DNA of 64,000 nucleotides from an uncultured bacterium (GCA_963845185.1 CAWJRG010000009.1:384001-448000); one strand, 5' to 3'. Numbered from the stretch's first letter, positions 1-64,000 are shown. Made by a program: numbers and translations. The notes: generated by a model not told the origin, from the sequence alone.

Positions 1-2
1 TG

Positions 3-191
3 AGCAATACACAGACAGCACATTTTACGATAACATCACCGCAAGAATATAAGTCCGGAGTAGCATGGGGTTTCGATAGAATAGACGCAAAAATAAAAAT
101 TAAAGCAAATATTGCTGAGATTAAAAAGAATTCATTTAGTTTGGAAATACCACCGCTTAGCGCATATCATATAATATTAAATTCAAAATAA
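3..191 (+). CDS. C-terminal fragment of a probable glycoside hydrolase (GH44-like beta-sandwich end), truncated by the window edge
   Basis: Frame 3 is open from the window start: ...TAHFTITSPQEYKSGVAWGFD...SFSLEIPPLSAYHIILNSK*. Resembles GH44 C-termini (WGFD...PPLSAYHI) from recall. Not in the ORF track. Confidence 0.5.
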   Translation, partial: SNTQTAHFTITSPQEYKSGVAWGFDRIDAKIKIKANIAEIKKNSFSLEIPPLSAYHIILNSK

Positions 192-841
192 GTTATCAGC
201 ATTAACATTAATTGGAAACAGTTATTATTGGCAATGGCACATCTGGTTTTTCAGGATATTGCAAATTTATAATAGCAGATTGAATTTATTTTTTATTGAA
301 AAATGTTGCAATTTATCAGCAAATCCTTTATTATAATGTTCGGCTTTAAAGTTAATTAAAATATAAGGGAGAATAAGTAATGAACTTACAGGATATTTTT
401 GCCATGCTTGCTGGTGCAGCAGTTGTATTTTTGGGAATTTTCATAGCAATAGTTATAAAGAATATTAAAGTATTGAAAAAACCAAAAATATCTGCAACAA
501 CTGCTGATGATAAAACAGCTCTAAAGAATAAAAATATAGTAATAACCAATTTAAACTTAAAAGAAAACAATTCGTGGGATAATCCGCAAATACAACTATG
601 GCTGTCAAATCCGCTAGGGTACGGCAGGAGGGATGCTGATGAAAAACTGCCTTTGGAAGGCAAAGTAATTAATCCGCCTAAAGAAGGCTTCGTGAGAATA
701 TTTATAATGCTGGCGCCCAAAAATTTTTGGAAACAGGGTGATTTTGTACTGAACAATAGGGGTGAATGGAAAGCAATGATTTATCTTGCCTCCGGCCCTG
801 ATGAGAAATATAAAAAAACAATAAGAATAGAGTTATATGAA

Positions 842-2519
842 CCCGCATCCGTTATATCAAATTCATAAAAGAGAATGAAAAAGGGCTAAAAGTATTATAT
901 AATAAGGTAAATAAAAGTTTTTGAGCTGTAAAAAGGAGGACACCTAATGGGTGAAGCGAAAAAACACTGTTTTAAATTCAGTTTTACTGACAAAGTAAAA
1001 GCATATTTTAAGGGTTCTGAAATTACGTCGGACGGTGGATTAATTGCTATTCGAGAACTTGATGAAAAAATGGGTCTGACTATTTTGGCTGAAAAACACC
1101 TGACTGATAAAAGAAACGGAAGAAATATTCAACATGACTTAACCGAACTTTTACGACAATCCATATATAGCCGTTTGGCGGGCTACGAAGATGTAAATGA
1201 TGCCAAGCAACTAAGGAACGACCCTTCTTTAAGGGCAGTACTTGGTGACCGGGCATTACAGAGAAATGGCAGCAGTGAGGCCACTGTTGGAAAATTCGAA
1301 ACAGAAATACTCACCGAAGGAAATAACCTGGAAAAACTCGATGAGATGTTAATGAATTGGATAGGCAAAGCGGATAAGATTAGGGGCGTTAAAAAAATAG
1401 TGCTTGATTTGGATTCGTCCGAAAGCCCGGTATATGGTGAACAGGAAGGAAGCGCTTATAACGGTTATTTCGGATCAAAATGTTATCACCCCCTTTTCTG
1501 TTTCAATCAATTTGGAGATTGTCTTAAGGCAAAATTAAGACCGGGTAATGTCCATAGCGCCGATGCGTGGTTGGAGTTTATCGAACCCGTTTTAAGAAAT
1601 TATATCAGCAAAGGGTTTAAAGTCACCTTCCGTGCAGACGCGGCTTTTGGGATACCGGAATTATATGAACTCTGCGAAGAACTTGGCGTAGAATACGTCA
1701 TTAGGCTAAGAGAGAATAATTGCCTTGCAGAAGAGATATCCGGCTTACTGAAAAAGCCCGTCAAAAAAACCGACAAAAAGTTCATCACGCTGTATAAAGA
1801 TTTTATGTATCGAGCCAAGTCGTGGAATAAAAAAAGAAGAGTGATTGCAAAAATAGAATATCACCATGGCGAATTGTTTCCGCGGGTGGGATTTATTATA
1901 ACAAGTTTAAACTGGCTCGATAAAAAAGCAGTAAAATTTTATAACAAACGTGGTACTTGCGAACAATGGATCAAGGAGGGAAAACACACGCTGAATTGGA
2001 CGAAGCTATCCTGCAAGAGATTTAAGGAGAATGAAGCGAGATTGAAATTATTTATTTTGGCATATAATTCAGGAAATTTCTTACGGACCCTGGTTTTACC
2101 AAAGAAGATAAAACACTGGTCGTTAAAAACGATACAGTTAAAGTTGATAAAAATAGGTGGCAGATTAATAAAACATGCCAGGTATTACTGGTTGTTATTG
2201 GCCGAGGTTTCTATTACAGCAAAGATATTTTCCGGTTTAATGCATAATATTCGGAAATTACGCCCGGCAAGCGGCTGATAGAATTGGCTTGGTAACATGT
2301 AACATATTTATAGAGGAGCAAACAAAAATGATTGGACAGGCTTGTCTAAAAATATGGAATTGGGAAAGATTAGACCGAAAAATCGGGTAATCGGTATAGT
2401 TTGGAGGAAAATATTTCATTGAACCAACAGAATAAAAACATTTCTCTTGATTTTGACATCATTTGGAGTAAAATTAATGATGAAAATAGGCTGGTTGATT
2501 TTGATATGACGGATACCAG
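842..2519 (+). mobile_element. IS1380-family insertion sequence, complete
   Basis: IRL CCCGCATCCGTTATATCAAATTCA (842-865) versus reverse complement of right end CTGGTATCCGTCATATCAAAATCA (2496-2519). Direct repeat ATGAA at 837-841 and 2520-2524. Contains a DDE transposase. Confidence 0.93.
947..2278 (+). CDS. IS1380-family DDE transposase
   Basis: ITSDGGL, GYEDVNDA, LDLDSSESPVYGEQEG, RPGNVHS, RADAAF and YNKRGTCEQWIKEGK motifs; SD AGGAGG. Confidence 0.95.
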   Translation: MGEAKKHCFKFSFTDKVKAYFKGSEITSDGGLIAIRELDEKMGLTILAEKHLTDKRNGRNIQHDLTELLRQSIYSRLAGYEDVNDAKQLRNDPSLRAVLGDRALQRNGSSEATVGKFETEILTEGNNLEKLDEMLMNWIGKADKIRGVKKIVLDLDSSESPVYGEQEGSAYNGYFGSKCYHPLFCFNQFGDCLKAKLRPGNVHSADAWLEFIEPVLRNYISKGFKVTFRADAAFGIPELYELCEELGVEYVIRLRENNCLAEEISGLLKKPVKKTDKKFITLYKDFMYRAKSWNKKRRVIAKIEYHHGELFPRVGFIITSLNWLDKKAVKFYNKRGTCEQWIKEGKHTLNWTKLSCKRFKENEARLKLFILAYNSGNFLRTLVLPKKIKHWSLKTIQLKLIKIGGRLIKHARYYWLLLAEVSITAKIFSGLMHNIRKLRPASG

Positions 2520-2627
2520 ATGAAGGTATAACAGGCAAAGCTCAGATAATAGAAATTGATGATTTTAATCTGGAATAGCAAATTTTATGCACATAAGAAT
2601 TTCATTACACCGCATTTAAAAAATTAA

Positions 2628-2656
2628 TTGACAGGATTTTGTTATTGTGTTAAATT
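2628..2656 (+). promoter_or_regulatory. Sigma70-type promoter for the barrel-flagellar operon
   Basis: TTGACA-17 nt-TAAATT with TG extended -10. Confidence 0.6.
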
Positions 2657-2715
2657 GTTATAAATTTTTCAGAGTTGCAACGATTTTTTATATATTGAAA
2701 TTAACGGAGGATATT

Positions 2716-4809
2716 GTGCGCAAAAAGAGGATATTTCTGTTTATTTTAACGGGTATTTTTACTTTTGGCATGGGAATATCGGTTTTTTCGGATGATTTAA
2801 GTGATACACAGCAAATATTGTGGGAAAAGACAAAGGATCCTTTCTTTGATAAATACGGGAGCTTTGGCGCTGGTGCACGCGCAATTGGTATGGGAGAAGC
2901 ATTTTCCGCAATAGCTGATGATGCATCAGCTATTTATTACAATCCAGCAGGACTTGCTCAGATGGACCATAATGAACTATTTTGGACAGGGGGATCATAT
3001 TACAGTAGTCAGCCATATACTGATTTTGCATCCTTAGTTGCGGCATTAGGTTCCCAGTATATTGGATTGTCTTATTACAAACCATATCATCCCATTGGTG
3101 ATTACCCGGCAACAGTTCAGATACCATCAGGCGTGGGCCCGGGTGTAGGAAATTTATTTAATGACCAGCCTATAAGTATCGGTCCTGGTACATATAAGTG
3201 GTATGGCGGACTTACTGCTGCCCAGCAACAACTTCTTGGAGGTATGTATCGTAAATATATTAACCCTCCTTTTCAGGCAGACCAGGCAGCTTTGACTTAT
3301 GCCACGCCACTTACAGGCGACAAGAGTTTTATGTTCGGATTAAACGTAAAATATCAGTTTACCGATTCAGCGTACCAAAATGTACTCGGAAATAATTTTG
3401 CAGCATGGGCATGGGGACTCGACCTTGGCTTTCTGTATAAATTAAGAATGATCGAACATTTAAAAGATTTTAATATTTCCATAGTTTTGCATGATGTGTC
3501 AGGGAGCATGAAAGACTATACAACTGGTATTGAAAAGAGCCTTTATTTTTCCTCAACTATAGGTTTGTCTTTAAGAACAACCGACCTGATAGAAAAGGAA
3601 ATAACAAGTTTTTCATTTGATTTTAATTCTGTAAATGACCCGGGCGCATTTGATAATGAAAAGTACAGGATGAATTTTGGATTTGAGCAGTGGTTTCTCG
3701 AAGGGCATTTTGCGGTCCGCGGCGGTTTGGTTGATTTCCTTTATCCAGGTACGTGGAGGTTTAGCTTGGGTTTGTCAGGGAGATATTTGTTAGGAATAGA
3801 TTACGCTTATGTAAAAGCAATACCTTTTTCAGGAAAAGCGGAAAACGAAAACGACAGCCAATGGATTTCGATTTACTGGATGTGGGGCAAGACTAAAAAA
3901 GAACTTCCGACTCCTGAAGTTTTTGCGGCTGTTGAACCAATTTCTTTCGCGCCTAAAAACGGAGAAACGGTGATATTCAAGCTTAACGCGATATCTTCGG
4001 CAGGAATAGACAGATGGGCGTTAAATATACTTGATAAAAACAATAATCTTGTAAAATCTTACGCCGATATTAGCATGCCTCCGTCGCAGATAGTTTGGAA
4101 CGGCACGGATAACAAATACCAGTTGCTTCCTGATGGCGAATATACCTTTGTCTTTGAGGCGACAGATAAGCTTGGCAGCACTTCATCAACGCCTGTGCAG
4201 ACAGTAAAAATTTATACGCCTGTTCTCGAGGCAGTCAATAAATCGGCTTTAAACCAATTAAAGCAACTTTTAAACCAGTTAAAAGACAGGGAAGAGAAAG
4301 AAGATAAAGCTGTTGCAGCTGTTGCCTCTACTGAGCTTACAAAAGTAAAAAAAGCAAAAGAAAAACCTACACCTGCGCCAGTACCTCAGGTTGCATTAGT
4401 TCCGCAGGCTGTTACGCCGCCGGCAAACGTAACCGGCACAGCAGGCACGCAGGCGCAGATAAATATTGTAGGATTCCCGAATATAGAATCCGGCGCGATA
4501 AGATCGGCATATATTTCCACTGCACCGGACGGAACAAAGACGTTTAATATTGATTATATGACTGATAATACGATGCCAAAATATATATTGGGTGAGATGG
4601 CTCTTATGGCAAGGACAACAGCCGAGAGTCTCGGTTACTCAATTGACCAGATAGGTATAAATGCTTTGTACGGGCCGAATAATACAATGGCAATGGTTGT
4701 GCCTACAGCTCAGGCGCAAAATTATGCAAAAGGCGTGATTACAGCCGAACAGATGCTGCGAGGGGCTCAGATAACATTAAATGGAGAAGCAATTCTTCCA
4801 AATTTTTAG
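2716..4809 (+). CDS. PorV/PorQ/FadL-like outer-membrane barrel fused to a FlgD-type Ig domain, a Pro/Ala linker and an unknown C-terminal domain
   Basis: Start moved to GTG 2716 (SD GGAGG, signal peptide MRKKRIFLFILTG). GAGARAIGMGEAFSAIADDASAIYYNPAGL motif; Ig motif WNGTDNKYQLLPDGEYTF. Confidence 0.75.
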   Translation: MRKKRIFLFILTGIFTFGMGISVFSDDLSDTQQILWEKTKDPFFDKYGSFGAGARAIGMGEAFSAIADDASAIYYNPAGLAQMDHNELFWTGGSYYSSQPYTDFASLVAALGSQYIGLSYYKPYHPIGDYPATVQIPSGVGPGVGNLFNDQPISIGPGTYKWYGGLTAAQQQLLGGMYRKYINPPFQADQAALTYATPLTGDKSFMFGLNVKYQFTDSAYQNVLGNNFAAWAWGLDLGFLYKLRMIEHLKDFNISIVLHDVSGSMKDYTTGIEKSLYFSSTIGLSLRTTDLIEKEITSFSFDFNSVNDPGAFDNEKYRMNFGFEQWFLEGHFAVRGGLVDFLYPGTWRFSLGLSGRYLLGIDYAYVKAIPFSGKAENENDSQWISIYWMWGKTKKELPTPEVFAAVEPISFAPKNGETVIFKLNAISSAGIDRWALNILDKNNNLVKSYADISMPPSQIVWNGTDNKYQLLPDGEYTFVFEATDKLGSTSSTPVQTVKIYTPVLEAVNKSALNQLKQLLNQLKDREEKEDKAVAAVASTELTKVKKAKEKPTPAPVPQVALVPQAVTPPANVTGTAGTQAQINIVGFPNIESGAIRSAYISTAPDGTKTFNIDYMTDNTMPKYILGEMALMARTTAESLGYSIDQIGINALYGPNNTMAMVVPTAQAQNYAKGVITAEQMLRGAQITLNGEAILPNF

Positions 4810-4823
4810 GAGAGTGGTAAACA

Positions 4824-6491
4824 ATGAGGAAAATTTTCTTCCTAACAGTAATTTATAGTTTATTTTCACTTTCCCTATTCGGCGCTTTTGATAAAGAAGG
4901 CGTCCTTGGTGTAGGGGGCAGGGCAACCGGTATGGGCGATGCATTCGGAGCTGTTGCCGATGACGGAAGCGCTTTTTACTGGAATACAGCAGGACTAACA
5001 CAGCTTGACAGGAGCGAGGTTAATTTATTTCTTGGGCCTCTTTTAAACGGCAAGGAATATTATACGCTTATTTCATATGGAGCGCCTTTTGTGCAGGATA
5101 CAGCGTGGCAATTGACGGCAATGTCACTTATACACAATGATCCTAGTTCTACCAAAGAATTTCAAATAATAGGCAGCTTCGCGTCGGCTTTAAATTTGGA
5201 AAGAACTTTTTCAGTCGGAGTAAATTTAAAATACCTGGCCTATAATTCAAACGCGTCATATACAGATCCGGTTACTAATGTAACTCTGCAGGGAATAGCA
5301 AATGGTATCGGGCTTGATGTAGGATTACTTTATCAAATACCAATGCCAGCATTTGGAAAGAAAATAAATATTGGGTTATTTATACAAGATATAGATACTG
5401 TGCTGCACTGGCAGGGCGGTACCGAAGATGAAAGAATACCCACATTATTTAAATTAGCAGGCGCGTATTATTTAGACGATAACCTACTGATAGCAGGTGA
5501 TATGGACTTTTTTTCTGATATGAATATAAGCGGAATACCATTGACAAACCCAATAACAAACTCGCAAACAGGACAGACCATAACTGCGCTGCAGCCGGAT
5601 GAAACCAGGGGACATATAGGGGTTGAGGGTTGGTTTTTTAAGAAACACCTTGGTTTACGCGGAGGATATACCAGTTTTGCGACAATGCCGGGAAGCTTTA
5701 CAGGTGGAGTATCATATAAAGAAAACAATTGGGAAATTGATTATGCATATGTAGGTCAGGCAGAGTACCTTGGCGATAGCCACAGGTTCTCTGTTATTTT
5801 AAGATTTGGGCCTGAAAAAGAGAAATTAAGGGCAATAAGCGTTGTAAGGCCTCCGACAGAACTAAAAGCATATCCCGCTAATAACGCTGTTAACCTGACA
5901 TGGGATGTAAATGAGGACCCGAATGTTACGGGTTATGCCGTGTATATGAGTAAATCTCCGGGGTCACGTTATATTCCGATTGCCAAAAGGATAAGAGAAA
6001 ATTATGTCACAGTTGACGGACTACAAGATGGCACGAGATATTATTTTGTGGTAACATCCATAAACAACACATACCCTTCGGTGGAGAGCGCATATTCAAA
6101 TGAAGCTTCAACGGTACCTGCACCTGTTGTGCCGGGAACCCCGGAAGTTTTCCCGATACAGCAGAGAAAAGCAGTTGATAGAAACGGCTTTATTGATGTT
6201 GCGTGGGGGAAGGTACCACCAGCCAATATTGCGGGTTATAATATATATATAACAGAGACATCTGGCAAGGGGTATGCTAAAGCTAACGCGTCTCCAATAA
6301 AAGATACTCATTTTACAATCAAAAATCTTGAAGTGGGGAAAAAATATTTCTATGTTTTAACAGGAGTTACAAATGATGTTCCACCGATTGAGTCAAAATT
6401 TTCAAAAGAATCGAGCGATATAGCTAAACCAGCAAGTGCTTTAGAAACACAACAGACACAGCAGTCTCAAGGTAAGCCTCAAACGAAGTAG
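4824..6491 (+). CDS. PorV/PorQ-like outer-membrane barrel with two C-terminal fibronectin type III domains
   Basis: Signal peptide; GVGGRATGMGDAFGAVADDGSAFYWNTAGL; barrel end SHRFSVILRFG; two FN3 repeats (LTW..GYAVY..GLQDGTRYYFVVTS; VAW..GYNIY..NLEVGKKYFYVLTG). Confidence 0.78.
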   Translation: MRKIFFLTVIYSLFSLSLFGAFDKEGVLGVGGRATGMGDAFGAVADDGSAFYWNTAGLTQLDRSEVNLFLGPLLNGKEYYTLISYGAPFVQDTAWQLTAMSLIHNDPSSTKEFQIIGSFASALNLERTFSVGVNLKYLAYNSNASYTDPVTNVTLQGIANGIGLDVGLLYQIPMPAFGKKINIGLFIQDIDTVLHWQGGTEDERIPTLFKLAGAYYLDDNLLIAGDMDFFSDMNISGIPLTNPITNSQTGQTITALQPDETRGHIGVEGWFFKKHLGLRGGYTSFATMPGSFTGGVSYKENNWEIDYAYVGQAEYLGDSHRFSVILRFGPEKEKLRAISVVRPPTELKAYPANNAVNLTWDVNEDPNVTGYAVYMSKSPGSRYIPIAKRIRENYVTVDGLQDGTRYYFVVTSINNTYPSVESAYSNEASTVPAPVVPGTPEVFPIQQRKAVDRNGFIDVAWGKVPPANIAGYNIYITETSGKGYAKANASPIKDTHFTIKNLEVGKKYFYVLTGVTNDVPPIESKFSKESSDIAKPASALETQQTQQSQGKPQTK

Positions 6492-6523
6492 TAATAATAT
6501 AATAATCAGGAGGTGAATTATTA

Positions 6524-7321
6524 ATGATAAGCGGGTTGTACACAGCAGCTTCGGGTCTAATGGCCCAGTTAACAGAACAGGACGTTATTGCAAATAATCT
6601 TGCAAACGTTAACACAACAGGGTATAAAAAGGATAATGCTCTTTATGTTTCCTTCCCAAATATTTTTATGAATCGTCTGTATGATGATCAGGTAAAAATA
6701 CCAGGTGGAAGTTTAGATACTCTTTCGCCAATAGGCGTTGTAGGAAAGGGAGTACAACTCCGTGTCGATGGTGTTGTTCCGGATTTTACAACAGAAGGTT
6801 CGTATACACCGACAAACAATCAGCTTAATCTTGCTATAAAAGGCAACGGCATGTTTGTTATAGCTACAGATAAAGGTATAAGATATACAAGGGATGGTAA
6901 TTTTAAGGTCGATGCGGATCAAAGGCTGGTTACAAACGATGACTGTCCGGTACTCGGTCAAAGAGGCGAGATAATAATAGATGGCAGTGATGTTCATGTT
7001 GATGGTGGAGGGCGAGTCTTTGTTAACGGCGCTGAAACAGACACTTTACGTATAGCCTTGTTTGATAAGGCTGATAAATTAAGAAAGGAAGGCAATAATC
7101 TGTTTTATCTGCTTGATGGAGGAGCTTTGCCGGAAGATAGCTATGTTGAGAACGTAAAAATAATGCAGGGCTATCTTGAATCATCAAATGTAAACGTTGT
7201 AAAAGAAATGGTTGATATGATAACAGCTAACAGAGCATATGAAGCTTCACAACGAGCAGTACAGGCTCAGAATGAAACATTAAATAGAGCAGTAAACGAC
7301 GTAGGAATCGTTACAATATAA
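6524..7321 (+). CDS. flgF: Flagellar basal-body rod protein FlgF
   Basis: ANNLANVNTTGYK, YTRDGNF and GYLESSNVNVVKEM motifs; precedes flgG. Confidence 0.88.
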   Translation: MISGLYTAASGLMAQLTEQDVIANNLANVNTTGYKKDNALYVSFPNIFMNRLYDDQVKIPGGSLDTLSPIGVVGKGVQLRVDGVVPDFTTEGSYTPTNNQLNLAIKGNGMFVIATDKGIRYTRDGNFKVDADQRLVTNDDCPVLGQRGEIIIDGSDVHVDGGGRVFVNGAETDTLRIALFDKADKLRKEGNNLFYLLDGGALPEDSYVENVKIMQGYLESSNVNVVKEMVDMITANRAYEASQRAVQAQNETLNRAVNDVGIVTI

Positions 7322-7414
7322 AAATATCGGGAGAGAAGAGACTGGCGAAAGCGGATGTCGAATGAACTTTCGTTTTTTTCCGGACTCTCCGGATAAAAAA
7401 GGAGGTAATGTAAA

Positions 7415-8209
7415 ATGTTAAGATCTTTATGGACGGCAGCAACAGGTATGGCTGCGCAACAGCACAACATTGACACAATATCAAACAACATTGCAAACGT
7501 TAGTACAACAGCGTTTAAGAAAAACAGGGCAGAATTTCAGGATTTGCTTTATCAGACAATAAGGCCTGCCGGGGTTACAAACAATGTGGGAGCTCAGTAT
7601 CCAACACCGATTGAGATAGGACATGGAGTAAAGCTTTCGGGTACGACAAGGATATTTGAGCAAGGCGAAGCTGTTACTACGAATAATACCCTTGATTTAA
7701 TGATTAATGGTGACGGTTTTTTTCAGATTCAGATGCCTGATGGCTCTATCGCTTATACGAGAGATGGTTCATTTAAACAAGATGCAAACGGAAATATTGT
7801 GACTTCTGACGGATACTATATGGAGCCACAGATGACAATTCCGTCTGGGACATCGTCTGTTACTATAAGACAGAATGGAGAAATCGACGTAGCTATACAG
7901 GGTCAAACCAATACACAAACTGTAGGACAGATACAACTTGTAAAATTTGTGAATCCGTCGGGTTTGGCGGCTATGGGAACCAACTTATATTCAGAAACTG
8001 AAGCATCAGGAGAACCGACTGAAGGAACACCAAGCCTTGCAGGATATGGCAGCATATCACAGGGTATGCTTGAAGGGTCAAATGTGTCTGTAGTTGATGA
8101 AATGGTAAATCTTATAGCGGCGCAAAGAGCTTATGAGTTAAACGCCAGGGCTATACAAACATCCGACGAGATGCTTCAGACAGCGAATGCTCTGCCGACA
8201 GCTTTATAA
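7415..8209 (+). CDS. flgG: Flagellar distal rod protein FlgG
   Basis: MLRSLWTAATGM, FQDLLYQ, LEGSNVSVVDEMVNLIAAQRAYELN. Confidence 0.95.
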   Translation: MLRSLWTAATGMAAQQHNIDTISNNIANVSTTAFKKNRAEFQDLLYQTIRPAGVTNNVGAQYPTPIEIGHGVKLSGTTRIFEQGEAVTTNNTLDLMINGDGFFQIQMPDGSIAYTRDGSFKQDANGNIVTSDGYYMEPQMTIPSGTSSVTIRQNGEIDVAIQGQTNTQTVGQIQLVKFVNPSGLAAMGTNLYSETEASGEPTEGTPSLAGYGSISQGMLEGSNVSVVDEMVNLIAAQRAYELNARAIQTSDEMLQTANALPTAL

Positions 8210-8306
8210 ATAAAATAGGCGGTTTATAATGTAGCCAATTTATATTTTGGCATAAGTTGCGAAAATTTTATTAATGACTGCAAAAAAGGAAATGTGATTT
8301 TTTAAA

Positions 8307-9266
8307 ATGAAATATTGGATTATAACAGTTCTTTTAGTTATTTTTGCGGAAAACGTTGCAGCAGTGTCGATAAATACACCAACTGTTGCGCTTAAGGATA
8401 AAGAGATTTATATTGCCAAAGATAAAATTTACCTTGATGACATAGCTTTTATATACGGTTTTGACAAGGACAGGGAAGAAAAGTTAAAAGTTCTTTATAT
8501 TAAAAGAGCTGCTATACCTGGTGAAAAGGTTATAATCAGCAAAGAGCTTGTCGGGGACAAGGTGAAGCGTATTTACCAGGCGGCTGTTATTGAAGGCCCT
8601 GATGAGATTGCAGTTTTTACAAAGGAAACTGAAATAGAAGGCCAGGATGTTTTGAAAACCGCAGAGAATTATATTATGGAACACATAAAATGGCCTAAAG
8701 AAGATGTTGAAATTACGGCAGGCAAAGCAAGAGAAAATATGAAACTTACAGAAGGAAAAGTTCTTTTAAAAGTAAAAGAAAACAGCAATATCAGATTTAA
8801 GGGAAATTTAATTATTCCGGTTGAAATATATATAAACGATCAATTTTATAGAATAGAGCCTATACAGTTTTTTGTCAAGGTTACAACCGAGTGCGTAGTG
8901 ACTGAAACTGGCATAAAAAAGGGCGCCGCCCCGGATTTGAATGCCATAAAAAAGGAAAGAAAAGATATAAGTTTTTTACCAGATGATGTAATATTGGATC
9001 CGGTTGATATTGAAAATAAAATAGCAAGAAGAGCAATAGCGCCGGGATCGATTCTGCTTGCTAATATGTTTGAAGGCAAACCTTGTTTTAAAAGAGGTGA
9101 TTCAGTTTACGTTGTTGTCAAAATAAAGAATATTGAAGTCGAAACAATGGGCGTGGCTTATTCCGAAGGCAGGGAAGGCGAAAAAGTCAAGGTTAGACTT
9201 TCTAGCAATAATAAAATGGTTGAAGGTATAGTAAACAAAGAGGGAAAGGTAATAATAGAAAGATAA
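8307..9266 (+). CDS. flgA: Flagellar P-ring chaperone FlgA
   Basis: Signal peptide, C-terminal SAF-like KRGDSV...GREGEKVKVR, position between flgG and flgH. Confidence 0.85.
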   Translation: MKYWIITVLLVIFAENVAAVSINTPTVALKDKEIYIAKDKIYLDDIAFIYGFDKDREEKLKVLYIKRAAIPGEKVIISKELVGDKVKRIYQAAVIEGPDEIAVFTKETEIEGQDVLKTAENYIMEHIKWPKEDVEITAGKARENMKLTEGKVLLKVKENSNIRFKGNLIIPVEIYINDQFYRIEPIQFFVKVTTECVVTETGIKKGAAPDLNAIKKERKDISFLPDDVILDPVDIENKIARRAIAPGSILLANMFEGKPCFKRGDSVYVVVKIKNIEVETMGVAYSEGREGEKVKVRLSSNNKMVEGIVNKEGKVIIER

Positions 9267-9281
9267 AAGGAGAAAAGAAAT

Positions 9282-9899
9282 ATGAAGAAAAAAATTATTT
9301 TTATCACACTTCTATTTTCATGGATTTTAATAGTTGGCCAGGTCTTAGTAAAATCCGATGATGTTGCGGAAGAGGATAATATAAATTCGATTTATTCTGA
9401 CCATAAAGCCTATAAAGTTGGGGATATAGTGACAATCAACGTAGTGGAAAGTGCCCAAGCGACTCAAAGTTCTGCATTGACCACACAAAAGCAGCAAAGC
9501 CTTGGTGGAGGAATGGGCATGAGCGCGTGGGGAGGCGGTACAACAAATCCTTTTCCAAACGTGCCTTCATGGGGAATGGCCGGTGAGGAAACACAGAATG
9601 GGCAGGGGACTTCAAGCAGAAGCGGTACTTTAATGGCAAAAATAGCAGCCAAGGTTGAAAAAATTTTATCAAACGGCAACTTGGTTGTAAGAGGAGTAAA
9701 AATAGTTGATATAAATGATGAAAAACAAAATCTTATTATTACAGGGACAATAAGGCCAGAGGATATAAAAAGTGATAATACAGTAGATTCGATTAATGTC
9801 GCAGATGCAAATATTCAATACGAAGGCAAAGGCCCTCTTGCAGAGAAAACGTCTCCCGGAATTATTACCAGAATACTAGACTGGCTTGGCATATTTTAA
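9282..9899 (+). CDS. flgH: Flagellar L-ring protein FlgH
   Basis: SDHKAYKVGDIVTI, NGNLVVRG, TGTIRPEDI, VADANIQYEGKG. Confidence 0.92.
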   Translation: MKKKIIFITLLFSWILIVGQVLVKSDDVAEEDNINSIYSDHKAYKVGDIVTINVVESAQATQSSALTTQKQQSLGGGMGMSAWGGGTTNPFPNVPSWGMAGEETQNGQGTSSRSGTLMAKIAAKVEKILSNGNLVVRGVKIVDINDEKQNLIITGTIRPEDIKSDNTVDSINVADANIQYEGKGPLAEKTSPGIITRILDWLGIF

Positions 9900-9914
9900 A
9901 GAGGTGATTAAATA

Positions 9915-11036
9915 ATGATAAACAAAAAAAGTTTGGTTTTAATAGTTGCTGTCATTCTTATTTTAACGGCAGTTACCAGCGCCTTTGCTGTTGAGTATAA
10001 AATTAGGAATATAGCGCGTTTTAAAGGAGTAAGGGATAATCAACTTACGGGATTCGGCCTTGTGGTTGGATTGAAAGGAACCGGCGATAGACAGACAACA
10101 GTTTTTACAAATCAGGCAATAGTAAATATGCTGAAAAGATTTGGCATTGCGGATCCAGCTCAGCAAATTACAGTTAGAAATGTTGCAGCTGTTATGGTTA
10201 CTGCAAACCTACCTCCTTTTGCTAAAAAAGGAGATAAAATTGATGTTGTTGTATCATCTATGGGAGATGCCATGAATTTGGATGGAGGTGTGCTATTACA
10301 AACTGCTTTAAAAGGTGTTGATGACAAAATTTATGTAATAAGCCAGGGACCTGTTTCAACTGGCGGGGCAGATCTTTCTTCAACAGGCACAGTAGCAATA
10401 AATAATAGAAATACTGCTGGAAGAGTCCCTTCTGGTGGATCGGTTGAGCGCGAGGTTCCTGTGACTTTTGTTGATGATAAAAATAATATGTATATATTAT
10501 TGGATATTCCTGATTTTGTTACGGTTTCCAGAATGACGGATGTAATAAATTCACAGTTTTGGGGCGAGGTAGCGAATGCGGTTGATGCAGGGACTATCAG
10601 GGTAAAGGTGCCATTTGATTTCCAGAATAATCTTGTGGAATTTGCAGCTGCAGTTGAAGGGTTGTATGTTGATATAGAAGAAAAGGAAAATAAAGTAGTT
10701 GTTAATGAGAGAACAGGCACAGTTGTTATAGGCGGTGCTGTTATGTTGGATACCTGCGCTGTGGCTCACGGGAATTTCAACGTGAATATAAATGTTACAA
10801 GCCAGGTTTCACAGCCGAATCCCTTTTCACCAGGGGCATCCGCGCTTGTATATTCTGATTCAAATGTAAAAGTTGAGGGCGGCGGAAATCAGCTTGTTAC
10901 ACTCCCTGCCAGTACAAACGTGCAGGACTTGGTAAACGCGTTAAATGTCCTTGGCGCCTCTCCAAAAGATATAATAAGCATACTGCAGGCAATAAAAGCA
11001 GCTGGTGCTCTTCATGCCGAGCTTGAAATAATGTAA
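9915..11036 (+). CDS. flgI: Flagellar P-ring protein FlgI
   Basis: GVRDNQLTGFGLVVGLKGTGD, NVAAVMVTA, ILQAIKAAGALHAEL. Confidence 0.96.
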   Translation: MINKKSLVLIVAVILILTAVTSAFAVEYKIRNIARFKGVRDNQLTGFGLVVGLKGTGDRQTTVFTNQAIVNMLKRFGIADPAQQITVRNVAAVMVTANLPPFAKKGDKIDVVVSSMGDAMNLDGGVLLQTALKGVDDKIYVISQGPVSTGGADLSSTGTVAINNRNTAGRVPSGGSVEREVPVTFVDDKNNMYILLDIPDFVTVSRMTDVINSQFWGEVANAVDAGTIRVKVPFDFQNNLVEFAAAVEGLYVDIEEKENKVVVNERTGTVVIGGAVMLDTCAVAHGNFNVNINVTSQVSQPNPFSPGASALVYSDSNVKVEGGGNQLVTLPASTNVQDLVNALNVLGASPKDIISILQAIKAAGALHAELEIM

Positions 11037-11046
11037 GGAGAAAAAA

Positions 11047-11400
11047 ATGGTTGATTTTTTAGGCGGTTCAGAAGCGTTTATAAGGACTGAAATTACAAAT
11101 CTTAATAATAAAGTTCAAGAGGCGCAGTTGCAGGCAAGTAGAGTTGAAAATAAAGATACAAAACAAATGGCCAGGTTAAAACAAGTTTCTGGCGAATTTG
11201 AATCAATATTTCTTGGCTATATGATAAAAGAGATGAGAAAAACTGTGCCTGAAGACCCCTTATTCGGTTCAAGCCAGGCAAAAGAAATCTATTACGACAT
11301 GTACGACGACGCAATGGCAAAGGAGTTGTCAAAAGCAGGCGGTATTGGGCTTGCAGCCATGCTGTATAACCAACTTTCAAAAGGGCCTGATGTGAAGTAA
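11047..11400 (+). CDS. flgJ: Rod-binding FlgJ (no muramidase domain)
   Basis: FESIF..MIKEMRKTV and GGIGLAAMLYNQL; 117 aa. Confidence 0.88.
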   Translation: MVDFLGGSEAFIRTEITNLNNKVQEAQLQASRVENKDTKQMARLKQVSGEFESIFLGYMIKEMRKTVPEDPLFGSSQAKEIYYDMYDDAMAKELSKAGGIGLAAMLYNQLSKGPDVK

Positions 11401-11506
11401 AACATGCTTTAAGATTTTTAGTTCGAATTCCAAAATAACAACCAACAATTAAAAATCAAAAACAGAAATTTTTTCGTTTTTCAAATTTATCGCGGGAGAA
11501 AGCTAA

Positions 11507-11842
11507 ATGCCAATTGTTAATTGCGAAAGATGCGGCATGATATTTAACCAGGAAAATGCAGAAACAACATGCCCAAACTGCGTGTTCGAGGAAAAAAAGA
11601 CCTTAAAGAAAGTTACTGATTATCTCAGGAATCATCCGCTTGCAAATATAATGGAAGTCCATGAAAAAACACACGTAGAAGAGATACAGATAATAAGATT
11701 TATAAAAGCAGGAAGTTTAAAAATAAGAAAACCAACAAAAGAATTTGAATGCAGGTTTTGCGGTAAACCAGTAAAACACGGAACAATCTGCGACAATTGC
11801 GCGGACAAATTGTCCGACTCGTTTGATGAAGACAAAAAATAA
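11507..11842 (+). CDS. YvyF-like flagellar operon Zn-finger protein
   Basis: NCERCG..CPNC, DYLRNHPLA HTH-like core, CRFCG..CDNC; upstream of flgM as in Bacillus. Confidence 0.75.
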   Translation: MPIVNCERCGMIFNQENAETTCPNCVFEEKKTLKKVTDYLRNHPLANIMEVHEKTHVEEIQIIRFIKAGSLKIRKPTKEFECRFCGKPVKHGTICDNCADKLSDSFDEDKK

Positions 11843-11957
11843 TAATTTGATTTATTTATATTTTAAATTTGCAAACCGGGGGATAAAGTTTAAATTGGAC
11901 CATAATGTTTGATTGAAAATAAGCCTTAATAAACTTAAAAATTAGCAAAGAAATCAT

Positions 11958-11984
11958 TAAAGTTATTATAGATTATTACGATAT
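11958..11984 (+). promoter_or_regulatory. Sigma28 (FliA/SigD) promoter upstream of flgM
   Basis: TAAA-15 nt-TACGATAT versus consensus TAAA-N15-GCCGATAA. Confidence 0.7.
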
Positions 11985-12021
11985 ATATTATGAAAACAAA
12001 ATAAAAAGGAGGTAAGAGACA

Positions 12022-12318
12022 ATGGCTACAACAAATAATGCAGGGAATATAAATCCGATTCTCAACAGAAAGATGATAGACATACCCGCAAAACCAGTTA
12101 TTGCAAAGAAAGCAAATAATAACCAGACGCCGGCTGCGGGGGACAAAATCGAGATTTCTAGAAACGCAGCGCAGATAAGCAAAGCAGTCAGTAATATTAA
12201 CACCATACCGGAAATAAGAATTAATGCCGTCAATACAGCTGTTACTCAAAGAGTAATAAACCAGCAGAGAATACCTGCTGCTGTACTTGCCGCAAAAATG
12301 TTGCTAGAAGAACAATAA
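12022..12318 (+). CDS. flgM: Anti-sigma28 factor FlgM (divergent)
   Basis: DKIEISRNA..PEIR..V..LAAKML pattern, size and position. Confidence 0.75.
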   Translation: MATTNNAGNINPILNRKMIDIPAKPVIAKKANNNQTPAAGDKIEISRNAAQISKAVSNINTIPEIRINAVNTAVTQRVINQQRIPAAVLAAKMLLEEQ

Positions 12319-12335
12319 ACAAAGGACGTAACAAA

Positions 12336-12847
12336 ATGAAAAGCGAATTAAAGGTTAATTTAATTAAGATAATAAAGAGCCAGATAGAAGGCTATAAAAA
12401 GTTAAAAGGCGTAATTGTTGAAGAGAATAAAGTACTGCTTGGCAAAGACATCAAAGGAGTGGAAGAAATAGCAAAAAAGGAAGAAAATATAGTAACTGAA
12501 ATAAAAAAAGACGAGAAGGAAAAGCATTCGCTGCTTCGGCAGATAAAAGAAGACCTAAAGTTAAACAATGACAGAACAATAACTCTTGTAGATATGCTTG
12601 CGAAGATGGATAAAGAAGAAGCGAAAGAAATAGAAAATGCTATAGTTGAACTTATAAACGTTGTAAAAGATTTTGAGACGACCAACAGAAGCAATATTCA
12701 TATGATAAAAAATTACCTTGAATATACCGACTTCACGCGAAAAATTAAAGAAAGAAGTGAGCAGGCTATCCAGACTACATATAACGAATACGGGTATAAG
12801 AAGACAATACAGGCGGAGAAAAATTCACCGTAGACAGAACAATATAA
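12336..12847 (+). CDS. flgN: Flagellar export chaperone FlgN; probable 1-base frameshift in the last codons
   Basis: Helical protein between flgM and flgK. ORF stops at 12833, but one extra A in the A-run near 12819-12823 gives ...EKKFTVDRTI* ending at 12847. Confidence 0.75.
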
Positions 12848-12865
12848 ACGAAAGGAGAAAGTACA

Positions 12866-14965
12866 ATGGCCACCATTAATTTAGCTATAGAAACAGCTTT
12901 GAGGGGTTTGATAGCAAATCAAACTGCAATAGACACAACGGCACATAATATTGCCAACATGAATAATATAAATTATTCGAGGCAAATTGCCGATATAACC
13001 GCAACGCAGCCGTTTACAGACAACAACGTACAGGTAGGCACAGGGTCATATGTTTCCGACATTGAACGGATAAGGGATATATACCTTGACAAGCAGATAT
13101 GGAGCGAGCTGCAAAATCAGGGCAAATGGTCAGTTATAGATTCCACCATGCAGAGCTTAGAGACTATTTTTCCTGAGGTCGAAAACGCAAGCGCTCCAGG
13201 TATAAATGCGCAGCTTACAGCATTCTGGAACGCATGGGCTACCCTTGCAGCAAATCCCGGCAATACTGCGGATCAAAATGCTGTATACAATACGGCGCAA
13301 AACCTTAGTGACCTTTTTAATCAAACTTCATCGGCTCTTACAGGCCTTCAACTTGATTTAAACCAACAAATGAGAGATACGCTAAACACCATAAATAATT
13401 ATCTGTCACAGATTGCGGAATTGAATAAACAAATAGTAATAGTAAAAGGGCTTGGCCAGCAGCCAAATGATTTAATGGATCAAATGGATGGCATCCTGAA
13501 CCAGCTTTCTCAACTTATAAATGTAAATGTTGTAAATATGCCGGATGGGTCAATAGGGGTATTTTTGCAGGGCATACCACTTGTGAGCGAAACTGATTAT
13601 AGACAATTTTCTGCAGTAGCGGGCAAAAAGGACTCCAAACTTGAAGATGTAGGACTTGATGAATATGTTGGCGCAAGTCCAGTAGATGTAACATCCATGA
13701 TTCAAAGCGGAGAGCTGGGAGGGATATTACAATCAAGGGACAATGAGATAACAACATTCAAAAATCAGCTTGACAACCTTGCGAGCTCGCTTATTACGGT
13801 CGTAAATGAGTTTGAAAGCGCAGAACCGGCCTCTGCTTTGGGCACTTATACGAACTTTTTTGTAGGTTCGGACGCAGCCAGTATAGGCGTAAACCCTGCT
13901 TTACAAAACGGCGCGAATATACTCACCACCAGCAATCAGGGGAATGTTGCAACATTAATTACAAATCTTCAGGATAAACTGCTTAATAATTTTATAATGT
14001 CCGATCCTAACCTGCAAATTAAAGGTGTTACCTCAGCAACAAAAATTGGGACTAATGGTCAACTTATATTAAGCGACGGAAGCAATGTTAATACCGTGAC
14101 TTTCAATTCGGGCGAAACTATAGCGCAACTTATTCAGGCGATAAATGTTAATGCGACGACATATTCGGCAATTTTTAACGATAAAACGCAACAATTTTTT
14201 ATGGTTAGTGACGGTCCCATGACCATGGAGGAATTTGATAACGGCGGGCCAGGGACCGCAGTTATGAGTTTATTGAATCTCGTTGAAACCCAGGTCAGCG
14301 CGGCACCTACAAATTATAATATAGGTTCATTATCAAAAAGCCAGATGTTGTATGGGGGCGTTATTCCTGCTTCTCCACCGATTCCTGCACTTCCTGCAAC
14401 ATGGCTTAATCAAATAAAAAATTTAAATTCTCCAATATCGACTCTTGGGACGGTTAATCTGGTAAAAGGTGGCGTGAGTACTTCCATCAATTGGACGGAA
14501 AATCAGACGCTAAATTTTACGGCTGCAATAATAGCAGCTGCAGGGCTAACCTTTGGTTCTTTTTCTCAAAACGACCAGAAATTTCATTTTGAGACTACGC
14601 CCAACGGCAACACAATTAGTCCGTTTAATATCGTTGATCAGAATGGAAATCTTACAACGGTAATGCGGCTTACAGGAAATCTGAATTTCGGTGACGCATA
14701 TAATGCACTTATAGGGGAAGTCAGCGCCGATGCGACAGGTGCCGATAATATGCTGTCCGAGTATAACAGCGCAGTCAGCCAGCTGCAGACCCTTCAGAAT
14801 AACATTAAAGCCGTCAATGAACAGCAGGAAGAGATGCTTGCGGCCGAATACCAGAATGCATATGATGCCTCTACAAAGGTACTCGGCATTATTGACGAAA
14901 TGATGACCACACTGATTAATATAGGGGTACCGTCATCTTCGTCCAGCGCGGCTGTGAGTTTATAA
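12866..14965 (+). CDS. flgK: Hook-associated protein FlgK
   Basis: TAHNIAN..YSRQ, VGTG, PNDLMD, GELGGILQSRD, YQNAYDASTKV. Confidence 0.9.
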   Translation: MATINLAIETALRGLIANQTAIDTTAHNIANMNNINYSRQIADITATQPFTDNNVQVGTGSYVSDIERIRDIYLDKQIWSELQNQGKWSVIDSTMQSLETIFPEVENASAPGINAQLTAFWNAWATLAANPGNTADQNAVYNTAQNLSDLFNQTSSALTGLQLDLNQQMRDTLNTINNYLSQIAELNKQIVIVKGLGQQPNDLMDQMDGILNQLSQLINVNVVNMPDGSIGVFLQGIPLVSETDYRQFSAVAGKKDSKLEDVGLDEYVGASPVDVTSMIQSGELGGILQSRDNEITTFKNQLDNLASSLITVVNEFESAEPASALGTYTNFFVGSDAASIGVNPALQNGANILTTSNQGNVATLITNLQDKLLNNFIMSDPNLQIKGVTSATKIGTNGQLILSDGSNVNTVTFNSGETIAQLIQAINVNATTYSAIFNDKTQQFFMVSDGPMTMEEFDNGGPGTAVMSLLNLVETQVSAAPTNYNIGSLSKSQMLYGGVIPASPPIPALPATWLNQIKNLNSPISTLGTVNLVKGGVSTSINWTENQTLNFTAAIIAAAGLTFGSFSQNDQKFHFETTPNGNTISPFNIVDQNGNLTTVMRLTGNLNFGDAYNALIGEVSADATGADNMLSEYNSAVSQLQTLQNNIKAVNEQQEEMLAAEYQNAYDASTKVLGIIDEMMTTLINIGVPSSSSSAAVSL

Positions 14966-14987
14966 GTTAAAAACAACAATATAAAAC

Positions 14988-15022
14988 ACCCCGGGAGCTA
15001 AAAACTCCTGGGGTATTTTTTT
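14988..15022 (+). terminator. Intrinsic terminator after flgK
   Basis: ACCCCGGGAG-loop-CTCCTGGGGT followed by a T-run. Confidence 0.85.
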
Positions 15023-15055
15023 ACCCACATAGGCTCAATTAAAACCAAATAATTC

Positions 15056-15106
15056 TTGACAAATCAAGCTATATTTTGTATATTACGTATGAATAAATGT
15101 TCACTA
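15056..15106 (+). promoter_or_regulatory. Sigma70 promoter plus ArsR/SmtB operator
   Basis: TTGACA-17-TATATT, then imperfect palindrome GTATGAATAAATGTTCACTA over the start site. Confidence 0.75.
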
Positions 15107-15118
15107 ATAGGTGATTAA

Positions 15119-15472
15119 ATGTCTGCAAAGAAAAGCAATAAAAAGACCCAGGATGAAAAAAAGGACATCGCCGAAGTACGAACCTTGATGAAGCCCGAAG
15201 AGACGTTTGAAAAACTCGCGCAGACTTTCAAGGTGCTGGGTGACCCGACCAGGACAAAAATAATATTTGCTCTTTCGAAAAAAGAGCTTTTTGTGCATGA
15301 GATAGCAGCGCTCCTGAATATTAGTCATTCGGCAATATCGCATCAGCTCAGCATACTGCGGCACATGGAACTTGTAAGAGTACGCAGGGAAGGAAGGGTT
15401 TTTTACTATACCCTCGATGACGTGCACATAAGCCACCTTTTTAACGAAGGAATAAGGCACGTGGAAGAGTAA
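15119..15472 (+). CDS. ArsR/SmtB-family metal-sensing repressor with alpha5 site (SmtB/CzrA type)
   Basis: FKVLGDPTRTKI, SAISHQL HTH, C-terminal D-x-H-x10-H-x2-E (DVHISHLFNEGIRHVEE). Confidence 0.92.
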   Translation: MSAKKSNKKTQDEKKDIAEVRTLMKPEETFEKLAQTFKVLGDPTRTKIIFALSKKELFVHEIAALLNISHSAISHQLSILRHMELVRVRREGRVFYYTLDDVHISHLFNEGIRHVEE

Positions 15473-15498
15473 ATAAGCCATAAATTTTTTTAGACTAT

Positions 15499-15520
15499 TA
15501 TATGAATATATGTTCATATA
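15499..15520 (+). promoter_or_regulatory. Second ArsR/SmtB operator, upstream of the NRAMP gene
   Basis: TATATGAA-TATATG-TTCATATA, perfect 8-bp arms with the TGAA-N6-TTCA core of CzrA/SmtB operators. Confidence 0.78.
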
Positions 15521-15542
15521 TAATTACAAAAAGGAGCTGGGC

Positions 15543-16790
15543 ATGAGCGAAATAAAGAAAAAGACAAGCGGCAAAAAATGGTGGCTGTTATTGATTGCGG
15601 CAATAGGACCAGGCCTTACGGTCATGCTTGCGGACACGGACGCGGGTTCGCTCATAACCGCGGCACAGTCAGGCGCGAGATGGGGATATCATCTGCTTGG
15701 CCTGCAACTTGTGATAATTCCAATACTGTATTTTATCCAGGAGCTGACAACCCGTATCGGCATTACGACAGGAAAAGGGCATGCAGCTTTAATACGGGAT
15801 GTTTTCGGGATAAAATGGGCATGGATATCCGTCACAGCTTTATTTGTGGCGTCCATAGGCGCGCTTGTGACGGAATTTGCCGGCATTGTAGGAGTGGGGC
15901 TGATTTTTGGAGTTTCCAAATGGATTACGGTGCCATTGAGCGTGGTCGGTCTCATAGCGGTTTCCATGACGGGAAAATATAAAAGGGTGGAATCGATTTC
16001 CATCATTGTCGGCATGTTTGAGATAGTATTTATCCCTGCCGCCATATTCGCAAAACCTTCCTTAAGCGAGATTGCAGGCGCTTTCATCCTTAACCAGCCG
16101 TTCGGTGACCATTCATACTGGGTGCTTATTGCTGCCAATGTCGGCGCGATTATCATGCCGTGGATGCTATTTTACCAGCAGGGCGCCGTAGTGGACAAGG
16201 GTCTAAGCAACGATTCAATTAAATACAGCAGGATTGATACATTCATGGGCGCAATAGTCACCCAGGTTATCATGTCCGCGGTATTAATCCTGACAGCAGC
16301 CACCATAGGAAAGACAAACCCAAACGCGCCGCTTTCAAGCGTACAGGAGATAGCCGGGGTACTTACACCGCTGCTCGGGCCTTTTATCGGCAAGATATTA
16401 TTTGCCATAGGCCTGACAGGAGCTGCTTTAATTGCCGCGATTGTAGTTTCCCTGGCCATATCCTGGTCGCTGGGCGAGATATTAAAAGTAACCTGCACCC
16501 TTAACTGCAAATGGGACGAGGCGCCGGTTTTTTACGGCATTTACGCGGGAGGAATCATTGCCGCGGCCATACTGGTGCTGCTTGGCATACCGCTGGTAAC
16601 CCTGACAATAGCCATAGAAGTCATGAACTGCCTGCTTTTGCCTATAGTCCTCGGGTTTTTACTGGTACTTGCTTGGAAAATCATTCCTATCCCGTATAAG
16701 CTGAAACTATTGGAAAAAATTATTTTGGTCATAATATATACCCTGATTTGTGCTCTTGGAATTTATACTGTTTTTCAGTTATTTTTTTAA
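15543..16790 (+). CDS. NRAMP-family (NRMT-like) divalent metal transporter
   Basis: Start moved to ATG 15543 (SD AAGGAG). GPGL..ADTDAGSLITAAQSGA, QELTTRIG..TGKG, GAIIMPWMLFYQQ; about 11 TM helices. Confidence 0.88.
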   Translation: MSEIKKKTSGKKWWLLLIAAIGPGLTVMLADTDAGSLITAAQSGARWGYHLLGLQLVIIPILYFIQELTTRIGITTGKGHAALIRDVFGIKWAWISVTALFVASIGALVTEFAGIVGVGLIFGVSKWITVPLSVVGLIAVSMTGKYKRVESISIIVGMFEIVFIPAAIFAKPSLSEIAGAFILNQPFGDHSYWVLIAANVGAIIMPWMLFYQQGAVVDKGLSNDSIKYSRIDTFMGAIVTQVIMSAVLILTAATIGKTNPNAPLSSVQEIAGVLTPLLGPFIGKILFAIGLTGAALIAAIVVSLAISWSLGEILKVTCTLNCKWDEAPVFYGIYAGGIIAAAILVLLGIPLVTLTIAIEVMNCLLLPIVLGFLLVLAWKIIPIPYKLKLLEKIILVIIYTLICALGIYTVFQLFF

Positions 16791-16809
16791 TTTTGCTTTG
16801 TAAAGCGCA

Positions 16810-16850
16810 AACATCTTCCAACATTGACAACATCTTCCAACATGTTGACA
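16810..16850. repeat. Short tandem duplication overlapping the lnt -35 box
   Basis: AACATCTTCCAACAT at 16810 and 16829, each followed by TGACAA. TTGACA(16845)-17-TATCAT promoter. Confidence 0.7.
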
Positions 16851-16908
16851 AAGATAAAATGTTATTATATCATTTGAAGACATCAATAAAATAATTCAAA
16901 GGATAAAC

Positions 16909-18531
16909 ATGAAAATAAATAAATTATATATTATTTTAAGCCTTTCAACAGCGGTAATGCTGATATTCAGCTTCCCGAACTTTATTGAATACGGCATAAA
17001 ATACCACACCTGGTTTTTCGCGTGGTTTGCTTTTGTGCCTTTATTTGTCGTGATGATAAAAGCTGAAAATAAAGAACAGGCTTTTTTATACGGGTTCATA
17101 ACGGGCAGTGTTTTTTATCTCGGATCGCTTTACTGGCTGTGTTTTGTAAGGATTATGGGGATATTTGCATATATATGCTGGCTCGCGCTTTCGCTTTATA
17201 TTGCCCTGTTTATAGCTTTAAGCGTAATGCTGGGGAGATACCTGAAAGACAAATTAAACATTGGCTATTTGCTCTGCGTGCCTTTGATATTTACCGTGCT
17301 TGATTTTGTACGCGAATGGCTTTTTTCCGGGTTTCCGCTACTTACCATAGCGCAGAGCCAGCAAAGCTTTGCTTACGCGCTGCAGCTGCTTAAATTTACA
17401 GGCGTGCATGGGTTGAATTTCCTGATAATTTCTTCCAATATCTTAATTACCCTTTTAATATGCAGGATAATACCGGTTCATCAAAAATCCCAGCTTGACG
17501 CAGGAGCGGGAGATACCATTCCGGTTACGCAGGAACCTCAACCCGGTGCAGGGGCGGGCAACTTCACAAAGGCAGAAAATATCGCGTGGCTGGCAATAAC
17601 CCTGCTGCTTTTGGTTATGATGTATACGGCAAACACAAACAAAAAGGAAAATTTTCAGCCAATTAAAACAGCATTACTGCAGTCAAATATGGACCAGAAC
17701 GTGGAATGGAACAAAGATTATAAAATTACCACGATGGATTTATATAAACAGCTTGTCCTGAGCGTGGTAAACAGCAGGCCGGCACTTTTTATATGGTCGG
17801 AAACGGCATATCCCGGCGCGCTTAACATGGAGCCTGAAGGGGCAAAAACAATAAGCGGCTGGGTTAAAGGTTATGAGGCTTTTAATGTTGTCGGTTCAGA
17901 CTGTGTTTTGTCAAACCAAGGCGAATACAGGTATTATAACAGCGCATTTTTGATTTCACCCAAAGGGGCAATCCTGGGGGATTACAGCAAATATCACCTC
18001 GTGCCTTTAGGGGAATATGTACCTTTCAGTGATGTATTTCCAATTATCAGGAAAGTTATAAGGCGTTACGGCTATGAAAGCTTCAGCCCGGGCAAAAAAA
18101 TCGCGCCGTTGTCAATGGACGGCAAGTATTTCGGCGTGCTAATATGCTATGACAGCCTGTTCCCGGAAATCAGCAGGGATTTTGTGAAAAAAGGCGCGGA
18201 ATTCCTGGTACATTTATCCTATGAAACTTGGTACGGAAAAACACCTGCATCGGCGCAGATTTTCACAAATACGGCGTTAAGGGCAGTTGAAAACGACGTT
18301 TGGATAGCACGGTGCGTGGAATCAGGCATATCGGGCATAGTTGACAACAGGGGGACGATAGTTCTTTCCACCAAGTTATTCGAGCGCATTTCAATTGCAG
18401 GGGATATTTTTATAAAGCGTGATAAATCCAGGAGTTGTTACACGGCCTGCGGCGACTGGTTCATATATGTACTACTTCTTGTTTTGGCGTTGGCCGTAAT
18501 TTTAAGGATTAAAGAAAAGAGAAAATTATAA
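16909..18531 (+). CDS. lnt: Apolipoprotein N-acyltransferase
   Basis: TM N-terminus; WSETA, YYNSA, YSKYHLVPLGEYVP and ICYD nitrilase-fold motifs. Confidence 0.93.
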   Translation: MKINKLYIILSLSTAVMLIFSFPNFIEYGIKYHTWFFAWFAFVPLFVVMIKAENKEQAFLYGFITGSVFYLGSLYWLCFVRIMGIFAYICWLALSLYIALFIALSVMLGRYLKDKLNIGYLLCVPLIFTVLDFVREWLFSGFPLLTIAQSQQSFAYALQLLKFTGVHGLNFLIISSNILITLLICRIIPVHQKSQLDAGAGDTIPVTQEPQPGAGAGNFTKAENIAWLAITLLLLVMMYTANTNKKENFQPIKTALLQSNMDQNVEWNKDYKITTMDLYKQLVLSVVNSRPALFIWSETAYPGALNMEPEGAKTISGWVKGYEAFNVVGSDCVLSNQGEYRYYNSAFLISPKGAILGDYSKYHLVPLGEYVPFSDVFPIIRKVIRRYGYESFSPGKKIAPLSMDGKYFGVLICYDSLFPEISRDFVKKGAEFLVHLSYETWYGKTPASAQIFTNTALRAVENDVWIARCVESGISGIVDNRGTIVLSTKLFERISIAGDIFIKRDKSRSCYTACGDWFIYVLLLVLALAVILRIKEKRKL

Positions 18532-18534
18532 GCA

Positions 18535-18634
18535 TTACAGCTTGTTTTCGGTAAAAGCCTCAGACTTGAGCGGGTATAAGCAAGAGTAATATTTTTGCCG
18601 AGCCTATTGATGACTTGCAAAAATAAACTCTTGC
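18535..18634 (+). ncRNA. Candidate structured RNA, copy 1 of 3 (lnt-surE spacer)
   Basis: Hairpin ending GACTTGAGCGGGTATAAG; stem GCAAGAGT/ACTCTTGC; AA/A internal loop; stem TATTTTTGC/GCAAAAATA; loop containing CTATTGATGACTT. Confidence 0.7.
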
Positions 18635-18663
18635 AATAATTTTAACGGAGGATAATTTTTTTA

Positions 18664-19452
18664 GTGAAAAAACCATATATTGTAATATCGAACGACGACG
18701 GCATCAATGCCAAAGGATTTAAAGAGTTATACAGCGCAATCCCAGATGGATGCGAAATACTCGCAATAGCCCCAAGTAATGAAAGAAGCGGGGCATCCCA
18801 CAGCGTGACGCTTGACAAGCCCCTGACAGCAGAAATAGTAAAATTTCTTTATATTCATGCTTACAAAGTTAATGGGACGCCGACTGACTGCGTAAAACTG
18901 GCGCTTGCGAATTTCATAAAACGCGTGCCTGACCTCGTGGTATCGGGAATAAACCACGGGCCGAATACCGCTAGCAACATCATCTATTCCGGCACTATAG
19001 GCGCGGCAGCCGAAGCGGCTTTCCTTGGAATACCGGCGCTTGCTTTTTCCCTATACAGCTATGACGAAGACGCGGATTTTACATTTGCAAAAAAAATAAT
19101 AAGAAACACCATAAAAAAGGTCCTGAAAAAGGAAATCAAAATAAAAAAATACGGCCTTCTTAACGTCAACATCCCATACGTGAAAGAAAATAAAATAAAG
19201 GGTATTAAAATACTTCCCTTGGGAAAATATTTTTACAATGAAAAATATAGGTGCAAAGGCAAGGGCAATAAAAGGGAATATTTCCTGTTTTCCGAAGGCA
19301 GGAAAATACAAAGCAACAAAACAGGCATGACCGACGCGCATGCCATTGAAAAAGGCTTTGTCACCATGACTCCACTGCACTTTGACATGACGGATTACGG
19401 GTTCTTGAAAGAGTTAAGGAATAAAACCGCGCACGGCATAATTTCCGAATGA
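18664..19452 (+). CDS. surE: 5'/3'-nucleotidase SurE
   Basis: SNDDG, GTPTDCV, VSGINHGPN, YSGTIGAA. Confidence 0.96.
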   Translation: MKKPYIVISNDDGINAKGFKELYSAIPDGCEILAIAPSNERSGASHSVTLDKPLTAEIVKFLYIHAYKVNGTPTDCVKLALANFIKRVPDLVVSGINHGPNTASNIIYSGTIGAAAEAAFLGIPALAFSLYSYDEDADFTFAKKIIRNTIKKVLKKEIKIKKYGLLNVNIPYVKENKIKGIKILPLGKYFYNEKYRCKGKGNKREYFLFSEGRKIQSNKTGMTDAHAIEKGFVTMTPLHFDMTDYGFLKELRNKTAHGIISE

Positions 19453-21656
19453 ATTACATAAAAGTGGCGGTATATGCAAATATAGACAGGCTGCTGACAT
19501 ATAAAACAGACCTTGATGTTTCTGATAAAAAGGGCTGTAGGGTAATTGTGCCACTGGGCAGGAAATACGCAAGCGGAGTCATTATCGAGCAGTTAGCCGG
19601 GGGAAAGTCAAACAATCTGCCTGAGGAAAAAATCAAACAGGTTTACAAATTTCTTGATGAAAAACCTGTGATTGACGATAAAATGATAAAACTGGGATTG
19701 TGGGCCTCAGACTATTATTTGTCGGCGCCGGGTACGATATTTTCAGCTATGCTTTCTGCCCTGAACAAGATCGTCTCAAGGCGGGTTATCGCCTTGGTAT
19801 TACCGGCAGCGGATTTGGAAAAGCTTGGGGATAATGAGAAAAAAATAATCGAATTTCTTAAGAGCAAAAGGAGAAAAAGGGCCTTTTTCAAGGACATGGA
19901 AAAAAAGCTCGGGATAAAGGATACGGACGGGGCTGTCAAGGCCCTGAAAGAAAAAGGCATAATAACCGACGCGGACGAGGCTGCGATAAATATAGTAAAA
20001 AGCAAAATGTTCGGGCAAGATACAATTGGCCAGGACAAGGCAAAAGAAATAGAATTAAACAGTTTCCAGAAAGAGGCACTGGGGAAAATATCGGAGAATA
20101 TCGGCAAAAACCAGTACAAGACTTTTCTGCTTTTCGGCATAACAGGTTCGGGCAAGACCGAAGTTTATATACGCGCGGTAAAATGCTGCATCCAAAAAGG
20201 CAGGAAGGCGATAGTGCTCGTGCCCGAGATATTCCTGACGCCGCAGATGCTCGAGAGGTTCCAGCAGGAATTCAAGGATAGTATAGCGGTGTTCCACAGC
20301 GGCCTGAAGCAAAGCGAGCGGCTTAATGAATGGCAGAAGATGAAAGACGGGGCTGTGGACATAGTCATAGGCACGCGCTCGGCAGTATTCGCGCCTTTTG
20401 CGGACCTGGGGCTTATAATAGTGGACGAGGAATTCGACAGCTCTTTCAAGCAGGAAAACAACCCCAAATACAACGCAAGGGACCTGGCTGTTTACAGGGG
20501 GAAAATAAGCAATGCGACCGTGATACTCGGGAGCGCAACACCGTCCATTGAAACCTATAATAATGCCAGGTCCGGGAAATATGAATTTATAAAGCTGCCC
20601 GAAAGGATTGCGGCAAGGCCGATGCCTGAGGTTAAAATCATTGATTTAAAGTTTGACAGCAAAGTTGAGAAATTTTTTTTTCTTTCCGAAACACTTCTGC
20701 AGGAAATGAGGGCTTCGCTTGGAAATAACGAGCAGGTAATACTTTTTATCAACCGCAGGGGGTTTTCGAATTATGTGTTATGCAGGAAATGCGGATACGT
20801 GGAGAAATGCGTCAACTGCGACATACCGCTTATATACCATAAGCACGATGACATGTTTATCTGCCATTACTGTGGGTTCGAAAAGAAACCTGAGGTTTTT
20901 TGCCCTATGTGCAAAACCAGGCTTTTGTACAAGGGAGTCGGCACGCAAAAAGTCGAGGAAATAATAAGTAAGTTTTTCCCGGGGAAAAAAATAGAAAGGA
21001 TAGACATTGACTCAATGCGCGACAAGCAAAGGTACTTTGAGGTTTATAAAGCCATTAAAGACAGGGAAGTGGATATACTCATAGGTACACAGATGATAGC
21101 CAAAGGTTTTGACTTTCCTGAAGTGACTTTTGTCGGCGTCGTAAGCATTGATACTATATTAAACCTGCCTGATTTTAGGTCGGAAGAAAGGGTGTTCCAG
21201 CTTTTAATGCAAGTTGCAGGCAGGACAGGAAGGGGGGACAAGCCAGGTAAAGTAATAATCCAGACTTTTAACCCAGGGAATACGGCAATACAAAGCGTAA
21301 AGAACTATGAAACCGAAAAATTTTACGAGGAACAAATTAAAATAAGGAAAAAATTAAATTACCCGCCTTTTTCAAGGCTGGCGCAGATAATAGTACACGA
21401 TAAAAATGAGGAAAAATGCGCGAAAAGCGCGGATGAAGCGCGCAATCATATCGACGTATTAATAAAAAGGGAAAATATAAAATCGATAGGCATCCTTGGG
21501 CCAGCTCCGGCGCCCTTGTCAAGAATCAGGGGAAAATATCGCTACAGCATCATATTGAAAGGCACGTCTTTGTCTGATTTGAATTATATCGCGAGGGAAA
21601 TGAAGACAGGGATAAAGGGCTTGGAAATAACAATAGACCCGATAAATGTGTTATAA
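19449..21656 (+). CDS. priA: Primosomal protein N' (PriA)
   Basis: GITGSGKTEVY, DEE, GSATPS, two Zn-finger Cys clusters, GTQMIAKG, QVAGRTGR. Confidence 0.96.
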   Translation: MNYIKVAVYANIDRLLTYKTDLDVSDKKGCRVIVPLGRKYASGVIIEQLAGGKSNNLPEEKIKQVYKFLDEKPVIDDKMIKLGLWASDYYLSAPGTIFSAMLSALNKIVSRRVIALVLPAADLEKLGDNEKKIIEFLKSKRRKRAFFKDMEKKLGIKDTDGAVKALKEKGIITDADEAAINIVKSKMFGQDTIGQDKAKEIELNSFQKEALGKISENIGKNQYKTFLLFGITGSGKTEVYIRAVKCCIQKGRKAIVLVPEIFLTPQMLERFQQEFKDSIAVFHSGLKQSERLNEWQKMKDGAVDIVIGTRSAVFAPFADLGLIIVDEEFDSSFKQENNPKYNARDLAVYRGKISNATVILGSATPSIETYNNARSGKYEFIKLPERIAARPMPEVKIIDLKFDSKVEKFFFLSETLLQEMRASLGNNEQVILFINRRGFSNYVLCRKCGYVEKCVNCDIPLIYHKHDDMFICHYCGFEKKPEVFCPMCKTRLLYKGVGTQKVEEIISKFFPGKKIERIDIDSMRDKQRYFEVYKAIKDREVDILIGTQMIAKGFDFPEVTFVGVVSIDTILNLPDFRSEERVFQLLMQVAGRTGRGDKPGKVIIQTFNPGNTAIQSVKNYETEKFYEEQIKIRKKLNYPPFSRLAQIIVHDKNEEKCAKSADEARNHIDVLIKRENIKSIGILGPAPAPLSRIRGKYRYSIILKGTSLSDLNYIAREMKTGIKGLEITIDPINVL

Positions 21657-21745
21657 AGACACTGCTTATTGGCATAAGGAAAATGCAGGCGGCAGGGTGT
21701 TTTGGAGTTGAAAATGATTTTTTTCTGTGTTAAAATCTTTTTGCC

Positions 21746-22111
21746 ATGATAAAAGGAATCGGAATTGACATATGTGATACACAAAAATTAAAATCAAAAA
21801 TAAGGAATAACAGGAAGTTTTTGAAGCGTGTGTTCAGCGCAAGGGAAATAAAGTACTGCAAAAATAAAAGAAATTCAATCCTGCACCTGGCTGGCAGGTT
21901 TGCGGCAAAGGAAGCTTTTATAAAGGCTATTTCGATTGTAAACGGAATTAATTTGAATAAGATTGAAATCGCAAATAACCGCAACGGGATGCCTGATATT
22001 GTTCTTAACAAAGGCATAAAGGCTCTTTTAAGAAAGAAGAAAGGGAAAAAAATAACAATCAGCATAACGCATATAGATACGGTTTCAGCAGCCACGTGCG
22101 TGATTGAGTGA
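21746..22111 (+). CDS. acpS: Holo-ACP synthase
   Basis: GIGIDI, AGRFAAKEAFIKA, ISITH. Confidence 0.95.
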   Translation: MIKGIGIDICDTQKLKSKIRNNRKFLKRVFSAREIKYCKNKRNSILHLAGRFAAKEAFIKAISIVNGINLNKIEIANNRNGMPDIVLNKGIKALLRKKKGKKITISITHIDTVSAATCVIE

Positions 22112-22152
22112 TGAAAAATTGGGTTGTGCTGCAATCAAATTGAGGAGAAAAA

Positions 22153-23700
22153 ATGTATCTTGTTACTTCTTCTGAAATGAAGGAAATAGACAGAATAACG
22201 ACAGAGGAATATAAAATTCCTGCTTCTGTTTTGATGGAAAACGCAGGTGCAAATGTTGTGATGGCTTTAAACCAGGAATTCGCGTCATTATTTATGCGTC
22301 GGGTTTATGTCTTTTGCGGGCAGGGGAATAATGGCGGCGACGGTTTTGTAGTTGCACGCCACGCAAAGGCTGAAGGTGCACAGGTAAAAGTATTTTTTAC
22401 AGGGGATGTTTCAAAACTTACTTCCGAATCAAAAATGAATTTTGACATACTGGATAAATACGGAGTGGAAGTAACGGAATTAAAAGAATCAAGCGACATT
22501 GAAAAGTACCAAAGTGACATATTATCGTCCGATATTATAGTTGACGCGTTATTTGGCACTGGCATTAATAAAGCAGTGGAGGGTTTTTTTGCCAAATTGA
22601 TAGTATTTTTAAATATGACAGGCAAATATATTGTAAGTGTTGATATTCCTTCTGGTATAGACGCTGATACCGGCGACGTCAAGGGCGTGGCAATATATGC
22701 GGACTTGACAATCACGTTTGGCCTGCCGAAAATCGGCCTGGCAATTTACCCTGGGCTGGAATATGTCGGCAAGCTTGTAGTTGCAGACATTACTTTTCCG
22801 CAGCAACTCTTATCGGAGCCAAGGCAAAATGTATTGATAACGAGAGATATTGTTGTACCTTTACTGCCTTACAGGCATCCAAATGCGAATAAAGGCCATT
22901 TTGGGCCTATTTTTATAATCGGCGGTTCGCCGAGTTTGTTAGGGGCTGTTGTGTTGACAGGCAAGGCTGCTTTAAAAACAGGTGCAGGGATAGTTAATAT
23001 CGGACTGCCTGAAAGCTTGTGCAATACAGCTAAAAGCAGAAGCGACGAAATAATAGTGTCGGCATTTAAGGAAACAGCGGATGGCTGCATTGCGGAAGCA
23101 AATTACGACAGGATAATGGAAATTTCAGGAAAGGCAAAAGTCGTTGCCATAGGGCCGGGGATAGGTAGAAATAAGGAAACGCAATCTCTTGTAAGGAAAC
23201 TGGTAAAAACAATTAAAAAACCCATGGTTATTGATGCGGACGGCCTTAATGCAATAGCTGAAGATAAAGAATGCTTGCAAAAAATTTATAAAGATGTTAT
23301 ACTAACTCCACATATTGGCGAAATGTCAAGGCTTGCAAATATTAAGATGGAAGATATTATAAGAGATAAAATTGGAGTTTTAAGAAAATTTGTCAATGAT
23401 TATAAAGTGAATGTTCTTTTGAAAGATGGACGTTCTATTCTGGCAGATGCGGATAAAAATGTGTATGTAAATACCACTGGTAACTCCGGAATGGCAACAC
23501 CCGGAAGCGGCGATGTATTAACCGGTGTAATTGCCGCATTCATGGCTCACGGCATGTTATCTGCGCAAGCAGGAATAATAGCAAACTATGTGCACGGTTT
23601 GGCTGGTGATATATTACGCGGTGAAAACGGCGAAGAAGGAATAATAGCCGGGGATTTGGCAAAAGCCTTACCGCGCGCAATAAAAAATTTAAAACAATAG
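22153..23700 (+). CDS. nnr: Bifunctional NAD(P)HX epimerase/dehydratase
   Basis: LMENAG, GNNGGDG, DALFGTG, VIDADGLN, TPHIGE, GSGDVLTG. Confidence 0.95.
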   Translation: MYLVTSSEMKEIDRITTEEYKIPASVLMENAGANVVMALNQEFASLFMRRVYVFCGQGNNGGDGFVVARHAKAEGAQVKVFFTGDVSKLTSESKMNFDILDKYGVEVTELKESSDIEKYQSDILSSDIIVDALFGTGINKAVEGFFAKLIVFLNMTGKYIVSVDIPSGIDADTGDVKGVAIYADLTITFGLPKIGLAIYPGLEYVGKLVVADITFPQQLLSEPRQNVLITRDIVVPLLPYRHPNANKGHFGPIFIIGGSPSLLGAVVLTGKAALKTGAGIVNIGLPESLCNTAKSRSDEIIVSAFKETADGCIAEANYDRIMEISGKAKVVAIGPGIGRNKETQSLVRKLVKTIKKPMVIDADGLNAIAEDKECLQKIYKDVILTPHIGEMSRLANIKMEDIIRDKIGVLRKFVNDYKVNVLLKDGRSILADADKNVYVNTTGNSGMATPGSGDVLTGVIAAFMAHGMLSAQAGIIANYVHGLAGDILRGENGEEGIIAGDLAKALPRAIKNLKQ

Positions 23701-23710
23701 GAGGAAATAT

Positions 23711-24175
23711 ATGATTTCACCAATTCTAATTCTGCTAGTTTCCTTTTTATTTTTGATAATGTGGGGATGGATAATTACTATGTTTGTCGCTAATTTTTTA
23801 ATAAAAAGGAAAATAAACGTCTTAATAAGCCAGCCATTGTCAATAGAACAGAAGGAAGAACTTGATAACCTCCAGCTTGACCTTGATATAAATGCTTACC
23901 GCGCAAAAATGTCAAAAAGAATAGTTTTTGTATTCAGTTTGTTTTATGTAATACTTGCCTTGGCGCTGGTTTGGCTCAACAGCAAATACACGCTTTTTAC
24001 TTATGACGGGCTTGTTGATAATTTGAAACTTACCATGCTTATAGTGATATTGCTTTTTGTGCCATCATATGTTGGCCTGGAAATTATAAGCAATACGGAG
24101 GGCGCATCGAGCGACATAGCGGCCAAGCTTAAATTCACTGAAGAGTTAAAGCCGGGCGAAGAAGTTGAAGTTTAA
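23711..24175 (+). CDS. Hypothetical membrane protein (3 TM)
   Basis: SD GGAGG, three hydrophobic segments, operon context. Confidence 0.65.
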   Translation: MISPILILLVSFLFLIMWGWIITMFVANFLIKRKINVLISQPLSIEQKEELDNLQLDLDINAYRAKMSKRIVFVFSLFYVILALALVWLNSKYTLFTYDGLVDNLKLTMLIVILLFVPSYVGLEIISNTEGASSDIAAKLKFTEELKPGEEVEV

Positions 24176-24533
24176 ATACATAGCAGCGGTAATAATAGCA
24201 ATAGTTTTGATTGCGGGGTGCGCAGGAGCACAAATAAAAAAAGGGGCACTGGAAGTCAAAATTGATCCCGAAAAAGGCATAGCCCCTGGTACAATTGTCA
24301 GCGTGGAAGTAAAAGCGCCTGATGATGCTGTAAAAGTTTACGGGTATCTCGATATATGGCCGGATTTCCGTATATTCCTGAAATACGACCCCAATAATAA
24401 AATTTGGTTTAGAAAACAAATGATTCCTGTTGATTTAGTATTTCCACAAAGAGGAGAGTTTTTAATAAAGATTGAAGCTATAAATAAAGCAGGGGAAAAA
24501 TACCAGGCCGAAAAGAAAATTTCAACATTTTGA
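24165..24533 (+). CDS. Hypothetical lipoprotein, Ig-like
   Basis: Lipobox LIAG-C; beta-rich mature part. Confidence 0.7.
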   Translation: MKFKYIAAVIIAIVLIAGCAGAQIKKGALEVKIDPEKGIAPGTIVSVEVKAPDDAVKVYGYLDIWPDFRIFLKYDPNNKIWFRKQMIPVDLVFPQRGEFLIKIEAINKAGEKYQAEKKISTF

Positions 24534-24585
24534 CATAAAACACCCAAAGGATTCATACCTATTATTTGAAGGAGGATTTTAGATT

Positions 24586-25404
24586 ATGACAAAATCAGGC
24601 AAAAATAAAATAAGAACAGCAGAAGTACAGCCGGCTGAACCGCATACGATTGAAACGCAGCATCAAAATCCAAAGAGCAACATGAGCAAGATATTTGGAC
24701 TTATTATCCTTATTATCCTTCTCTTTTTCGCATATAAAATAATTGATTATTATACCGGCTGGGGTAATACTGAAAAGGTAATAAAAAGACATATTGACGA
24801 TGCGGAAAAAAGCATAATTTATAAAAGGTACAGTTCGGCGATATTTGAATATAATTTCATCATTAAAAAATGGGGCGGGAAGGAAAAATATAAGGATTAT
24901 GTAAAGCAGGCAAAACTCTCACTCGCAAAAACATACAAAGATTCAGAGCAATATATTAGCGCCATAGACGCATATAAAGCACTTATTAACGAATACAAGG
25001 ATAGCAACAGGGATATGTATGCGTGGCTTTTATTAGAACTTGGGGATTCCTATAACAGCATATTAAATACTGAAGAAGCTATAAGAACATATCAGTTGGT
25101 TATAGATGAATTCAAAGACAGCGACTGGGCCGCTGAAGCTTTTTTCGGCATAGCGGAGGCGTATAAATCAAAAAAAGATTATAAAAATGCGCTTGTTTAC
25201 TATAGCACAGTTGTGAATAAATACCAAAAAGGGTTTTTAAGCGCCGAGGCAATGACTAATATGGGAAAAATATACGAGCAGGAAAATAACATCAAGCAAG
25301 CATTTAAAATATACGAAAAAATAATTAAAGATTATCCGGATATTGTAACCGAAGAAGCAAAATTGAGATACGATGTTTTATCCCAAAAATTAAAGATTAA
25401 ATGA
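24586..25404 (+). CDS. Membrane-anchored TPR protein (CpoB/BamD-like)
   Basis: Single TM, then TPRs with A...Y..VI..Y/F pattern. Confidence 0.75.
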   Translation: MTKSGKNKIRTAEVQPAEPHTIETQHQNPKSNMSKIFGLIILIILLFFAYKIIDYYTGWGNTEKVIKRHIDDAEKSIIYKRYSSAIFEYNFIIKKWGGKEKYKDYVKQAKLSLAKTYKDSEQYISAIDAYKALINEYKDSNRDMYAWLLLELGDSYNSILNTEEAIRTYQLVIDEFKDSDWAAEAFFGIAEAYKSKKDYKNALVYYSTVVNKYQKGFLSAEAMTNMGKIYEQENNIKQAFKIYEKIIKDYPDIVTEEAKLRYDVLSQKLKIK

Positions 25405-26390
25405 GAGAATTTGAGTTTATTAAACAAATAAAAAAAAATATAACTTATAAAAATGCCGGAGTAATTAAAGGCATAGGGGACGACTGCGCAATAATCAATT
25501 TTGAACACGCGAAAAATAAATTCCTTATTGTAACTGCGGATTCTTTGTTTGAGGATGTACATTTTAAGAAAAAATATTTTAAACCATTGGAAATAGGCGC
25601 AAGGGCAATGGCTGTCAACATATCTGATATATGTGCAATGGGAGGGATTCCATTATATGCCATTGTAAGCATCGGTTATCCGGCCAAAGAAAAACAGGAC
25701 TTAATTAATAATTTGTACAAGGGAATTATCGAGTATGGAACAAATTACGGCATAGAGGTTGTAGGCGGCGATATAATATCGGCTGATAAAATATTTATTT
25801 CCATAACTTTAATCGGCGAGGTAGAGAAAGAAAAAGTCCTAAGACGCGACACCGCAAAGGCAGGCGATATTATTTTTGTTACCGGAGTTTTAGGAGACTC
25901 TTATTCCGGGCTTAAAATATTGAGCCGACGGAAGAATAACCAAATAAAGGATTTTGAATATATCCCAATAAAAAGACATATATTGCCTGTTCCCAGGTAT
26001 ATAGAAGGACGCATGCTGGCCGAATCCGATTTATTAAATTCATGCATTGATGTTTCCGATGGTATTGTAAATGATGTTACTAGAGTAGCCGAAGAAAGCG
26101 GTCTTGGCGCAGAGATATACGCAGAAACATTACCGGTTTCCCCGTCCGCTTATTGTGTCGCCATGAAATACAGAGACGACCCTCTGGATTATGCCTTATA
26201 CGGCGGAGAGGATTATGAACTTTTATTTACAGTTAGTGCGGTAAACAGGAATAAAATTTTAAAATTTGCCAGTGAAAATAATCTCGATATATCCGAGATA
26301 GGGAAAATGACTTCGAATAAAGCTATTTATATAATCAGAAAAGGCAAAAAAATAAAGGAAACTTATAAAAAAGCATGGAGACATTTTTAA
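25401..26390 (+). CDS. thiL: Thiamine-monophosphate kinase
   Basis: EFEFI, GIGDDCA, NISDICAMGG, DVSDG, GGEDYELLFT. Confidence 0.96.
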   Translation: MREFEFIKQIKKNITYKNAGVIKGIGDDCAIINFEHAKNKFLIVTADSLFEDVHFKKKYFKPLEIGARAMAVNISDICAMGGIPLYAIVSIGYPAKEKQDLINNLYKGIIEYGTNYGIEVVGGDIISADKIFISITLIGEVEKEKVLRRDTAKAGDIIFVTGVLGDSYSGLKILSRRKNNQIKDFEYIPIKRHILPVPRYIEGRMLAESDLLNSCIDVSDGIVNDVTRVAEESGLGAEIYAETLPVSPSAYCVAMKYRDDPLDYALYGGEDYELLFTVSAVNRNKILKFASENNLDISEIGKMTSNKAIYIIRKGKKIKETYKKAWRHF

Positions 26391-26839
26391 ATAAAAGATT
26401 CAAGAAGATTGATTATTATATTTCCGAAAGTACCAAAGAGACTATTAAGTATGCGGAGAACTTTGCAAGAATTTTAAAAAGGGGAAATATTATAGGGTTG
26501 ATGGGGAGATTAGGAGCGGGAAAAACATATTTTGTCAAAGGGGCAGCCAGGGCTTTTGGAATAAAAAGGGATCTGATTATAAGCCCCACATTTAACCTGA
26601 TAAAGGAATATAATGGAAAAATAATCCTTTATCATTTTGATTTTTATAGGCTTAAAAATATGAAAGAATTATATGGTATAGGTTTTAGACATTATTTTGA
26701 AAATGAAAAAGCCATAATTTTTATTGAATGGGCGGACAAAATAAAAGAAATTTATAGTGATTACACACACATTGTAAGTATGGAGATTGCCGGAAGGCAA
26801 AAAAGAAATATAACTATTTATGCGAATAAAATGAAATAA
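26375..26839 (+). CDS. tsaE: tRNA t6A ATPase TsaE
   Basis: GRLGAGKT, SPTF, HFDFYRL, IEWAD. Confidence 0.95.
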   Translation: METFLNKRFKKIDYYISESTKETIKYAENFARILKRGNIIGLMGRLGAGKTYFVKGAARAFGIKRDLIISPTFNLIKEYNGKIILYHFDFYRLKNMKELYGIGFRHYFENEKAIIFIEWADKIKEIYSDYTHIVSMEIAGRQKRNITIYANKMK

Positions 26840-26853
26840 TTTGAGGGGACCCA

Positions 26854-27561
26854 ATGCTGACACTTACAGTTGATTCATCCACCAAAGAGATAGGGCTTGG
26901 TATTTTTGACGGGCAAAAAGTTCTTGCTGAACAATATGTTGTCGCAGAAGCACGATATAATAAGATCCTTGTACCTTTGATAGATGAAATTTTAAAAAAA
27001 ATAGATTTGAATATTGAAGATATTGATGTCTTTGCATCTACGCTGGGCCCTGGTTCTTTCACGGGCATAAGGGTAGGGATGGCGTCAATGAAAGCTTTTG
27101 CACAGGGGCTTAATAAAAAGTTTTTTGGTATAACAATACTGGAAATAATGGCTAATTCAGTACAAAAAGAAAATACTGTAATATACCCGATAATAGATGC
27201 AAAAAGAAATGAGATTTATGCAGCGGCATACGTAAATAAGAATAATAAACTAAATTTAAAAACCGATATTAAGCTTATGAGCAAAGAAAAATTTTTTAAT
27301 AATATACAAAATGAGGATACAATTTGTTATTTAAAATATGAAAATATTCAGGTTGATTTATTCGAGAAAAATAGTAAAATTTCTTTTATTGAACTGGAGC
27401 ATGTGGACATGAAAAGCTTTAACGAGATTATTTTAAAAGAAAAGGAAAATTTAGAAAAGGCAAATAACGTCATGTTTACTCCGGCATATATAATGAAACC
27501 TGATGCAAAAACAAATTTTAAAGAAAGGAAATTATATGCAAAAAGCAGGCTTGATTTTTAA
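26854..27561 (+). CDS. tsaB: tRNA t6A protein TsaB
   Basis: DSST, GPGSFTGIRVG, IDAKRNEIY. Confidence 0.95.
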   Translation: MLTLTVDSSTKEIGLGIFDGQKVLAEQYVVAEARYNKILVPLIDEILKKIDLNIEDIDVFASTLGPGSFTGIRVGMASMKAFAQGLNKKFFGITILEIMANSVQKENTVIYPIIDAKRNEIYAAAYVNKNNKLNLKTDIKLMSKEKFFNNIQNEDTICYLKYENIQVDLFEKNSKISFIELEHVDMKSFNEIILKEKENLEKANNVMFTPAYIMKPDAKTNFKERKLYAKSRLDF

Positions 27562-28069
27562 AGGAACTATTATAGCGGCCATTACGCTTTTTGTAATCGA
27601 ATTATTAAGTTTTTTATTATTTAACGATATATATAATGCCAATATAGGTACGGCTTTAATTTCACAAAAACCTTTTATTCTGATTTTAAAATTATTTTTT
27701 GTAAACATTATTGTTGGTTTTTTAATTGCATGTATTTTTGATTTTTTTTATCTTATGCTACCGGGAGGTTTTTTACGAAAAGCTTTATATTTTGCCTTTA
27801 TACTATTTGCTTTAGGAACAATTACCTGGCTTTTACATTTTTTTATAATATTTAATATGAACAATGGTTTTTTCTTTTTATTACTTATTGAATATATGCT
27901 ACTTGATTTCATTATAGCACTTATTTTAGTGGGTATTTATAACGAATATTACTTAATAAAACAAAAAGGAATTAAAACGGAGCCAAACGCAAACACGGCA
28001 GCAATTAATAAGCAGGAGGAAAAAAATGTTAAAAAAGACATTAATACTAACTACAATAAGCCTGTTTAA
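27536..28069 (+). CDS. Hypothetical membrane protein (4 TM)
   Basis: Four hydrophobic helices; second ATG has SD AAAGGA. Confidence 0.6.
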   Translation: MQKAGLIFKGTIIAAITLFVIELLSFLLFNDIYNANIGTALISQKPFILILKLFFVNIIVGFLIACIFDFFYLMLPGGFLRKALYFAFILFALGTITWLLHFFIIFNMNNGFFFLLLIEYMLLDFIIALILVGIYNEYYLIKQKGIKTEPNANTAAINKQEEKNVKKDINTNYNKPV

Positions 28070-28685
28070 CACATTTTTTGTTTTGGGGCAGAATATTACA
28101 CCTACAACTTATCAAAATTCATCCAGCACTACATCGATAAAACAGACTGCAACTATTGATTTATCGGGAAATACTGTTGTTCAAAGAAATTTTTATTTAA
28201 GAATAGGCGCTATTGAGTCAATTAAAAACGATAAGTATTTATTAAAACAAAAAACTTCAGAAATTGAATTCTATATTAATAATGATACAAGAATATTTTT
28301 GACAAGTAAAGGCTCTTTTGATGACATAAATATAGGTGATTATGTTCTTATCAGGGGGCCACGCAACAAAAGAGTTGCACTTGCAAATTCTGTTTCGATC
28401 TATAAAGATAAAAAACTATTTATGGCATTTAATGTCAAAGACGAGTATGTCATAAAAGGTATAATTAGACAAAAAGAGCCTTTTATAATAACGCCAGATA
28501 ATGAAGGCAGGGATTTAAAAGTTGAATACGATGAAGATACTTACTGGATTTTAAATAAAGAAGTGGACGCGAATGAAATCAAAGTGGGTGATAGGGCAAA
28601 TCTTTACTTTGATACAGTAGTAAGCATTCGCTACAAAAATTATCCCATTAAAATAACAATAAACAGGGATAAGCCAGAGAATTAA
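28026..28685 (+). CDS. Secreted protein with two OB-like repeats (DUF5666-like)
   Basis: Signal peptide; repeated G.I...DTRI/DTYW...DINIGD/EIKVGD pattern. Confidence 0.55.
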   Translation: MLKKTLILTTISLFNTFFVLGQNITPTTYQNSSSTTSIKQTATIDLSGNTVVQRNFYLRIGAIESIKNDKYLLKQKTSEIEFYINNDTRIFLTSKGSFDDINIGDYVLIRGPRNKRVALANSVSIYKDKKLFMAFNVKDEYVIKGIIRQKEPFIITPDNEGRDLKVEYDEDTYWILNKEVDANEIKVGDRANLYFDTVVSIRYKNYPIKITINRDKPEN

Positions 28686-29173
28686 TTTTATAAGAAGCTA
28701 AATTTTCTATATAATTATTTAGGGGAAAATACAATTACATTAAAACATATATCCTAAATACAGTTTCATTTGAAGAAATAACAGTTTTTTATTGCGCAAC
28801 AAACTGCACTGTTTATGGGACGTTTCATATTATAAAAACAATTGCAATAAAACCTGAAATAGATATTGAAAACAAAGATAATTAGTATATAATCATTTAA
28901 GTTTTAGTTTTTAAGTTATGAAACAAATAAATAGCCGTCCAAAATAAGCTATTTATTAAAATCAAGTGTTCTTATTTGAAAAAATAGAGCATATAAAATA
29001 ATCTTTAGAAATCAAATTAAATTTATCTATTATTGGTTTTGTAATTTAATAAACGAGCCTAATTATGTTTTAGTAAGTTATATTGAAGTTATAATACCCG
29101 GATAAATATGCCATGCTAGACATTATTGGGATTTGTTTTAGAAGGCGAGGTAATTTAAGCACAAAGTATTAAT

Positions 29174-29854
29174 ATGGCAAATATTAAACAGAATATAGAA
29201 AATATCAAAAAAGTAATTAGCAATTTAAATAAAGAGACAAAAATAGTAGGGGTTACAAAGTCAGTTGATGTTGAAAGAATAGTAGAAGCAATAGAAGCAG
29301 GTTTAACTGATTTTGGCGAAAATAAAGTTCAAGAAGCGATACCCAAGATAGAAATATTGAAACATAAAAACATAAAATGGCATTTTATCGGGCATTTGCA
29401 AAGCAATAAGATTAACAAAACAATAAAATATTTTAATATTGTGCAATCAATAGACACCGTTGAGCTGGCAATGAAAATGTCCGAAGCCCTTGCCAGAGAT
29501 AATATGTCAATTGATGCGTTCATTGAAGTAAAAGTTTCGCGAGAGCCAACTAAGTTTGGGGCTTCGCCAGAGCAGATACTTCGGATTATAGAGAAAATTT
29601 CAAAGCTGAAAAATATTAATTTATATGGATTTATGGCTATTGCGCCGTATTCCGAAAACGTTGAGGACGCTAGGCCTTATTTTAAAATTGCAAAATCTTT
29701 ATTTGATGAGATAAAAAGAAATTATTCGAACGAAAATGTAAAAATGCAATACCTGTCAATGGGAATGACAGACGATTATGTTGTGGCAATTGAAGAAGGT
29801 GCGAATATGGTCAGGATAGGAACAGGAATATTCGGGAATAGAATAATAAAGTAA
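29174..29854 (+). CDS. yggS: PLP homeostasis protein
   Basis: GVTK, FGENKVQE, WHFIGHLQSNK, LSMGMTDD, VRIGTGIFG. Confidence 0.96.
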   Translation: MANIKQNIENIKKVISNLNKETKIVGVTKSVDVERIVEAIEAGLTDFGENKVQEAIPKIEILKHKNIKWHFIGHLQSNKINKTIKYFNIVQSIDTVELAMKMSEALARDNMSIDAFIEVKVSREPTKFGASPEQILRIIEKISKLKNINLYGFMAIAPYSENVEDARPYFKIAKSLFDEIKRNYSNENVKMQYLSMGMTDDYVVAIEEGANMVRIGTGIFGNRIIK

Positions 29855-29880
29855 ACATAAGAAAGGTATAAAGAGGAAAA

Positions 29881-30699
29881 ATGTCAAATAACAGTCTAAA
29901 AATAGGTTTTATAGGTGCAGGTAATATGGCTGAGGCAATAATAAAAGCTTTAATAATATCAAAACAAACTGCGCCAAAGTTTATTATTGTTTGCGACATA
30001 AATAAGAAACGTCTTAATACGTTAAGCCGTAAATATAAAATAAGCATTGCTGCCGGAATAGATGAGATAATTAAAAGGGCGGATATAATAATGCTTGCTG
30101 TAAAGCCTATGAGCGCAAATGATGTTCTGCTTGATATGAGAGAAAAAATTAATTCAAGAAAGCTTATAATAAGCATAATGACTGGCATATCTATAGGCCG
30201 GATTCAGACTTTGTTGGGTAAAAAAATACCTGTTGTGAGGGTTATGCCAAACACTCCTGCGCTTTTATGTGAAGGGGCATGTGCTTACTCGGAAAGCAGT
30301 GAAGTGAAGGTGGGCCTGGGAAAAACTGCGGTAAAAATACTTAATACTTTCTGTAAAATATGCGTTAAACTTCCAGAAAAAAGTCTAAACATAGTCACGG
30401 TTTTAAGCGGTAGCGGCCCTGCATATTTTTTCTATTTTGCGCAGGCAATGCTTGAATACGCAAAAGAGCGTGATTTCGATTATGAAACAGCTGTAAAACT
30501 TATCGGGCAGACAATCGTAGGCGCAGGCAAGCTTATTCTTGAATCCAAGGACAACCCGGAGATATTAAGGCAAAAGGTCGCGTCAAAAGGCGGCACAACA
30601 GAAAGGGCCATAAATATTATGGACGACGCAGGATTGAACGAAATAATAAAGTGCGCCCTTTCTGCTGCTGAAAAACGGGCTGTAGAACTGGGCGGCTGA
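29881..30699 (+). CDS. proC: Pyrroline-5-carboxylate reductase
   Basis: GFIGAGNMAEA, RVMPNTP, SGSGPAY, VASKGGTT. Confidence 0.96.
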   Translation: MSNNSLKIGFIGAGNMAEAIIKALIISKQTAPKFIIVCDINKKRLNTLSRKYKISIAAGIDEIIKRADIIMLAVKPMSANDVLLDMREKINSRKLIISIMTGISIGRIQTLLGKKIPVVRVMPNTPALLCEGACAYSESSEVKVGLGKTAVKILNTFCKICVKLPEKSLNIVTVLSGSGPAYFFYFAQAMLEYAKERDFDYETAVKLIGQTIVGAGKLILESKDNPEILRQKVASKGGTTERAINIMDDAGLNEIIKCALSAAEKRAVELGG

Positions 30700-30722
30700 A
30701 GCCGTATGGCTTTGAGCCAGTA

Positions 30723-31037
30723 ATGCTTAATATCAGAGAAACGGCATACGGGCTGATAGTTGATGTTAAGGCGCTTCCCAGAAGCGAGAAAACACAGGTT
30801 TTCGGAATTCAGGGAAATGTTTTGAAAGTCAGGATAAACGCGCAGGCTGAAAAAGGAAAGGCAAATAAAGAGCTTATTGAATTTTTATCGGATTTACTGG
30901 ATATAAGAAAAATGGATGTTGAAATTATAAAAGGTGAGACAGTCAGGACCAAACAAGTTCTGATTAAAGGTATAAAAAAAGAAGAATTTTTTACCAAAAT
31001 AGGAGGAAATAATGAAGGAACTGAAATCAAATATTAA
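30723..31037 (+). CDS. yggU: DUF167 family protein
   Basis: LKVRINA..EKGKANKELI..GETVRTK; follows yggS-proC. Confidence 0.85.
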   Translation: MLNIRETAYGLIVDVKALPRSEKTQVFGIQGNVLKVRINAQAEKGKANKELIEFLSDLLDIRKMDVEIIKGETVRTKQVLIKGIKKEEFFTKIGGNNEGTEIKY

Positions 31038-31839
31038 TGACGCGCTTGAGAAAATCAGAAAAACAGCTGGGGATTTTAAACCGACTGTCGGCATAATATT
31101 AGGCACCGGATTAGGCGCTCTTTCAAAAGAAATTCAAAATGCTAAAGTGATACCATATAAGGATATCCCGCATTTCCCCCTTTCGACTGTAGAGACACAT
31201 TCAGGGATGCTTGTTTTGGGCGATATTGAAGGAAAGAAAATCGTGGCAATGTCAGGTCGTTTTCACAGATATGAAGGCTATTCTATGGAGGAAATAACGT
31301 TACCAGTACGTGTTATGAAGACTATGGGTATAAAATACCTGCTGATATCAAATGCCGCAGGCGGCATGAACAGGAGCTATGAGGCAGGAGATCTTGTAAT
31401 AATAGAAGACCATATTAATTTTATGGGAGACAACCCTCTGATCGGATTTAATGACAACGACATTGGACCCAGGTTCCCTGATATGATAGAACCGTACTCT
31501 AAAGAACTCATTAAAATTGCCGAAGAGTCGGCATGGGATTTAAAAATCATGATAAAAAAAGGCGTTTATATCGGTGTAACTGGGCCGAATCTTGAGACAA
31601 AAGCGGAATACAGGATGATGGGACAGTTTGCGGATATGGTCGGCATGTCAACAGTGCCAGAAGTAATAGCAGCAGTACATTCGAGCTTGAAGGTGCTTGG
31701 TATATCGGTTATAACAGACAAATGTGTACCGGATACGCTTGAGCCTGCCGATGTAAATAAAATAATCGCTACGGCGCAAAAAGCGGAACCAGCTTTGACT
31801 AAAGTCATGAAAGAAGTAATCAAAAGGATTAAAATCTGA
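31012..31839 (+). CDS. punA: Purine-nucleoside phosphorylase (trimeric type)
   Basis: ILGTGLG, GRFHRYEG, SNAAGG, VGMSTVPE. Confidence 0.93.
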   Translation: MKELKSNINDALEKIRKTAGDFKPTVGIILGTGLGALSKEIQNAKVIPYKDIPHFPLSTVETHSGMLVLGDIEGKKIVAMSGRFHRYEGYSMEEITLPVRVMKTMGIKYLLISNAAGGMNRSYEAGDLVIIEDHINFMGDNPLIGFNDNDIGPRFPDMIEPYSKELIKIAEESAWDLKIMIKKGVYIGVTGPNLETKAEYRMMGQFADMVGMSTVPEVIAAVHSSLKVLGISVITDKCVPDTLEPADVNKIIATAQKAEPALTKVMKEVIKRIKI

Positions 31840-31856
31840 AATAAGGGGAGGTTTTC

Positions 31857-32922
31857 ATGAAAGAGAATATCTCCTATAGAATGGAAAAATTATTCGCTTA
31901 ATATACTTGACCAGACACTTTTGCCGGGGGCTAAAAAGTATATACTGTGCAAAAATTACAGGGAAGTTGAAAAGGCAATAAAGGAAATGAAACTAAGAGG
32001 CGCGCCTTTAATCGGAATTGTTGCCGCCCTTGCCATAGCCATGGAAGTAAAAAGAAGCAATGCCGGAAATTACAATAAACTTATAAGGCAAATAAACGAC
32101 ATAGCTAATATTCTTTTGAAAACAAGGCCGACAGCTATAAATCTAAAATGGTCGCTTGACAGGATGATAAGGGTTGCCGAACTGAATAAAGACAGAAGGA
32201 TAGGAAGCGTGAAAGAGCTTGTTATAGCTGAAGCAAATAAAATATACAGGGAAGACCTGGAAAATAACAAAGCCATAGGGAGATACGGCGCGGAGCTTTT
32301 AAGGGATAAGGACAAGGTACTGACCCACTGCAATGCCGGAGCGCTTGCCACGGCAGGATACGGCACTGCAATAGGCGTGATAAGGGCAGCAGTTGAAAAA
32401 AGAAAAAGGATTTCGGTTTTTGTCGACGAAACAAGGCCGTATCTTCAGGGTGCGCGTTTGACGGCCTGGGAGCTTTCGGAGATGAAAATACCGCATTTTC
32501 TTATAACAGACAATATGGCCGGTTACTTCATGAAAAAGGGCATGATTGACGTGGTGGTTGTGGGAGCGGACAGGATAGCTGCGAACGGTGATGTGGCGAA
32601 TAAAATAGGGACATATTCTGTGGCGGTACTTGCGTATGTGCACAAAATACCTTTTTATGTTGCAGCACCGATATCCACAATAGATATGAATATAAAAACA
32701 GGCGATGAAATCCCGATAGAAGAAAGGGATGAAAGAGAAGTTAAAGTGATAGGCGACAAAGAAATAGCCCCGAAAAACACAAAAGCACTCCACCCGGCAT
32801 TTGATGTAACGCCCGCCAAATATATCAGTGCAATAATAACGGAAAAAGGCGTTGCAAGGGCGCCGTATGATATTAATCTTAGCAAATTTTTACCGGAAAA
32901 GGAGCTTTCTACAGAGATATGA
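31857..32922 (+). CDS. mtnA: Methylthioribose-1-phosphate isomerase; probable +1 frameshift just after the start codon
   Basis: RGAPLIG, TRPTAINL, THCNAG, DETRP, GADRIAANGD. The conserved N-terminus IEW..ILDQTLLP is in frame with 31921, but the SD-supported ATG 31857 is one base out. Confidence 0.92.
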
Positions 32923-33317
32923 AAAACTGGGAAGACGACAGATACTGCCTTGCCTGCGGCGAGAAAAACCCAATCGGCATGCACCTGAGTTTTGAAGTTA
33001 AAGATGACGGTTTATATACAAGTTATGTATTTCCAAAAGAGTTTCAGGGGTATAAAGATACAGTACACGGGGGAATGATATCTTTACTTTTGGATGAAAT
33101 TATGGTAAATTTACCGTGGAAAAAATTAGGAGTGCCTGTTGTGAGCGCCGAAATCAAGGTGAAGTTAAAAAAGCCACTGGCAGTCGGGCATAAAGTAACG
33201 GCAAGAGCTTTTGTGAAAAAAGAAAACAGGAAGTTTTACTTAATAAAAAGCGAGATTTTTAAAGATGATGATAAAGAACTTATAGCAACTGCTGAGTCTG
33301 TATGCGTGAAGATATAA
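32919..33317 (+). CDS. PaaI/hotdog thioesterase
   Basis: CLACGEKNPIG, FQGY..VHGG...LLDE. Confidence 0.88.
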   Translation: MKNWEDDRYCLACGEKNPIGMHLSFEVKDDGLYTSYVFPKEFQGYKDTVHGGMISLLLDEIMVNLPWKKLGVPVVSAEIKVKLKKPLAVGHKVTARAFVKKENRKFYLIKSEIFKDDDKELIATAESVCVKI

Positions 33318-33357
33318 AACAAAAACTTTAAATATAATAATTAAATGAGGTGAATAG

Positions 33358-33447
33358 ATGGGCTGTGGTAAAAAAAGGCATCGCTGGAAAATTAAGACGC
33401 ATAAAAGGAAAAAGCATCGCAGGAAAAACCGGTTTAAAAATAAATAA
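33358..33447 (+). CDS. Small basic protein, bS22/mS38 (AURKAIP1/COX24)-like ribosomal protein
   Basis: MGCGKKRHRWKIKTHKRKKHRRKNRFKNK*, 29 aa, SD GAGGTG. Below the ORF-track cutoff. Confidence 0.8.
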   Translation: MGCGKKRHRWKIKTHKRKKHRRKNRFKNK

Positions 33448-33520
33448 ATAGATTAAAATAAACGATAAAGGTACGGGCGTTTTTTGACCGTGCCAAACAA
33501 ATTATATAAGGAGATTTTTT

Positions 33521-34276
33521 ATGTCGGGACATTCCAGATGGGCAACCATTAAAAGGAAAAAAGCTTCTATCGACGCAAAAAGGGGTCAGGCATTCACGAA
33601 AATAATAAAAGAAATTATAGTTGCCGCAAAATCAGGCGGGGGAGACCAGAATTTAAACGCCAGGCTAAGGACTGTACTTGAAAAAGCAAAGGCAGTCAAT
33701 ATGCCGCAAGATAACATAAAAAAAGCAATCCAAAAAGGCACCGGCGAATTGCCTGGCATTTCTTACGAGGAGATAACATACGAAGGGTACGGCCCGGGAG
33801 GCGTCGCTTTGCTTATAAGAGTGACGACTGACAATAAGAATCGCACTGCCGCAAATTTACGGTCCACGCTAGCAAAATATAACGGTTCAATGGCCAGCCT
33901 CGGAGCTACTTCGTGGCAATTTGAGCAAAAAGGCTATATAACAGTTCCAAAAGAAACAATCGACGAGGAAACTTTGATGGAAATTGCACTTGACGCAGGG
34001 GCGCAGGATATACAAAACGAGGAAAATTCCTACGACATAACGACCAATCCGCAGGATTTTGAAAAAGTAAGAAAAGTTCTTGACGATAAAAAAATAAAAT
34101 ATTCTGCCGCAGAAGTAACAATGGTTCCGAAAAATTACATAAAAATTGAAGGCAAAGAAGCGGAACAAATGCTCAAGCTTATGAACGCCATGGACGAAGA
34201 CGAGGATGTGCAGAACGTATATGCAAATTTCGATATACCGCAAGAGATAATGGACAGGATAAGCCAGGAAGAGTAA
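33521..34276 (+). CDS. yebC: YebC/PmpR family protein
   Basis: MSGHSRWATIKRKK, YEGYGPGG, TDNKNRT, DEDVQNVYAN. Confidence 0.96.
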   Translation: MSGHSRWATIKRKKASIDAKRGQAFTKIIKEIIVAAKSGGGDQNLNARLRTVLEKAKAVNMPQDNIKKAIQKGTGELPGISYEEITYEGYGPGGVALLIRVTTDNKNRTAANLRSTLAKYNGSMASLGATSWQFEQKGYITVPKETIDEETLMEIALDAGAQDIQNEENSYDITTNPQDFEKVRKVLDDKKIKYSAAEVTMVPKNYIKIEGKEAEQMLKLMNAMDEDEDVQNVYANFDIPQEIMDRISQEE

Positions 34277-34337
34277 TAATCATTGCGGTTTTACAACACT
34301 AAACAACCATTTTTACTGAAATTACGGGTGAAACAAC

Positions 34338-35069
34338 TTGAACATCATCGAAATAAAAAACCTGACAAAAACCTACAAGGCACTTGATTTCTGGAAGCAC
34401 GATACATATAACGCAGTCAAGGATATATGCCTTGAAATAAAAGAAGGCGAGGTTTTTGGCTTGCTTGGACTTAACGGCGCAGGGAAAACAACACTGATGA
34501 AAGTAATACTTGGACTTTTATATCCTACCAGCGGAAGCGTGACGATATTTGGAAGCTCAATAGAAAACAGGGACGTAAGGAAACGTATAGGCTATTTATC
34601 CGAATTGCCTTATTTCCCCAAGTACTTGAAAACTCATGAGATACTTGATTATTTTGCGGATGTTTTCGAAATACCGGTAAATAAAAAAAGAGGAAAAATA
34701 GAAAAAATACTTGAAATGGTCGGGTTGGCTGACAAAAAAAATATTAAAATAAAAAATCTTTCAAAAGGCATGCAGGGAAGGCTCGGGCTAGCCCAGGCAT
34801 TACTTAATGACCCCGACTTGCTTTTGCTCGACGAGCCTATGAGCGGGCTCGACCCTGTGGGCTACAAAGAAACAAGGGATATAATAATCGGGCTCAATAA
34901 AAGGGGGAAAACGGTGTTTTTTAATTCGCATATACTTAGCGAGGTTGAAAAAATATGCGACCGTGTTGCCGTGCTTCACAAAGGCAAACTGGCTGACGTG
35001 CAGCCGCTGACGGCAATAAAAAAGAAATTTAAGAATCTTGAAGATTATTTTGTATCAATTGTTAGATAA
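34338..35069 (+). CDS. ABC transporter ATPase (PilH/XapD-like)
   Basis: GLNGAGKTT, LSKGM, LLDEPMSGLDP, NSHILSEVE. Confidence 0.9.
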   Translation: MNIIEIKNLTKTYKALDFWKHDTYNAVKDICLEIKEGEVFGLLGLNGAGKTTLMKVILGLLYPTSGSVTIFGSSIENRDVRKRIGYLSELPYFPKYLKTHEILDYFADVFEIPVNKKRGKIEKILEMVGLADKKNIKIKNLSKGMQGRLGLAQALLNDPDLLLLDEPMSGLDPVGYKETRDIIIGLNKRGKTVFFNSHILSEVEKICDRVAVLHKGKLADVQPLTAIKKKFKNLEDYFVSIVR

Positions 35070-35128
35070 TTATGCCTATCCAGGCAGGCGACATAAATTA
35101 AAAAGAAGACATAGGGAAAGCTTAAAAC

Positions 35129-35902
35129 ATGAAAAAAATATTAGCTGTGGCGGAATACATATTTAAACAGAGTTTCAGAAATAAAATATTGAATATGCTT
35201 ATAATATTTGCCATTTTTTCAATGGGGTTTTCCTTGATAATCAGCCTCTTAGCCCAGGAATCTGAACTAAAAATGGTCATTGATTTTGGCCTTTTTGCTA
35301 TTGAAATTTTTTCTTTTTTAACGATTGCATTGTCCCTGGCTGTGCAAATGTTTGAAGAAACCGAAATGAAAACTGTTTCGTTAATACTTGTCAAACCCAT
35401 AAAACGTTATGAATATTTGATGGGTAAATATTTAGGTGTATTATTTACTCTATTTCTTAATATATTATTCATGCTTATAACAATGATGGTCGTGATAAAA
35501 ATAAAAGGCGGGGATCCGTGGTCGCTCAAGATGCTGTTGGCAGTTTTATATATATTTATCTCCATGTGCATACTTACATCGACTGCCATTCTGCTTGAAG
35601 TAGTGACTACCTCGGTTCCAAGCTGCATTATTTTCCTGTTTTTTGTTTATGTGCTGGGCCATCTTACAGTCAACTTAAAACACATGATGGAGCAGACACA
35701 GAGCCAGACGGTTAAAATGGTCATTGACATCATTTATTATGTTATGCCTAATATGGAACTTTTCAACCTGAAAGATAAAATTTATACAACTGAAGGATTA
35801 TTTTTACCCCAATATTTTACGATTGTTTCCGGATATGCTGTTATTTATGTCGCGATAACACTTATAGCAGCAAGCTTGATTTTTGATAAAAAAGAATTCT
35901 AA
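35129..35902 (+). CDS. ABC-2 type permease (PilI/XapB-like)
   Basis: Six TM; DFGL..IE, ILVKPIKRYEYLMGKY, PNMELFNLK. Confidence 0.85.
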   Translation: MKKILAVAEYIFKQSFRNKILNMLIIFAIFSMGFSLIISLLAQESELKMVIDFGLFAIEIFSFLTIALSLAVQMFEETEMKTVSLILVKPIKRYEYLMGKYLGVLFTLFLNILFMLITMMVVIKIKGGDPWSLKMLLAVLYIFISMCILTSTAILLEVVTTSVPSCIIFLFFVYVLGHLTVNLKHMMEQTQSQTVKMVIDIIYYVMPNMELFNLKDKIYTTEGLFLPQYFTIVSGYAVIYVAITLIAASLIFDKKEF

Positions 35903-35904
35903 AA

Positions 35905-36621
35905 GTGCTAATAATGGCTAAAAGACTGCCCGCATACCTAATTTTAATCATACTTGTTTTTCTTGCATGTTTTCTGAATAGGACAGGGACAAAATATTTA
36001 TTTAAAACCCAGCCGGCATGGTACTTTTTAAATACACATTCATACAAAAAATTCATGCATATTCTCGGCGTCGGATTTGGCGTGAGGCCGATAATAGGCG
36101 ATATTGAATACATATCCTTCCTCCAATATTACGGAGACAGGGATAATTCGCAGACGGCATATAAAGACCTTTACAATTATATAACCGACATAACCGATAT
36201 TGATCCTAACTTTACATTTGCTTATTCGTACGGAAGTGCAATACTGGCGTGGAATTTGGAGAGATATGACGAGGCTATAACAGTAATCAAGAAAGGGATT
36301 GAATTTAATCCTTCTTTTTGGAAACTCAGGTTTTATCTTGGGGCAATCATTTATCGCCAAAAAGGTGAAACAATGAATTACATCAAGCTTCTTGAAGAAG
36401 CCATGAAGTTTGATGACCATCCCGCGATGATTGAGAGGATTTTAGGCAACATTTATATGCTGTATAAAACGCCGGATGAAGCGGCCAGATACTGGGTGAA
36501 GATTTATAAAGAATCAAAGCATAAAGATTCCAGAGATTTTGCGTATGAAACCCTGCGAAAAATAATAAGCGAGAAAAAAATACAGGATATCAAATCCATA
36601 ATGGACATTCTTAATAAATAA
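35905..36621 (+). CDS. Membrane-anchored TPR protein (PilG/XapA-like)
   Basis: TM; DIEYISFLQYYG, TDIDPNF..AY, KGIEFNPSFWKL. Confidence 0.65.
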   Translation: MLIMAKRLPAYLILIILVFLACFLNRTGTKYLFKTQPAWYFLNTHSYKKFMHILGVGFGVRPIIGDIEYISFLQYYGDRDNSQTAYKDLYNYITDITDIDPNFTFAYSYGSAILAWNLERYDEAITVIKKGIEFNPSFWKLRFYLGAIIYRQKGETMNYIKLLEEAMKFDDHPAMIERILGNIYMLYKTPDEAARYWVKIYKESKHKDSRDFAYETLRKIISEKKIQDIKSIMDILNK

Positions 36622-36651
36622 TCCATTGATTGAATTCAAGTTAAGTCTGAT

Positions 36652-36678
36652 CGGCCCTCTTTAATAGGGGCCGTTTTT
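36652..36678 (+). terminator. Intrinsic terminator-like hairpin before uvrA
   Basis: CGGCCCT-loop-GGGGCCG-TTTTT. Confidence 0.55.
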
Positions 36679-36696
36679 ATAATAGGAAGGAAAATA

Positions 36697-39540
36697 ATGG
36701 CTAAAAAGGTTATTACAATAAAAGGCGCAAGAGAGCACAACCTGAAAGCAATAAATCTTGAAATACCTCGCGACAAGCTTGTGGTCATCACTGGCGTCTC
36801 GGGTTCAGGCAAATCATCTCTTGCTTTTGACACCATCTATGCCGAGGGCCAGAGGCGGTATGTCGAGTCATTGTCCGCTTACGCGAGGCAATTTTTGGGT
36901 CAGATGCAGAAACCGGACGTGGACATTATTGAAGGCCTCTCGCCCGCGATTGCGATAGAGCAGAAGTCGGCAGGCAATAATCCGAGGTCAACCGTAGGAA
37001 CAATAACGGAAATTTACGATTATTTGAGGCTTTTATACGCCAGGATAGGCGTGCCGCACTGCCCAAAGTGCAAAATGCCAATAAAATCCCAGACTGTCCA
37101 GCAGATTACCGACAGGATACTTGAGTTCCCAAAGGGCGCCAGGATAAGCGTACTTGCGCCTGTAATCAAGGGCAGGAAAGGCGAGTACAACAAGCTTTTT
37201 GAAAATATAAAAAAAGAGGGATTTTTGAGGGTTAGAGTTGACAACAATGGGAAATCAATAGAGGACGAAATCAAGCTTGATAAGAACAAAAAGCACGATA
37301 TTGAAATAGTCGTTGACAGGATAACAATAAGCAAAGAGGAAAAAAAGAGGATTACCGAGTCAGTGGAGCTAGCCGTGAAATTAGGCGAGGGCGTAATGAT
37401 AGTAAACATCATGGACACCAATGAAGATATACTTTTCAGCGAAAAACTGTCGTGCCCGAAATGCGGCTTTTCCATGGCCAAACTCGAGCCTAGGTTTTTC
37501 TCGTTTAACAGCCCATTTGGTGCGTGTCCGGTATGCACGGGGCTTGGCAGCAGGGTTGAGGTCGACGAAAAACTTGTCATCGACGAACAGATAAGCCTGA
37601 GGCAGGGCGCTATCAGGCCGTGGAGCAATACCGAGGGTTATTACTGGCATTATCTCGAAAGCCTTAGTAGGGATATGAAATTCAGCCTTGATACGCCATA
37701 TTTCAAGCTGCCCGAGAACGTAAAAAAAGTTATTTTATATGGATCGGACAGGGAAATAGAATTCCATTATAAAAGGTTTTCAGATGAATACAAGTACCAT
37801 AGCCAGTTTGAAGGGTTATTGCCTTTCCTTCAAAGGCGCTACATGGAAACCGACACCGAGGCAATAAGAGAGGATATTTTTTACAAGTATATGGTGGAAA
37901 GGGTATGTAGCGCGTGCGGAGGCAAGCGCCTGAGGCCAGAGGCCATAGGAGTGCTTGTGGCGGGAAAATCCATAATAGATGTTACTGAATTGTCAGTGGA
38001 AAAAGCACATAAGTTTTTCAGCACAATCGAGCTGTCGCAGAAAGACACGATGATATCGAGGCAGATATTAAAGGAGATAAGAGGCAGGCTTGAATTCCTG
38101 CTGAATGTCGGGCTTGCTTACCTTACGCTTGAAAGAAAAGCAGGCACGCTTTCAGGCGGAGAGTTCCAGCGCATACACCTCGCGACGCAGATAGGTGTTG
38201 GACTTGTTGGCGTGCTTTACATACTTGATGAGCCGAGCATAGGCTTGCACCAGAAAGACAATATAAAACTCTTGAATACACTTAAAGATTTGCGTGATCT
38301 GGGCAATACCGTAATTGTAGTTGAGCATGATGAAGAAACAATACTGAACGCAGACCATATCATAGACATGGGGCCTGGGCCGGGGGTGCACGGTGGGGAA
38401 ATCGTTGCTGAAGGGACTTTGGAAGACATACTCAAGTCAGGTAAGTCATTGACTGCGAAATATCTTCTTAATAAAACCAAAATAACCGAAAATGAGAATA
38501 AAAGGCAGGCAGACAAGTTTTTTGAGATAACAGGGGTCACGACAAACAATTTGAAAAATATCAACGTAAAATTCCCAGTAGGGAATTTTATATGCATCAC
38601 AGGCGTTTCAGGTTCGGGCAAATCATCGCTTATAGCCGAGACGCTATATCCCGCTCTTGTCCATGAGGTGTACAGAAGTAATTTCAGGCCGGACGGCTAC
38701 AAGGAACTGAAAGGGTGGCAGTATTTTGAAAAAATAATCGAAATAGACCAGTCACCCATAGGAAGGACACCGCGGTCAAACCCAGCGACTTACACAGGCG
38801 TTTTTACCGAGATAAGGAAGCTTTTTACAATGACCAAGGAAGCCAGGCTGCGAGGCTATGACATGGGTAGGTTCAGCTTCAATGTCAAGGGCGGCAGGTG
38901 CGAGTCATGCAGCGGTGACGGCATAATAAAGATAGAAATGCATTTTTTGCCAGATGTGTATGTGCCGTGCGAGGTATGCCAGGGCAAAAGGTTTAACAGG
39001 GAAACGCTTGAGATCTTTTACAAGGACAAAAATATTTCGGACGTTCTTGACATGAGGGTCGAGGAGGCGCTCACATTTTTTGACAACATACCAACGGCGA
39101 AAAGGATACTCGGGACAATAGACGAAGTGGGGCTTGGGTATATAAGGCTTGGACAGCCTGCCACGACTTTGTCCGGCGGCGAGGCGCAGAGGATCAAGCT
39201 GGCGACTGAATTGAGCAAAAGAACTGCGGGAAATACTTTGTATCTGCTTGATGAGCCTACGACAGGCCTGCATTTTGCGGACATAGACAAACTGTTGTTA
39301 GTTTTAAACAAATTGGTTGAAATGGGCAATACCGTAATTGTCATTGAGCATAATCTTGATGTTATAAAAAACGCGGATTATATAATTGATCTCGGGCCCG
39401 AAGGCGGGGATAAGGGCGGCAATGTGGTTGCGGCAGGCGCGCCAGATACAATAATGGCAAATAAAAATTCATATACAGGGGAGTACCTTAAAAGACACAT
39501 CAAACGCAGGGAAAAGAAATCAATCCGTTCGGGGAAATAA
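36697..39540 (+). CDS. uvrA: Excinuclease ABC subunit A
   Basis: GAREHNLK, two [11 protein letters not shown]alker A motifs, Zn fingers, LSGGE signatures. Confidence 0.98.
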
Positions 39541-39600
39541 TTTAACAACATTTAGTAAAGGGGAATAGAGGGGATTTATGGCAACTCTCCCTGCATTCTT

Positions 39601-39673
39601 CCGGCATATCTAAAGTGAAATCTCTAAAAAAATATTGAATAAGCCTCCCTGTTGGAGTATATTTTACGTAGGA
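39601..39673 (+). promoter_or_regulatory. Repeated promoter module, copy 1
   Basis: TATTGAATAAG...GGAGTATATTTTA (TTGAAT-17-TATATT); homologous to 41666-41739. Confidence 0.6.
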
Positions 39674-39775
39674 TTCAGAGTTTGGCATTAAGTATTCGGA
39701 ATGCAAAATTCCAGATCGCAAATTAATGAATGAAAATTAATTAAAAATTGAGAATTATTTGAAAACGGAGTATAT

Positions 39776-41608
39776 GTGAAAAATTTTTTATTACAGGGTT
39801 TAATTATTGCCGCGGTTTTAACTTTAGTTGTGCAAACAATTACAGCACAGTTAGCATCAAATGAGGCATCAGCAAACAAGGCGAAATTTAAACTGGCTTG
39901 CGTATATCCTTCCGGGGCAAACAATATCTGGGAATTTGAAAATAGTCATAAGGATACCGGCAGTAATCCTAATAAAGCATGGGCTTATACCGGGACTTTT
40001 CCGTATTCAAAGTCAATCGTTAAATACGACTCGTATTCCATGGGCATGCTTTTATCATACGGGAGTTATATAAGTTGCACGGCTTTAAATTATACTCCGA
40101 AAACAATCCAGTTCTGGATATATATACCTGCGGGAACCAAGCAGGACAACAGGTATATTGCTGCTAGTTATAACACGGTGGGAAATATACAGCTTTATTC
40201 CGACAATTACATACGGTGCAATTACGGCAATGGGATGTGCAGTTCTTACGCGGTTCCTTTCAATACATGGGTGATGATACAATTTAACTGGAATGGAACA
40301 AATTTCAGTTTTTACGCGGGGAATCCCGCGATTTTAATCCAGCAAATAGCCTATAAAGGTTATCCGCAAAACAAGATGTGGAGTATTTTCAATTATTACG
40401 ACTGGGCTGACACATATCCAAAAGCGTATTTTGACAGGTTTATTATTGCGGATTATCCGGCAAACGGCGTCGAGATAGTTCCTTATGTCCATACGCCGAC
40501 ACCGCAGCCATCAGCGACAATATACGCGCAGCACAAGCAAACTGCCGTAATGCAGTTAACTGCAGCGTTGGAAGCAACGACAATAGCCACGTGGTTTACC
40601 CCGACCCCGGCGCACACATGCGCTATTTGTGGCACTCCTTTTCCCGCGGTATTTGCGCAGGTTCAAACACCCGTGCTTGTCCCGGATGCGGATTATGAAG
40701 CGGGAAGCGTCCAGTGCCCGGATATCATAACCGGTGCCGACGGGTTGCTGCACATGGCATATTGGGGAAGCGGATGGAAAACAAAAGGAATGATATGCCT
40801 TGCCACCTCGCCCGGCCCTCTGGGCCCATGGACAAAGCACGGGCCTTTATTCGGCAATGGTTACGGCGGCGTTTCCCTTCAGGTTACGGACCCATGTCAA
40901 ATTCATATAGGAAATGAATGGCGCATATATTTCAGCAAAGCCGGAAACATTTTTTATGCGACGTCAACAGATAGTTATAATTATAAATTGCAGCCGTATT
41001 TTAACCCGTCCAATACCGTATTGGACTCGTCGGCATTCAGGCCGGCATGCGTCGGTGGCGCAGGAATTGACGGCCTTGGAATATTTACAAACGGCCCGGA
41101 ATTTTGGGGTATTGCGGAATTAATGGCGGACGGATGCCCGGACCAGTCCGCTTATAAGTTATGGCTGTGCAAAGGTACTGCCGACGCTTTAACATTTACC
41201 AGCGCGTCGCAGGATGCGCTTGAAGGATTGGATCCATGGTATCCTGCAGAATCGCCTTTCTCGCTGGTAACCCAAGGAGGCAGGGCAGCGATGAAAGTGG
41301 GCAATCGCTATCATATATGGTACGGGATCGACTATCCGACAAAAATTTATCACGCGGAAAGCTATGACTTATATAACTGGTATTCAAGCGTAACCCCGGT
41401 TGTTTCTTATAGCGCACATTTGTTCGGGCTTTTAGGATGCAATCAGGTGGCAGACCCGGCTGTTATAGAATACCAGGGGAAAACATACTTATATTACAGC
41501 GCGGTAGATAATGGCCACGAGAGATCATATATAGGAGTTTCAGTATATAACGGAACCCTTGCCCAATATGACAACTGCGGTACAACACTTCCGCCAAAAA
41601 TCCGTTAA
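39776..41608 (+). CDS. Secreted protein: LamG/ConA-like domain, PT linker, five-bladed GH43/32/130-like propeller
   Basis: Signal peptide; TIQFWIY..NTWVMI..YFDRFII; TPTP linker; VQCPDII, VTDPCQI and VADPAVIEYQGKTYLYYS blades. Confidence 0.62.
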   Translation: MKNFLLQGLIIAAVLTLVVQTITAQLASNEASANKAKFKLACVYPSGANNIWEFENSHKDTGSNPNKAWAYTGTFPYSKSIVKYDSYSMGMLLSYGSYISCTALNYTPKTIQFWIYIPAGTKQDNRYIAASYNTVGNIQLYSDNYIRCNYGNGMCSSYAVPFNTWVMIQFNWNGTNFSFYAGNPAILIQQIAYKGYPQNKMWSIFNYYDWADTYPKAYFDRFIIADYPANGVEIVPYVHTPTPQPSATIYAQHKQTAVMQLTAALEATTIATWFTPTPAHTCAICGTPFPAVFAQVQTPVLVPDADYEAGSVQCPDIITGADGLLHMAYWGSGWKTKGMICLATSPGPLGPWTKHGPLFGNGYGGVSLQVTDPCQIHIGNEWRIYFSKAGNIFYATSTDSYNYKLQPYFNPSNTVLDSSAFRPACVGGAGIDGLGIFTNGPEFWGIAELMADGCPDQSAYKLWLCKGTADALTFTSASQDALEGLDPWYPAESPFSLVTQGGRAAMKVGNRYHIWYGIDYPTKIYHAESYDLYNWYSSVTPVVSYSAHLFGLLGCNQVADPAVIEYQGKTYLYYSAVDNGHERSYIGVSVYNGTLAQYDNCGTTLPPKIR

Positions 41609-41665
41609 TCAGCTTACGGCGTAATGAAGGAGTTGCTTTTCCTTATAGGGGTTCCTTTTTAAGTT

Positions 41666-41739
41666 CTGGGTATATTCAGTGATAAAACCACAAAAAGTAT
41701 TGAATAAGTCTGTTTGTAGGAGTATATTTTATATAAGGA
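41666..41739 (+). promoter_or_regulatory. Repeated promoter module, copy 2
   Basis: TTGAAT(41700)-17-TATATT(41723) with flanks shared with 39601-39673. Confidence 0.6.
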
Positions 41740-41971
41740 ATATGTCAAAAACAAAGGAGCGCAATGAAAAAAACGGAGGGTAGACATAAAAATCTTTTTT
41801 TGCCTTTACAGTATTTATATTTGCTTTTAATGCTTGCCGAAAAAATGCTTTAAGTAATGGTATCGAACGATGTTTATGCCCGGCATGAGAGGATTTTACA
41901 TTTTGCTGCGAAAATAGCGGAAGTAGAATCCATGAAAAAGGAATGAATGAGTAAAATAAAAGGAGGAAGAA

Positions 41972-42145
41972 ATGAATAAACTTGATGATTTTTTGGACAA
42001 AGTAAAGTGCCCAAATTGTGGAAGTATTATGACGGTCTTTTATCCGGTTAAATATGTATGCCCCAATTGCAGATATAAAAGGACCGGGCACTCGATTAAA
42101 ACTGAAGATTTGAAACATGAAAATTTACATCCGAAAAAATCGTAA
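41972..42145 (+). CDS. Small Zn-ribbon protein (57 aa)
   Basis: SD AGGAGG; MNKLDDFLDKVKCPNCGSIMTVFYPVKYVCPNCRYKR...; two CPNC motifs. Not in the ORF track. Confidence 0.65.
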   Translation: MNKLDDFLDKVKCPNCGSIMTVFYPVKYVCPNCRYKRTGHSIKTEDLKHENLHPKKS

Positions 42146-42194
42146 TATAAAGATTGAAGACCGGATGAAATATGGGCAAATAAGGGGAAGTCAT

Positions 42195-42281
42195 TATAAA
42201 AACTTTTTCCTGATTTAAATACCTTTTGGAGTAGATTAATGATAAAAATAAATTGGTTGATTTTAATCTGACGGATGCCGG
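42195..42281 (+). mobile_element. Orphan right end of an IS1380-related element
   Basis: TTTGGAGTAGATTAATGATAAAAATAAATTGGTTGATTTTAATCTGACGGATGCCGG aligns with 2462-2519 TTTGGAGTAAAATTAATGATGAAAATAGGCTGGTTGATTTTGATATGACGGATACCAG. Confidence 0.75.
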
Positions 42282-42351
42282 TTTATGTATATTTAAATCC
42301 GGCGTAATTCCTGTCCGTACCGTTTAAAAACATTTGTGGAGGTGATTTATT

Positions 42352-42715
42352 ATGCAGCCGGAATTTTTAGAAAGGCGCATAACAAGCCGCATTAATATTG
42401 TAAGGGAAATCAAGTATAAAATAATCAGCAGCGACGTGGATGAAATTAATTTCGGCAATGAGAAAGGGGAAATAAAAAACATATCCAAAGGCGGTATATG
42501 CCTTTTCACGCCTCACAAAATAGAAGAGGGTACTGTATTGAGAATTGAAATAAATATAGCAAATCCGGAAAAAAGGGTAATTAAAGCTTTTTGCAGAGGT
42601 TGAATGGTGCAACCTTAAGAGCCCGAAAGGGTTATATGAAATCGGGTTGAGTTTTACTGCCCTAAAAGAAGAAGATCAAAAATTCCTGGAACAATTTACA
42701 GCCGAAATACACTGA
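42352..42715 (+). CDS. PilZ-domain protein with a frameshift near 42595
   Basis: RRITSR (RxxxR) and NISKGG motifs. The shifted frame continues EVEWCNLKSPKGLYEIGLSFTALKEEDQKFL, matching paralog 48857. Confidence 0.82.
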
Positions 42716-42756
42716 AGCACTGTCTACGACTGGAAAAATAATACGGGAGAATAAAC

Positions 42757-43332
42757 ATGGCAGGAGGAGATCCGAAAAAACCAGGCTGGGTTACTGTTGT
42801 GTCAATACTAGGTATTATAATGGGCTGCCTGGGTATTTTCGGAGGCATACAGAACGCATCCTTGCCGAAGATATTGAAAGTAGAGAAACAATGGATGCCT
42901 GATATAATGAGCAACAACATTAATAGTAGGACGGAAGGCAGATTGGCAAAGCTAGATGCGCAAATGGCCAGGTTTGGAGTTACAAATACCGTAAAAATGC
43001 CTGAAGATTACACTAGGATGATGAATAAAATATTAAACTATCCCACCTGGTATGCTTTGTTTTGTTATATTGCGGGCGCAATGGGAGCTTTAATCGGCGG
43101 TTTTTACCTTTTTGCCTCAATAATCCTTCTGCAAAGAAAAAAAATAGGATTAAATATGTTTTATGTTGCGGCAAGCCTGAGTATGGTTTTTGTTTTAGCC
43201 AGGAGTATAGCAACTACAATCGCAAGCCCTATTTTCGGCGTAACAATGATTATTGGCTCGGCTTTTTCTATAATAGTAAATGTAGTGTTATTGGCTGTTG
43301 CGCTGGGCAGTGATAAAATAGGGTTTGTTTGA
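42757..43332 (+). CDS. Hypothetical membrane protein (4 TM)
   Basis: KPGWVTVVSILGI start; four hydrophobic helices. Confidence 0.7.
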   Translation: MAGGDPKKPGWVTVVSILGIIMGCLGIFGGIQNASLPKILKVEKQWMPDIMSNNINSRTEGRLAKLDAQMARFGVTNTVKMPEDYTRMMNKILNYPTWYALFCYIAGAMGALIGGFYLFASIILLQRKKIGLNMFYVAASLSMVFVLARSIATTIASPIFGVTMIIGSAFSIIVNVVLLAVALGSDKIGFV

Positions 43333-43394
43333 TTTAGCATTCAGCATTTGGCATGCATTCAAGATTTAAATGCCAAATAAAAACGGAGTTGGTA

Positions 43395-44699
43395 ATGAAA
43401 AAAATTATTATTTATTTTGTTGTTTTAGTATTTTTAATAAGCTTAGTATGCTGCAACAGGAAAAATCCTGGCCCTACATCGCCTGTACAGCCGACCAATA
43501 CAAGCACCGCAACCCCGGCAATATTGACCATGACCATAACTGTTACGCGCACAGCAACGCAGGCAAGCACAGGTGCTTTCACGCCAAATGCGACGCCTAC
43601 AATTACAGAAACGTCAGTTATACCAACGGAAACAAATACATTCATACAGGGTTCCATGACTTTGACTGAAATTGTTATGACTGTCACGGCGACAATCACG
43701 CTGACAGGAATATTTACAATAACAGGGACAGAAACGTATACGGCAACTCCTGCAATGACAAAAACAGAGACAATTACAAATTCGTCGACAGCCATAATAA
43801 CAGAAACAGCTACGGCAACGAATACTCCTGTACCTGGTAGCATATGGACGCAGGCAACAGGCGCAGCCGGATTCAGCGGAAGAATGTTCCATTCCAGCGT
43901 GGCATATAACAATGAAATGTGGGTAATAGCAGGGGTTGACAGCAGCGGGGATAAAAACGACGTATGGCATTCAAGCAACGGGATAGACTGGGCGCAGGCG
44001 ACAGGAACAGCGGTATTCAGCGCAAGAGGGAGGCATACCAGCGTGGTATTCAACAATGAAATGTGGGTAATAGCCGGACAAGGCGTCAAGGCTTATAATG
44101 ATGTTTGGAATTCGGCAGACGGTATAAACTGGAATGCAGCTACAACAACAGCAGCTTTTAGCGCAAGGGACAGCCATACCAGTGTGATATATAACAATGA
44201 AATATGGGTAATAGGAGGGTTTGACAGCAGTGGGGATAAAAATGATGTTTGGTATTCAAGCGACGGCATATACTGGACGACTGCGACGGCTGCGGCAGCT
44301 TTCGGCGCAAGGGACAGCCATACCAGCGTGATATATAATAATGAGATATGGGTAATAGCAGGGTTTGACAACAGTATAGGTAATGATAAAAACGATGTGT
44401 GGTATTCAAACGACGGCATAAGCTGGGTGCAGGCTACGGCAGCGGCAGCTTTCAGCGCAAGGTATAGCCACGCCAGCGTAGTATATAACAATGAAATGTG
44501 GGTAATAGGAGGGGAAGATACCAGCAATGTAAAAAACGACATATGGCATTCGGCAGACGGCATAAACTGGACTGAGGCGACAGCAGCAGCCGGATTCAGC
44601 GCAAGGTATGCGTCTGCCAGTATTTTATATAACAATGAAATTTGGTTGATAGCAGGATATGACGGCAGTTATAAAAGTGACGCATGGTTATCACAGTAG
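43395..44699 (+). CDS. Lipoprotein with a long Thr-rich stalk and a six-bladed kelch-type propeller
   Basis: Start moved to MKKIII...SLVC-C; Thr-rich tract; six ~49-aa repeats WT.AT.AA.FSAR..H.SV.YNNEMWVI.G...NDVW.S.DG. Confidence 0.85.
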   Translation: MKKIIIYFVVLVFLISLVCCNRKNPGPTSPVQPTNTSTATPAILTMTITVTRTATQASTGAFTPNATPTITETSVIPTETNTFIQGSMTLTEIVMTVTATITLTGIFTITGTETYTATPAMTKTETITNSSTAIITETATATNTPVPGSIWTQATGAAGFSGRMFHSSVAYNNEMWVIAGVDSSGDKNDVWHSSNGIDWAQATGTAVFSARGRHTSVVFNNEMWVIAGQGVKAYNDVWNSADGINWNAATTTAAFSARDSHTSVIYNNEIWVIGGFDSSGDKNDVWYSSDGIYWTTATAAAAFGARDSHTSVIYNNEIWVIAGFDNSIGNDKNDVWYSNDGISWVQATAAAAFSARYSHASVVYNNEMWVIGGEDTSNVKNDIWHSADGINWTEATAAAGFSARYASASILYNNEIWLIAGYDGSYKSDAWLSQ

Positions 44700-44820
44700 G
44701 ATAAATTAATAATCAAAAAATTTTCAATTTCCAATAAAAAGATGTAAAATATATTATAGGTTTTTAATTAAGTTAGATAATTAGCAATTATAAAACAAAC
44801 AATATCAAGGGAGGCAAGAA

Positions 44821-45507
44821 ATGATTAAAAAAGTATTGGTTGTTATCTTCATGGTTTTAATGGTTTCGGTTATTTTTGCGGCGGATAACACGCCTGTGGG
44901 AACGGCAAATGTGACAGGTACTGCTTCGCCTTTTTACGCGGGAAAATTTGCAATCGGTTACAACGGCGGCTTGAATTTCAGGTTCTTTCCGTCTGAGGCG
45001 TGGGGTTTTGAAATCCCTTTATCTGGAAATGTTTCCAGCCCTTATTATACAAATGTAGCGAATTCCTACCGCTGGAGCGCAGTAACAGGGGTTAATTTAT
45101 TACTACCCATTAAAAACAATTTCGAAACATGTATCTGGTTTGAGCCTGGCATAGTTTTAGGAAGCAACGAACTGTATTCGGAACTGCAAGTACCGGGAGA
45201 CGGTGATTCGTATGGCGCATTCAACAAAATGGACCAGTATTTATATACATTTTATGCAGGCATAACCTTTGGTTTGGAAGCGGAATTGTTTTTAAACAAA
45301 ATCTGGGATAAATTACCCAGGAATATAAGTATTGGAAGCAAAATAGCTCTCACGGGCACATGGAATTTAAGTGAATCGTGGGATACAAATATTTATAACA
45401 ACGGGTTTAAAAGGAATTACGATTATTCAAAGGCTATCGGCTGCAGTTTCAGCATGCTGAGCAGCACAAACGCCCTGATGTTTTTTACAATCAGATATTA
45501 TTTTTAA
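44821..45507 (+). CDS. Probable small outer-membrane beta-barrel
   Basis: Signal peptide, alternating beta pattern, C-terminal FTIRYYF. Confidence 0.65.
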   Translation: MIKKVLVVIFMVLMVSVIFAADNTPVGTANVTGTASPFYAGKFAIGYNGGLNFRFFPSEAWGFEIPLSGNVSSPYYTNVANSYRWSAVTGVNLLLPIKNNFETCIWFEPGIVLGSNELYSELQVPGDGDSYGAFNKMDQYLYTFYAGITFGLEAELFLNKIWDKLPRNISIGSKIALTGTWNLSESWDTNIYNNGFKRNYDYSKAIGCSFSMLSSTNALMFFTIRYYF

Positions 45508-45515
45508 TTGCCCAC

Positions 45516-47573
45516 ATGAGTCAATTTGTGAAAAAAATTTTGCCTTTAATAATTTTTTTGTTTTGCTTCAACATTTTTGCATGCGCTGATAATACCGATG
45601 AAGAAAAGTATTTTTCAAAAGGTAAAACTGCATTTGACTTAGAAAAATATGATGAGGCAATCAAATATTTTGATGAAGTAATACAGCTTGACCCGAAAAA
45701 CGCCGAGGCATACGCTTTCCGTGGACGCGCAAAAAATGGGATAAAAGACAAGAGTGCGATTGACGACTGCAATAAGGCGATGGAATTAAACCCTTTGCTT
45801 GCGATAGCATATCTTGGTCGGGGAAGATATAAATATGACCTGGACGACTGCAATGAAGCGATCAAGGATTATAACAAGGCAATAGAACTTGACCCTAAAC
45901 TTGCAAGAGCTTATGTTGCCCGCGGAGCTGCAAAATGGAAATTAGGCGAGAACGATGAAGCTATTGAAGATTGTAACAAAGCAATAGAACTTGACCCTAA
46001 ACTTGCAATGGCGTATCTCAACCGCGGAGTTGTAAAAAAGGCGTTAAAAGATTATGCGGGAGAGATCGAAGATTATAATAAAGCGATACAGCTTAACCCC
46101 GAACTTTCAGAGCCTTATTGCAACATGGGCAGTGCAAAGATTACGTCAAAAGATTATATTGGAGCGATTGAGGATTGCAATAAAGCAATAGAACTTAATC
46201 CAAAACTTACGGAGGCTTATAACAACAGAGGGGATGCTGAAGATAAATTAGGTAAGTACGATGAAGCTGTTAAGGATTGTAACAAGGCGATAGAACTTGA
46301 CCCTAAACTTAAGGAGGCTTATATCAACCGCGGAATTGCTGAAGATAAATTAGGCAAGTACAATGAAGCAATCAAAGATTGCAATAAGGCAATAGAACTT
46401 GACCAAAAGTATGCACTGGCTTATTGCGAACTTGGGGTTATTTCAATTAACTCAGGCGACTACAAAGGCGCAATTCAATATTTTGACAAGGCAATCGAGC
46501 TTGACCAAAAATATGCAGATGCTTTTATTAACCGTGGGATTGCTAAAGACAAATTGGGCAAGCATGATGAAGCGATTAATGATTATGATAAGGCAATAGA
46601 ACTTGCTCCAAAGTATGCAATGACTTATGTCAACCGTGGGACAGCTAAATATGAATTGGGCAAATATGACGAATCTATTAAAGATTATAGCAGGGCAATA
46701 GAACTTAATCCAAAGTATGCAGAAGCTTATAACAACCGCGGTAGTGCTAAAGATTACTCGGGCGACTATGCGGGCGCAATTAAGGATTTTGATGAAGCAA
46801 TAGAACTTGACCCGAAATATGCATTGGCTTATGTCCGCCGCGGGATAATTGAAGATAAATTAGACAAGTATGATGATGCGATTAAAGATTATGGCGGTGC
46901 TATAAAACTTGTTCCTAAATATGCCTATGCTTATGCTTGCCTTGGGGATGCTAAAAATAACTCAGGCGACTATACAGGCGCAATTAAGGATTTTGGTACG
47001 GCAATTGAGTTTAACCCGAATTATGCGGAGGCTTATTGCGACCGCGGGATTGTTGAAAATAAATTAGGCAAGTATGACGAAGCCATTAATGATTGTGACA
47101 ATGCAATAAAACTTGACCCTGAGCTTGCGGAGGCTTATATCAATCGCGGGCTTGCAGAGAATGCGATAGATGATTATTCAGGGGCGCTTAATGACAGCAA
47201 TGAAGCGATAGGGCTTAACCCAAACTCTGCGGAGGCTTATATAAACCACGGGCTTGCAATGTATTATTTGGGGGACTATACAAGAGCAATCGATGATTTT
47301 AATAAAGCGATAGAGATTAAACCCGGACTTGCAATAGCTTATAACAACCGCGGACTTGTAAAAAATGCATTAAAAAAATATTCAGGAGCGATTGATGACT
47401 GCAACAGAGCAATAGACCTTAACCCTAAACTTGCGGAGGCTTATTACAACGGCGGGATTGCCGAATATAATTTAGGTGATGAGGAAAGTGCCATTAAAGA
47501 TTTAAAAAAGGCAGAAAAACTAGGATATAAACAGGCATATGACTTGATCAAGAAAATTCAGGGAAACAAATAA
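45516..47573 (+). CDS. Secreted TPR-array protein (about 19 repeats)
   Basis: 34-aa repeats AY.NRG....LG.Y.EAI.D..KAIEL.PK. Confidence 0.9.
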   Translation: MSQFVKKILPLIIFLFCFNIFACADNTDEEKYFSKGKTAFDLEKYDEAIKYFDEVIQLDPKNAEAYAFRGRAKNGIKDKSAIDDCNKAMELNPLLAIAYLGRGRYKYDLDDCNEAIKDYNKAIELDPKLARAYVARGAAKWKLGENDEAIEDCNKAIELDPKLAMAYLNRGVVKKALKDYAGEIEDYNKAIQLNPELSEPYCNMGSAKITSKDYIGAIEDCNKAIELNPKLTEAYNNRGDAEDKLGKYDEAVKDCNKAIELDPKLKEAYINRGIAEDKLGKYNEAIKDCNKAIELDQKYALAYCELGVISINSGDYKGAIQYFDKAIELDQKYADAFINRGIAKDKLGKHDEAINDYDKAIELAPKYAMTYVNRGTAKYELGKYDESIKDYSRAIELNPKYAEAYNNRGSAKDYSGDYAGAIKDFDEAIELDPKYALAYVRRGIIEDKLDKYDDAIKDYGGAIKLVPKYAYAYACLGDAKNNSGDYTGAIKDFGTAIEFNPNYAEAYCDRGIVENKLGKYDEAINDCDNAIKLDPELAEAYINRGLAENAIDDYSGALNDSNEAIGLNPNSAEAYINHGLAMYYLGDYTRAIDDFNKAIEIKPGLAIAYNNRGLVKNALKKYSGAIDDCNRAIDLNPKLAEAYYNGGIAEYNLGDEESAIKDLKKAEKLGYKQAYDLIKKIQGNK

Positions 47574-47602
47574 ATTATTAATTTTCTATTGAGGAGACTC
47601 CT

Positions 47603-48628
47603 ATGAAAAAAATTTTATCAATTTTAATTTTTTTATTTTGTTTCAGTATTTTTACCTATTCCGGCAGCAATGACGCCAAAAAATACTTACAGTCAGGGAT
47701 TGTGAAAACCAAATCCGGCGATTACAAAGGCGCAATAGGGGACTGCAATCAGGCGATAAAGCTTAACCCAAAATACACAGATGCCTATATCGCCCGGGGG
47801 GTTGCTGAAAATGCCCTAGGTGACTATTTAAGTGCAATTAAGGATTTATCCATGGCCATAGAGCTAGACCCGAAAAACGAACTTGCTTATTACAACAGCG
47901 GGCTTGCTAAAGCCCGTATGCGTAAATATGACGAAGCGATTGAAGATTATGATATGGCAATAGGGCTTGACCCGAAGTTTGCCGGAGCTTATAACAACCG
48001 CGGATTTGCCAGAGCCAATTTACGTAAATACAAAGAAGCAATTAAGGATTATGAGACGGCAATAAAACTTGACCCGAAAAACGCTTTTGTATATAACAAC
48101 CGCGGGAATGCCGAAGATGAATTAGGCGACTATGAAGGCGCAATAGAGGATTATACAAAAGCCATAGAGTATGACCCGAAGTACTCTTATGCCTATAACA
48201 ACCGCGGGGCCGCAAAAAATAAACTGGGCAGATTTAATGAAGCGGTCAAGGACTATGACACGGCAATAGGGCTTGACCCGAAAAATGCGCTGGCTTACAA
48301 CAACCGCGCGAAAGCCAAAGACGACTTAGAGGACAAAAAAGGCGCAATTGAGGATTACACCAAAGCCATAGAGCTTGACCCGAAGAACCCGATTTTGTAT
48401 GTCAGCCGCGGCGCTTCCGAATATGATTCGGGCGACTATAAAGACGCAGCTGAGGATTATACAAAAGTCATAGAGTTTGACCCGAAGGCTGTGGAGGCTT
48501 ATTTTAACCGCGGCCTAATTAAAAACCATATGAGTGATAAGCAGGGTGCAATTGATGATTTAAAAAAGGCATGGGAACTAGGAGATAATGAGGCTTTAGA
48601 CAAAATCAAGGAAATACAAGGCAAATAA
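47603..48628 (+). CDS. Secreted TPR-array protein (about 9 repeats), paralog of the upstream gene
   Basis: Same repeat; similar signal peptide and C-terminus (KIKEIQGK versus IKKIQGNK). Confidence 0.9.
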   Translation: MKKILSILIFLFCFSIFTYSGSNDAKKYLQSGIVKTKSGDYKGAIGDCNQAIKLNPKYTDAYIARGVAENALGDYLSAIKDLSMAIELDPKNELAYYNSGLAKARMRKYDEAIEDYDMAIGLDPKFAGAYNNRGFARANLRKYKEAIKDYETAIKLDPKNAFVYNNRGNAEDELGDYEGAIEDYTKAIEYDPKYSYAYNNRGAAKNKLGRFNEAVKDYDTAIGLDPKNALAYNNRAKAKDDLEDKKGAIEDYTKAIELDPKNPILYVSRGASEYDSGDYKDAAEDYTKVIEFDPKAVEAYFNRGLIKNHMSDKQGAIDDLKKAWELGDNEALDKIKEIQGK

Positions 48629-48696
48629 TGGGCATTTAATATTAGGTAATGCAAATTTCCATTGATTCTGTGACACATTAGTTGATTATTTTCAAA

Positions 48697-48801
48697 TGTG
48701 CCTTTTGACGCAACATATAATGTGCCAAAAGGCACATTTACATATATTTATTCTTATAAACATGCATATTATATGATTTATTTATAGGCATAGGAAATGC
48801 T
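48697..48801 (+). promoter_or_regulatory. Sigma54 promoter with tandem enhancer-protein sites
   Basis: AGGCATAGGAAATGCT (GG-N10-GC, 48787-48800); upstream TGTGCCTTTTGACGCA (48697) and palindrome TGTGCCAAAAGGCACA (48721). Confidence 0.7.
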
Positions 48802-48856
48802 ATATATCTAACAATAAAGTTACAATTAGGTAAGACCTTGAAAGGAGGCGGTTTTT

Positions 48857-49210
48857 ATGAAGACAGGAATGGTAGAATTTGAAAGCGAAACGTATACATA
48901 CAGGGAAATGGCTTTAAGGTATAAAATGTTACAGGATAACACGCAATTAGGTGTTTATGGCTTCGAAAACGCAAAAACCCGCGCGATATTTGAGGATGGT
49001 ATTTGTGTGCTGACAGAGAACAGGCTTGAAAAAGGCAACCTAATAAAGATTGAATTATCCATAGACACTAGGATCCTGAAGGCATTCTGCGATGTAGAGT
49101 GGTGTAATTGGGATGATGAGGCGGGTGCGTATGAGGCGAAATTGACTTTTATTGCCTTAAAAGAAGAAGACATACTTGCGCTGGCTCAATTTATAAAGAA
49201 AAATCGCTGA
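48857..49210 (+). CDS. Degenerate PilZ-domain protein
   Basis: PilZ fold pattern (GICV..LEKG..IEL..CDVEWC..F..L) but lacks RxxxR and D/NxSxxG. Confidence 0.72.
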   Translation: MKTGMVEFESETYTYREMALRYKMLQDNTQLGVYGFENAKTRAIFEDGICVLTENRLEKGNLIKIELSIDTRILKAFCDVEWCNWDDEAGAYEAKLTFIALKEEDILALAQFIKKNR

Positions 49211-49288
49211 TTTATTCCGTGATTGCGGACGAAGACAACCAGTGGTACTGTCTAAGCGTCGCGGAATATGGCGAAGCGTGAATTTAGC

Positions 49289-49327
49289 AAAAAAAACACC
49301 ATGGGCTTAATCCCATGGATTTTTTTT
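49289..49327. terminator. Bidirectional intrinsic terminator
   Basis: A8-CA-CCATGGG-loop-CCCATGG-A-T8 between convergent genes. Confidence 0.85.
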
Positions 49328-49379
49328 AGGCTGGTTAAACTTGAAAACATTTAGGAAGAACAAACAAATAATTTTTAAA

Positions 49380-51359
49380 TCATTGCTTATGCTGGGCTGA
49401 AAGAGCCTGCATTAAAGCTTTCATGTCTTTATAAGCTGCAAGTTTCTTTTCAGTGTCTGTTTGCCTTGATATATAAACATTAAACCAGTTTAATGCCTGT
49501 TGAGGGTCAAAAGCTGTGTACATGTTTATCAGGATTCCCATAGCCGTTAAATCATAGGGGTCTATTTTAACTGTTTTCAAAAGATATTCTGCCGATACCT
49601 GGATATTTTTTTCATCATAATAATACATATAAGCAATAATTTTAAGGATTGAGGGGTTATCAGGGGAAATAGATTCGGCCGCGTCGCAGTATTTTTTAAA
49701 AGAATTTATATCGCCGGACGCCATTGCATATCTGGCATACTGGATAAAATGCCTGGACAGCACTTCTCTGTAATAGATATCATTGTTTTTATTGTTAAAA
49801 TAGTCCCTGAAACTGGCTATTCTCATGAGCTTATCCGCATTAACAAGCGGTGAATTAAGATCCATCATGATGTAATCAACGCCGTATGGCTTTGTTTTCA
49901 GATGTTGCGCTTCGTATTCATTAGTGTCAGTGTAAAAGACTTTTCCCGGATTTTTAAGGCATATACTGGATTCAATAGCGTCGGCATCGGCGCGCGTGAA
50001 TTTATAGCGAATTATTTTATAAATTGACCTGTCAAAAAAAGAACCGTACCGGTCGTAAATCTGTATATCAAGGCCCTGCTTGCGCACATACCTTGAATAT
50101 AGCAGATCGTAAGTAGGGCAGTCGAGTTCAACAAAAAGTATATCCCCGGGATGTAATATGCCGAGTATGTTGTTTGAAATATCATAACTCAGGAATTTTT
50201 TTGAGGCATTATTTTTATCAAAGTTTGAAAAAAGCATTAAAACAGGTATTAGAAAAAAAAGGGATGAAACAAATAAAATATTTATCCCGTATTTTTTATT
50301 TGCGGCATCCTGCAGTGCACATATGCCGATGGACGCGATAAAAAGAGTAAAAATATCCGTGATGAGGTAAAAAATTTCATTTATATGTGTGAAAACCGGA
50401 GAAAAAGAATAGGTAGTCATGACAATAAGCAGGAAAGTGTTCAAAGCAATGAAAAAAATAAAGACAAGAAACATTTTTTTGTTTTTAAAATAAGCAGTGT
50501 AAAGCCCGTAAAAGAGAAAAATAATTAAGATGTTATAGGATTTGATATACTGCAAAATATAATTAAAAATCTTTGTAAAAAATGCGTAAAAGGAAAAAGG
50601 GGTTTGCGTTACGCTAAAATAAACCGTTCTGAAAATATGATTTATTACTTCGCCGGCCGTGTAAATTTCATCCCAGCAGATAACAGGCCTGGCTTTTACC
50701 CTGATGAAAAGGTATATAAACGATGTTACGACGGAAAATATGAAAAAAAGGCAGGCAAAAGCAAGTCGTTTTGTATTGTTATTATGCATAGAAGCGGAAA
50801 AAAGAATGACCACGCAAAAAATTACAAATAAAAGCGTTATGTGATGCAGCGCTGGCAGAAAGCCCGCGGCATAAGCTGCCATGTATAAATGCGGCGGTCT
50901 GCCTGATTTAACAAAAGATACGGTAAAATAATATGCTATAAGTATAAAACAGTACGTTATAAGGTATATGCTGCCTTTGGCGTGGACAGTCTGACTCCAT
51001 AAAAGCGTTGAAAAAATAAAAACAAACGCTGTAAGTATAGAAACGACGTTTGCCTGTTTTGGGGGGGCATTGAAAAATTCCCGAAGGGTAAAAGAACTGC
51101 ACATGAAAAAAAGCAGAAATATGCAGACACCGGCGGAGGCAGACATTAAATTTACCCGGAAGGCTATGTCGGCAAGGGGAATATTGGTGAAAATTTTGCC
51201 AAGAAGCATTTGCAATGGATAACCAGGCGGATGGCCTATGCCGAGCGTGTAGGCTGCGCTGGCTGTCTCTCCTGAATCGCCGAGATATGCGGTGGGGCAA
51301 GATGTGGAAATAAAAACAGCAGCTATAATAATCGCTAAAGCAGCTAATATATATTTCAT
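49380..51359 (-). CDS. DUF2723/TMEM260-like GT-C membrane glycosyltransferase with C-terminal TPR
   Basis: GDSGE..AAYTLGIGHPPGYPL..LGK, RVNLMSA, multiple TM, TPR tail. Confidence 0.85.
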   Translation of the reverse strand: MKYILAALAIIIAAVFISTSCPTAYLGDSGETASAAYTLGIGHPPGYPLQMLLGKIFTNIPLADIAFRVNLMSASAGVCIFLLFFMCSSFTLREFFNAPPKQANVVSILTAFVFIFSTLLWSQTVHAKGSIYLITYCFILIAYYFTVSFVKSGRPPHLYMAAYAAGFLPALHHITLLFVIFCVVILFSASMHNNNTKRLAFACLFFIFSVVTSFIYLFIRVKARPVICWDEIYTAGEVINHIFRTVYFSVTQTPFSFYAFFTKIFNYILQYIKSYNILIIFLFYGLYTAYFKNKKMFLVFIFFIALNTFLLIVMTTYSFSPVFTHINEIFYLITDIFTLFIASIGICALQDAANKKYGINILFVSSLFFLIPVLMLFSNFDKNNASKKFLSYDISNNILGILHPGDILFVELDCPTYDLLYSRYVRKQGLDIQIYDRYGSFFDRSIYKIIRYKFTRADADAIESSICLKNPGKVFYTDTNEYEAQHLKTKPYGVDYIMMDLNSPLVNADKLMRIASFRDYFNNKNNDIYYREVLSRHFIQYARYAMASGDINSFKKYCDAAESISPDNPSILKIIAYMYYYDEKNIQVSAEYLLKTVKIDPYDLTAMGILINMYTAFDPQQALNWFNVYISRQTDTEKKLAAYKDMKALMQALSAQHKQ

Positions 51360-51379
51360 TGTATACCCCAGGTTTGAAA

Positions 51380-53131
51380 TTATGAACTGTTTTTAAGCAG
51401 TTCTTTTGCAGCATTCATTGCCGATGATGTAACTTTTTCTCCGCTTATCAGCTTGGCTATTTCATGCACTTTTTCATCATTATTTAATTTTTTAATCGTG
51501 GTTTCACTTTTATTGCCTTTTACTACCTTTTCAACCGAATAGTGCAGTTTCGCGAAGCTGGCTATCTGGGGCAGATGGGTTATGCATATAACCTGTTTTT
51601 TTCCTGAAATTTCATTCAGCTTTTTGCCTACTACCTGGGCTATTTTACCTGAAATCCCAGTGTCAATTTCATCAAAGACCATAACAGGTATTTTATCTAT
51701 TTCAGACAGGATATTTTTAATGGAAAGCATTATCCTGGATATTTCGCCGCCCGAGGCGACTTTTACAAGCGGTTTAACATCTTCTCCGGGGTTTAACGAT
51801 ATGAGAAATTCAACCGTATCAATGCCAATAGGCGTCACCCTTAATATTTTTCCGCTTATTTCGACGGATAAATCCGCGGTTTCACTGCCGTTTATGACTG
51901 TCTGCTTTACATCGACTATGAATTTGCCGTGGGCAATACCTAAGTCTTTTAATTCCTCCTCGATTCTTTTGCCAAGCTCTGCTGCTTTTGCTGTCCTGAT
52001 CTTAGAAAGATTTTCACATTTTTTCGAAAGGGCAGCAAGAAGCGAGTTTTTTTCTTTGTTTTTTTCTTTTATGGATTCCTCGTTTAATTCGATGGTTTTA
52101 CGTTCCTGCTTGAGTTCGGCAAAATATTCCCTGATTTCCTTTATTGTGGTTTTTCTGTATTTTTTCATGAGGGTTTCAAACAGCTCTATTCTTTCTTCAG
52201 TGTCCTGAAGTTTGTTTTTGTCAAATTCGACTCGATCCCTGTAGCTGATAAAAAAATCCTTGATTTCTCCTGCTTTTATCAGGGCGTCGTCAATTATGCC
52301 GTCATATGCGGCTGTGATTTTGTCTATTTTTCCTATTGCCTGCATATTTTCTTTTGCCTTTTCAAGCAGAGATATTGCGCCTTCACCTTCCATGTCAAGA
52401 GAAGAAGGGGAAAGGGATGTTATGATATTGTTAATTTCGTTTTTTATAGCTTCGGTGTTAATCATTATTTCGCGTTCCCTTAAAAGGTCATCGTATTCGG
52501 TATCAGACGAAAAGTTTGCCTGCTCAATTTCGTTTATCCTGTAACTTATGGTATCGAGCCTTTCCTGCTTTTCGGACTCAATAACCTGGAGTTTGGAAAT
52601 CTCGGAATTCAAGGCAGCGAGCCTGTTGTAAAGACCGCTGACTTCTGCTCGGGCATTTGAAGCGCTGGCGTAGTCGTCAAGGAGGTCAATATGTATATCC
52701 GGTTTTAAAAGCGACTGGTGCTCATGCTGACCGTGTATGTCAATTAAGAGTTTACCAATTTTTTCAAGCAACGAAAGGGAAGACAAAGCATTGTTTATAT
52801 AAACTTTGCCTTTTGAAGCGCGGTTTATTTCCCTTTTTATGAGAAGAGAATCATCTGTTTTTTCTATTCCTGCTTCCTCGAGCAGGGGATTTAAAAGTTT
52901 TTTTAAGGATTCACTGCGCGTTAAATCAAAAACAGCCTCCACTGTGGCTTTTTCTTCCCCTGTCCTTATATTTTCAGGAGAGGATTTTTCGCCTACGGCT
53001 ATGTTCAAAGCACCGATTATTATGGATTTACCAGCCCCTGTTTCGCCGGTAAGTATGTTTAGCCTGTCGGAAAATTCGATTTCTATGTCTTTTATCAGCG
53101 CGTAATTCTGTATTTTTAAAGCGGATAACAT
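51380..53131 (-). CDS. recN: DNA repair protein RecN
   Basis: TGETGAGKS, IHGQHEHQ, ASGGEISR, FDEIDTGISG, ITHLPQIA. Confidence 0.97.
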   Translation of the reverse strand: MLSALKIQNYALIKDIEIEFSDRLNILTGETGAGKSIIIGALNIAVGEKSSPENIRTGEEKATVEAVFDLTRSESLKKLLNPLLEEAGIEKTDDSLLIKREINRASKGKVYINNALSSLSLLEKIGKLLIDIHGQHEHQSLLKPDIHIDLLDDYASASNARAEVSGLYNRLAALNSEISKLQVIESEKQERLDTISYRINEIEQANFSSDTEYDDLLREREIMINTEAIKNEINNIITSLSPSSLDMEGEGAISLLEKAKENMQAIGKIDKITAAYDGIIDDALIKAGEIKDFFISYRDRVEFDKNKLQDTEERIELFETLMKKYRKTTIKEIREYFAELKQERKTIELNEESIKEKNKEKNSLLAALSKKCENLSKIRTAKAAELGKRIEEELKDLGIAHGKFIVDVKQTVINGSETADLSVEISGKILRVTPIGIDTVEFLISLNPGEDVKPLVKVASGGEISRIMLSIKNILSEIDKIPVMVFDEIDTGISGKIAQVVGKKLNEISGKKQVICITHLPQIASFAKLHYSVEKVVKGNKSETTIKKLNNDEKVHEIAKLISGEKVTSSAMNAAKELLKNSS

Positions 53132-53189
53132 TTTTTACACCTTTGAATTAAAAAAAATTTTATGCAGGATTTTACTATGCCCTGCAATT

Positions 53190-55523
53190 TTATTGTTGAG
53201 GCTTACCCTCTTGCTGTTTGGCAATTTCTTTCTGCAGGTCAGGGTTAAGCTGGAAAGCCTTTGAAAGATATGGATTGGCTTGATCCCTTTTCCCTGTGGC
53301 TGCATAAAGAACTCCAAGGTTATAGTAAGCCTGGGCGAAATCCGGCGTCAATTCTACAACTTTTAGGTAATATTTTTCAGCGTCATTGAATTTTTTGCTT
53401 GTGAAATAAATATTTGCAAGCTTAAAAGCCGCGGTTGAAGCGAGCTGTTTATCACATTGCATGAGAGAGTCAAGAATTGGTGGTATTTTATCAAGCTGAT
53501 AAAGCAAAAAATACAGGTCTATGAGATTAAAATAAAAAAGGCCAGTGACAGGAGCCCTTTTTATAGCTTCTGCATAATAATATATTGAACTATTGAAGGA
53601 GTCCATATTTACGAATTTCCCGGAAGCAAAATCAGGGTTTTGCATCCTGCCGAGCAGGGAGTATATCCGGGCTATATTTCCCCAATAATAGGAATTGCCC
53701 GGATTTAAATCAGTGCCTTTTTTATATTCTTTGATTGCAATTTCTATATAATTTGCGACTGACTGTATAAGTTGCTGTTTTTCATCGATAGTCGGTGGTT
53801 TGGTAGTTGATGTTAACGCAGTGTACATTTGCAGGGCAAGCTGTTCGTAAGCTAAACCTAGATAAACATGGTATTTAACTTCGTCCGGTTCCTCTCTAAC
53901 TGAAATTTCATGTTCTTTTACAGACAAGTCCCATCTGTTATAGACATCGCCAAGGATTTTACCCCTGTTATAGTGCACATCAGCGTCAAATATGCTGTAT
54001 GCCCTGAATGAGAGGAAAAATGCGAGAAAAACAGCCCCGAACTGCAATATCCACCTGAAAATTATGTTTGCTTCCGAAGACCTGTAAAACACAAAGTCTT
54101 TTTTTTTGGTACCGTAAAGGTCGTTGTAAATTACAGCATGGATGCCCATGAATAAATAAAACGCGGTATTTATTGCCGCTACGCCGAAACTGAATATATT
54201 TTGTATAAAATACGCAATAAAGGCGGCAAACATGCCGAAAGAAAGGATTTTAAGATCGTATTCCTTTATGCGCCTGAACCCGTCAGCCCACAACTTTATA
54301 TAAGCCACAATTAAAAGCAAATAAATGCCCAGCGAAGACAGACCCATGGTCGAAGGTATATTCAGGAGCTCGTTATGCGCGGTCCTTGACGATACATTGG
54401 CTCCGTCAATTTGCGCGAAATTCGTTCCCTCGTAAGCAGGGAACACGGTCTTAAAGGTGTCAACGCCAGTCCCCAAAAAAGGGTGGGCTTTAATAACTTT
54501 GAAAGCAGGGATCCATATATGCAGGCGAGATATTTGCAGGCTGTTTTTCACATGAACTATTGAATTCAACAAGCGGAATGACGCATCTTTGCCTATTGTT
54601 AAACTCAGGGCTACAGACAGTATAATTACAACAAGCAGACCGACAATCCAGACTTGAAATTTTTTAACGAGTGTCCGTAAAACCAAGAAAACTGAAATGT
54701 GAGTCTCCTCCGAAGTTTTCACAATGTCTTTATACCCAACGTAAAGGCCATAAGAAATGAAAGACAGAAAGGCAAAAACAAAACCCAGGAAAGGGCCGCG
54801 GCTTTGCGTGCCGATTAAAGCCATGTAAAGCAACACAAAAAGCACAACCAGCAACATTGCGAAATTTTTTTTCTGGTTTTTTAGCAGGATAAGGAAAAAA
54901 GATATAGTGACAGGTATTACCATTATTATAAGAGCGCCCAAAAAATTAGGATTTCCCATAGTTGCGAAAAAGCGTCCTTTTATGACGGACGTATCGTTCC
55001 ATTTTATTATGTCATACCCGAAATACTGGGCTATGGCATACACCGTAATTATTAGACCGGAAAACAAAAAGGCCCAATTCAGAACAAAAAACTGTTTTTT
55101 CCCCTTTAAATTCTGGGTTGCTATATAATAAATTGCAACATAATTTATATTTGAAAGCGAGCCTGCAAAATTTTCATATTCGCCCCTGAAACTTATGGAA
55201 GGGGATACACTGTGAAAAGTGGTTATGATATTTAAAATAACCCATAAAAACATAGGTAAATCGAGAGGGGTAGGCGTGAAGGAAAATTTTCCCAGCTCAA
55301 GAGTTTTTATCAGCCATATACCCAGCATTACGGAAGTGAGTATCCTTAAAAGTGTCAGTTTGGGCATTTCAAACTGGTCGTAAGAAACAATGTTAAAGTA
55401 AATAGGAATTGTAAAAATAGTTATAACGAGCAAATAAAACAATATTTTATCGCACCATTCGACGACCAAATTTCCGTTATTGATTATTACCTGAGGTTTT
55501 TGCTGTATTTTATCTTTTGCCAT
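53190..55523 (-). CDS. O-antigen ligase / O-oligosaccharyltransferase-like (Wzy_C) protein with TPR tail
   Basis: ATMGNPNFLG, TQSRG, RLHIW, HPFLGTG.DTF, AHNELL; TPRs at the C-terminus. Confidence 0.87.
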   Translation of the reverse strand: MAKDKIQQKPQVIINNGNLVVEWCDKILFYLLVITIFTIPIYFNIVSYDQFEMPKLTLLRILTSVMLGIWLIKTLELGKFSFTPTPLDLPMFLWVILNIITTFHSVSPSISFRGEYENFAGSLSNINYVAIYYIATQNLKGKKQFFVLNWAFLFSGLIITVYAIAQYFGYDIIKWNDTSVIKGRFFATMGNPNFLGALIIMVIPVTISFFLILLKNQKKNFAMLLVVLFVLLYMALIGTQSRGPFLGFVFAFLSFISYGLYVGYKDIVKTSEETHISVFLVLRTLVKKFQVWIVGLLVVIILSVALSLTIGKDASFRLLNSIVHVKNSLQISRLHIWIPAFKVIKAHPFLGTGVDTFKTVFPAYEGTNFAQIDGANVSSRTAHNELLNIPSTMGLSSLGIYLLLIVAYIKLWADGFRRIKEYDLKILSFGMFAAFIAYFIQNIFSFGVAAINTAFYLFMGIHAVIYNDLYGTKKKDFVFYRSSEANIIFRWILQFGAVFLAFFLSFRAYSIFDADVHYNRGKILGDVYNRWDLSVKEHEISVREEPDEVKYHVYLGLAYEQLALQMYTALTSTTKPPTIDEKQQLIQSVANYIEIAIKEYKKGTDLNPGNSYYWGNIARIYSLLGRMQNPDFASGKFVNMDSFNSSIYYYAEAIKRAPVTGLFYFNLIDLYFLLYQLDKIPPILDSLMQCDKQLASTAAFKLANIYFTSKKFNDAEKYYLKVVELTPDFAQAYYNLGVLYAATGKRDQANPYLSKAFQLNPDLQKEIAKQQEGKPQQ

Positions 55524-55573
55524 CTTGATTTAGGCTCCGAATTTAATGATTTTATAATAAAATTAATAAAGAT

Positions 55574-55602
55574 AGTATAGGAATAAAAATATGCTAAGTC
55601 AA
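55574..55602 (-). promoter_or_regulatory. Sigma70 promoter (leftward)
   Basis: TTGACT-17-TATACT on the minus strand. Confidence 0.65.
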
Positions 55603-55689
55603 TATATAAATTGCCAAACATAAAACGAGTCGAGGTAATACAATCATTTTACTCCGCTTTTATTAACGTAATCCTAATTATTTATATTC

Positions 55690-55718
55690 TTGACTTCACG
55701 ATAAAAAACTATTAGAAT
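55690..55718 (+). promoter_or_regulatory. Sigma70 promoter for sppA
   Basis: TTGACT-17-TAGAAT. Confidence 0.65.
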
Positions 55719-55785
55719 ATCTTGCGTATTTAAACACATTTTTATTGGGAAATATTTTGTCTAAAAATCGACTTAGGAGACGATA

Positions 55786-56706
55786 ATGAAAAAAAAGATC
55801 TTATGGGGTTTAATATTAGGCATATTGGTAATATATCTTGCTTTCGCGCAGTTTGGACATTTGTTTGACCAAAAACAAAGTTTATTGTACGGGACGAGAA
55901 TTGCACTTATAAATATAGATGGGGAAATTTTGGAAACAACGCATACTCTTGAAATGTTAAATTATTACAGCAATATGCCCAATGTAAAGGTTATTGTCTT
56001 AAGAATCAACAGCCCGGGCGGGGGAGTTGCCGCATCGCAGGAAATATTCAAGCAGATTAAAAAAACTAAGGAAAAAGGTAAAAAAATTGTTGTTTCAATG
56101 TCTGATTCTGCAGCCTCGGGTGCATACTATATATCTGCTGCGGCTGACAAAATAGTCGCGAATCCAGGAACAATTACTGGCAGTATTGGCGTGATTATAA
56201 GCTATCCGTACGCAAAAAAGCTTCTTGATAAAATCGGTCTTGATTTTATAACAATAAAAAGCGGTCAATATAAGGATGTAGGCTCGCTTTCGAGGGAAAC
56301 TTCGGTAAACGAAAGAAAGCTGTTACAAAACATGATTAATGATGTGCTAAATCAATTTGTTGATGATGTTGTAAATTCCAGGCTTGAGGCGCTGGCAAAA
56401 GCATTTAAAATCACAGAAAAGAAAGAAGAGACAAAAAGAAAACTCGTTAAGGAATATATGCTTAAAAATGTGGCAGATGGAAGGATACTCACCGGCAGGC
56501 AGGCATTACAGCTCGGCCTGGTTGACGAGCTGGGAAACATTGACGACGCGATAGAGGCAGCTGCAAAAATGGCCGGTATTAAAGGAAGGCCTCTTGTCAT
56601 ATCAGAAAAACCAAAACAATCATTCGCAAATATGCTTTCGTCAATGATTGGAAATATAAATTTTAGGCAGGATTCAGGGGCGATGATAAAGTATATTTTA
56701 AAATAA
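55786..56706 (+). CDS. sppA: Signal peptide peptidase SppA (S49, single domain)
   Basis: RINSPGG, AASGAYYI, TGSIGV, KSGQYKD, GLVDELG. Confidence 0.94.
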   Translation: MKKKILWGLILGILVIYLAFAQFGHLFDQKQSLLYGTRIALINIDGEILETTHTLEMLNYYSNMPNVKVIVLRINSPGGGVAASQEIFKQIKKTKEKGKKIVVSMSDSAASGAYYISAAADKIVANPGTITGSIGVIISYPYAKKLLDKIGLDFITIKSGQYKDVGSLSRETSVNERKLLQNMINDVLNQFVDDVVNSRLEALAKAFKITEKKEETKRKLVKEYMLKNVADGRILTGRQALQLGLVDELGNIDDAIEAAAKMAGIKGRPLVISEKPKQSFANMLSSMIGNINFRQDSGAMIKYILK

Positions 56707-56709
56707 ATA

Positions 56710-56800
56710 ATACCGCTAATTCTTTTGATTTGAGCGGGTATAAGTTTTTGCAATACTTTGCCTGCGACTGTTGATGGCTTGGCAAAGTAAATGAATTCTA
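56710..56800 (+). ncRNA. Candidate structured RNA, copy 2 of 3
   Basis: Shortened first hairpin ending GATTTGAGCGGGTATAAG; AA/A loop; stem TACTTTGCC/GGCAAAGTA; loop containing CTGTTGATGGCTT. Confidence 0.7.
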
Positions 56801-56812
56801 AGGAGGAATTGT

Positions 56813-59122
56813 ATGGCTGATAACGTTGATAATCAGGATAAAAAAGGTCCGAAAGATGTAACTCCAAATCCTTTGGAAGAAGCTACGGCAAAAAAACAAA
56901 CACCACCACCGGAAACGGAAGAAGCGGCCCCTGCGCCTGGGCAACAGGCTGAAGGTGTTGCTGAACCGGCAGCAGAACAGCCCAAGCCCGAAGAGCCGCC
57001 AAAGATTTTAAAAGGGATATTTCTTAATTCTATTACATGGAACAGGACAGCCCAGCTTATTCTTATTGTTGCCGGAGTTTTTGCTTTAATTCTTTCAATA
57101 AGCATGAAAGTTTTTATTCCTTTGCCCGCTACTATTGGCGCGTTGCTGCTTGCACTTGCCGCATTTTTTGACAGCTACATACTTAAAAAATTCCACAAAG
57201 ACGCAGGTAAACTGCAGATAATGCTCAGATATGTGTTAACGGGAGTTTTAGGAATAATGGCTATAGTTTTTGCAATTCAGCTTGCCAAGCCTTACAGCAG
57301 GGAAATGAACAACAACCTAATGATGTTCGCTTTTTTGATCGCACTGATAGTAGTAATAATCAATTTTGTGCTGTATTTGCATAAGAATAAAGATGCGGCT
57401 CTTGCGGATATTTATTTATTTGTTGCATTTGTGGCAATTGTTATGGCATTTTATATTTTCAGGTATTTTTATATAGTGCCGGCCATGACACTTGCACTTG
57501 CAGGAGCTATACTTCTTTCCATGTCACTTTCAAAGGAGCCTTTGCGCACAGACGAAAAGTTTCCAATTAAAATACTGGGTGTAATCCTTATGCTTTTGTT
57601 TCTGGCGCCGATTGTGTATTATGCATTGACAATTTATTTTACTCCTCAGGCGAACGTCATGGAATATACAACTGTTTCACCCGAGTACAACAACAGGCCA
57701 GAGAATCTTGCGTGGTCGGGCGACAATAAGTCCCTTGTATTTAGTGTTTTTAGTAAAAAGAAAAAAATGGGAATAGTTTCAATTATTAATGCCCTCAGCG
57801 CAGGGACGGCCGAATTACCCCCTGAAGGCGATACTAAGTTAACACTCCCGGAATTTATTGATGCTCCTCAATGGAATAAGGCGAGCAATTTTATAATATT
57901 GACGGGTGGAAATACTGAAACAGGCCCGAGAAATATATGGGGGATCTCGCTTGCGCTATCAAAAATGCAGCAGCCCTTAAAAAACAATAAAGATAAAGAA
58001 AATAACACGCGCCTTCTTGTATCCGATATAAAAAAAATAATCGATGTGGAATGCTTGCCGGTTACTCATAAAACAGCATGGTCTTCAGATTCGAAGAAAT
58101 TTGTGTTCGCGGCAAAAACAAAAAAGGAAGGATTATTCAACCTCTGGACTTCTGATATAAACAGGCAGTCGATAACGCCGATTACAAAGGGCTTTAAGAA
58201 AATTTTTCCTTTATGGTCCCCTGCAGAAGATAAAATCCTTTATGTGAGCAAAACAGATAGCTATTCATATCTTAAAATTTCAAATTATGACGGTTCAAAC
58301 GCGCATGAATTCAATCCCGGCAGAAAAAGCGACAGGGAACTGCTGCCTTGTTGGGACCCGAATGAGTCAAAGGTTATTTTCCTTGCTAAAGGCAAGGAGC
58401 TTATGATAATGAATGCCAATGCGACAAAAAAAGCAAAGCTCACCAGGGAAACATTTACTCCGAGAGATCACTGGCTTTCCCCAGAAAGAAAAAAATTAAG
58501 AATTAACTTTACTGAAACAGGAGACATATGGAGGGTATGGACCATTGAAAACAACGGCAAACATAATAAGGAAATATTTAAACAGGCCTGCAGCGGATTT
58601 ACCCAGCCTAAATGGAGCTACGACGGCAATAATATTGCATTAAACGCGGATTACGGGAAAACGAACTCAATATGGATATTCGGGAAAAACGGCGAAATCC
58701 CTTTGAAAATTTATACGTCAGAGGATAAAATAAGTTTTCTTGAATGGTCCCCGTCATCAAAAAAACTCGCTTTTCTTGTAAAGAAGTTTTTAAAACAGGA
58801 GCTCTGGGTGATCAACAGCGACGGAACCAAGCCTAAAAAGCTTTATTCCACTTTTGGCGACATCGGAAACGTTTCATGGGATAACGACGACAAGCGCCTT
58901 GTTTTTGACGAAACATTCAGCCATATATTGTTTGTGCCCGAAATAACCACTGCGAAAATAGTCCATTCCAAAACCGGGGAAATATGGAGGCTGTTACCCT
59001 ATAACTTTTATTCAAAATACCCAGCGTGGTCCGAAAAGGGCGACATGATAGCTTACATAGGCTGGAAAGAGATATGGTTGCCTTCAGCTGTATATAAAAT
59101 TTGGATAGCAAGGCTGCAATAA
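56813..59122 (+). CDS. Multi-pass membrane protein with TolB/PD40-type beta-propeller domains
   Basis: Acidic Pro-rich N-tail, about 7 TM, then repeated PxWS.D/WSP blades. Confidence 0.75.
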   Translation: MADNVDNQDKKGPKDVTPNPLEEATAKKQTPPPETEEAAPAPGQQAEGVAEPAAEQPKPEEPPKILKGIFLNSITWNRTAQLILIVAGVFALILSISMKVFIPLPATIGALLLALAAFFDSYILKKFHKDAGKLQIMLRYVLTGVLGIMAIVFAIQLAKPYSREMNNNLMMFAFLIALIVVIINFVLYLHKNKDAALADIYLFVAFVAIVMAFYIFRYFYIVPAMTLALAGAILLSMSLSKEPLRTDEKFPIKILGVILMLLFLAPIVYYALTIYFTPQANVMEYTTVSPEYNNRPENLAWSGDNKSLVFSVFSKKKKMGIVSIINALSAGTAELPPEGDTKLTLPEFIDAPQWNKASNFIILTGGNTETGPRNIWGISLALSKMQQPLKNNKDKENNTRLLVSDIKKIIDVECLPVTHKTAWSSDSKKFVFAAKTKKEGLFNLWTSDINRQSITPITKGFKKIFPLWSPAEDKILYVSKTDSYSYLKISNYDGSNAHEFNPGRKSDRELLPCWDPNESKVIFLAKGKELMIMNANATKKAKLTRETFTPRDHWLSPERKKLRINFTETGDIWRVWTIENNGKHNKEIFKQACSGFTQPKWSYDGNNIALNADYGKTNSIWIFGKNGEIPLKIYTSEDKISFLEWSPSSKKLAFLVKKFLKQELWVINSDGTKPKKLYSTFGDIGNVSWDNDDKRLVFDETFSHILFVPEITTAKIVHSKTGEIWRLLPYNFYSKYPAWSEKGDMIAYIGWKEIWLPSAVYKIWIARLQ

Positions 59123-59273
59123 TTCAGATAACGAAGGGTTGTTGTGCGCGGCAAAAAGATATAGGTTTACAAATCACAAATTACGTGATAAGCTTATATT
59201 CATTAATTACGAAGTTAATTATTAAACATTCGAACAATCTCATATAAAGCTTGATTCTCTTTTTTTTACAACG

Positions 59274-59291
59274 AAGTGAATTTTTTCACAT
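59274..59291 (+). promoter_or_regulatory. Rex-like (or CRP/FNR-like) operator upstream of hdrC
   Basis: AAGTGAA-TTTT-TTCACAT versus Rex TTGTGAA-N4-TTCACAA. Confidence 0.5.
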
Positions 59292-59332
59292 TAATTAATT
59301 TTATTAAAATTCATTTTTTAAGGAGTAAAAAA

Positions 59333-59926
59333 ATGTTGTCAAACAAAAAAGAAAAGGAACTTTCGCAGATTATTGCAAAAGAATTTGAACATTTGCCCGA
59401 GGGTGAAAAACTTAAGGAGTGCATCCAGTGCGGGACATGCTCGGGAAGCTGCCCTGTATCATTTGCCATGGATTATACACCACGTCAAATTATCGCAATG
59501 CTCCGCGCCGATATGATAAATGAGGTTTTAAAAAGCGACACGGTCTGGATATGCGCTTCGTGCTATCTTTGCGGCGCGCGCTGCCCGGCGGGCATTAATT
59601 TTACAGACTTTATGTACCATTTGAAACAGGAAGGCATCAAATACGGCATAGGGCCGCGCAACAAGAAAGCCATCAAGATGGCAAAAGATTTCGGCACTGT
59701 AGTGAGCGAGCACGGGCGGAACTTTGAATCCGAGTTACTGGTCAGGTATAACCTGCGCACAAACCCCTTTAATTTTTTCAAACTAATACCGCTTGCTATA
59801 AAAATGCTTTTGACAAAAAGGATGCCTTTTTTCCCGTCGAGAGTTAAAGGCATTAAGTTCATAAGAAAGGTCTTGAAATCTAAAACCACGCCCAAGCCTG
59901 CGGAAAAAGCCGAGGTGGTATCATGA
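59333..59926 (+). CDS. hdrC: Heterodisulfide reductase subunit C
   Basis: CIQCGTCSGSCP and CASCYLCGARCP; start moved to ATG 59333 after SD AGGAG. Confidence 0.9.
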   Translation: MLSNKKEKELSQIIAKEFEHLPEGEKLKECIQCGTCSGSCPVSFAMDYTPRQIIAMLRADMINEVLKSDTVWICASCYLCGARCPAGINFTDFMYHLKQEGIKYGIGPRNKKAIKMAKDFGTVVSEHGRNFESELLVRYNLRTNPFNFFKLIPLAIKMLLTKRMPFFPSRVKGIKFIRKVLKSKTTPKPAEKAEVVS

Positions 59927-60795
59927 AAAAATATACTTATTACCCGGGATGTTCGCTTGAAATAAGCAATAAACCTTACGACGAATCCACAAAGGAGCTG
60001 TTCAAGGCGCTCGGGCTGCAGCTTGAGGAAGTGCCTGACTGGAACTGCTGCGGCGCTACCATGTATATGAGTTTCGACGAGCACAAAGCTGTGTACCTCG
60101 CGGCGCGCAACCTGGCAATAGCTGAAAAGACCGGATATGACATGGCTGTGCCATGCAGCGCATGTTTTACTGTGCTGCAAAAAGCCAAAAAATTCCTGAA
60201 AGCAGAAGAAGGCCTGGAGGAAAAAATAAATTCCATGCTTAAGGAAGAGGGGCTGGCATACAGCGGTAAAGTCAAAATCAGGAACATTCTTGAAATAATA
60301 TATAACGATATCGGCGCTGACATTAAAAGCTCGGTAAAGCGCAATTTGAAGGATATAAAAGTAGCCTGCTACTACGGCTGCCAGCTTGTAAGGCCAAAGG
60401 GCACTTTTGACGATACCGAGAACCCGGAAAAGCTCGACAAGCTAATGTCCTGGTGCGGAGCATCGCCGGTGTTTTTTGACGCAAAGACGAAATGTTGCGG
60501 CGGAATGCTCATGACAACAAAGGAGGATGTTGCCATGAAGCTCGTTCGAGACATACTTTCTGCGGCCAAACAGGCAGGCGCTGACTGCCTTGTGACCGCT
60601 TGCCCGCTTTGCCAGATAAATCTCGAAGGGTACCAGGCGGCAATAAGCAGGAAATTCAAGGAAAAACTCGACATACCAATACTTTATTTTACTCAGCTTG
60701 CCGGATATGCGCTAGGCATAGATGAAAAAAGGCTGGGGATAAAGGAAAATTTTACTGATTCAAAGAAAACCCTTGCCAAAGCAGGAGGTAACTGA
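59923..60795 (+). CDS. hdrB: Heterodisulfide reductase subunit B
   Basis: YYPGC, WNCCG, PCSAC, YYGC, KCCG and ACPLC CCG domains. Confidence 0.93.
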   Translation: MKKYTYYPGCSLEISNKPYDESTKELFKALGLQLEEVPDWNCCGATMYMSFDEHKAVYLAARNLAIAEKTGYDMAVPCSACFTVLQKAKKFLKAEEGLEEKINSMLKEEGLAYSGKVKIRNILEIIYNDIGADIKSSVKRNLKDIKVACYYGCQLVRPKGTFDDTENPEKLDKLMSWCGASPVFFDAKTKCCGGMLMTTKEDVAMKLVRDILSAAKQAGADCLVTACPLCQINLEGYQAAISRKFKEKLDIPILYFTQLAGYALGIDEKRLGIKENFTDSKKTLAKAGGN

Positions 60796-60797
60796 CA

Positions 60798-62772
60798 ATG
60801 AATAAAGATAACGGCAAGCAAAAAAGAATAGGAGTTTATATCTGCCACTGCGGCACAAACATAGCCCACACTGTAAACGTAAACGAGGTGGCGGAATTCG
60901 CGAAAAAGCTGCCGGGCGTGGCGCTTGTAAAGGATTATAAATATATGTGTTCGGACCCGGGGCAGGAAATGATAAAAGAGGACGTGAAAAAAGACAACCT
61001 GACGCATATAGTCGTTGCATCGTGCTCGCCTCTTATGCACGAGCAGACTTTTAGGGGAGCTGTAAAAGCGGCGGGCCTGAACGAATTCATGTTCCAGATG
61101 GCAAATATCAGGGAGCAGTGCTCATGGGTATCCATGGACAATGCGCGTTCCACTGAAAAAGCAAAAAAACTTGTGGCAGCGGCTGTCAAAAGGGTGGGCA
61201 ATCACGAGCCGCTTGAGTTCAGGGAAGTGCCTGTGAACCCGGCAACCCTTGTGGTTGGCGGCGGCATAGCCGGAATAGAAGCTGCGCTGACCATAGCTGC
61301 TGCAGGGAAAAAAGTTTATCTGGTAGAAAAATCACCGACAATAGGCGGGCACATGGCGAAATTCGACAAGACTTTTCCCACGCTTGACTGCGCAGCGTGC
61401 ATTTTAACTCCTAAAATGGTTTCTGTAGCCCAGAATAAGAATATTGAACTCATGTCATATAGCGAAGTCGAGGATGTCAAGGGCTATGTCGGTAATTTTA
61501 CGGTACAAATAAGGAAAAAAGCCCGTTATATAGACGTATCAAAATGCACCGGCTGCGGGCTTTGCGAGGCCATATGCCCGGTGAAAAATATACCGAGCGA
61601 GTTTGAGGAAAATATCGGAAAAAGAAAATCCGTGTACAGGCCTTTTCCTCAGGCCATACCCTCGGCTTACATCATAGACATGGCTACATGCAAAAAATGC
61701 AAGGCGTGCATAAAAAAATGCGATAGGGGTGCGATAAACCTGGATATGAAAGATGAGATGGTGACAGTGGATGTGGGCAATATAATAGTGACGACAGGTT
61801 ATAATATATTTAAGGACAAGAAATACCTGGAACGGTACGGATACGGAATTTATGACAATGTTTACACTTCGCTTGAATTTGAGAGGTTCACGCATGCGAG
61901 CGGGCCGACAAACGGAACAATAGTAATGAAAGACGGCAAGGAGCCGAAGTCTGTCGCGATACTTCACTGCATTGGAAGCAGGGATACAAATGCAAACGAG
62001 CACTGTTCCAGAGTATGCTGTATGTATTCCATGAAGCTTGCGCACCTTATAAAGGAAAAAACAAGCGCGAAGGTTTATGAATTTTACATAGACATCCGCG
62101 CTTTCGGCAAGGGTTACGAGGAATTTTACAAGCGCTGTCTGCATGAAGAAGTGGATTTTATAAGGGGCAAAGGCGCTGAAGTGACGAAACTCGCGGAAAC
62201 AGAAGAGGAAAAGGGAAAACTGATAGTAAGGTTTGAGGATACACTCGCTGCGAAAGTCAGAAGGCTGCCTGTGGACATGGTTGTATTAAGCGTTGGACTT
62301 CAGCCTGCAAACGATGTGGATAAAACAGCAAAAATGTTTTCATTAAGCAGGAGCAAGGACGGGTTTTTTCTTGAAAAGCATCCGAAACTCGCGCCTGTCT
62401 CTACTGCGTCTGACGGTATTTACATTGCAGGATGCGCCCAGGGGCCTAAAGGACATTCCGGATACGGTTGCCCAGGCAAACGCCGCTGCTGCGCAGGCTC
62501 TGGCAAATATAGTAAGGGGAAAAATGGTGCTTGAACCAATAACTTCTTTTATTGATGAAAAATTGTGCGCCGGCTGCAAGCTGTGCATTAGCGTGTGCCC
62601 GTACGGCGCCATAGAATTTAACGAGACTAAAAAGGTTTCAGAAATAATAGAGGCTGTATGCAAGGGCTGCGGCACATGCGTAGCAGTATGCCCGTCAGGA
62701 GCTGCCAAGCAAAGAGGATACAAGGACCCGCAAATTTATTCTGAAATAGAAGCCATACTGGAGAAAGTGTGA
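60798..62772 (+). CDS. hdrA: Heterodisulfide reductase subunit A with a frameshift near 62450
   Basis: GVYICHCG, NIREQCSW, GGGIAG, KTFPTLDC, CSRVCC. GCAQGPK continues as DIPDTVAQA plus a ferredoxin domain in ORF 62371-62772. Confidence 0.93.
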
Positions 62773-62863
62773 TTGAGTGATAAGTGGTAAGAGAAATGCA
62801 AAAATTTTTCGCTTACCACACAACACATACCACATTTTATACCCAAAAACACGGAGGTAAGAT

Positions 62864-63295
62864 ATGAGTGAAACATTTGAACCGAGAATAGTAGCGTTTT
62901 TATGCCGCTGGTGCTCATATACAGGCGCTGACCTGGCAGGAACCAGCAGGATAAAATACCCGGAAAACGTCGTGCCAATAAAAGTAATGTGCTCTGGCCG
63001 CGTTGACCCGACGTTTATATTAAAATCTTTTTCCGACGGGGCTGACGGCGTGCTTGTATGCGGCTGCCATCCGGGCGATTGTCACTATAATATAGGTAAT
63101 TATAATATGCAGAAAAGGATACCCCTTATTTATAAAATGCTGGAAGGATTCGGAATAGAAAAAGAAAGGTTTATGCTTGAATGGGTTTCAGCATCTGAAG
63201 GCGACAGGTTTGCTGAAGTGGTGAACGAGATTACAGACAAGGTAAGAAAACTTGGTGCGCTGAAGTGGAATGAAATAAAAGAAACTGTTAAATAA
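62864..63295 (+). CDS. mvhD: Methyl-viologen-reducing hydrogenase delta subunit
   Basis: FLCRWCSYTGADLAG, MCSGRVDP, GCHPGDCHY, WVSASEG. Confidence 0.95.
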   Translation: MSETFEPRIVAFLCRWCSYTGADLAGTSRIKYPENVVPIKVMCSGRVDPTFILKSFSDGADGVLVCGCHPGDCHYNIGNYNMQKRIPLIYKMLEGFGIEKERFMLEWVSASEGDRFAEVVNEITDKVRKLGALKWNEIKETVK

Positions 63296-63300
63296 AAACT

Positions 63301-63402
63301 TGACACCTCTTGTCCTCGGCAGTAGCCTCGGACTTGAACGGGTGCTAAGATTCCGTAAGATTTTACCTGCGCTGTTGATGCTTGGTAAAATCAACGGACT
63401 CT
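63301..63402 (+). ncRNA. Candidate structured RNA, copy 3 of 3 (mvhD-mvhG spacer)
   Basis: GTCC-TC-GGC-AGTA-GCC-TC-GGAC-TTGAACGGGTGCTAAG; TCCGT/ACGGA; AA/A loop; GATTTTACC/GGTAAAATC; loop containing CTGTTGATGCTT. Confidence 0.7.
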
Positions 63403-63416
63403 AAGGAGGAATGAAG

Positions 63417-64000
63417 ATGGCTGATAAGAAAAAACTGAATATAGCAATGTACTGGGCAGGCGCCTGCGGCGGATGCGACGTATCTTTGCTTGATATAGAT
63501 GAGAAAATCCTCGATGTGGCTGCTGCTGCGGACATAAAGTTCTGGCCTATTGCCATGGATTATAAAGTTTCCGATGTTGAGGCATTGCCGGATCAATCAA
63601 TTGACGTAACATTTTTTAACGGCGCGGTGAGAAACTCGGAACAGAAACATCTCGCTGAACTTTTGCGCAAGAAATCAAAGCTTATGGTGGCTTACGGCTC
63701 ATGCGCTTATCTTGGCGGAATACCCGGGCTTGCCAATTTTACAACCAAGCAAGCTATACTTGACAGGGTGTATAAAACAACTGAGAGCACAGATTCGGCA
63801 AACGGCTCGACTGTTTATCCGCAACCTGAATTCAAAGTGCCTGAAGGCGATGTAAATATACCTGTAATGCATGATTATGTAAAAGCGCTTGGCCAGGTAG
63901 TGGAGGTTGATTATTATTTGCCGGGATGCCCGCCGACTACAAACATTATCACTGCCGCAATAGACGCGATAGTGTCTGGCAATCTTCCGGAGGCAGGCAC
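63417..64000 (+). CDS. mvhG: F420-non-reducing [NiFe]-hydrogenase small subunit (partial)
   Basis: MADKKKLNIAMYWAGACGGCDVSLLD, NGAVRNSE, AYGSCA.LGGIPGLAN, YLPGCPP. Runs off the window; not in the ORF track. Confidence 0.9.
   Translation, partial: MADKKKLNIAMYWAGACGGCDVSLLDIDEKILDVAAAADIKFWPIAMDYKVSDVEALPDQSIDVTFFNGAVRNSEQKHLAELLRKKSKLMVAYGSCAYLGGIPGLANFTTKQAILDRVYKTTESTDSANGSTVYPQPEFKVPEGDVNIPVMHDYVKALGQVVEVDYYLPGCPPTTNIITAAIDAIVSGNLPEAG

Follow-up and report, generated by a model that had tools for sequence, protein, structure and literature searches.

A lineage-specific family of two-hairpin repeats, many abutting ribosome-binding sites, in a Goldbacteria genome

Three intergenic spacers of the window, the whole 64-kb stretch of DNA that was analyzed, carry copies of a two-hairpin element. 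The earlier note described these spacers as sharing one architecture on the + strand and the sequences are as described: the R1 covariance model gave exactly three matches in the window at E ≤ 1, all on the + strand (Table 1). Pfam searches confirmed the names given to the flanking genes, which encode Lnt and SurE (copy 1), the S49 peptidase SppA and a DPPIV_N-like propeller protein (copy 2), and FlpD (MvhD) and a hydrogenase small subunit (copy 3). The 13-nt motif that ends hairpin 1 was found three times exactly, as had been reported, and the sole further match (two mismatches) is unrelated. In all three copies the 9-bp upper stem of hairpin 2 pairs perfectly despite its differing sequence and is accompanied by the AA/A loop. 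Copy 2 is degraded, having lost the top of hairpin 1 and acquired mismatches in the hairpin 2 lower stem, and non-canonical pairs are marked in its R1 alignment. Copy 1 is atypical in that GGAGG (18647-18651) lies 13 nt past hairpin 2. Judged from the alignment with relatives, the mvhG start is most likely the ATG at 63417, the ATG at 63411 being an in-frame alternative.

Table 1. Positions of the three element copies and their parts in the window
Feature	Position	Strand	Evidence and remarks
Copy 1	18536-18637	+	R1 86.3 bits, E 1.7e-18; sequence, ORFs, Pfam; lnt stop at 18531, surE start at 18664
Copy 1 hairpin 1	18536-18576	+	
Copy 1 hairpin 2	18580-18634	+	AA/A loop
Copy 1 hairpin 2 lower stem	18580-18587/18627-18634	+	
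Copy 1 hairpin 2 upper stem	18590-18598/18617-18625	+	
Copy 2	56711-56801	+	R1 59.4 bits, E 4.3e-12; sequence, ORFs, Pfam; S49 peptidase gene sppA stop at 56706, DPPIV_N-like propeller gene start at 56813
Copy 2 hairpin 1	56711-56740	+	Truncated, top deleted
Copy 2 hairpin 2	~56743-56799	+	Lower stem with mismatches
Copy 2 AAGGAGG	56800-56806	+	Abuts hairpin 2
Copy 3	63304-63404	+	R1 100.1 bits, E 8.6e-22; sequence; mvhD stop at 63295, hydrogenase small-subunit gene mvhG downstream
Copy 3 hairpin 1	63304-63344	+	
Copy 3 hairpin 2	63347-63402	+	
mvhG Shine-Dalgarno AAGGAGG	63403-63409	+	Directly abuts copy 3 hairpin 2

The three spacers are ordinary members of an undescribed lineage-specific repeat family. 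Three dispersed copies is the correct count for the window, but the genome (G000) holds about 150-190, with 193 matches by nhmmer and at least 149 by the R1 model (149 of 150 candidates scored). No Rfam family matched the window at gathering scores, in keeping with the earlier note, which did not recognize a known family; copy 1 gave only chance-level Rfam matches at E ≤ 10, and in 13 loci of relatives only a neighboring tRNA passed. Nor was a description of the family found in the literature searched. Within the same order of candidate division FCPU426 (Goldbacteria) the element is present in 11 of 23 other genomes, versus none of 17 genomes from other orders of the phylum.

Two unlike hairpins take up the whole ~100-nt unit. 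Hairpin 1 is an irregular helix with a base that is nearly sequence-invariant across families and a variable top. Hairpin 2 forms a ~20-bp rod in which the AA/A internal loop separates a lower stem of 9 bp from an A/U-rich upper stem of 9 bp that ends in a small tip; its sequence is free and its pairing is kept. The internal loops, those of hairpin 1 and the AA/A of hairpin 2, are conserved; the short A/U-rich joint that links the hairpins differs among families. The tip of hairpin 2 also varies: some copies have TTGAC and others a short CCTTCGG-type tip, and hence the TTGATG loop motif that had been thought conserved is not a family-wide feature. Predicted folds leave the GGAG core of the Shine-Dalgarno sequence unpaired rather than sequestered.

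Of 846 stem cells 93.1% were paired, whereas shuffles gave 78.7% and slid partners 31-45%. Compensatory change was seen in 20 of 33 pairs, and 0 of 500 shuffles reached the observed values. The proposal that the stems diverge but still pair is thus borne out far beyond the controls, and also by four syntenic copies in the spacer between a TPR gene and radC of four genomes (G014, G020, G023 and G019), where nine of 28 pairs are compensatory and a single cell is broken. Among 44 independent nearest-neighbor pairs, in which paired columns had diverged by 8%, compensated double changes and disruptions numbered 36 each and wobble changes 14, although some of the compensatory "changes" between neighboring copies may be swaps of whole cassettes. 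Different hairpin 2 types occupy orthologous sites at L149 and L156. Median nearest-neighbor identity was 86% and reached at least 95% in only six of 111 copies, which argues that the family is old. G-U pairs favored the + strand in number, as had been claimed (240 in the sense fold vs 134 in the antisense fold over 125 copies), but not in energy, where the antisense fold was slightly more stable (-39.6 vs -37.6 kcal/mol) and the sense fold was the more stable in 38 of the 125 copies.

A start codon (of an ORF of at least 60 aa) lay no more than 80 nt away in 92 of 125 parsed copies, mostly 9-16 nt past hairpin 2, and GGAG or GAGG was found within 12 nt in 74 of 118 copies. The earlier note had the element starting just after a TAA stop codon. 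This holds at the three sites (4, 4 and 8 nt) but not family-wide, where the distance to the upstream ORF ranges from 0 to >1000 nt. As the start-codon spacing is 9-16 nt whatever the upstream distance, the element is anchored to the Shine-Dalgarno sequence and not to the upstream stop. Long leaders offer many other AAG words, yet there too the element adjoins the ribosome site. The 77 element-led proteins are unrelated (argG-, metK-, rplC-, gatC- and recA-type, and many others), and the argument that such unrelated downstream genes make a metabolite riboswitch unlikely therefore stands. Tandem arrays of seven, three and two units also occur, the first composed of 100-nt units. The unit has no ATG, and the search for a -10 box before it in G000 showed no enrichment (7/58 vs 7/58 at control offsets) and no conserved promoter.

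Of the 193 matches in G000, 135 have both neighbors on the element strand, 22 only the downstream and 10 only the upstream neighbor, 9 neither, and 17 fall inside a crude ORF call. Between co-directional genes the count is 135 sense versus 9 antisense elements. Because gene strand and replication strand are the same at 142 of 144 element sites, replication and not transcription could be what orientation follows. Minority-strand gene pairs make up 2/144 element sites compared with 126/1796 in the overall comparison; elements are rarer there. In G014, seven of the 11 copies examined are antisense to co-directional neighbors, and hence sense transcription with a gene is not universal in the family. 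Some copies are antisense to their neighbors and convergent on gene ends. In the other genomes of the order the element is mostly stand-alone and adjoins terminator hairpins, as do 17 of the 19 copies in family f10; one of the 19 adjoins a ribosome site. Genes flanking stand-alone copies have no family in common. The 3' end abuts a purine run in both settings, AAG/GGAGG here and the A-run before the hairpin in f10. In the f10 terminator hairpins the A-run lies on the element side, and termination of the convergent gene fits at least as well.

Comparisons of orthologous junctions indicate that the element arrives by insertion, and of the options offered in the earlier note a domesticated mobile repeat comes nearest. 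The rpsJ-rplC junction is filled in G000. At this locus in the 24 other genomes the R1 model matched nothing at E ≤ 1, and the spacer itself was read in 23 of them (one locus did not parse). Likewise, mvhD-mvhG is filled in G000 (L089) and empty in four of four orthologues (L090-L093). In these relatives the last part of mvhD contains the mvhG Shine-Dalgarno sequence, and the two genes overlap in an ATGA stop/start; by comparison the G000 site (Table 1) is new. Metagenome relatives provided seven gene starts with at least 75% N-terminal identity, of which three were filled there and empty in G000 and four were filled in both. At one of the latter an extra G000 unit sits exactly between the older unit and GGAGG. 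Unit boundaries were exact in the gain and loss comparisons. Homology of filled and empty sites ends at or just before the GGAG core and resumes at GGAG, and the sequences diverge right after GGAG.

The earlier note had set random orientation, together with target-site duplications or a linked transposase, against its reading. Orientation is strongly sense-biased, as given above, and neither a target-site duplication nor a linked transposase was found. The longest flank repeat averaged 2.92 nt, a value attained by 13 of 200 shuffles (2.75 ± 0.11), although there may be an AAG-like flank repeat of 2-3 nt. By inspection of the alignments there are no terminal inverted repeats, the 5' end (TACCGCTTGTC...) showing no complementarity to the 3' end (...AAACGnnnnC(A/T)AG). 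The 5' flank is purine-biased, like the unit's own 3' end (2-nt match 20 vs 13.1 expected, reached by 4 of 2000 shuffles); it has no conserved target word of 4-5 nt, only two purine-biased positions before the unit. Y1 transposase (PF01797) had no match in G000 (99.4% complete). Y1 genes are present in 27 of 40 relatives with no relation to element presence, and 10 Y1 loci of relatives had neither an R1 match with E<1 nor element-like ends. No autonomous copy was found, and split copies enclose ordinary genes. On the features examined, with no Y1 transposase, no long target duplication and (by inspection) no terminal inverted repeats, the element does not appear to be a REP, a MITE or an IS200 derivative, and an integron attC cassette array fits poorly with copies that sit inside housekeeping operons (rpsJ-rplC and mvhD-mvhG).

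BOX of Streptococcus pneumoniae, ERIC/IRU of enterobacteria and Correia of Neisseria are small, modular, co-transcribed and hairpin-forming intergenic repeats that can alter mRNA processing or stability; none is known to be anchored to a ribosome-binding site. The element shows neither the terminal inverted repeats of Correia and ERIC nor the TA duplication of Correia. It resembles REP/BIME-RAYT systems and transposase-less IS200/IS605 derivatives in its hairpins, strand bias, exact gain and loss, and lack of inverted repeats or long duplications; hairpins that fill the unit and exact gain and loss fit IS200/IS605-derived elements, though these features are not specific to them. However, REPs are 20-40 nt, usually follow genes and accompany a Y1 (RAYT) gene, whereas the element is 100 nt, has two different hairpins and precedes genes in a genome that lacks a Y1 gene. 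Csr/Rsm systems have sites at ribosome sites and multi-site decoy RNAs, and the element is similar in that one motif is found at the ribosome-binding sites of many mRNAs and, in multiple copies, in stand-alone RNAs. Csr sites, however, are short GGA loops arising de novo, unlike a copied 100-nt module that has no conserved GGA loop and for which no partner protein was identified. The abundant intergenic TAACTGA direct repeats of marine Beggiatoaceae (PMC4679880) are lineage-specific, precede well over 100 genes and are proposed to form a post-transcriptional network, but they consist of heptamers in unstructured arrays, whereas the element is a folded unit of 100 nt.

Compared by description and not by sequence, the Neisseria REP2 repeat appears to be the closest described analogue. 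The passages of the review PMC3184786 on REP2 (the contact-regulated element) and the similar IR-A/IR-B of Borrelia plasmids, a review that also mentions Correia and other such repeats, describe dispersed repeats of ~100-150 bp with two internal stem-loops predicted in RNA, without terminal inverted repeats, located immediately 5' of ORFs within the 5' untranslated region. According to the same passages REP2 carries its own promoter, ribosome-binding site and ATG, and its 23-26 copies are linked to co-regulated genes. The element likewise has two internal stem-loops, lacks inverted repeats and lies immediately upstream of ORFs. Unlike REP2 it has neither a conserved promoter (in G000) nor an ATG, and homology stops at or just before GGAG; its ~150-190 copies, many of them intercistronic, lie on unrelated genes; and families within one order share it, some copies being stand-alone.

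We give about even chances to the reading that the element is a portable, co-transcribed RNA module of ~100 nt under selection for its fold, docking and insulator roles included. In this genome a cut-or-copy-and-paste process that keeps the unit boundaries exact would have set it against the 5' side of the Shine-Dalgarno core in some 75 or more unrelated genes, so that in the transcript it would form the final 100 nt of a 5' leader or intercistronic spacer. Selection would keep the fold because the RNA matters: hairpin 1 may be a docking site for a lineage-specific factor (a protein or a nuclease), and hairpin 2, beside the ribosome-binding site, a structural insulator plus 5' stabilizer or processing site, such that translation and stability of the downstream cistron would be uncoupled from upstream sequence. 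The stand-alone fold beside terminator hairpins in other families may be a free small-RNA form. Against this reading, fold energy does not favor the sense strand, and choice of a DNA target, not function, could explain why the element sits so exactly at the 5' edge of a purine run. No partner protein was identified.

A purely selfish DNA-level repeat (REP/BIME-like or a transposase-less IS200/IS605 derivative) with no RNA role is, in our judgment, possible though rather unlikely. Its hairpins would form in single-stranded DNA and serve mobilization only, and the sense bias would come from a strand-specific target 5' of a purine run (AAG/GGAGG or the terminator A-run) plus use of the lagging-strand template. 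Exact boundaries, the new unit stacked between an older unit and GGAGG, the seven-unit array, the 3' purine-run abutment common to leader and stand-alone copies, the purine-biased 5' flank resembling the unit's 3' end, the scarcity beside minority-strand gene pairs and an antisense fold as stable as the sense fold all fit such a repeat. It is disfavored by the Y1 results in G000, in the relatives and at the 10 loci, by the lack of long target duplications, terminal inverted repeats and any target word beyond two purines, and by ribosome-site adjacency in long leaders. Moreover, dead insertions should decay, whereas old copies such as the four syntenic ones keep their stems.

Distinctly unlikely, in our view, is a Csr/Rsm-like global post-transcriptional regulon with decoys, in which a lineage-specific RNA-binding protein would read the hairpin 1 base, single units being mRNA targets and stand-alone units and arrays sponge RNAs. 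The sequence-invariant hairpin 1 base beside a hairpin 2 that keeps pairing only, the number of unrelated genes with leader copies, the arrays and the f10 copies beside terminator hairpins agree with this, but no protein candidate emerged, independent origin of a 100-nt site at every gene is impossible (mobility would also be needed), f10 would consist nearly entirely of decoys with hardly any targets, and the genes beside stand-alone copies have no common family. A processing punctuation mark or self-cleaving ribozyme, in which self-cleavage or an RNase III- or RNase E-type enzyme would separate the cistrons and leave hairpin 1 as the upstream 3' cap and hairpin 2 as the downstream 5' cap, seems less probable again. 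It would account for the two-hairpin layout with its short A/U-rich joint, the intercistronic positions in housekeeping operons (rpsJ-rplC, mvhD-mvhG) and the conserved internal loops, and hairpin 2 appears to have the length of an RNase III substrate, by comparison with phage T7 processing sites. However, no Rfam ribozyme family matched, the joint is not conserved across families, and stand-alone copies would punctuate nothing. A riboswitch or other ligand-sensing leader is highly improbable: the leader position at ribosome-binding sites and the f10 copies directly before terminator hairpins, like aptamers with expression platforms, are what it would predict, but not about 150-190 copies on unrelated housekeeping genes, tandem arrays, copies antisense to their neighbors, an unsequestered Shine-Dalgarno core, the f10 A-run on the element side that suits the convergent gene at least as well, or the lack of an Rfam match.

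Were the element selfish DNA only, it would point to an undescribed site choice at the 5' edge of purine runs (ribosome site or terminator A-run) without a recognizable transposase. If instead the fold works in RNA, as in the portable-module reading, the element would be a natural "plug-in leader", a structured cassette that lands exactly before ribosome-binding sites, leaves operons unbroken even at rpsJ-rplC and mvhD-mvhG, and is kept long enough for compensatory changes. It would be a testable case of a mobile element bringing a gene set under a common post-transcriptional signal and a ready-made insulator part for synthetic operons. More tentatively, and on balance we think this unlikely, the element could be the RNA half of a ribonucleoprotein system of the Goldbacteria, both a free multicopy small RNA (the stand-alone units and arrays) and a leader tag on ~5% of mRNAs, with a single factor reading hairpin 1. 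If true, the tagged leaders would include those of ribosomal-protein and central-metabolism genes, one factor could set translation, stability or processing of a large and evolvable regulon, and gain or loss of a cassette would be the means by which genes enter or leave it.

To search for the element we used a covariance model (R1) trained on 26 copies, copy 3 and 25 others from outside the window in the same genome (G000). At E ≤ 1 the 64-kb window gave exactly three matches, all on the + strand, and on re-reading, the sequences of the three spacers agreed with those described in the earlier note. By Pfam assignment the neighbouring genes encode Lnt and SurE (copy 1), an S49 SppA and a DPPIV_N-like protein (copy 2), and FlpD (MvhD) and a hydrogenase small subunit (copy 3). 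Copy 2 is decayed, having lost the top of hairpin 1 and acquired mismatches in the lower stem of hairpin 2. A consensus scan of positions 55500-64000 revealed nothing resembling a terminator in spacer 2 or spacer 3. The element had not been recognised as a known family, and Rfam gave none for it: there was no match in the whole window at gathering scores, no meaningful match to copy 1 at E ≤ 10, and only a neighbouring tRNA in 13 loci of relatives.

Copies of the element in the window and a tandem array elsewhere in the same genome
Feature	Location	Strand	R1 score (bits)
Copy 1	window 18536-18637	+	86.3
Copy 2	window 56711-56801	+	59.4
Copy 3	window 63304-63404	+	100.1
Seven-unit tandem array, 100 nt per unit (outside the window)	G000 C9:916539-917175	minus

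Three copies, as first reported, is the correct count for the window, but the family is genome-wide. With one mismatch allowed, the 3.50-Mb genome contains 156 occurrences of the 13-nt motif that ends hairpin 1 versus 10 of the reversed control, an nhmmer profile made from 52 copies gave 193 matches, and R1 gave at least 149. The median identity of a copy to its nearest other copy is 86%, with values of 95% or more in only 6 of 111 cases, and hence the copies are old. Mean identity over all copy pairs is 61%. The tandem array lies about 240 nt upstream of a gene of 1100 aa, with a TGTGATAAT box 7 nt before its first unit, and its last unit is broken by another insert.

RNAalifold and single-sequence folds agreed on the structure of the element. 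Hairpin 1 is an irregular helix with a variable top; its base, near-invariant in sequence, contains a bulge of two U residues, an internal loop and a conserved U-G pair. In hairpin 2 two 9-bp stems, the upper one A/U-rich, are separated by an AA/A internal loop and topped by a small tip; at least five sequence types of this hairpin exist, every one of which is self-complementary. Across the 26 copies 93.1% of the 846 cells were paired, versus 78.7% for column shuffles and 31-45% when partners were slid. Both-sided changes that kept pairing were found at 20 of the 33 pairs, and none of 500 shuffles reached any of the observed measures, which bears out the proposal that the stems diverge yet still pair. 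Among 44 independent pairs of nearest neighbours, scored over 17 consensus pairs, compensated double changes and disruptions numbered 36 each and wobble changes 14, with divergence of 8.2% in paired and 13.9% in unpaired columns. At two loci (L149 and L156) the hairpin-2 type at a given gene start differs between two genomes, and part of the pair-keeping changes may stem from the exchange of entire cassettes instead of compensation one base at a time. Neither G-U counts nor folding energy discriminated the sense from the antisense strand. A kink-turn in hairpin 1 was rejected on inspection, the required GA being absent from the 5' strand. An anti-Shine-Dalgarno CCUC in hairpin 1 was also rejected, since copies do not conserve it.

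Other modules accompany the element. A second repeat of about 70 nt (about 30 copies; L012:1435-1500, L018 and L023 on G000 contigs C5 and C9, and the metagenome loci L141 and L157) consists of two hairpins, GGGTAG...CTACCC followed by the perfect palindrome GTCAAATAGTCCAC.GGACTATTTGAC. In the orientation of the main element, it sits in the apical loop of either hairpin, leaving the host hairpins intact, or between hairpin 2 and the ribosome site. In about eight copies of the element, such as those at C10:122737, C9:17948, C9:137909 and C9:935045 of G000, all outside the window, a hairpin GTCCATGCGAAGCATGGAG replaces or follows hairpin 2; these copies point to a mosaic, BOX-like system of interchangeable modules.

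Placement in G000 was scored against a crude ORF map (ORFs of at least 100 aa, greedy choice). The sense orientation noted in the window proved to be a strong, non-random bias: both neighbours are on the strand of the element for 135 of the 193 nhmmer matches, only the downstream neighbour for 22, only the upstream neighbour for 10 and neither for 9, with 17 matches falling inside an ORF call. A total of 142 of 144 element sites adjoin majority-strand genes, and transcription and replication orientation are inseparable here. The genes of this genome are themselves very strongly biased to one strand: the leading strand, as judged by GC skew, holds 2235 of the 2631 crude ORF calls, and among neighbouring gene pairs that run in one direction 93% follow the local majority strand. 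A start codon (ORF of at least 60 aa) was found within 80 nt of 92 of the 125 copies parsed over their full length, mostly 9-16 nt past hairpin 2, and GGAG or GAGG within 12 nt of 74 of 118. The gap to the upstream ORF ranges from 0 to more than 1000 nt. Given this narrow downstream and loose upstream spacing, the family is anchored to the ribosome-binding site, and the tie to a TAA stop drawn in the earlier note reflects only the short spacers of the window. A subfamily in G000 lies away from ribosome sites (C5:32834, C5:35490, C9:656610, C9:671476, C9:676580 and C1:208468, outside the window) and has TTTTCAAT-like octamer repeats on both flanks, for example ..ATTATCAA, the unit, then GTTTTCAATTTTCAAT.

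In G000 we found no sign that the unit brings a promoter. A strict -10 box 3-8 nt before the unit was present in 7 of 58 long-spacer copies of G000 and in 7 of 58 at control offsets, and a loose criterion that accepted 62 of 118 G000 copies and 10 of 19 copies of relatives was undiscriminating. A promoter inside the unit was rejected on inspection because no -10 box is consistently paired with the TTGAC that some loops contain. Nor are exported proteins enriched downstream (26 of 77 element-led genes versus 568 of 1542).

Judged by comparison with related loci, the copies are insertions. In G000 a unit lies between the rpsJ stop and the ribosome site that precedes rplC, and the same locus of 24 other genomes (23 of the order and one of the phylum) gave no R1 match at E ≤ 1; in the 23 genomes where the spacer was readable, the ribosome site follows within about 30 nt of the stop, mostly at once. 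The mvhD-mvhG unit (copy 3) is absent from four orthologues (63-75% identity), three of which (among L090-L093) have an overlapping ATGA stop/start and a ribosome site inside mvhD. In G000 (window 63230-63420) this junction has been rebuilt around the insert: the former ribosome site now reads AAAGAAA through decay, and the unit is followed by a new AAGGAGG. A metagenome scan gave 30 loci, 13 of which were leader copies that we compared with G000 over about 42 N-terminal residues, which is thin evidence of orthology. Seven gene starts had at least 75% identity; at three (L134, L162 and L163) the relative has the unit and G000 lacks it, and four are filled in both. Where filled and empty sites could be aligned, homology picks up again at GGAG. 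At L153 a second unit of G000 fits exactly into the junction of GGAGG with an older unit whose orthology is clear, an arrangement that can be read as the way in which arrays grow or, in reverse, as exact loss.

The motif-bearing records are labelled candidate division FCPU426. Of the 23 other genomes of the order, 10 carry the element at E ≤ 0.001 with strict filters and 11 at E ≤ 1e-4 with laxer ones, the matches being spread over six families, and none of 17 genomes from other orders of the phylum gave a match. G000 is an outlier in copy number, the next genome (G014) having 16-18. In another family of the order, f10, the element has a different life style: a stable hairpin preceded by an A-run lies within 15 nt after 17 of 19 copies (genomes G014, G023, G019 and G001), only one copy adjoins a ribosome site, and a box of TATTAT type is found just upstream in 10. 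Seven of 11 G014 copies are antisense between co-directional genes, and the neighbours of the 11 stand-alone G014 loci share no gene family. These stand-alone copies may represent genes for free small RNAs ending at bidirectional terminators or, just as likely, insertions next to the A-run in the terminator of a convergent gene. The f10 hairpin 2 tip (L103-L117, from G014 and G023) contains a conserved UCGUCGC...GCUCCUC that is absent from G000 copies, and its CUCCUC is complementary to the Shine-Dalgarno core. At another locus (L037, G003:C117) tandem modules of hairpin 2 only lie within a longer repeat, about 150 nt in size, which apparently overlaps coding-like sequence. The best evidence of a fold maintained in place comes from one stand-alone locus, in the spacer of a TPR gene and radC: four genomes from two genera share it in synteny, and its copies have compensated changes at 9 of 28 pairs and a single broken cell. 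This locus was rejected as an ancestral "master gene" because the orthologous G000 spacer is empty.

Among the papers listed for FCPU426, for Goldbacteria intergenic DNA and for repeats generally, none described the element. BOX, ERIC, Correia and REP/RAYT repeats, Csr/Rsm sites and T7 RNase III sites were also considered for comparison. In the searched passages of the Goldbacteria genome paper, "intergenic" and "transposase" are absent and "repeat" occurs only in a methods sense. The closest described elements, going by the excerpted text of PMC3184786, are Neisseria REP2 and Borrelia IR-A/B, which likewise have two stem-loops and no inverted repeats and lie immediately before ORFs as part of the leader. 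As REP2 is presented there, our element differs in lacking a promoter and ATG of its own, in being several times more numerous, in lying often between cistrons, in its conservation across families and in also occurring stand-alone.

The main rival to a role in RNA, selfish DNA with a purine-run target, would cover both life styles with one rule, but leaves the long-term upkeep of the stems and the missing transposase unexplained, and we consider it rather unlikely. A DNA-level mobile repeat had been raised in the earlier note, and neither a long target duplication at the unit flanks nor a linked transposase was found. No Y1 (IS200-like) transposase is present in G000, and among 40 relatives the distribution of Y1 genes is unrelated to that of the element. 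Ten Y1 loci lacked element-like ends, and in G001, where a Y1 gene shares a contig with one copy, the two are unlinked. These results lend no support to a link with IS200/IS605. The unit ends are not inverted repeats on inspection. In 59 of 76 cases the last two bases of the 5' flank are AG, AA or GA, the flank matches the unit's own end over 2 nt in 20 cases versus 13.1 expected, and an AAG-like repeat of 2-3 nt at the flanks is possible. An autonomous parent among split copies was rejected, the enclosed genes being ordinary and without a transposase.

A Csr-like regulon in which some copies serve as decoys is improbable in our view, and a processing mark or ribozyme very improbable. A riboswitch we regard as scarcely credible; the unrelated flanking genes that the earlier note set against it are found genome-wide, the genes downstream, judged by their N-termini, including those for argininosuccinate synthase-like and SAM synthetase-like proteins, ribosomal protein L3, GatC and many more.

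The element is thus a copied unit with exact borders whose fold has been kept over long times, and in G000 it is anchored to the 5' edge of the ribosome-site core and tolerated inside essential operons. We give about an even chance to its acting in RNA, where a lineage-specific factor would dock on hairpin 1, and hairpin 2, next to the ribosome-binding site, would insulate, stabilise or provide a site for processing.
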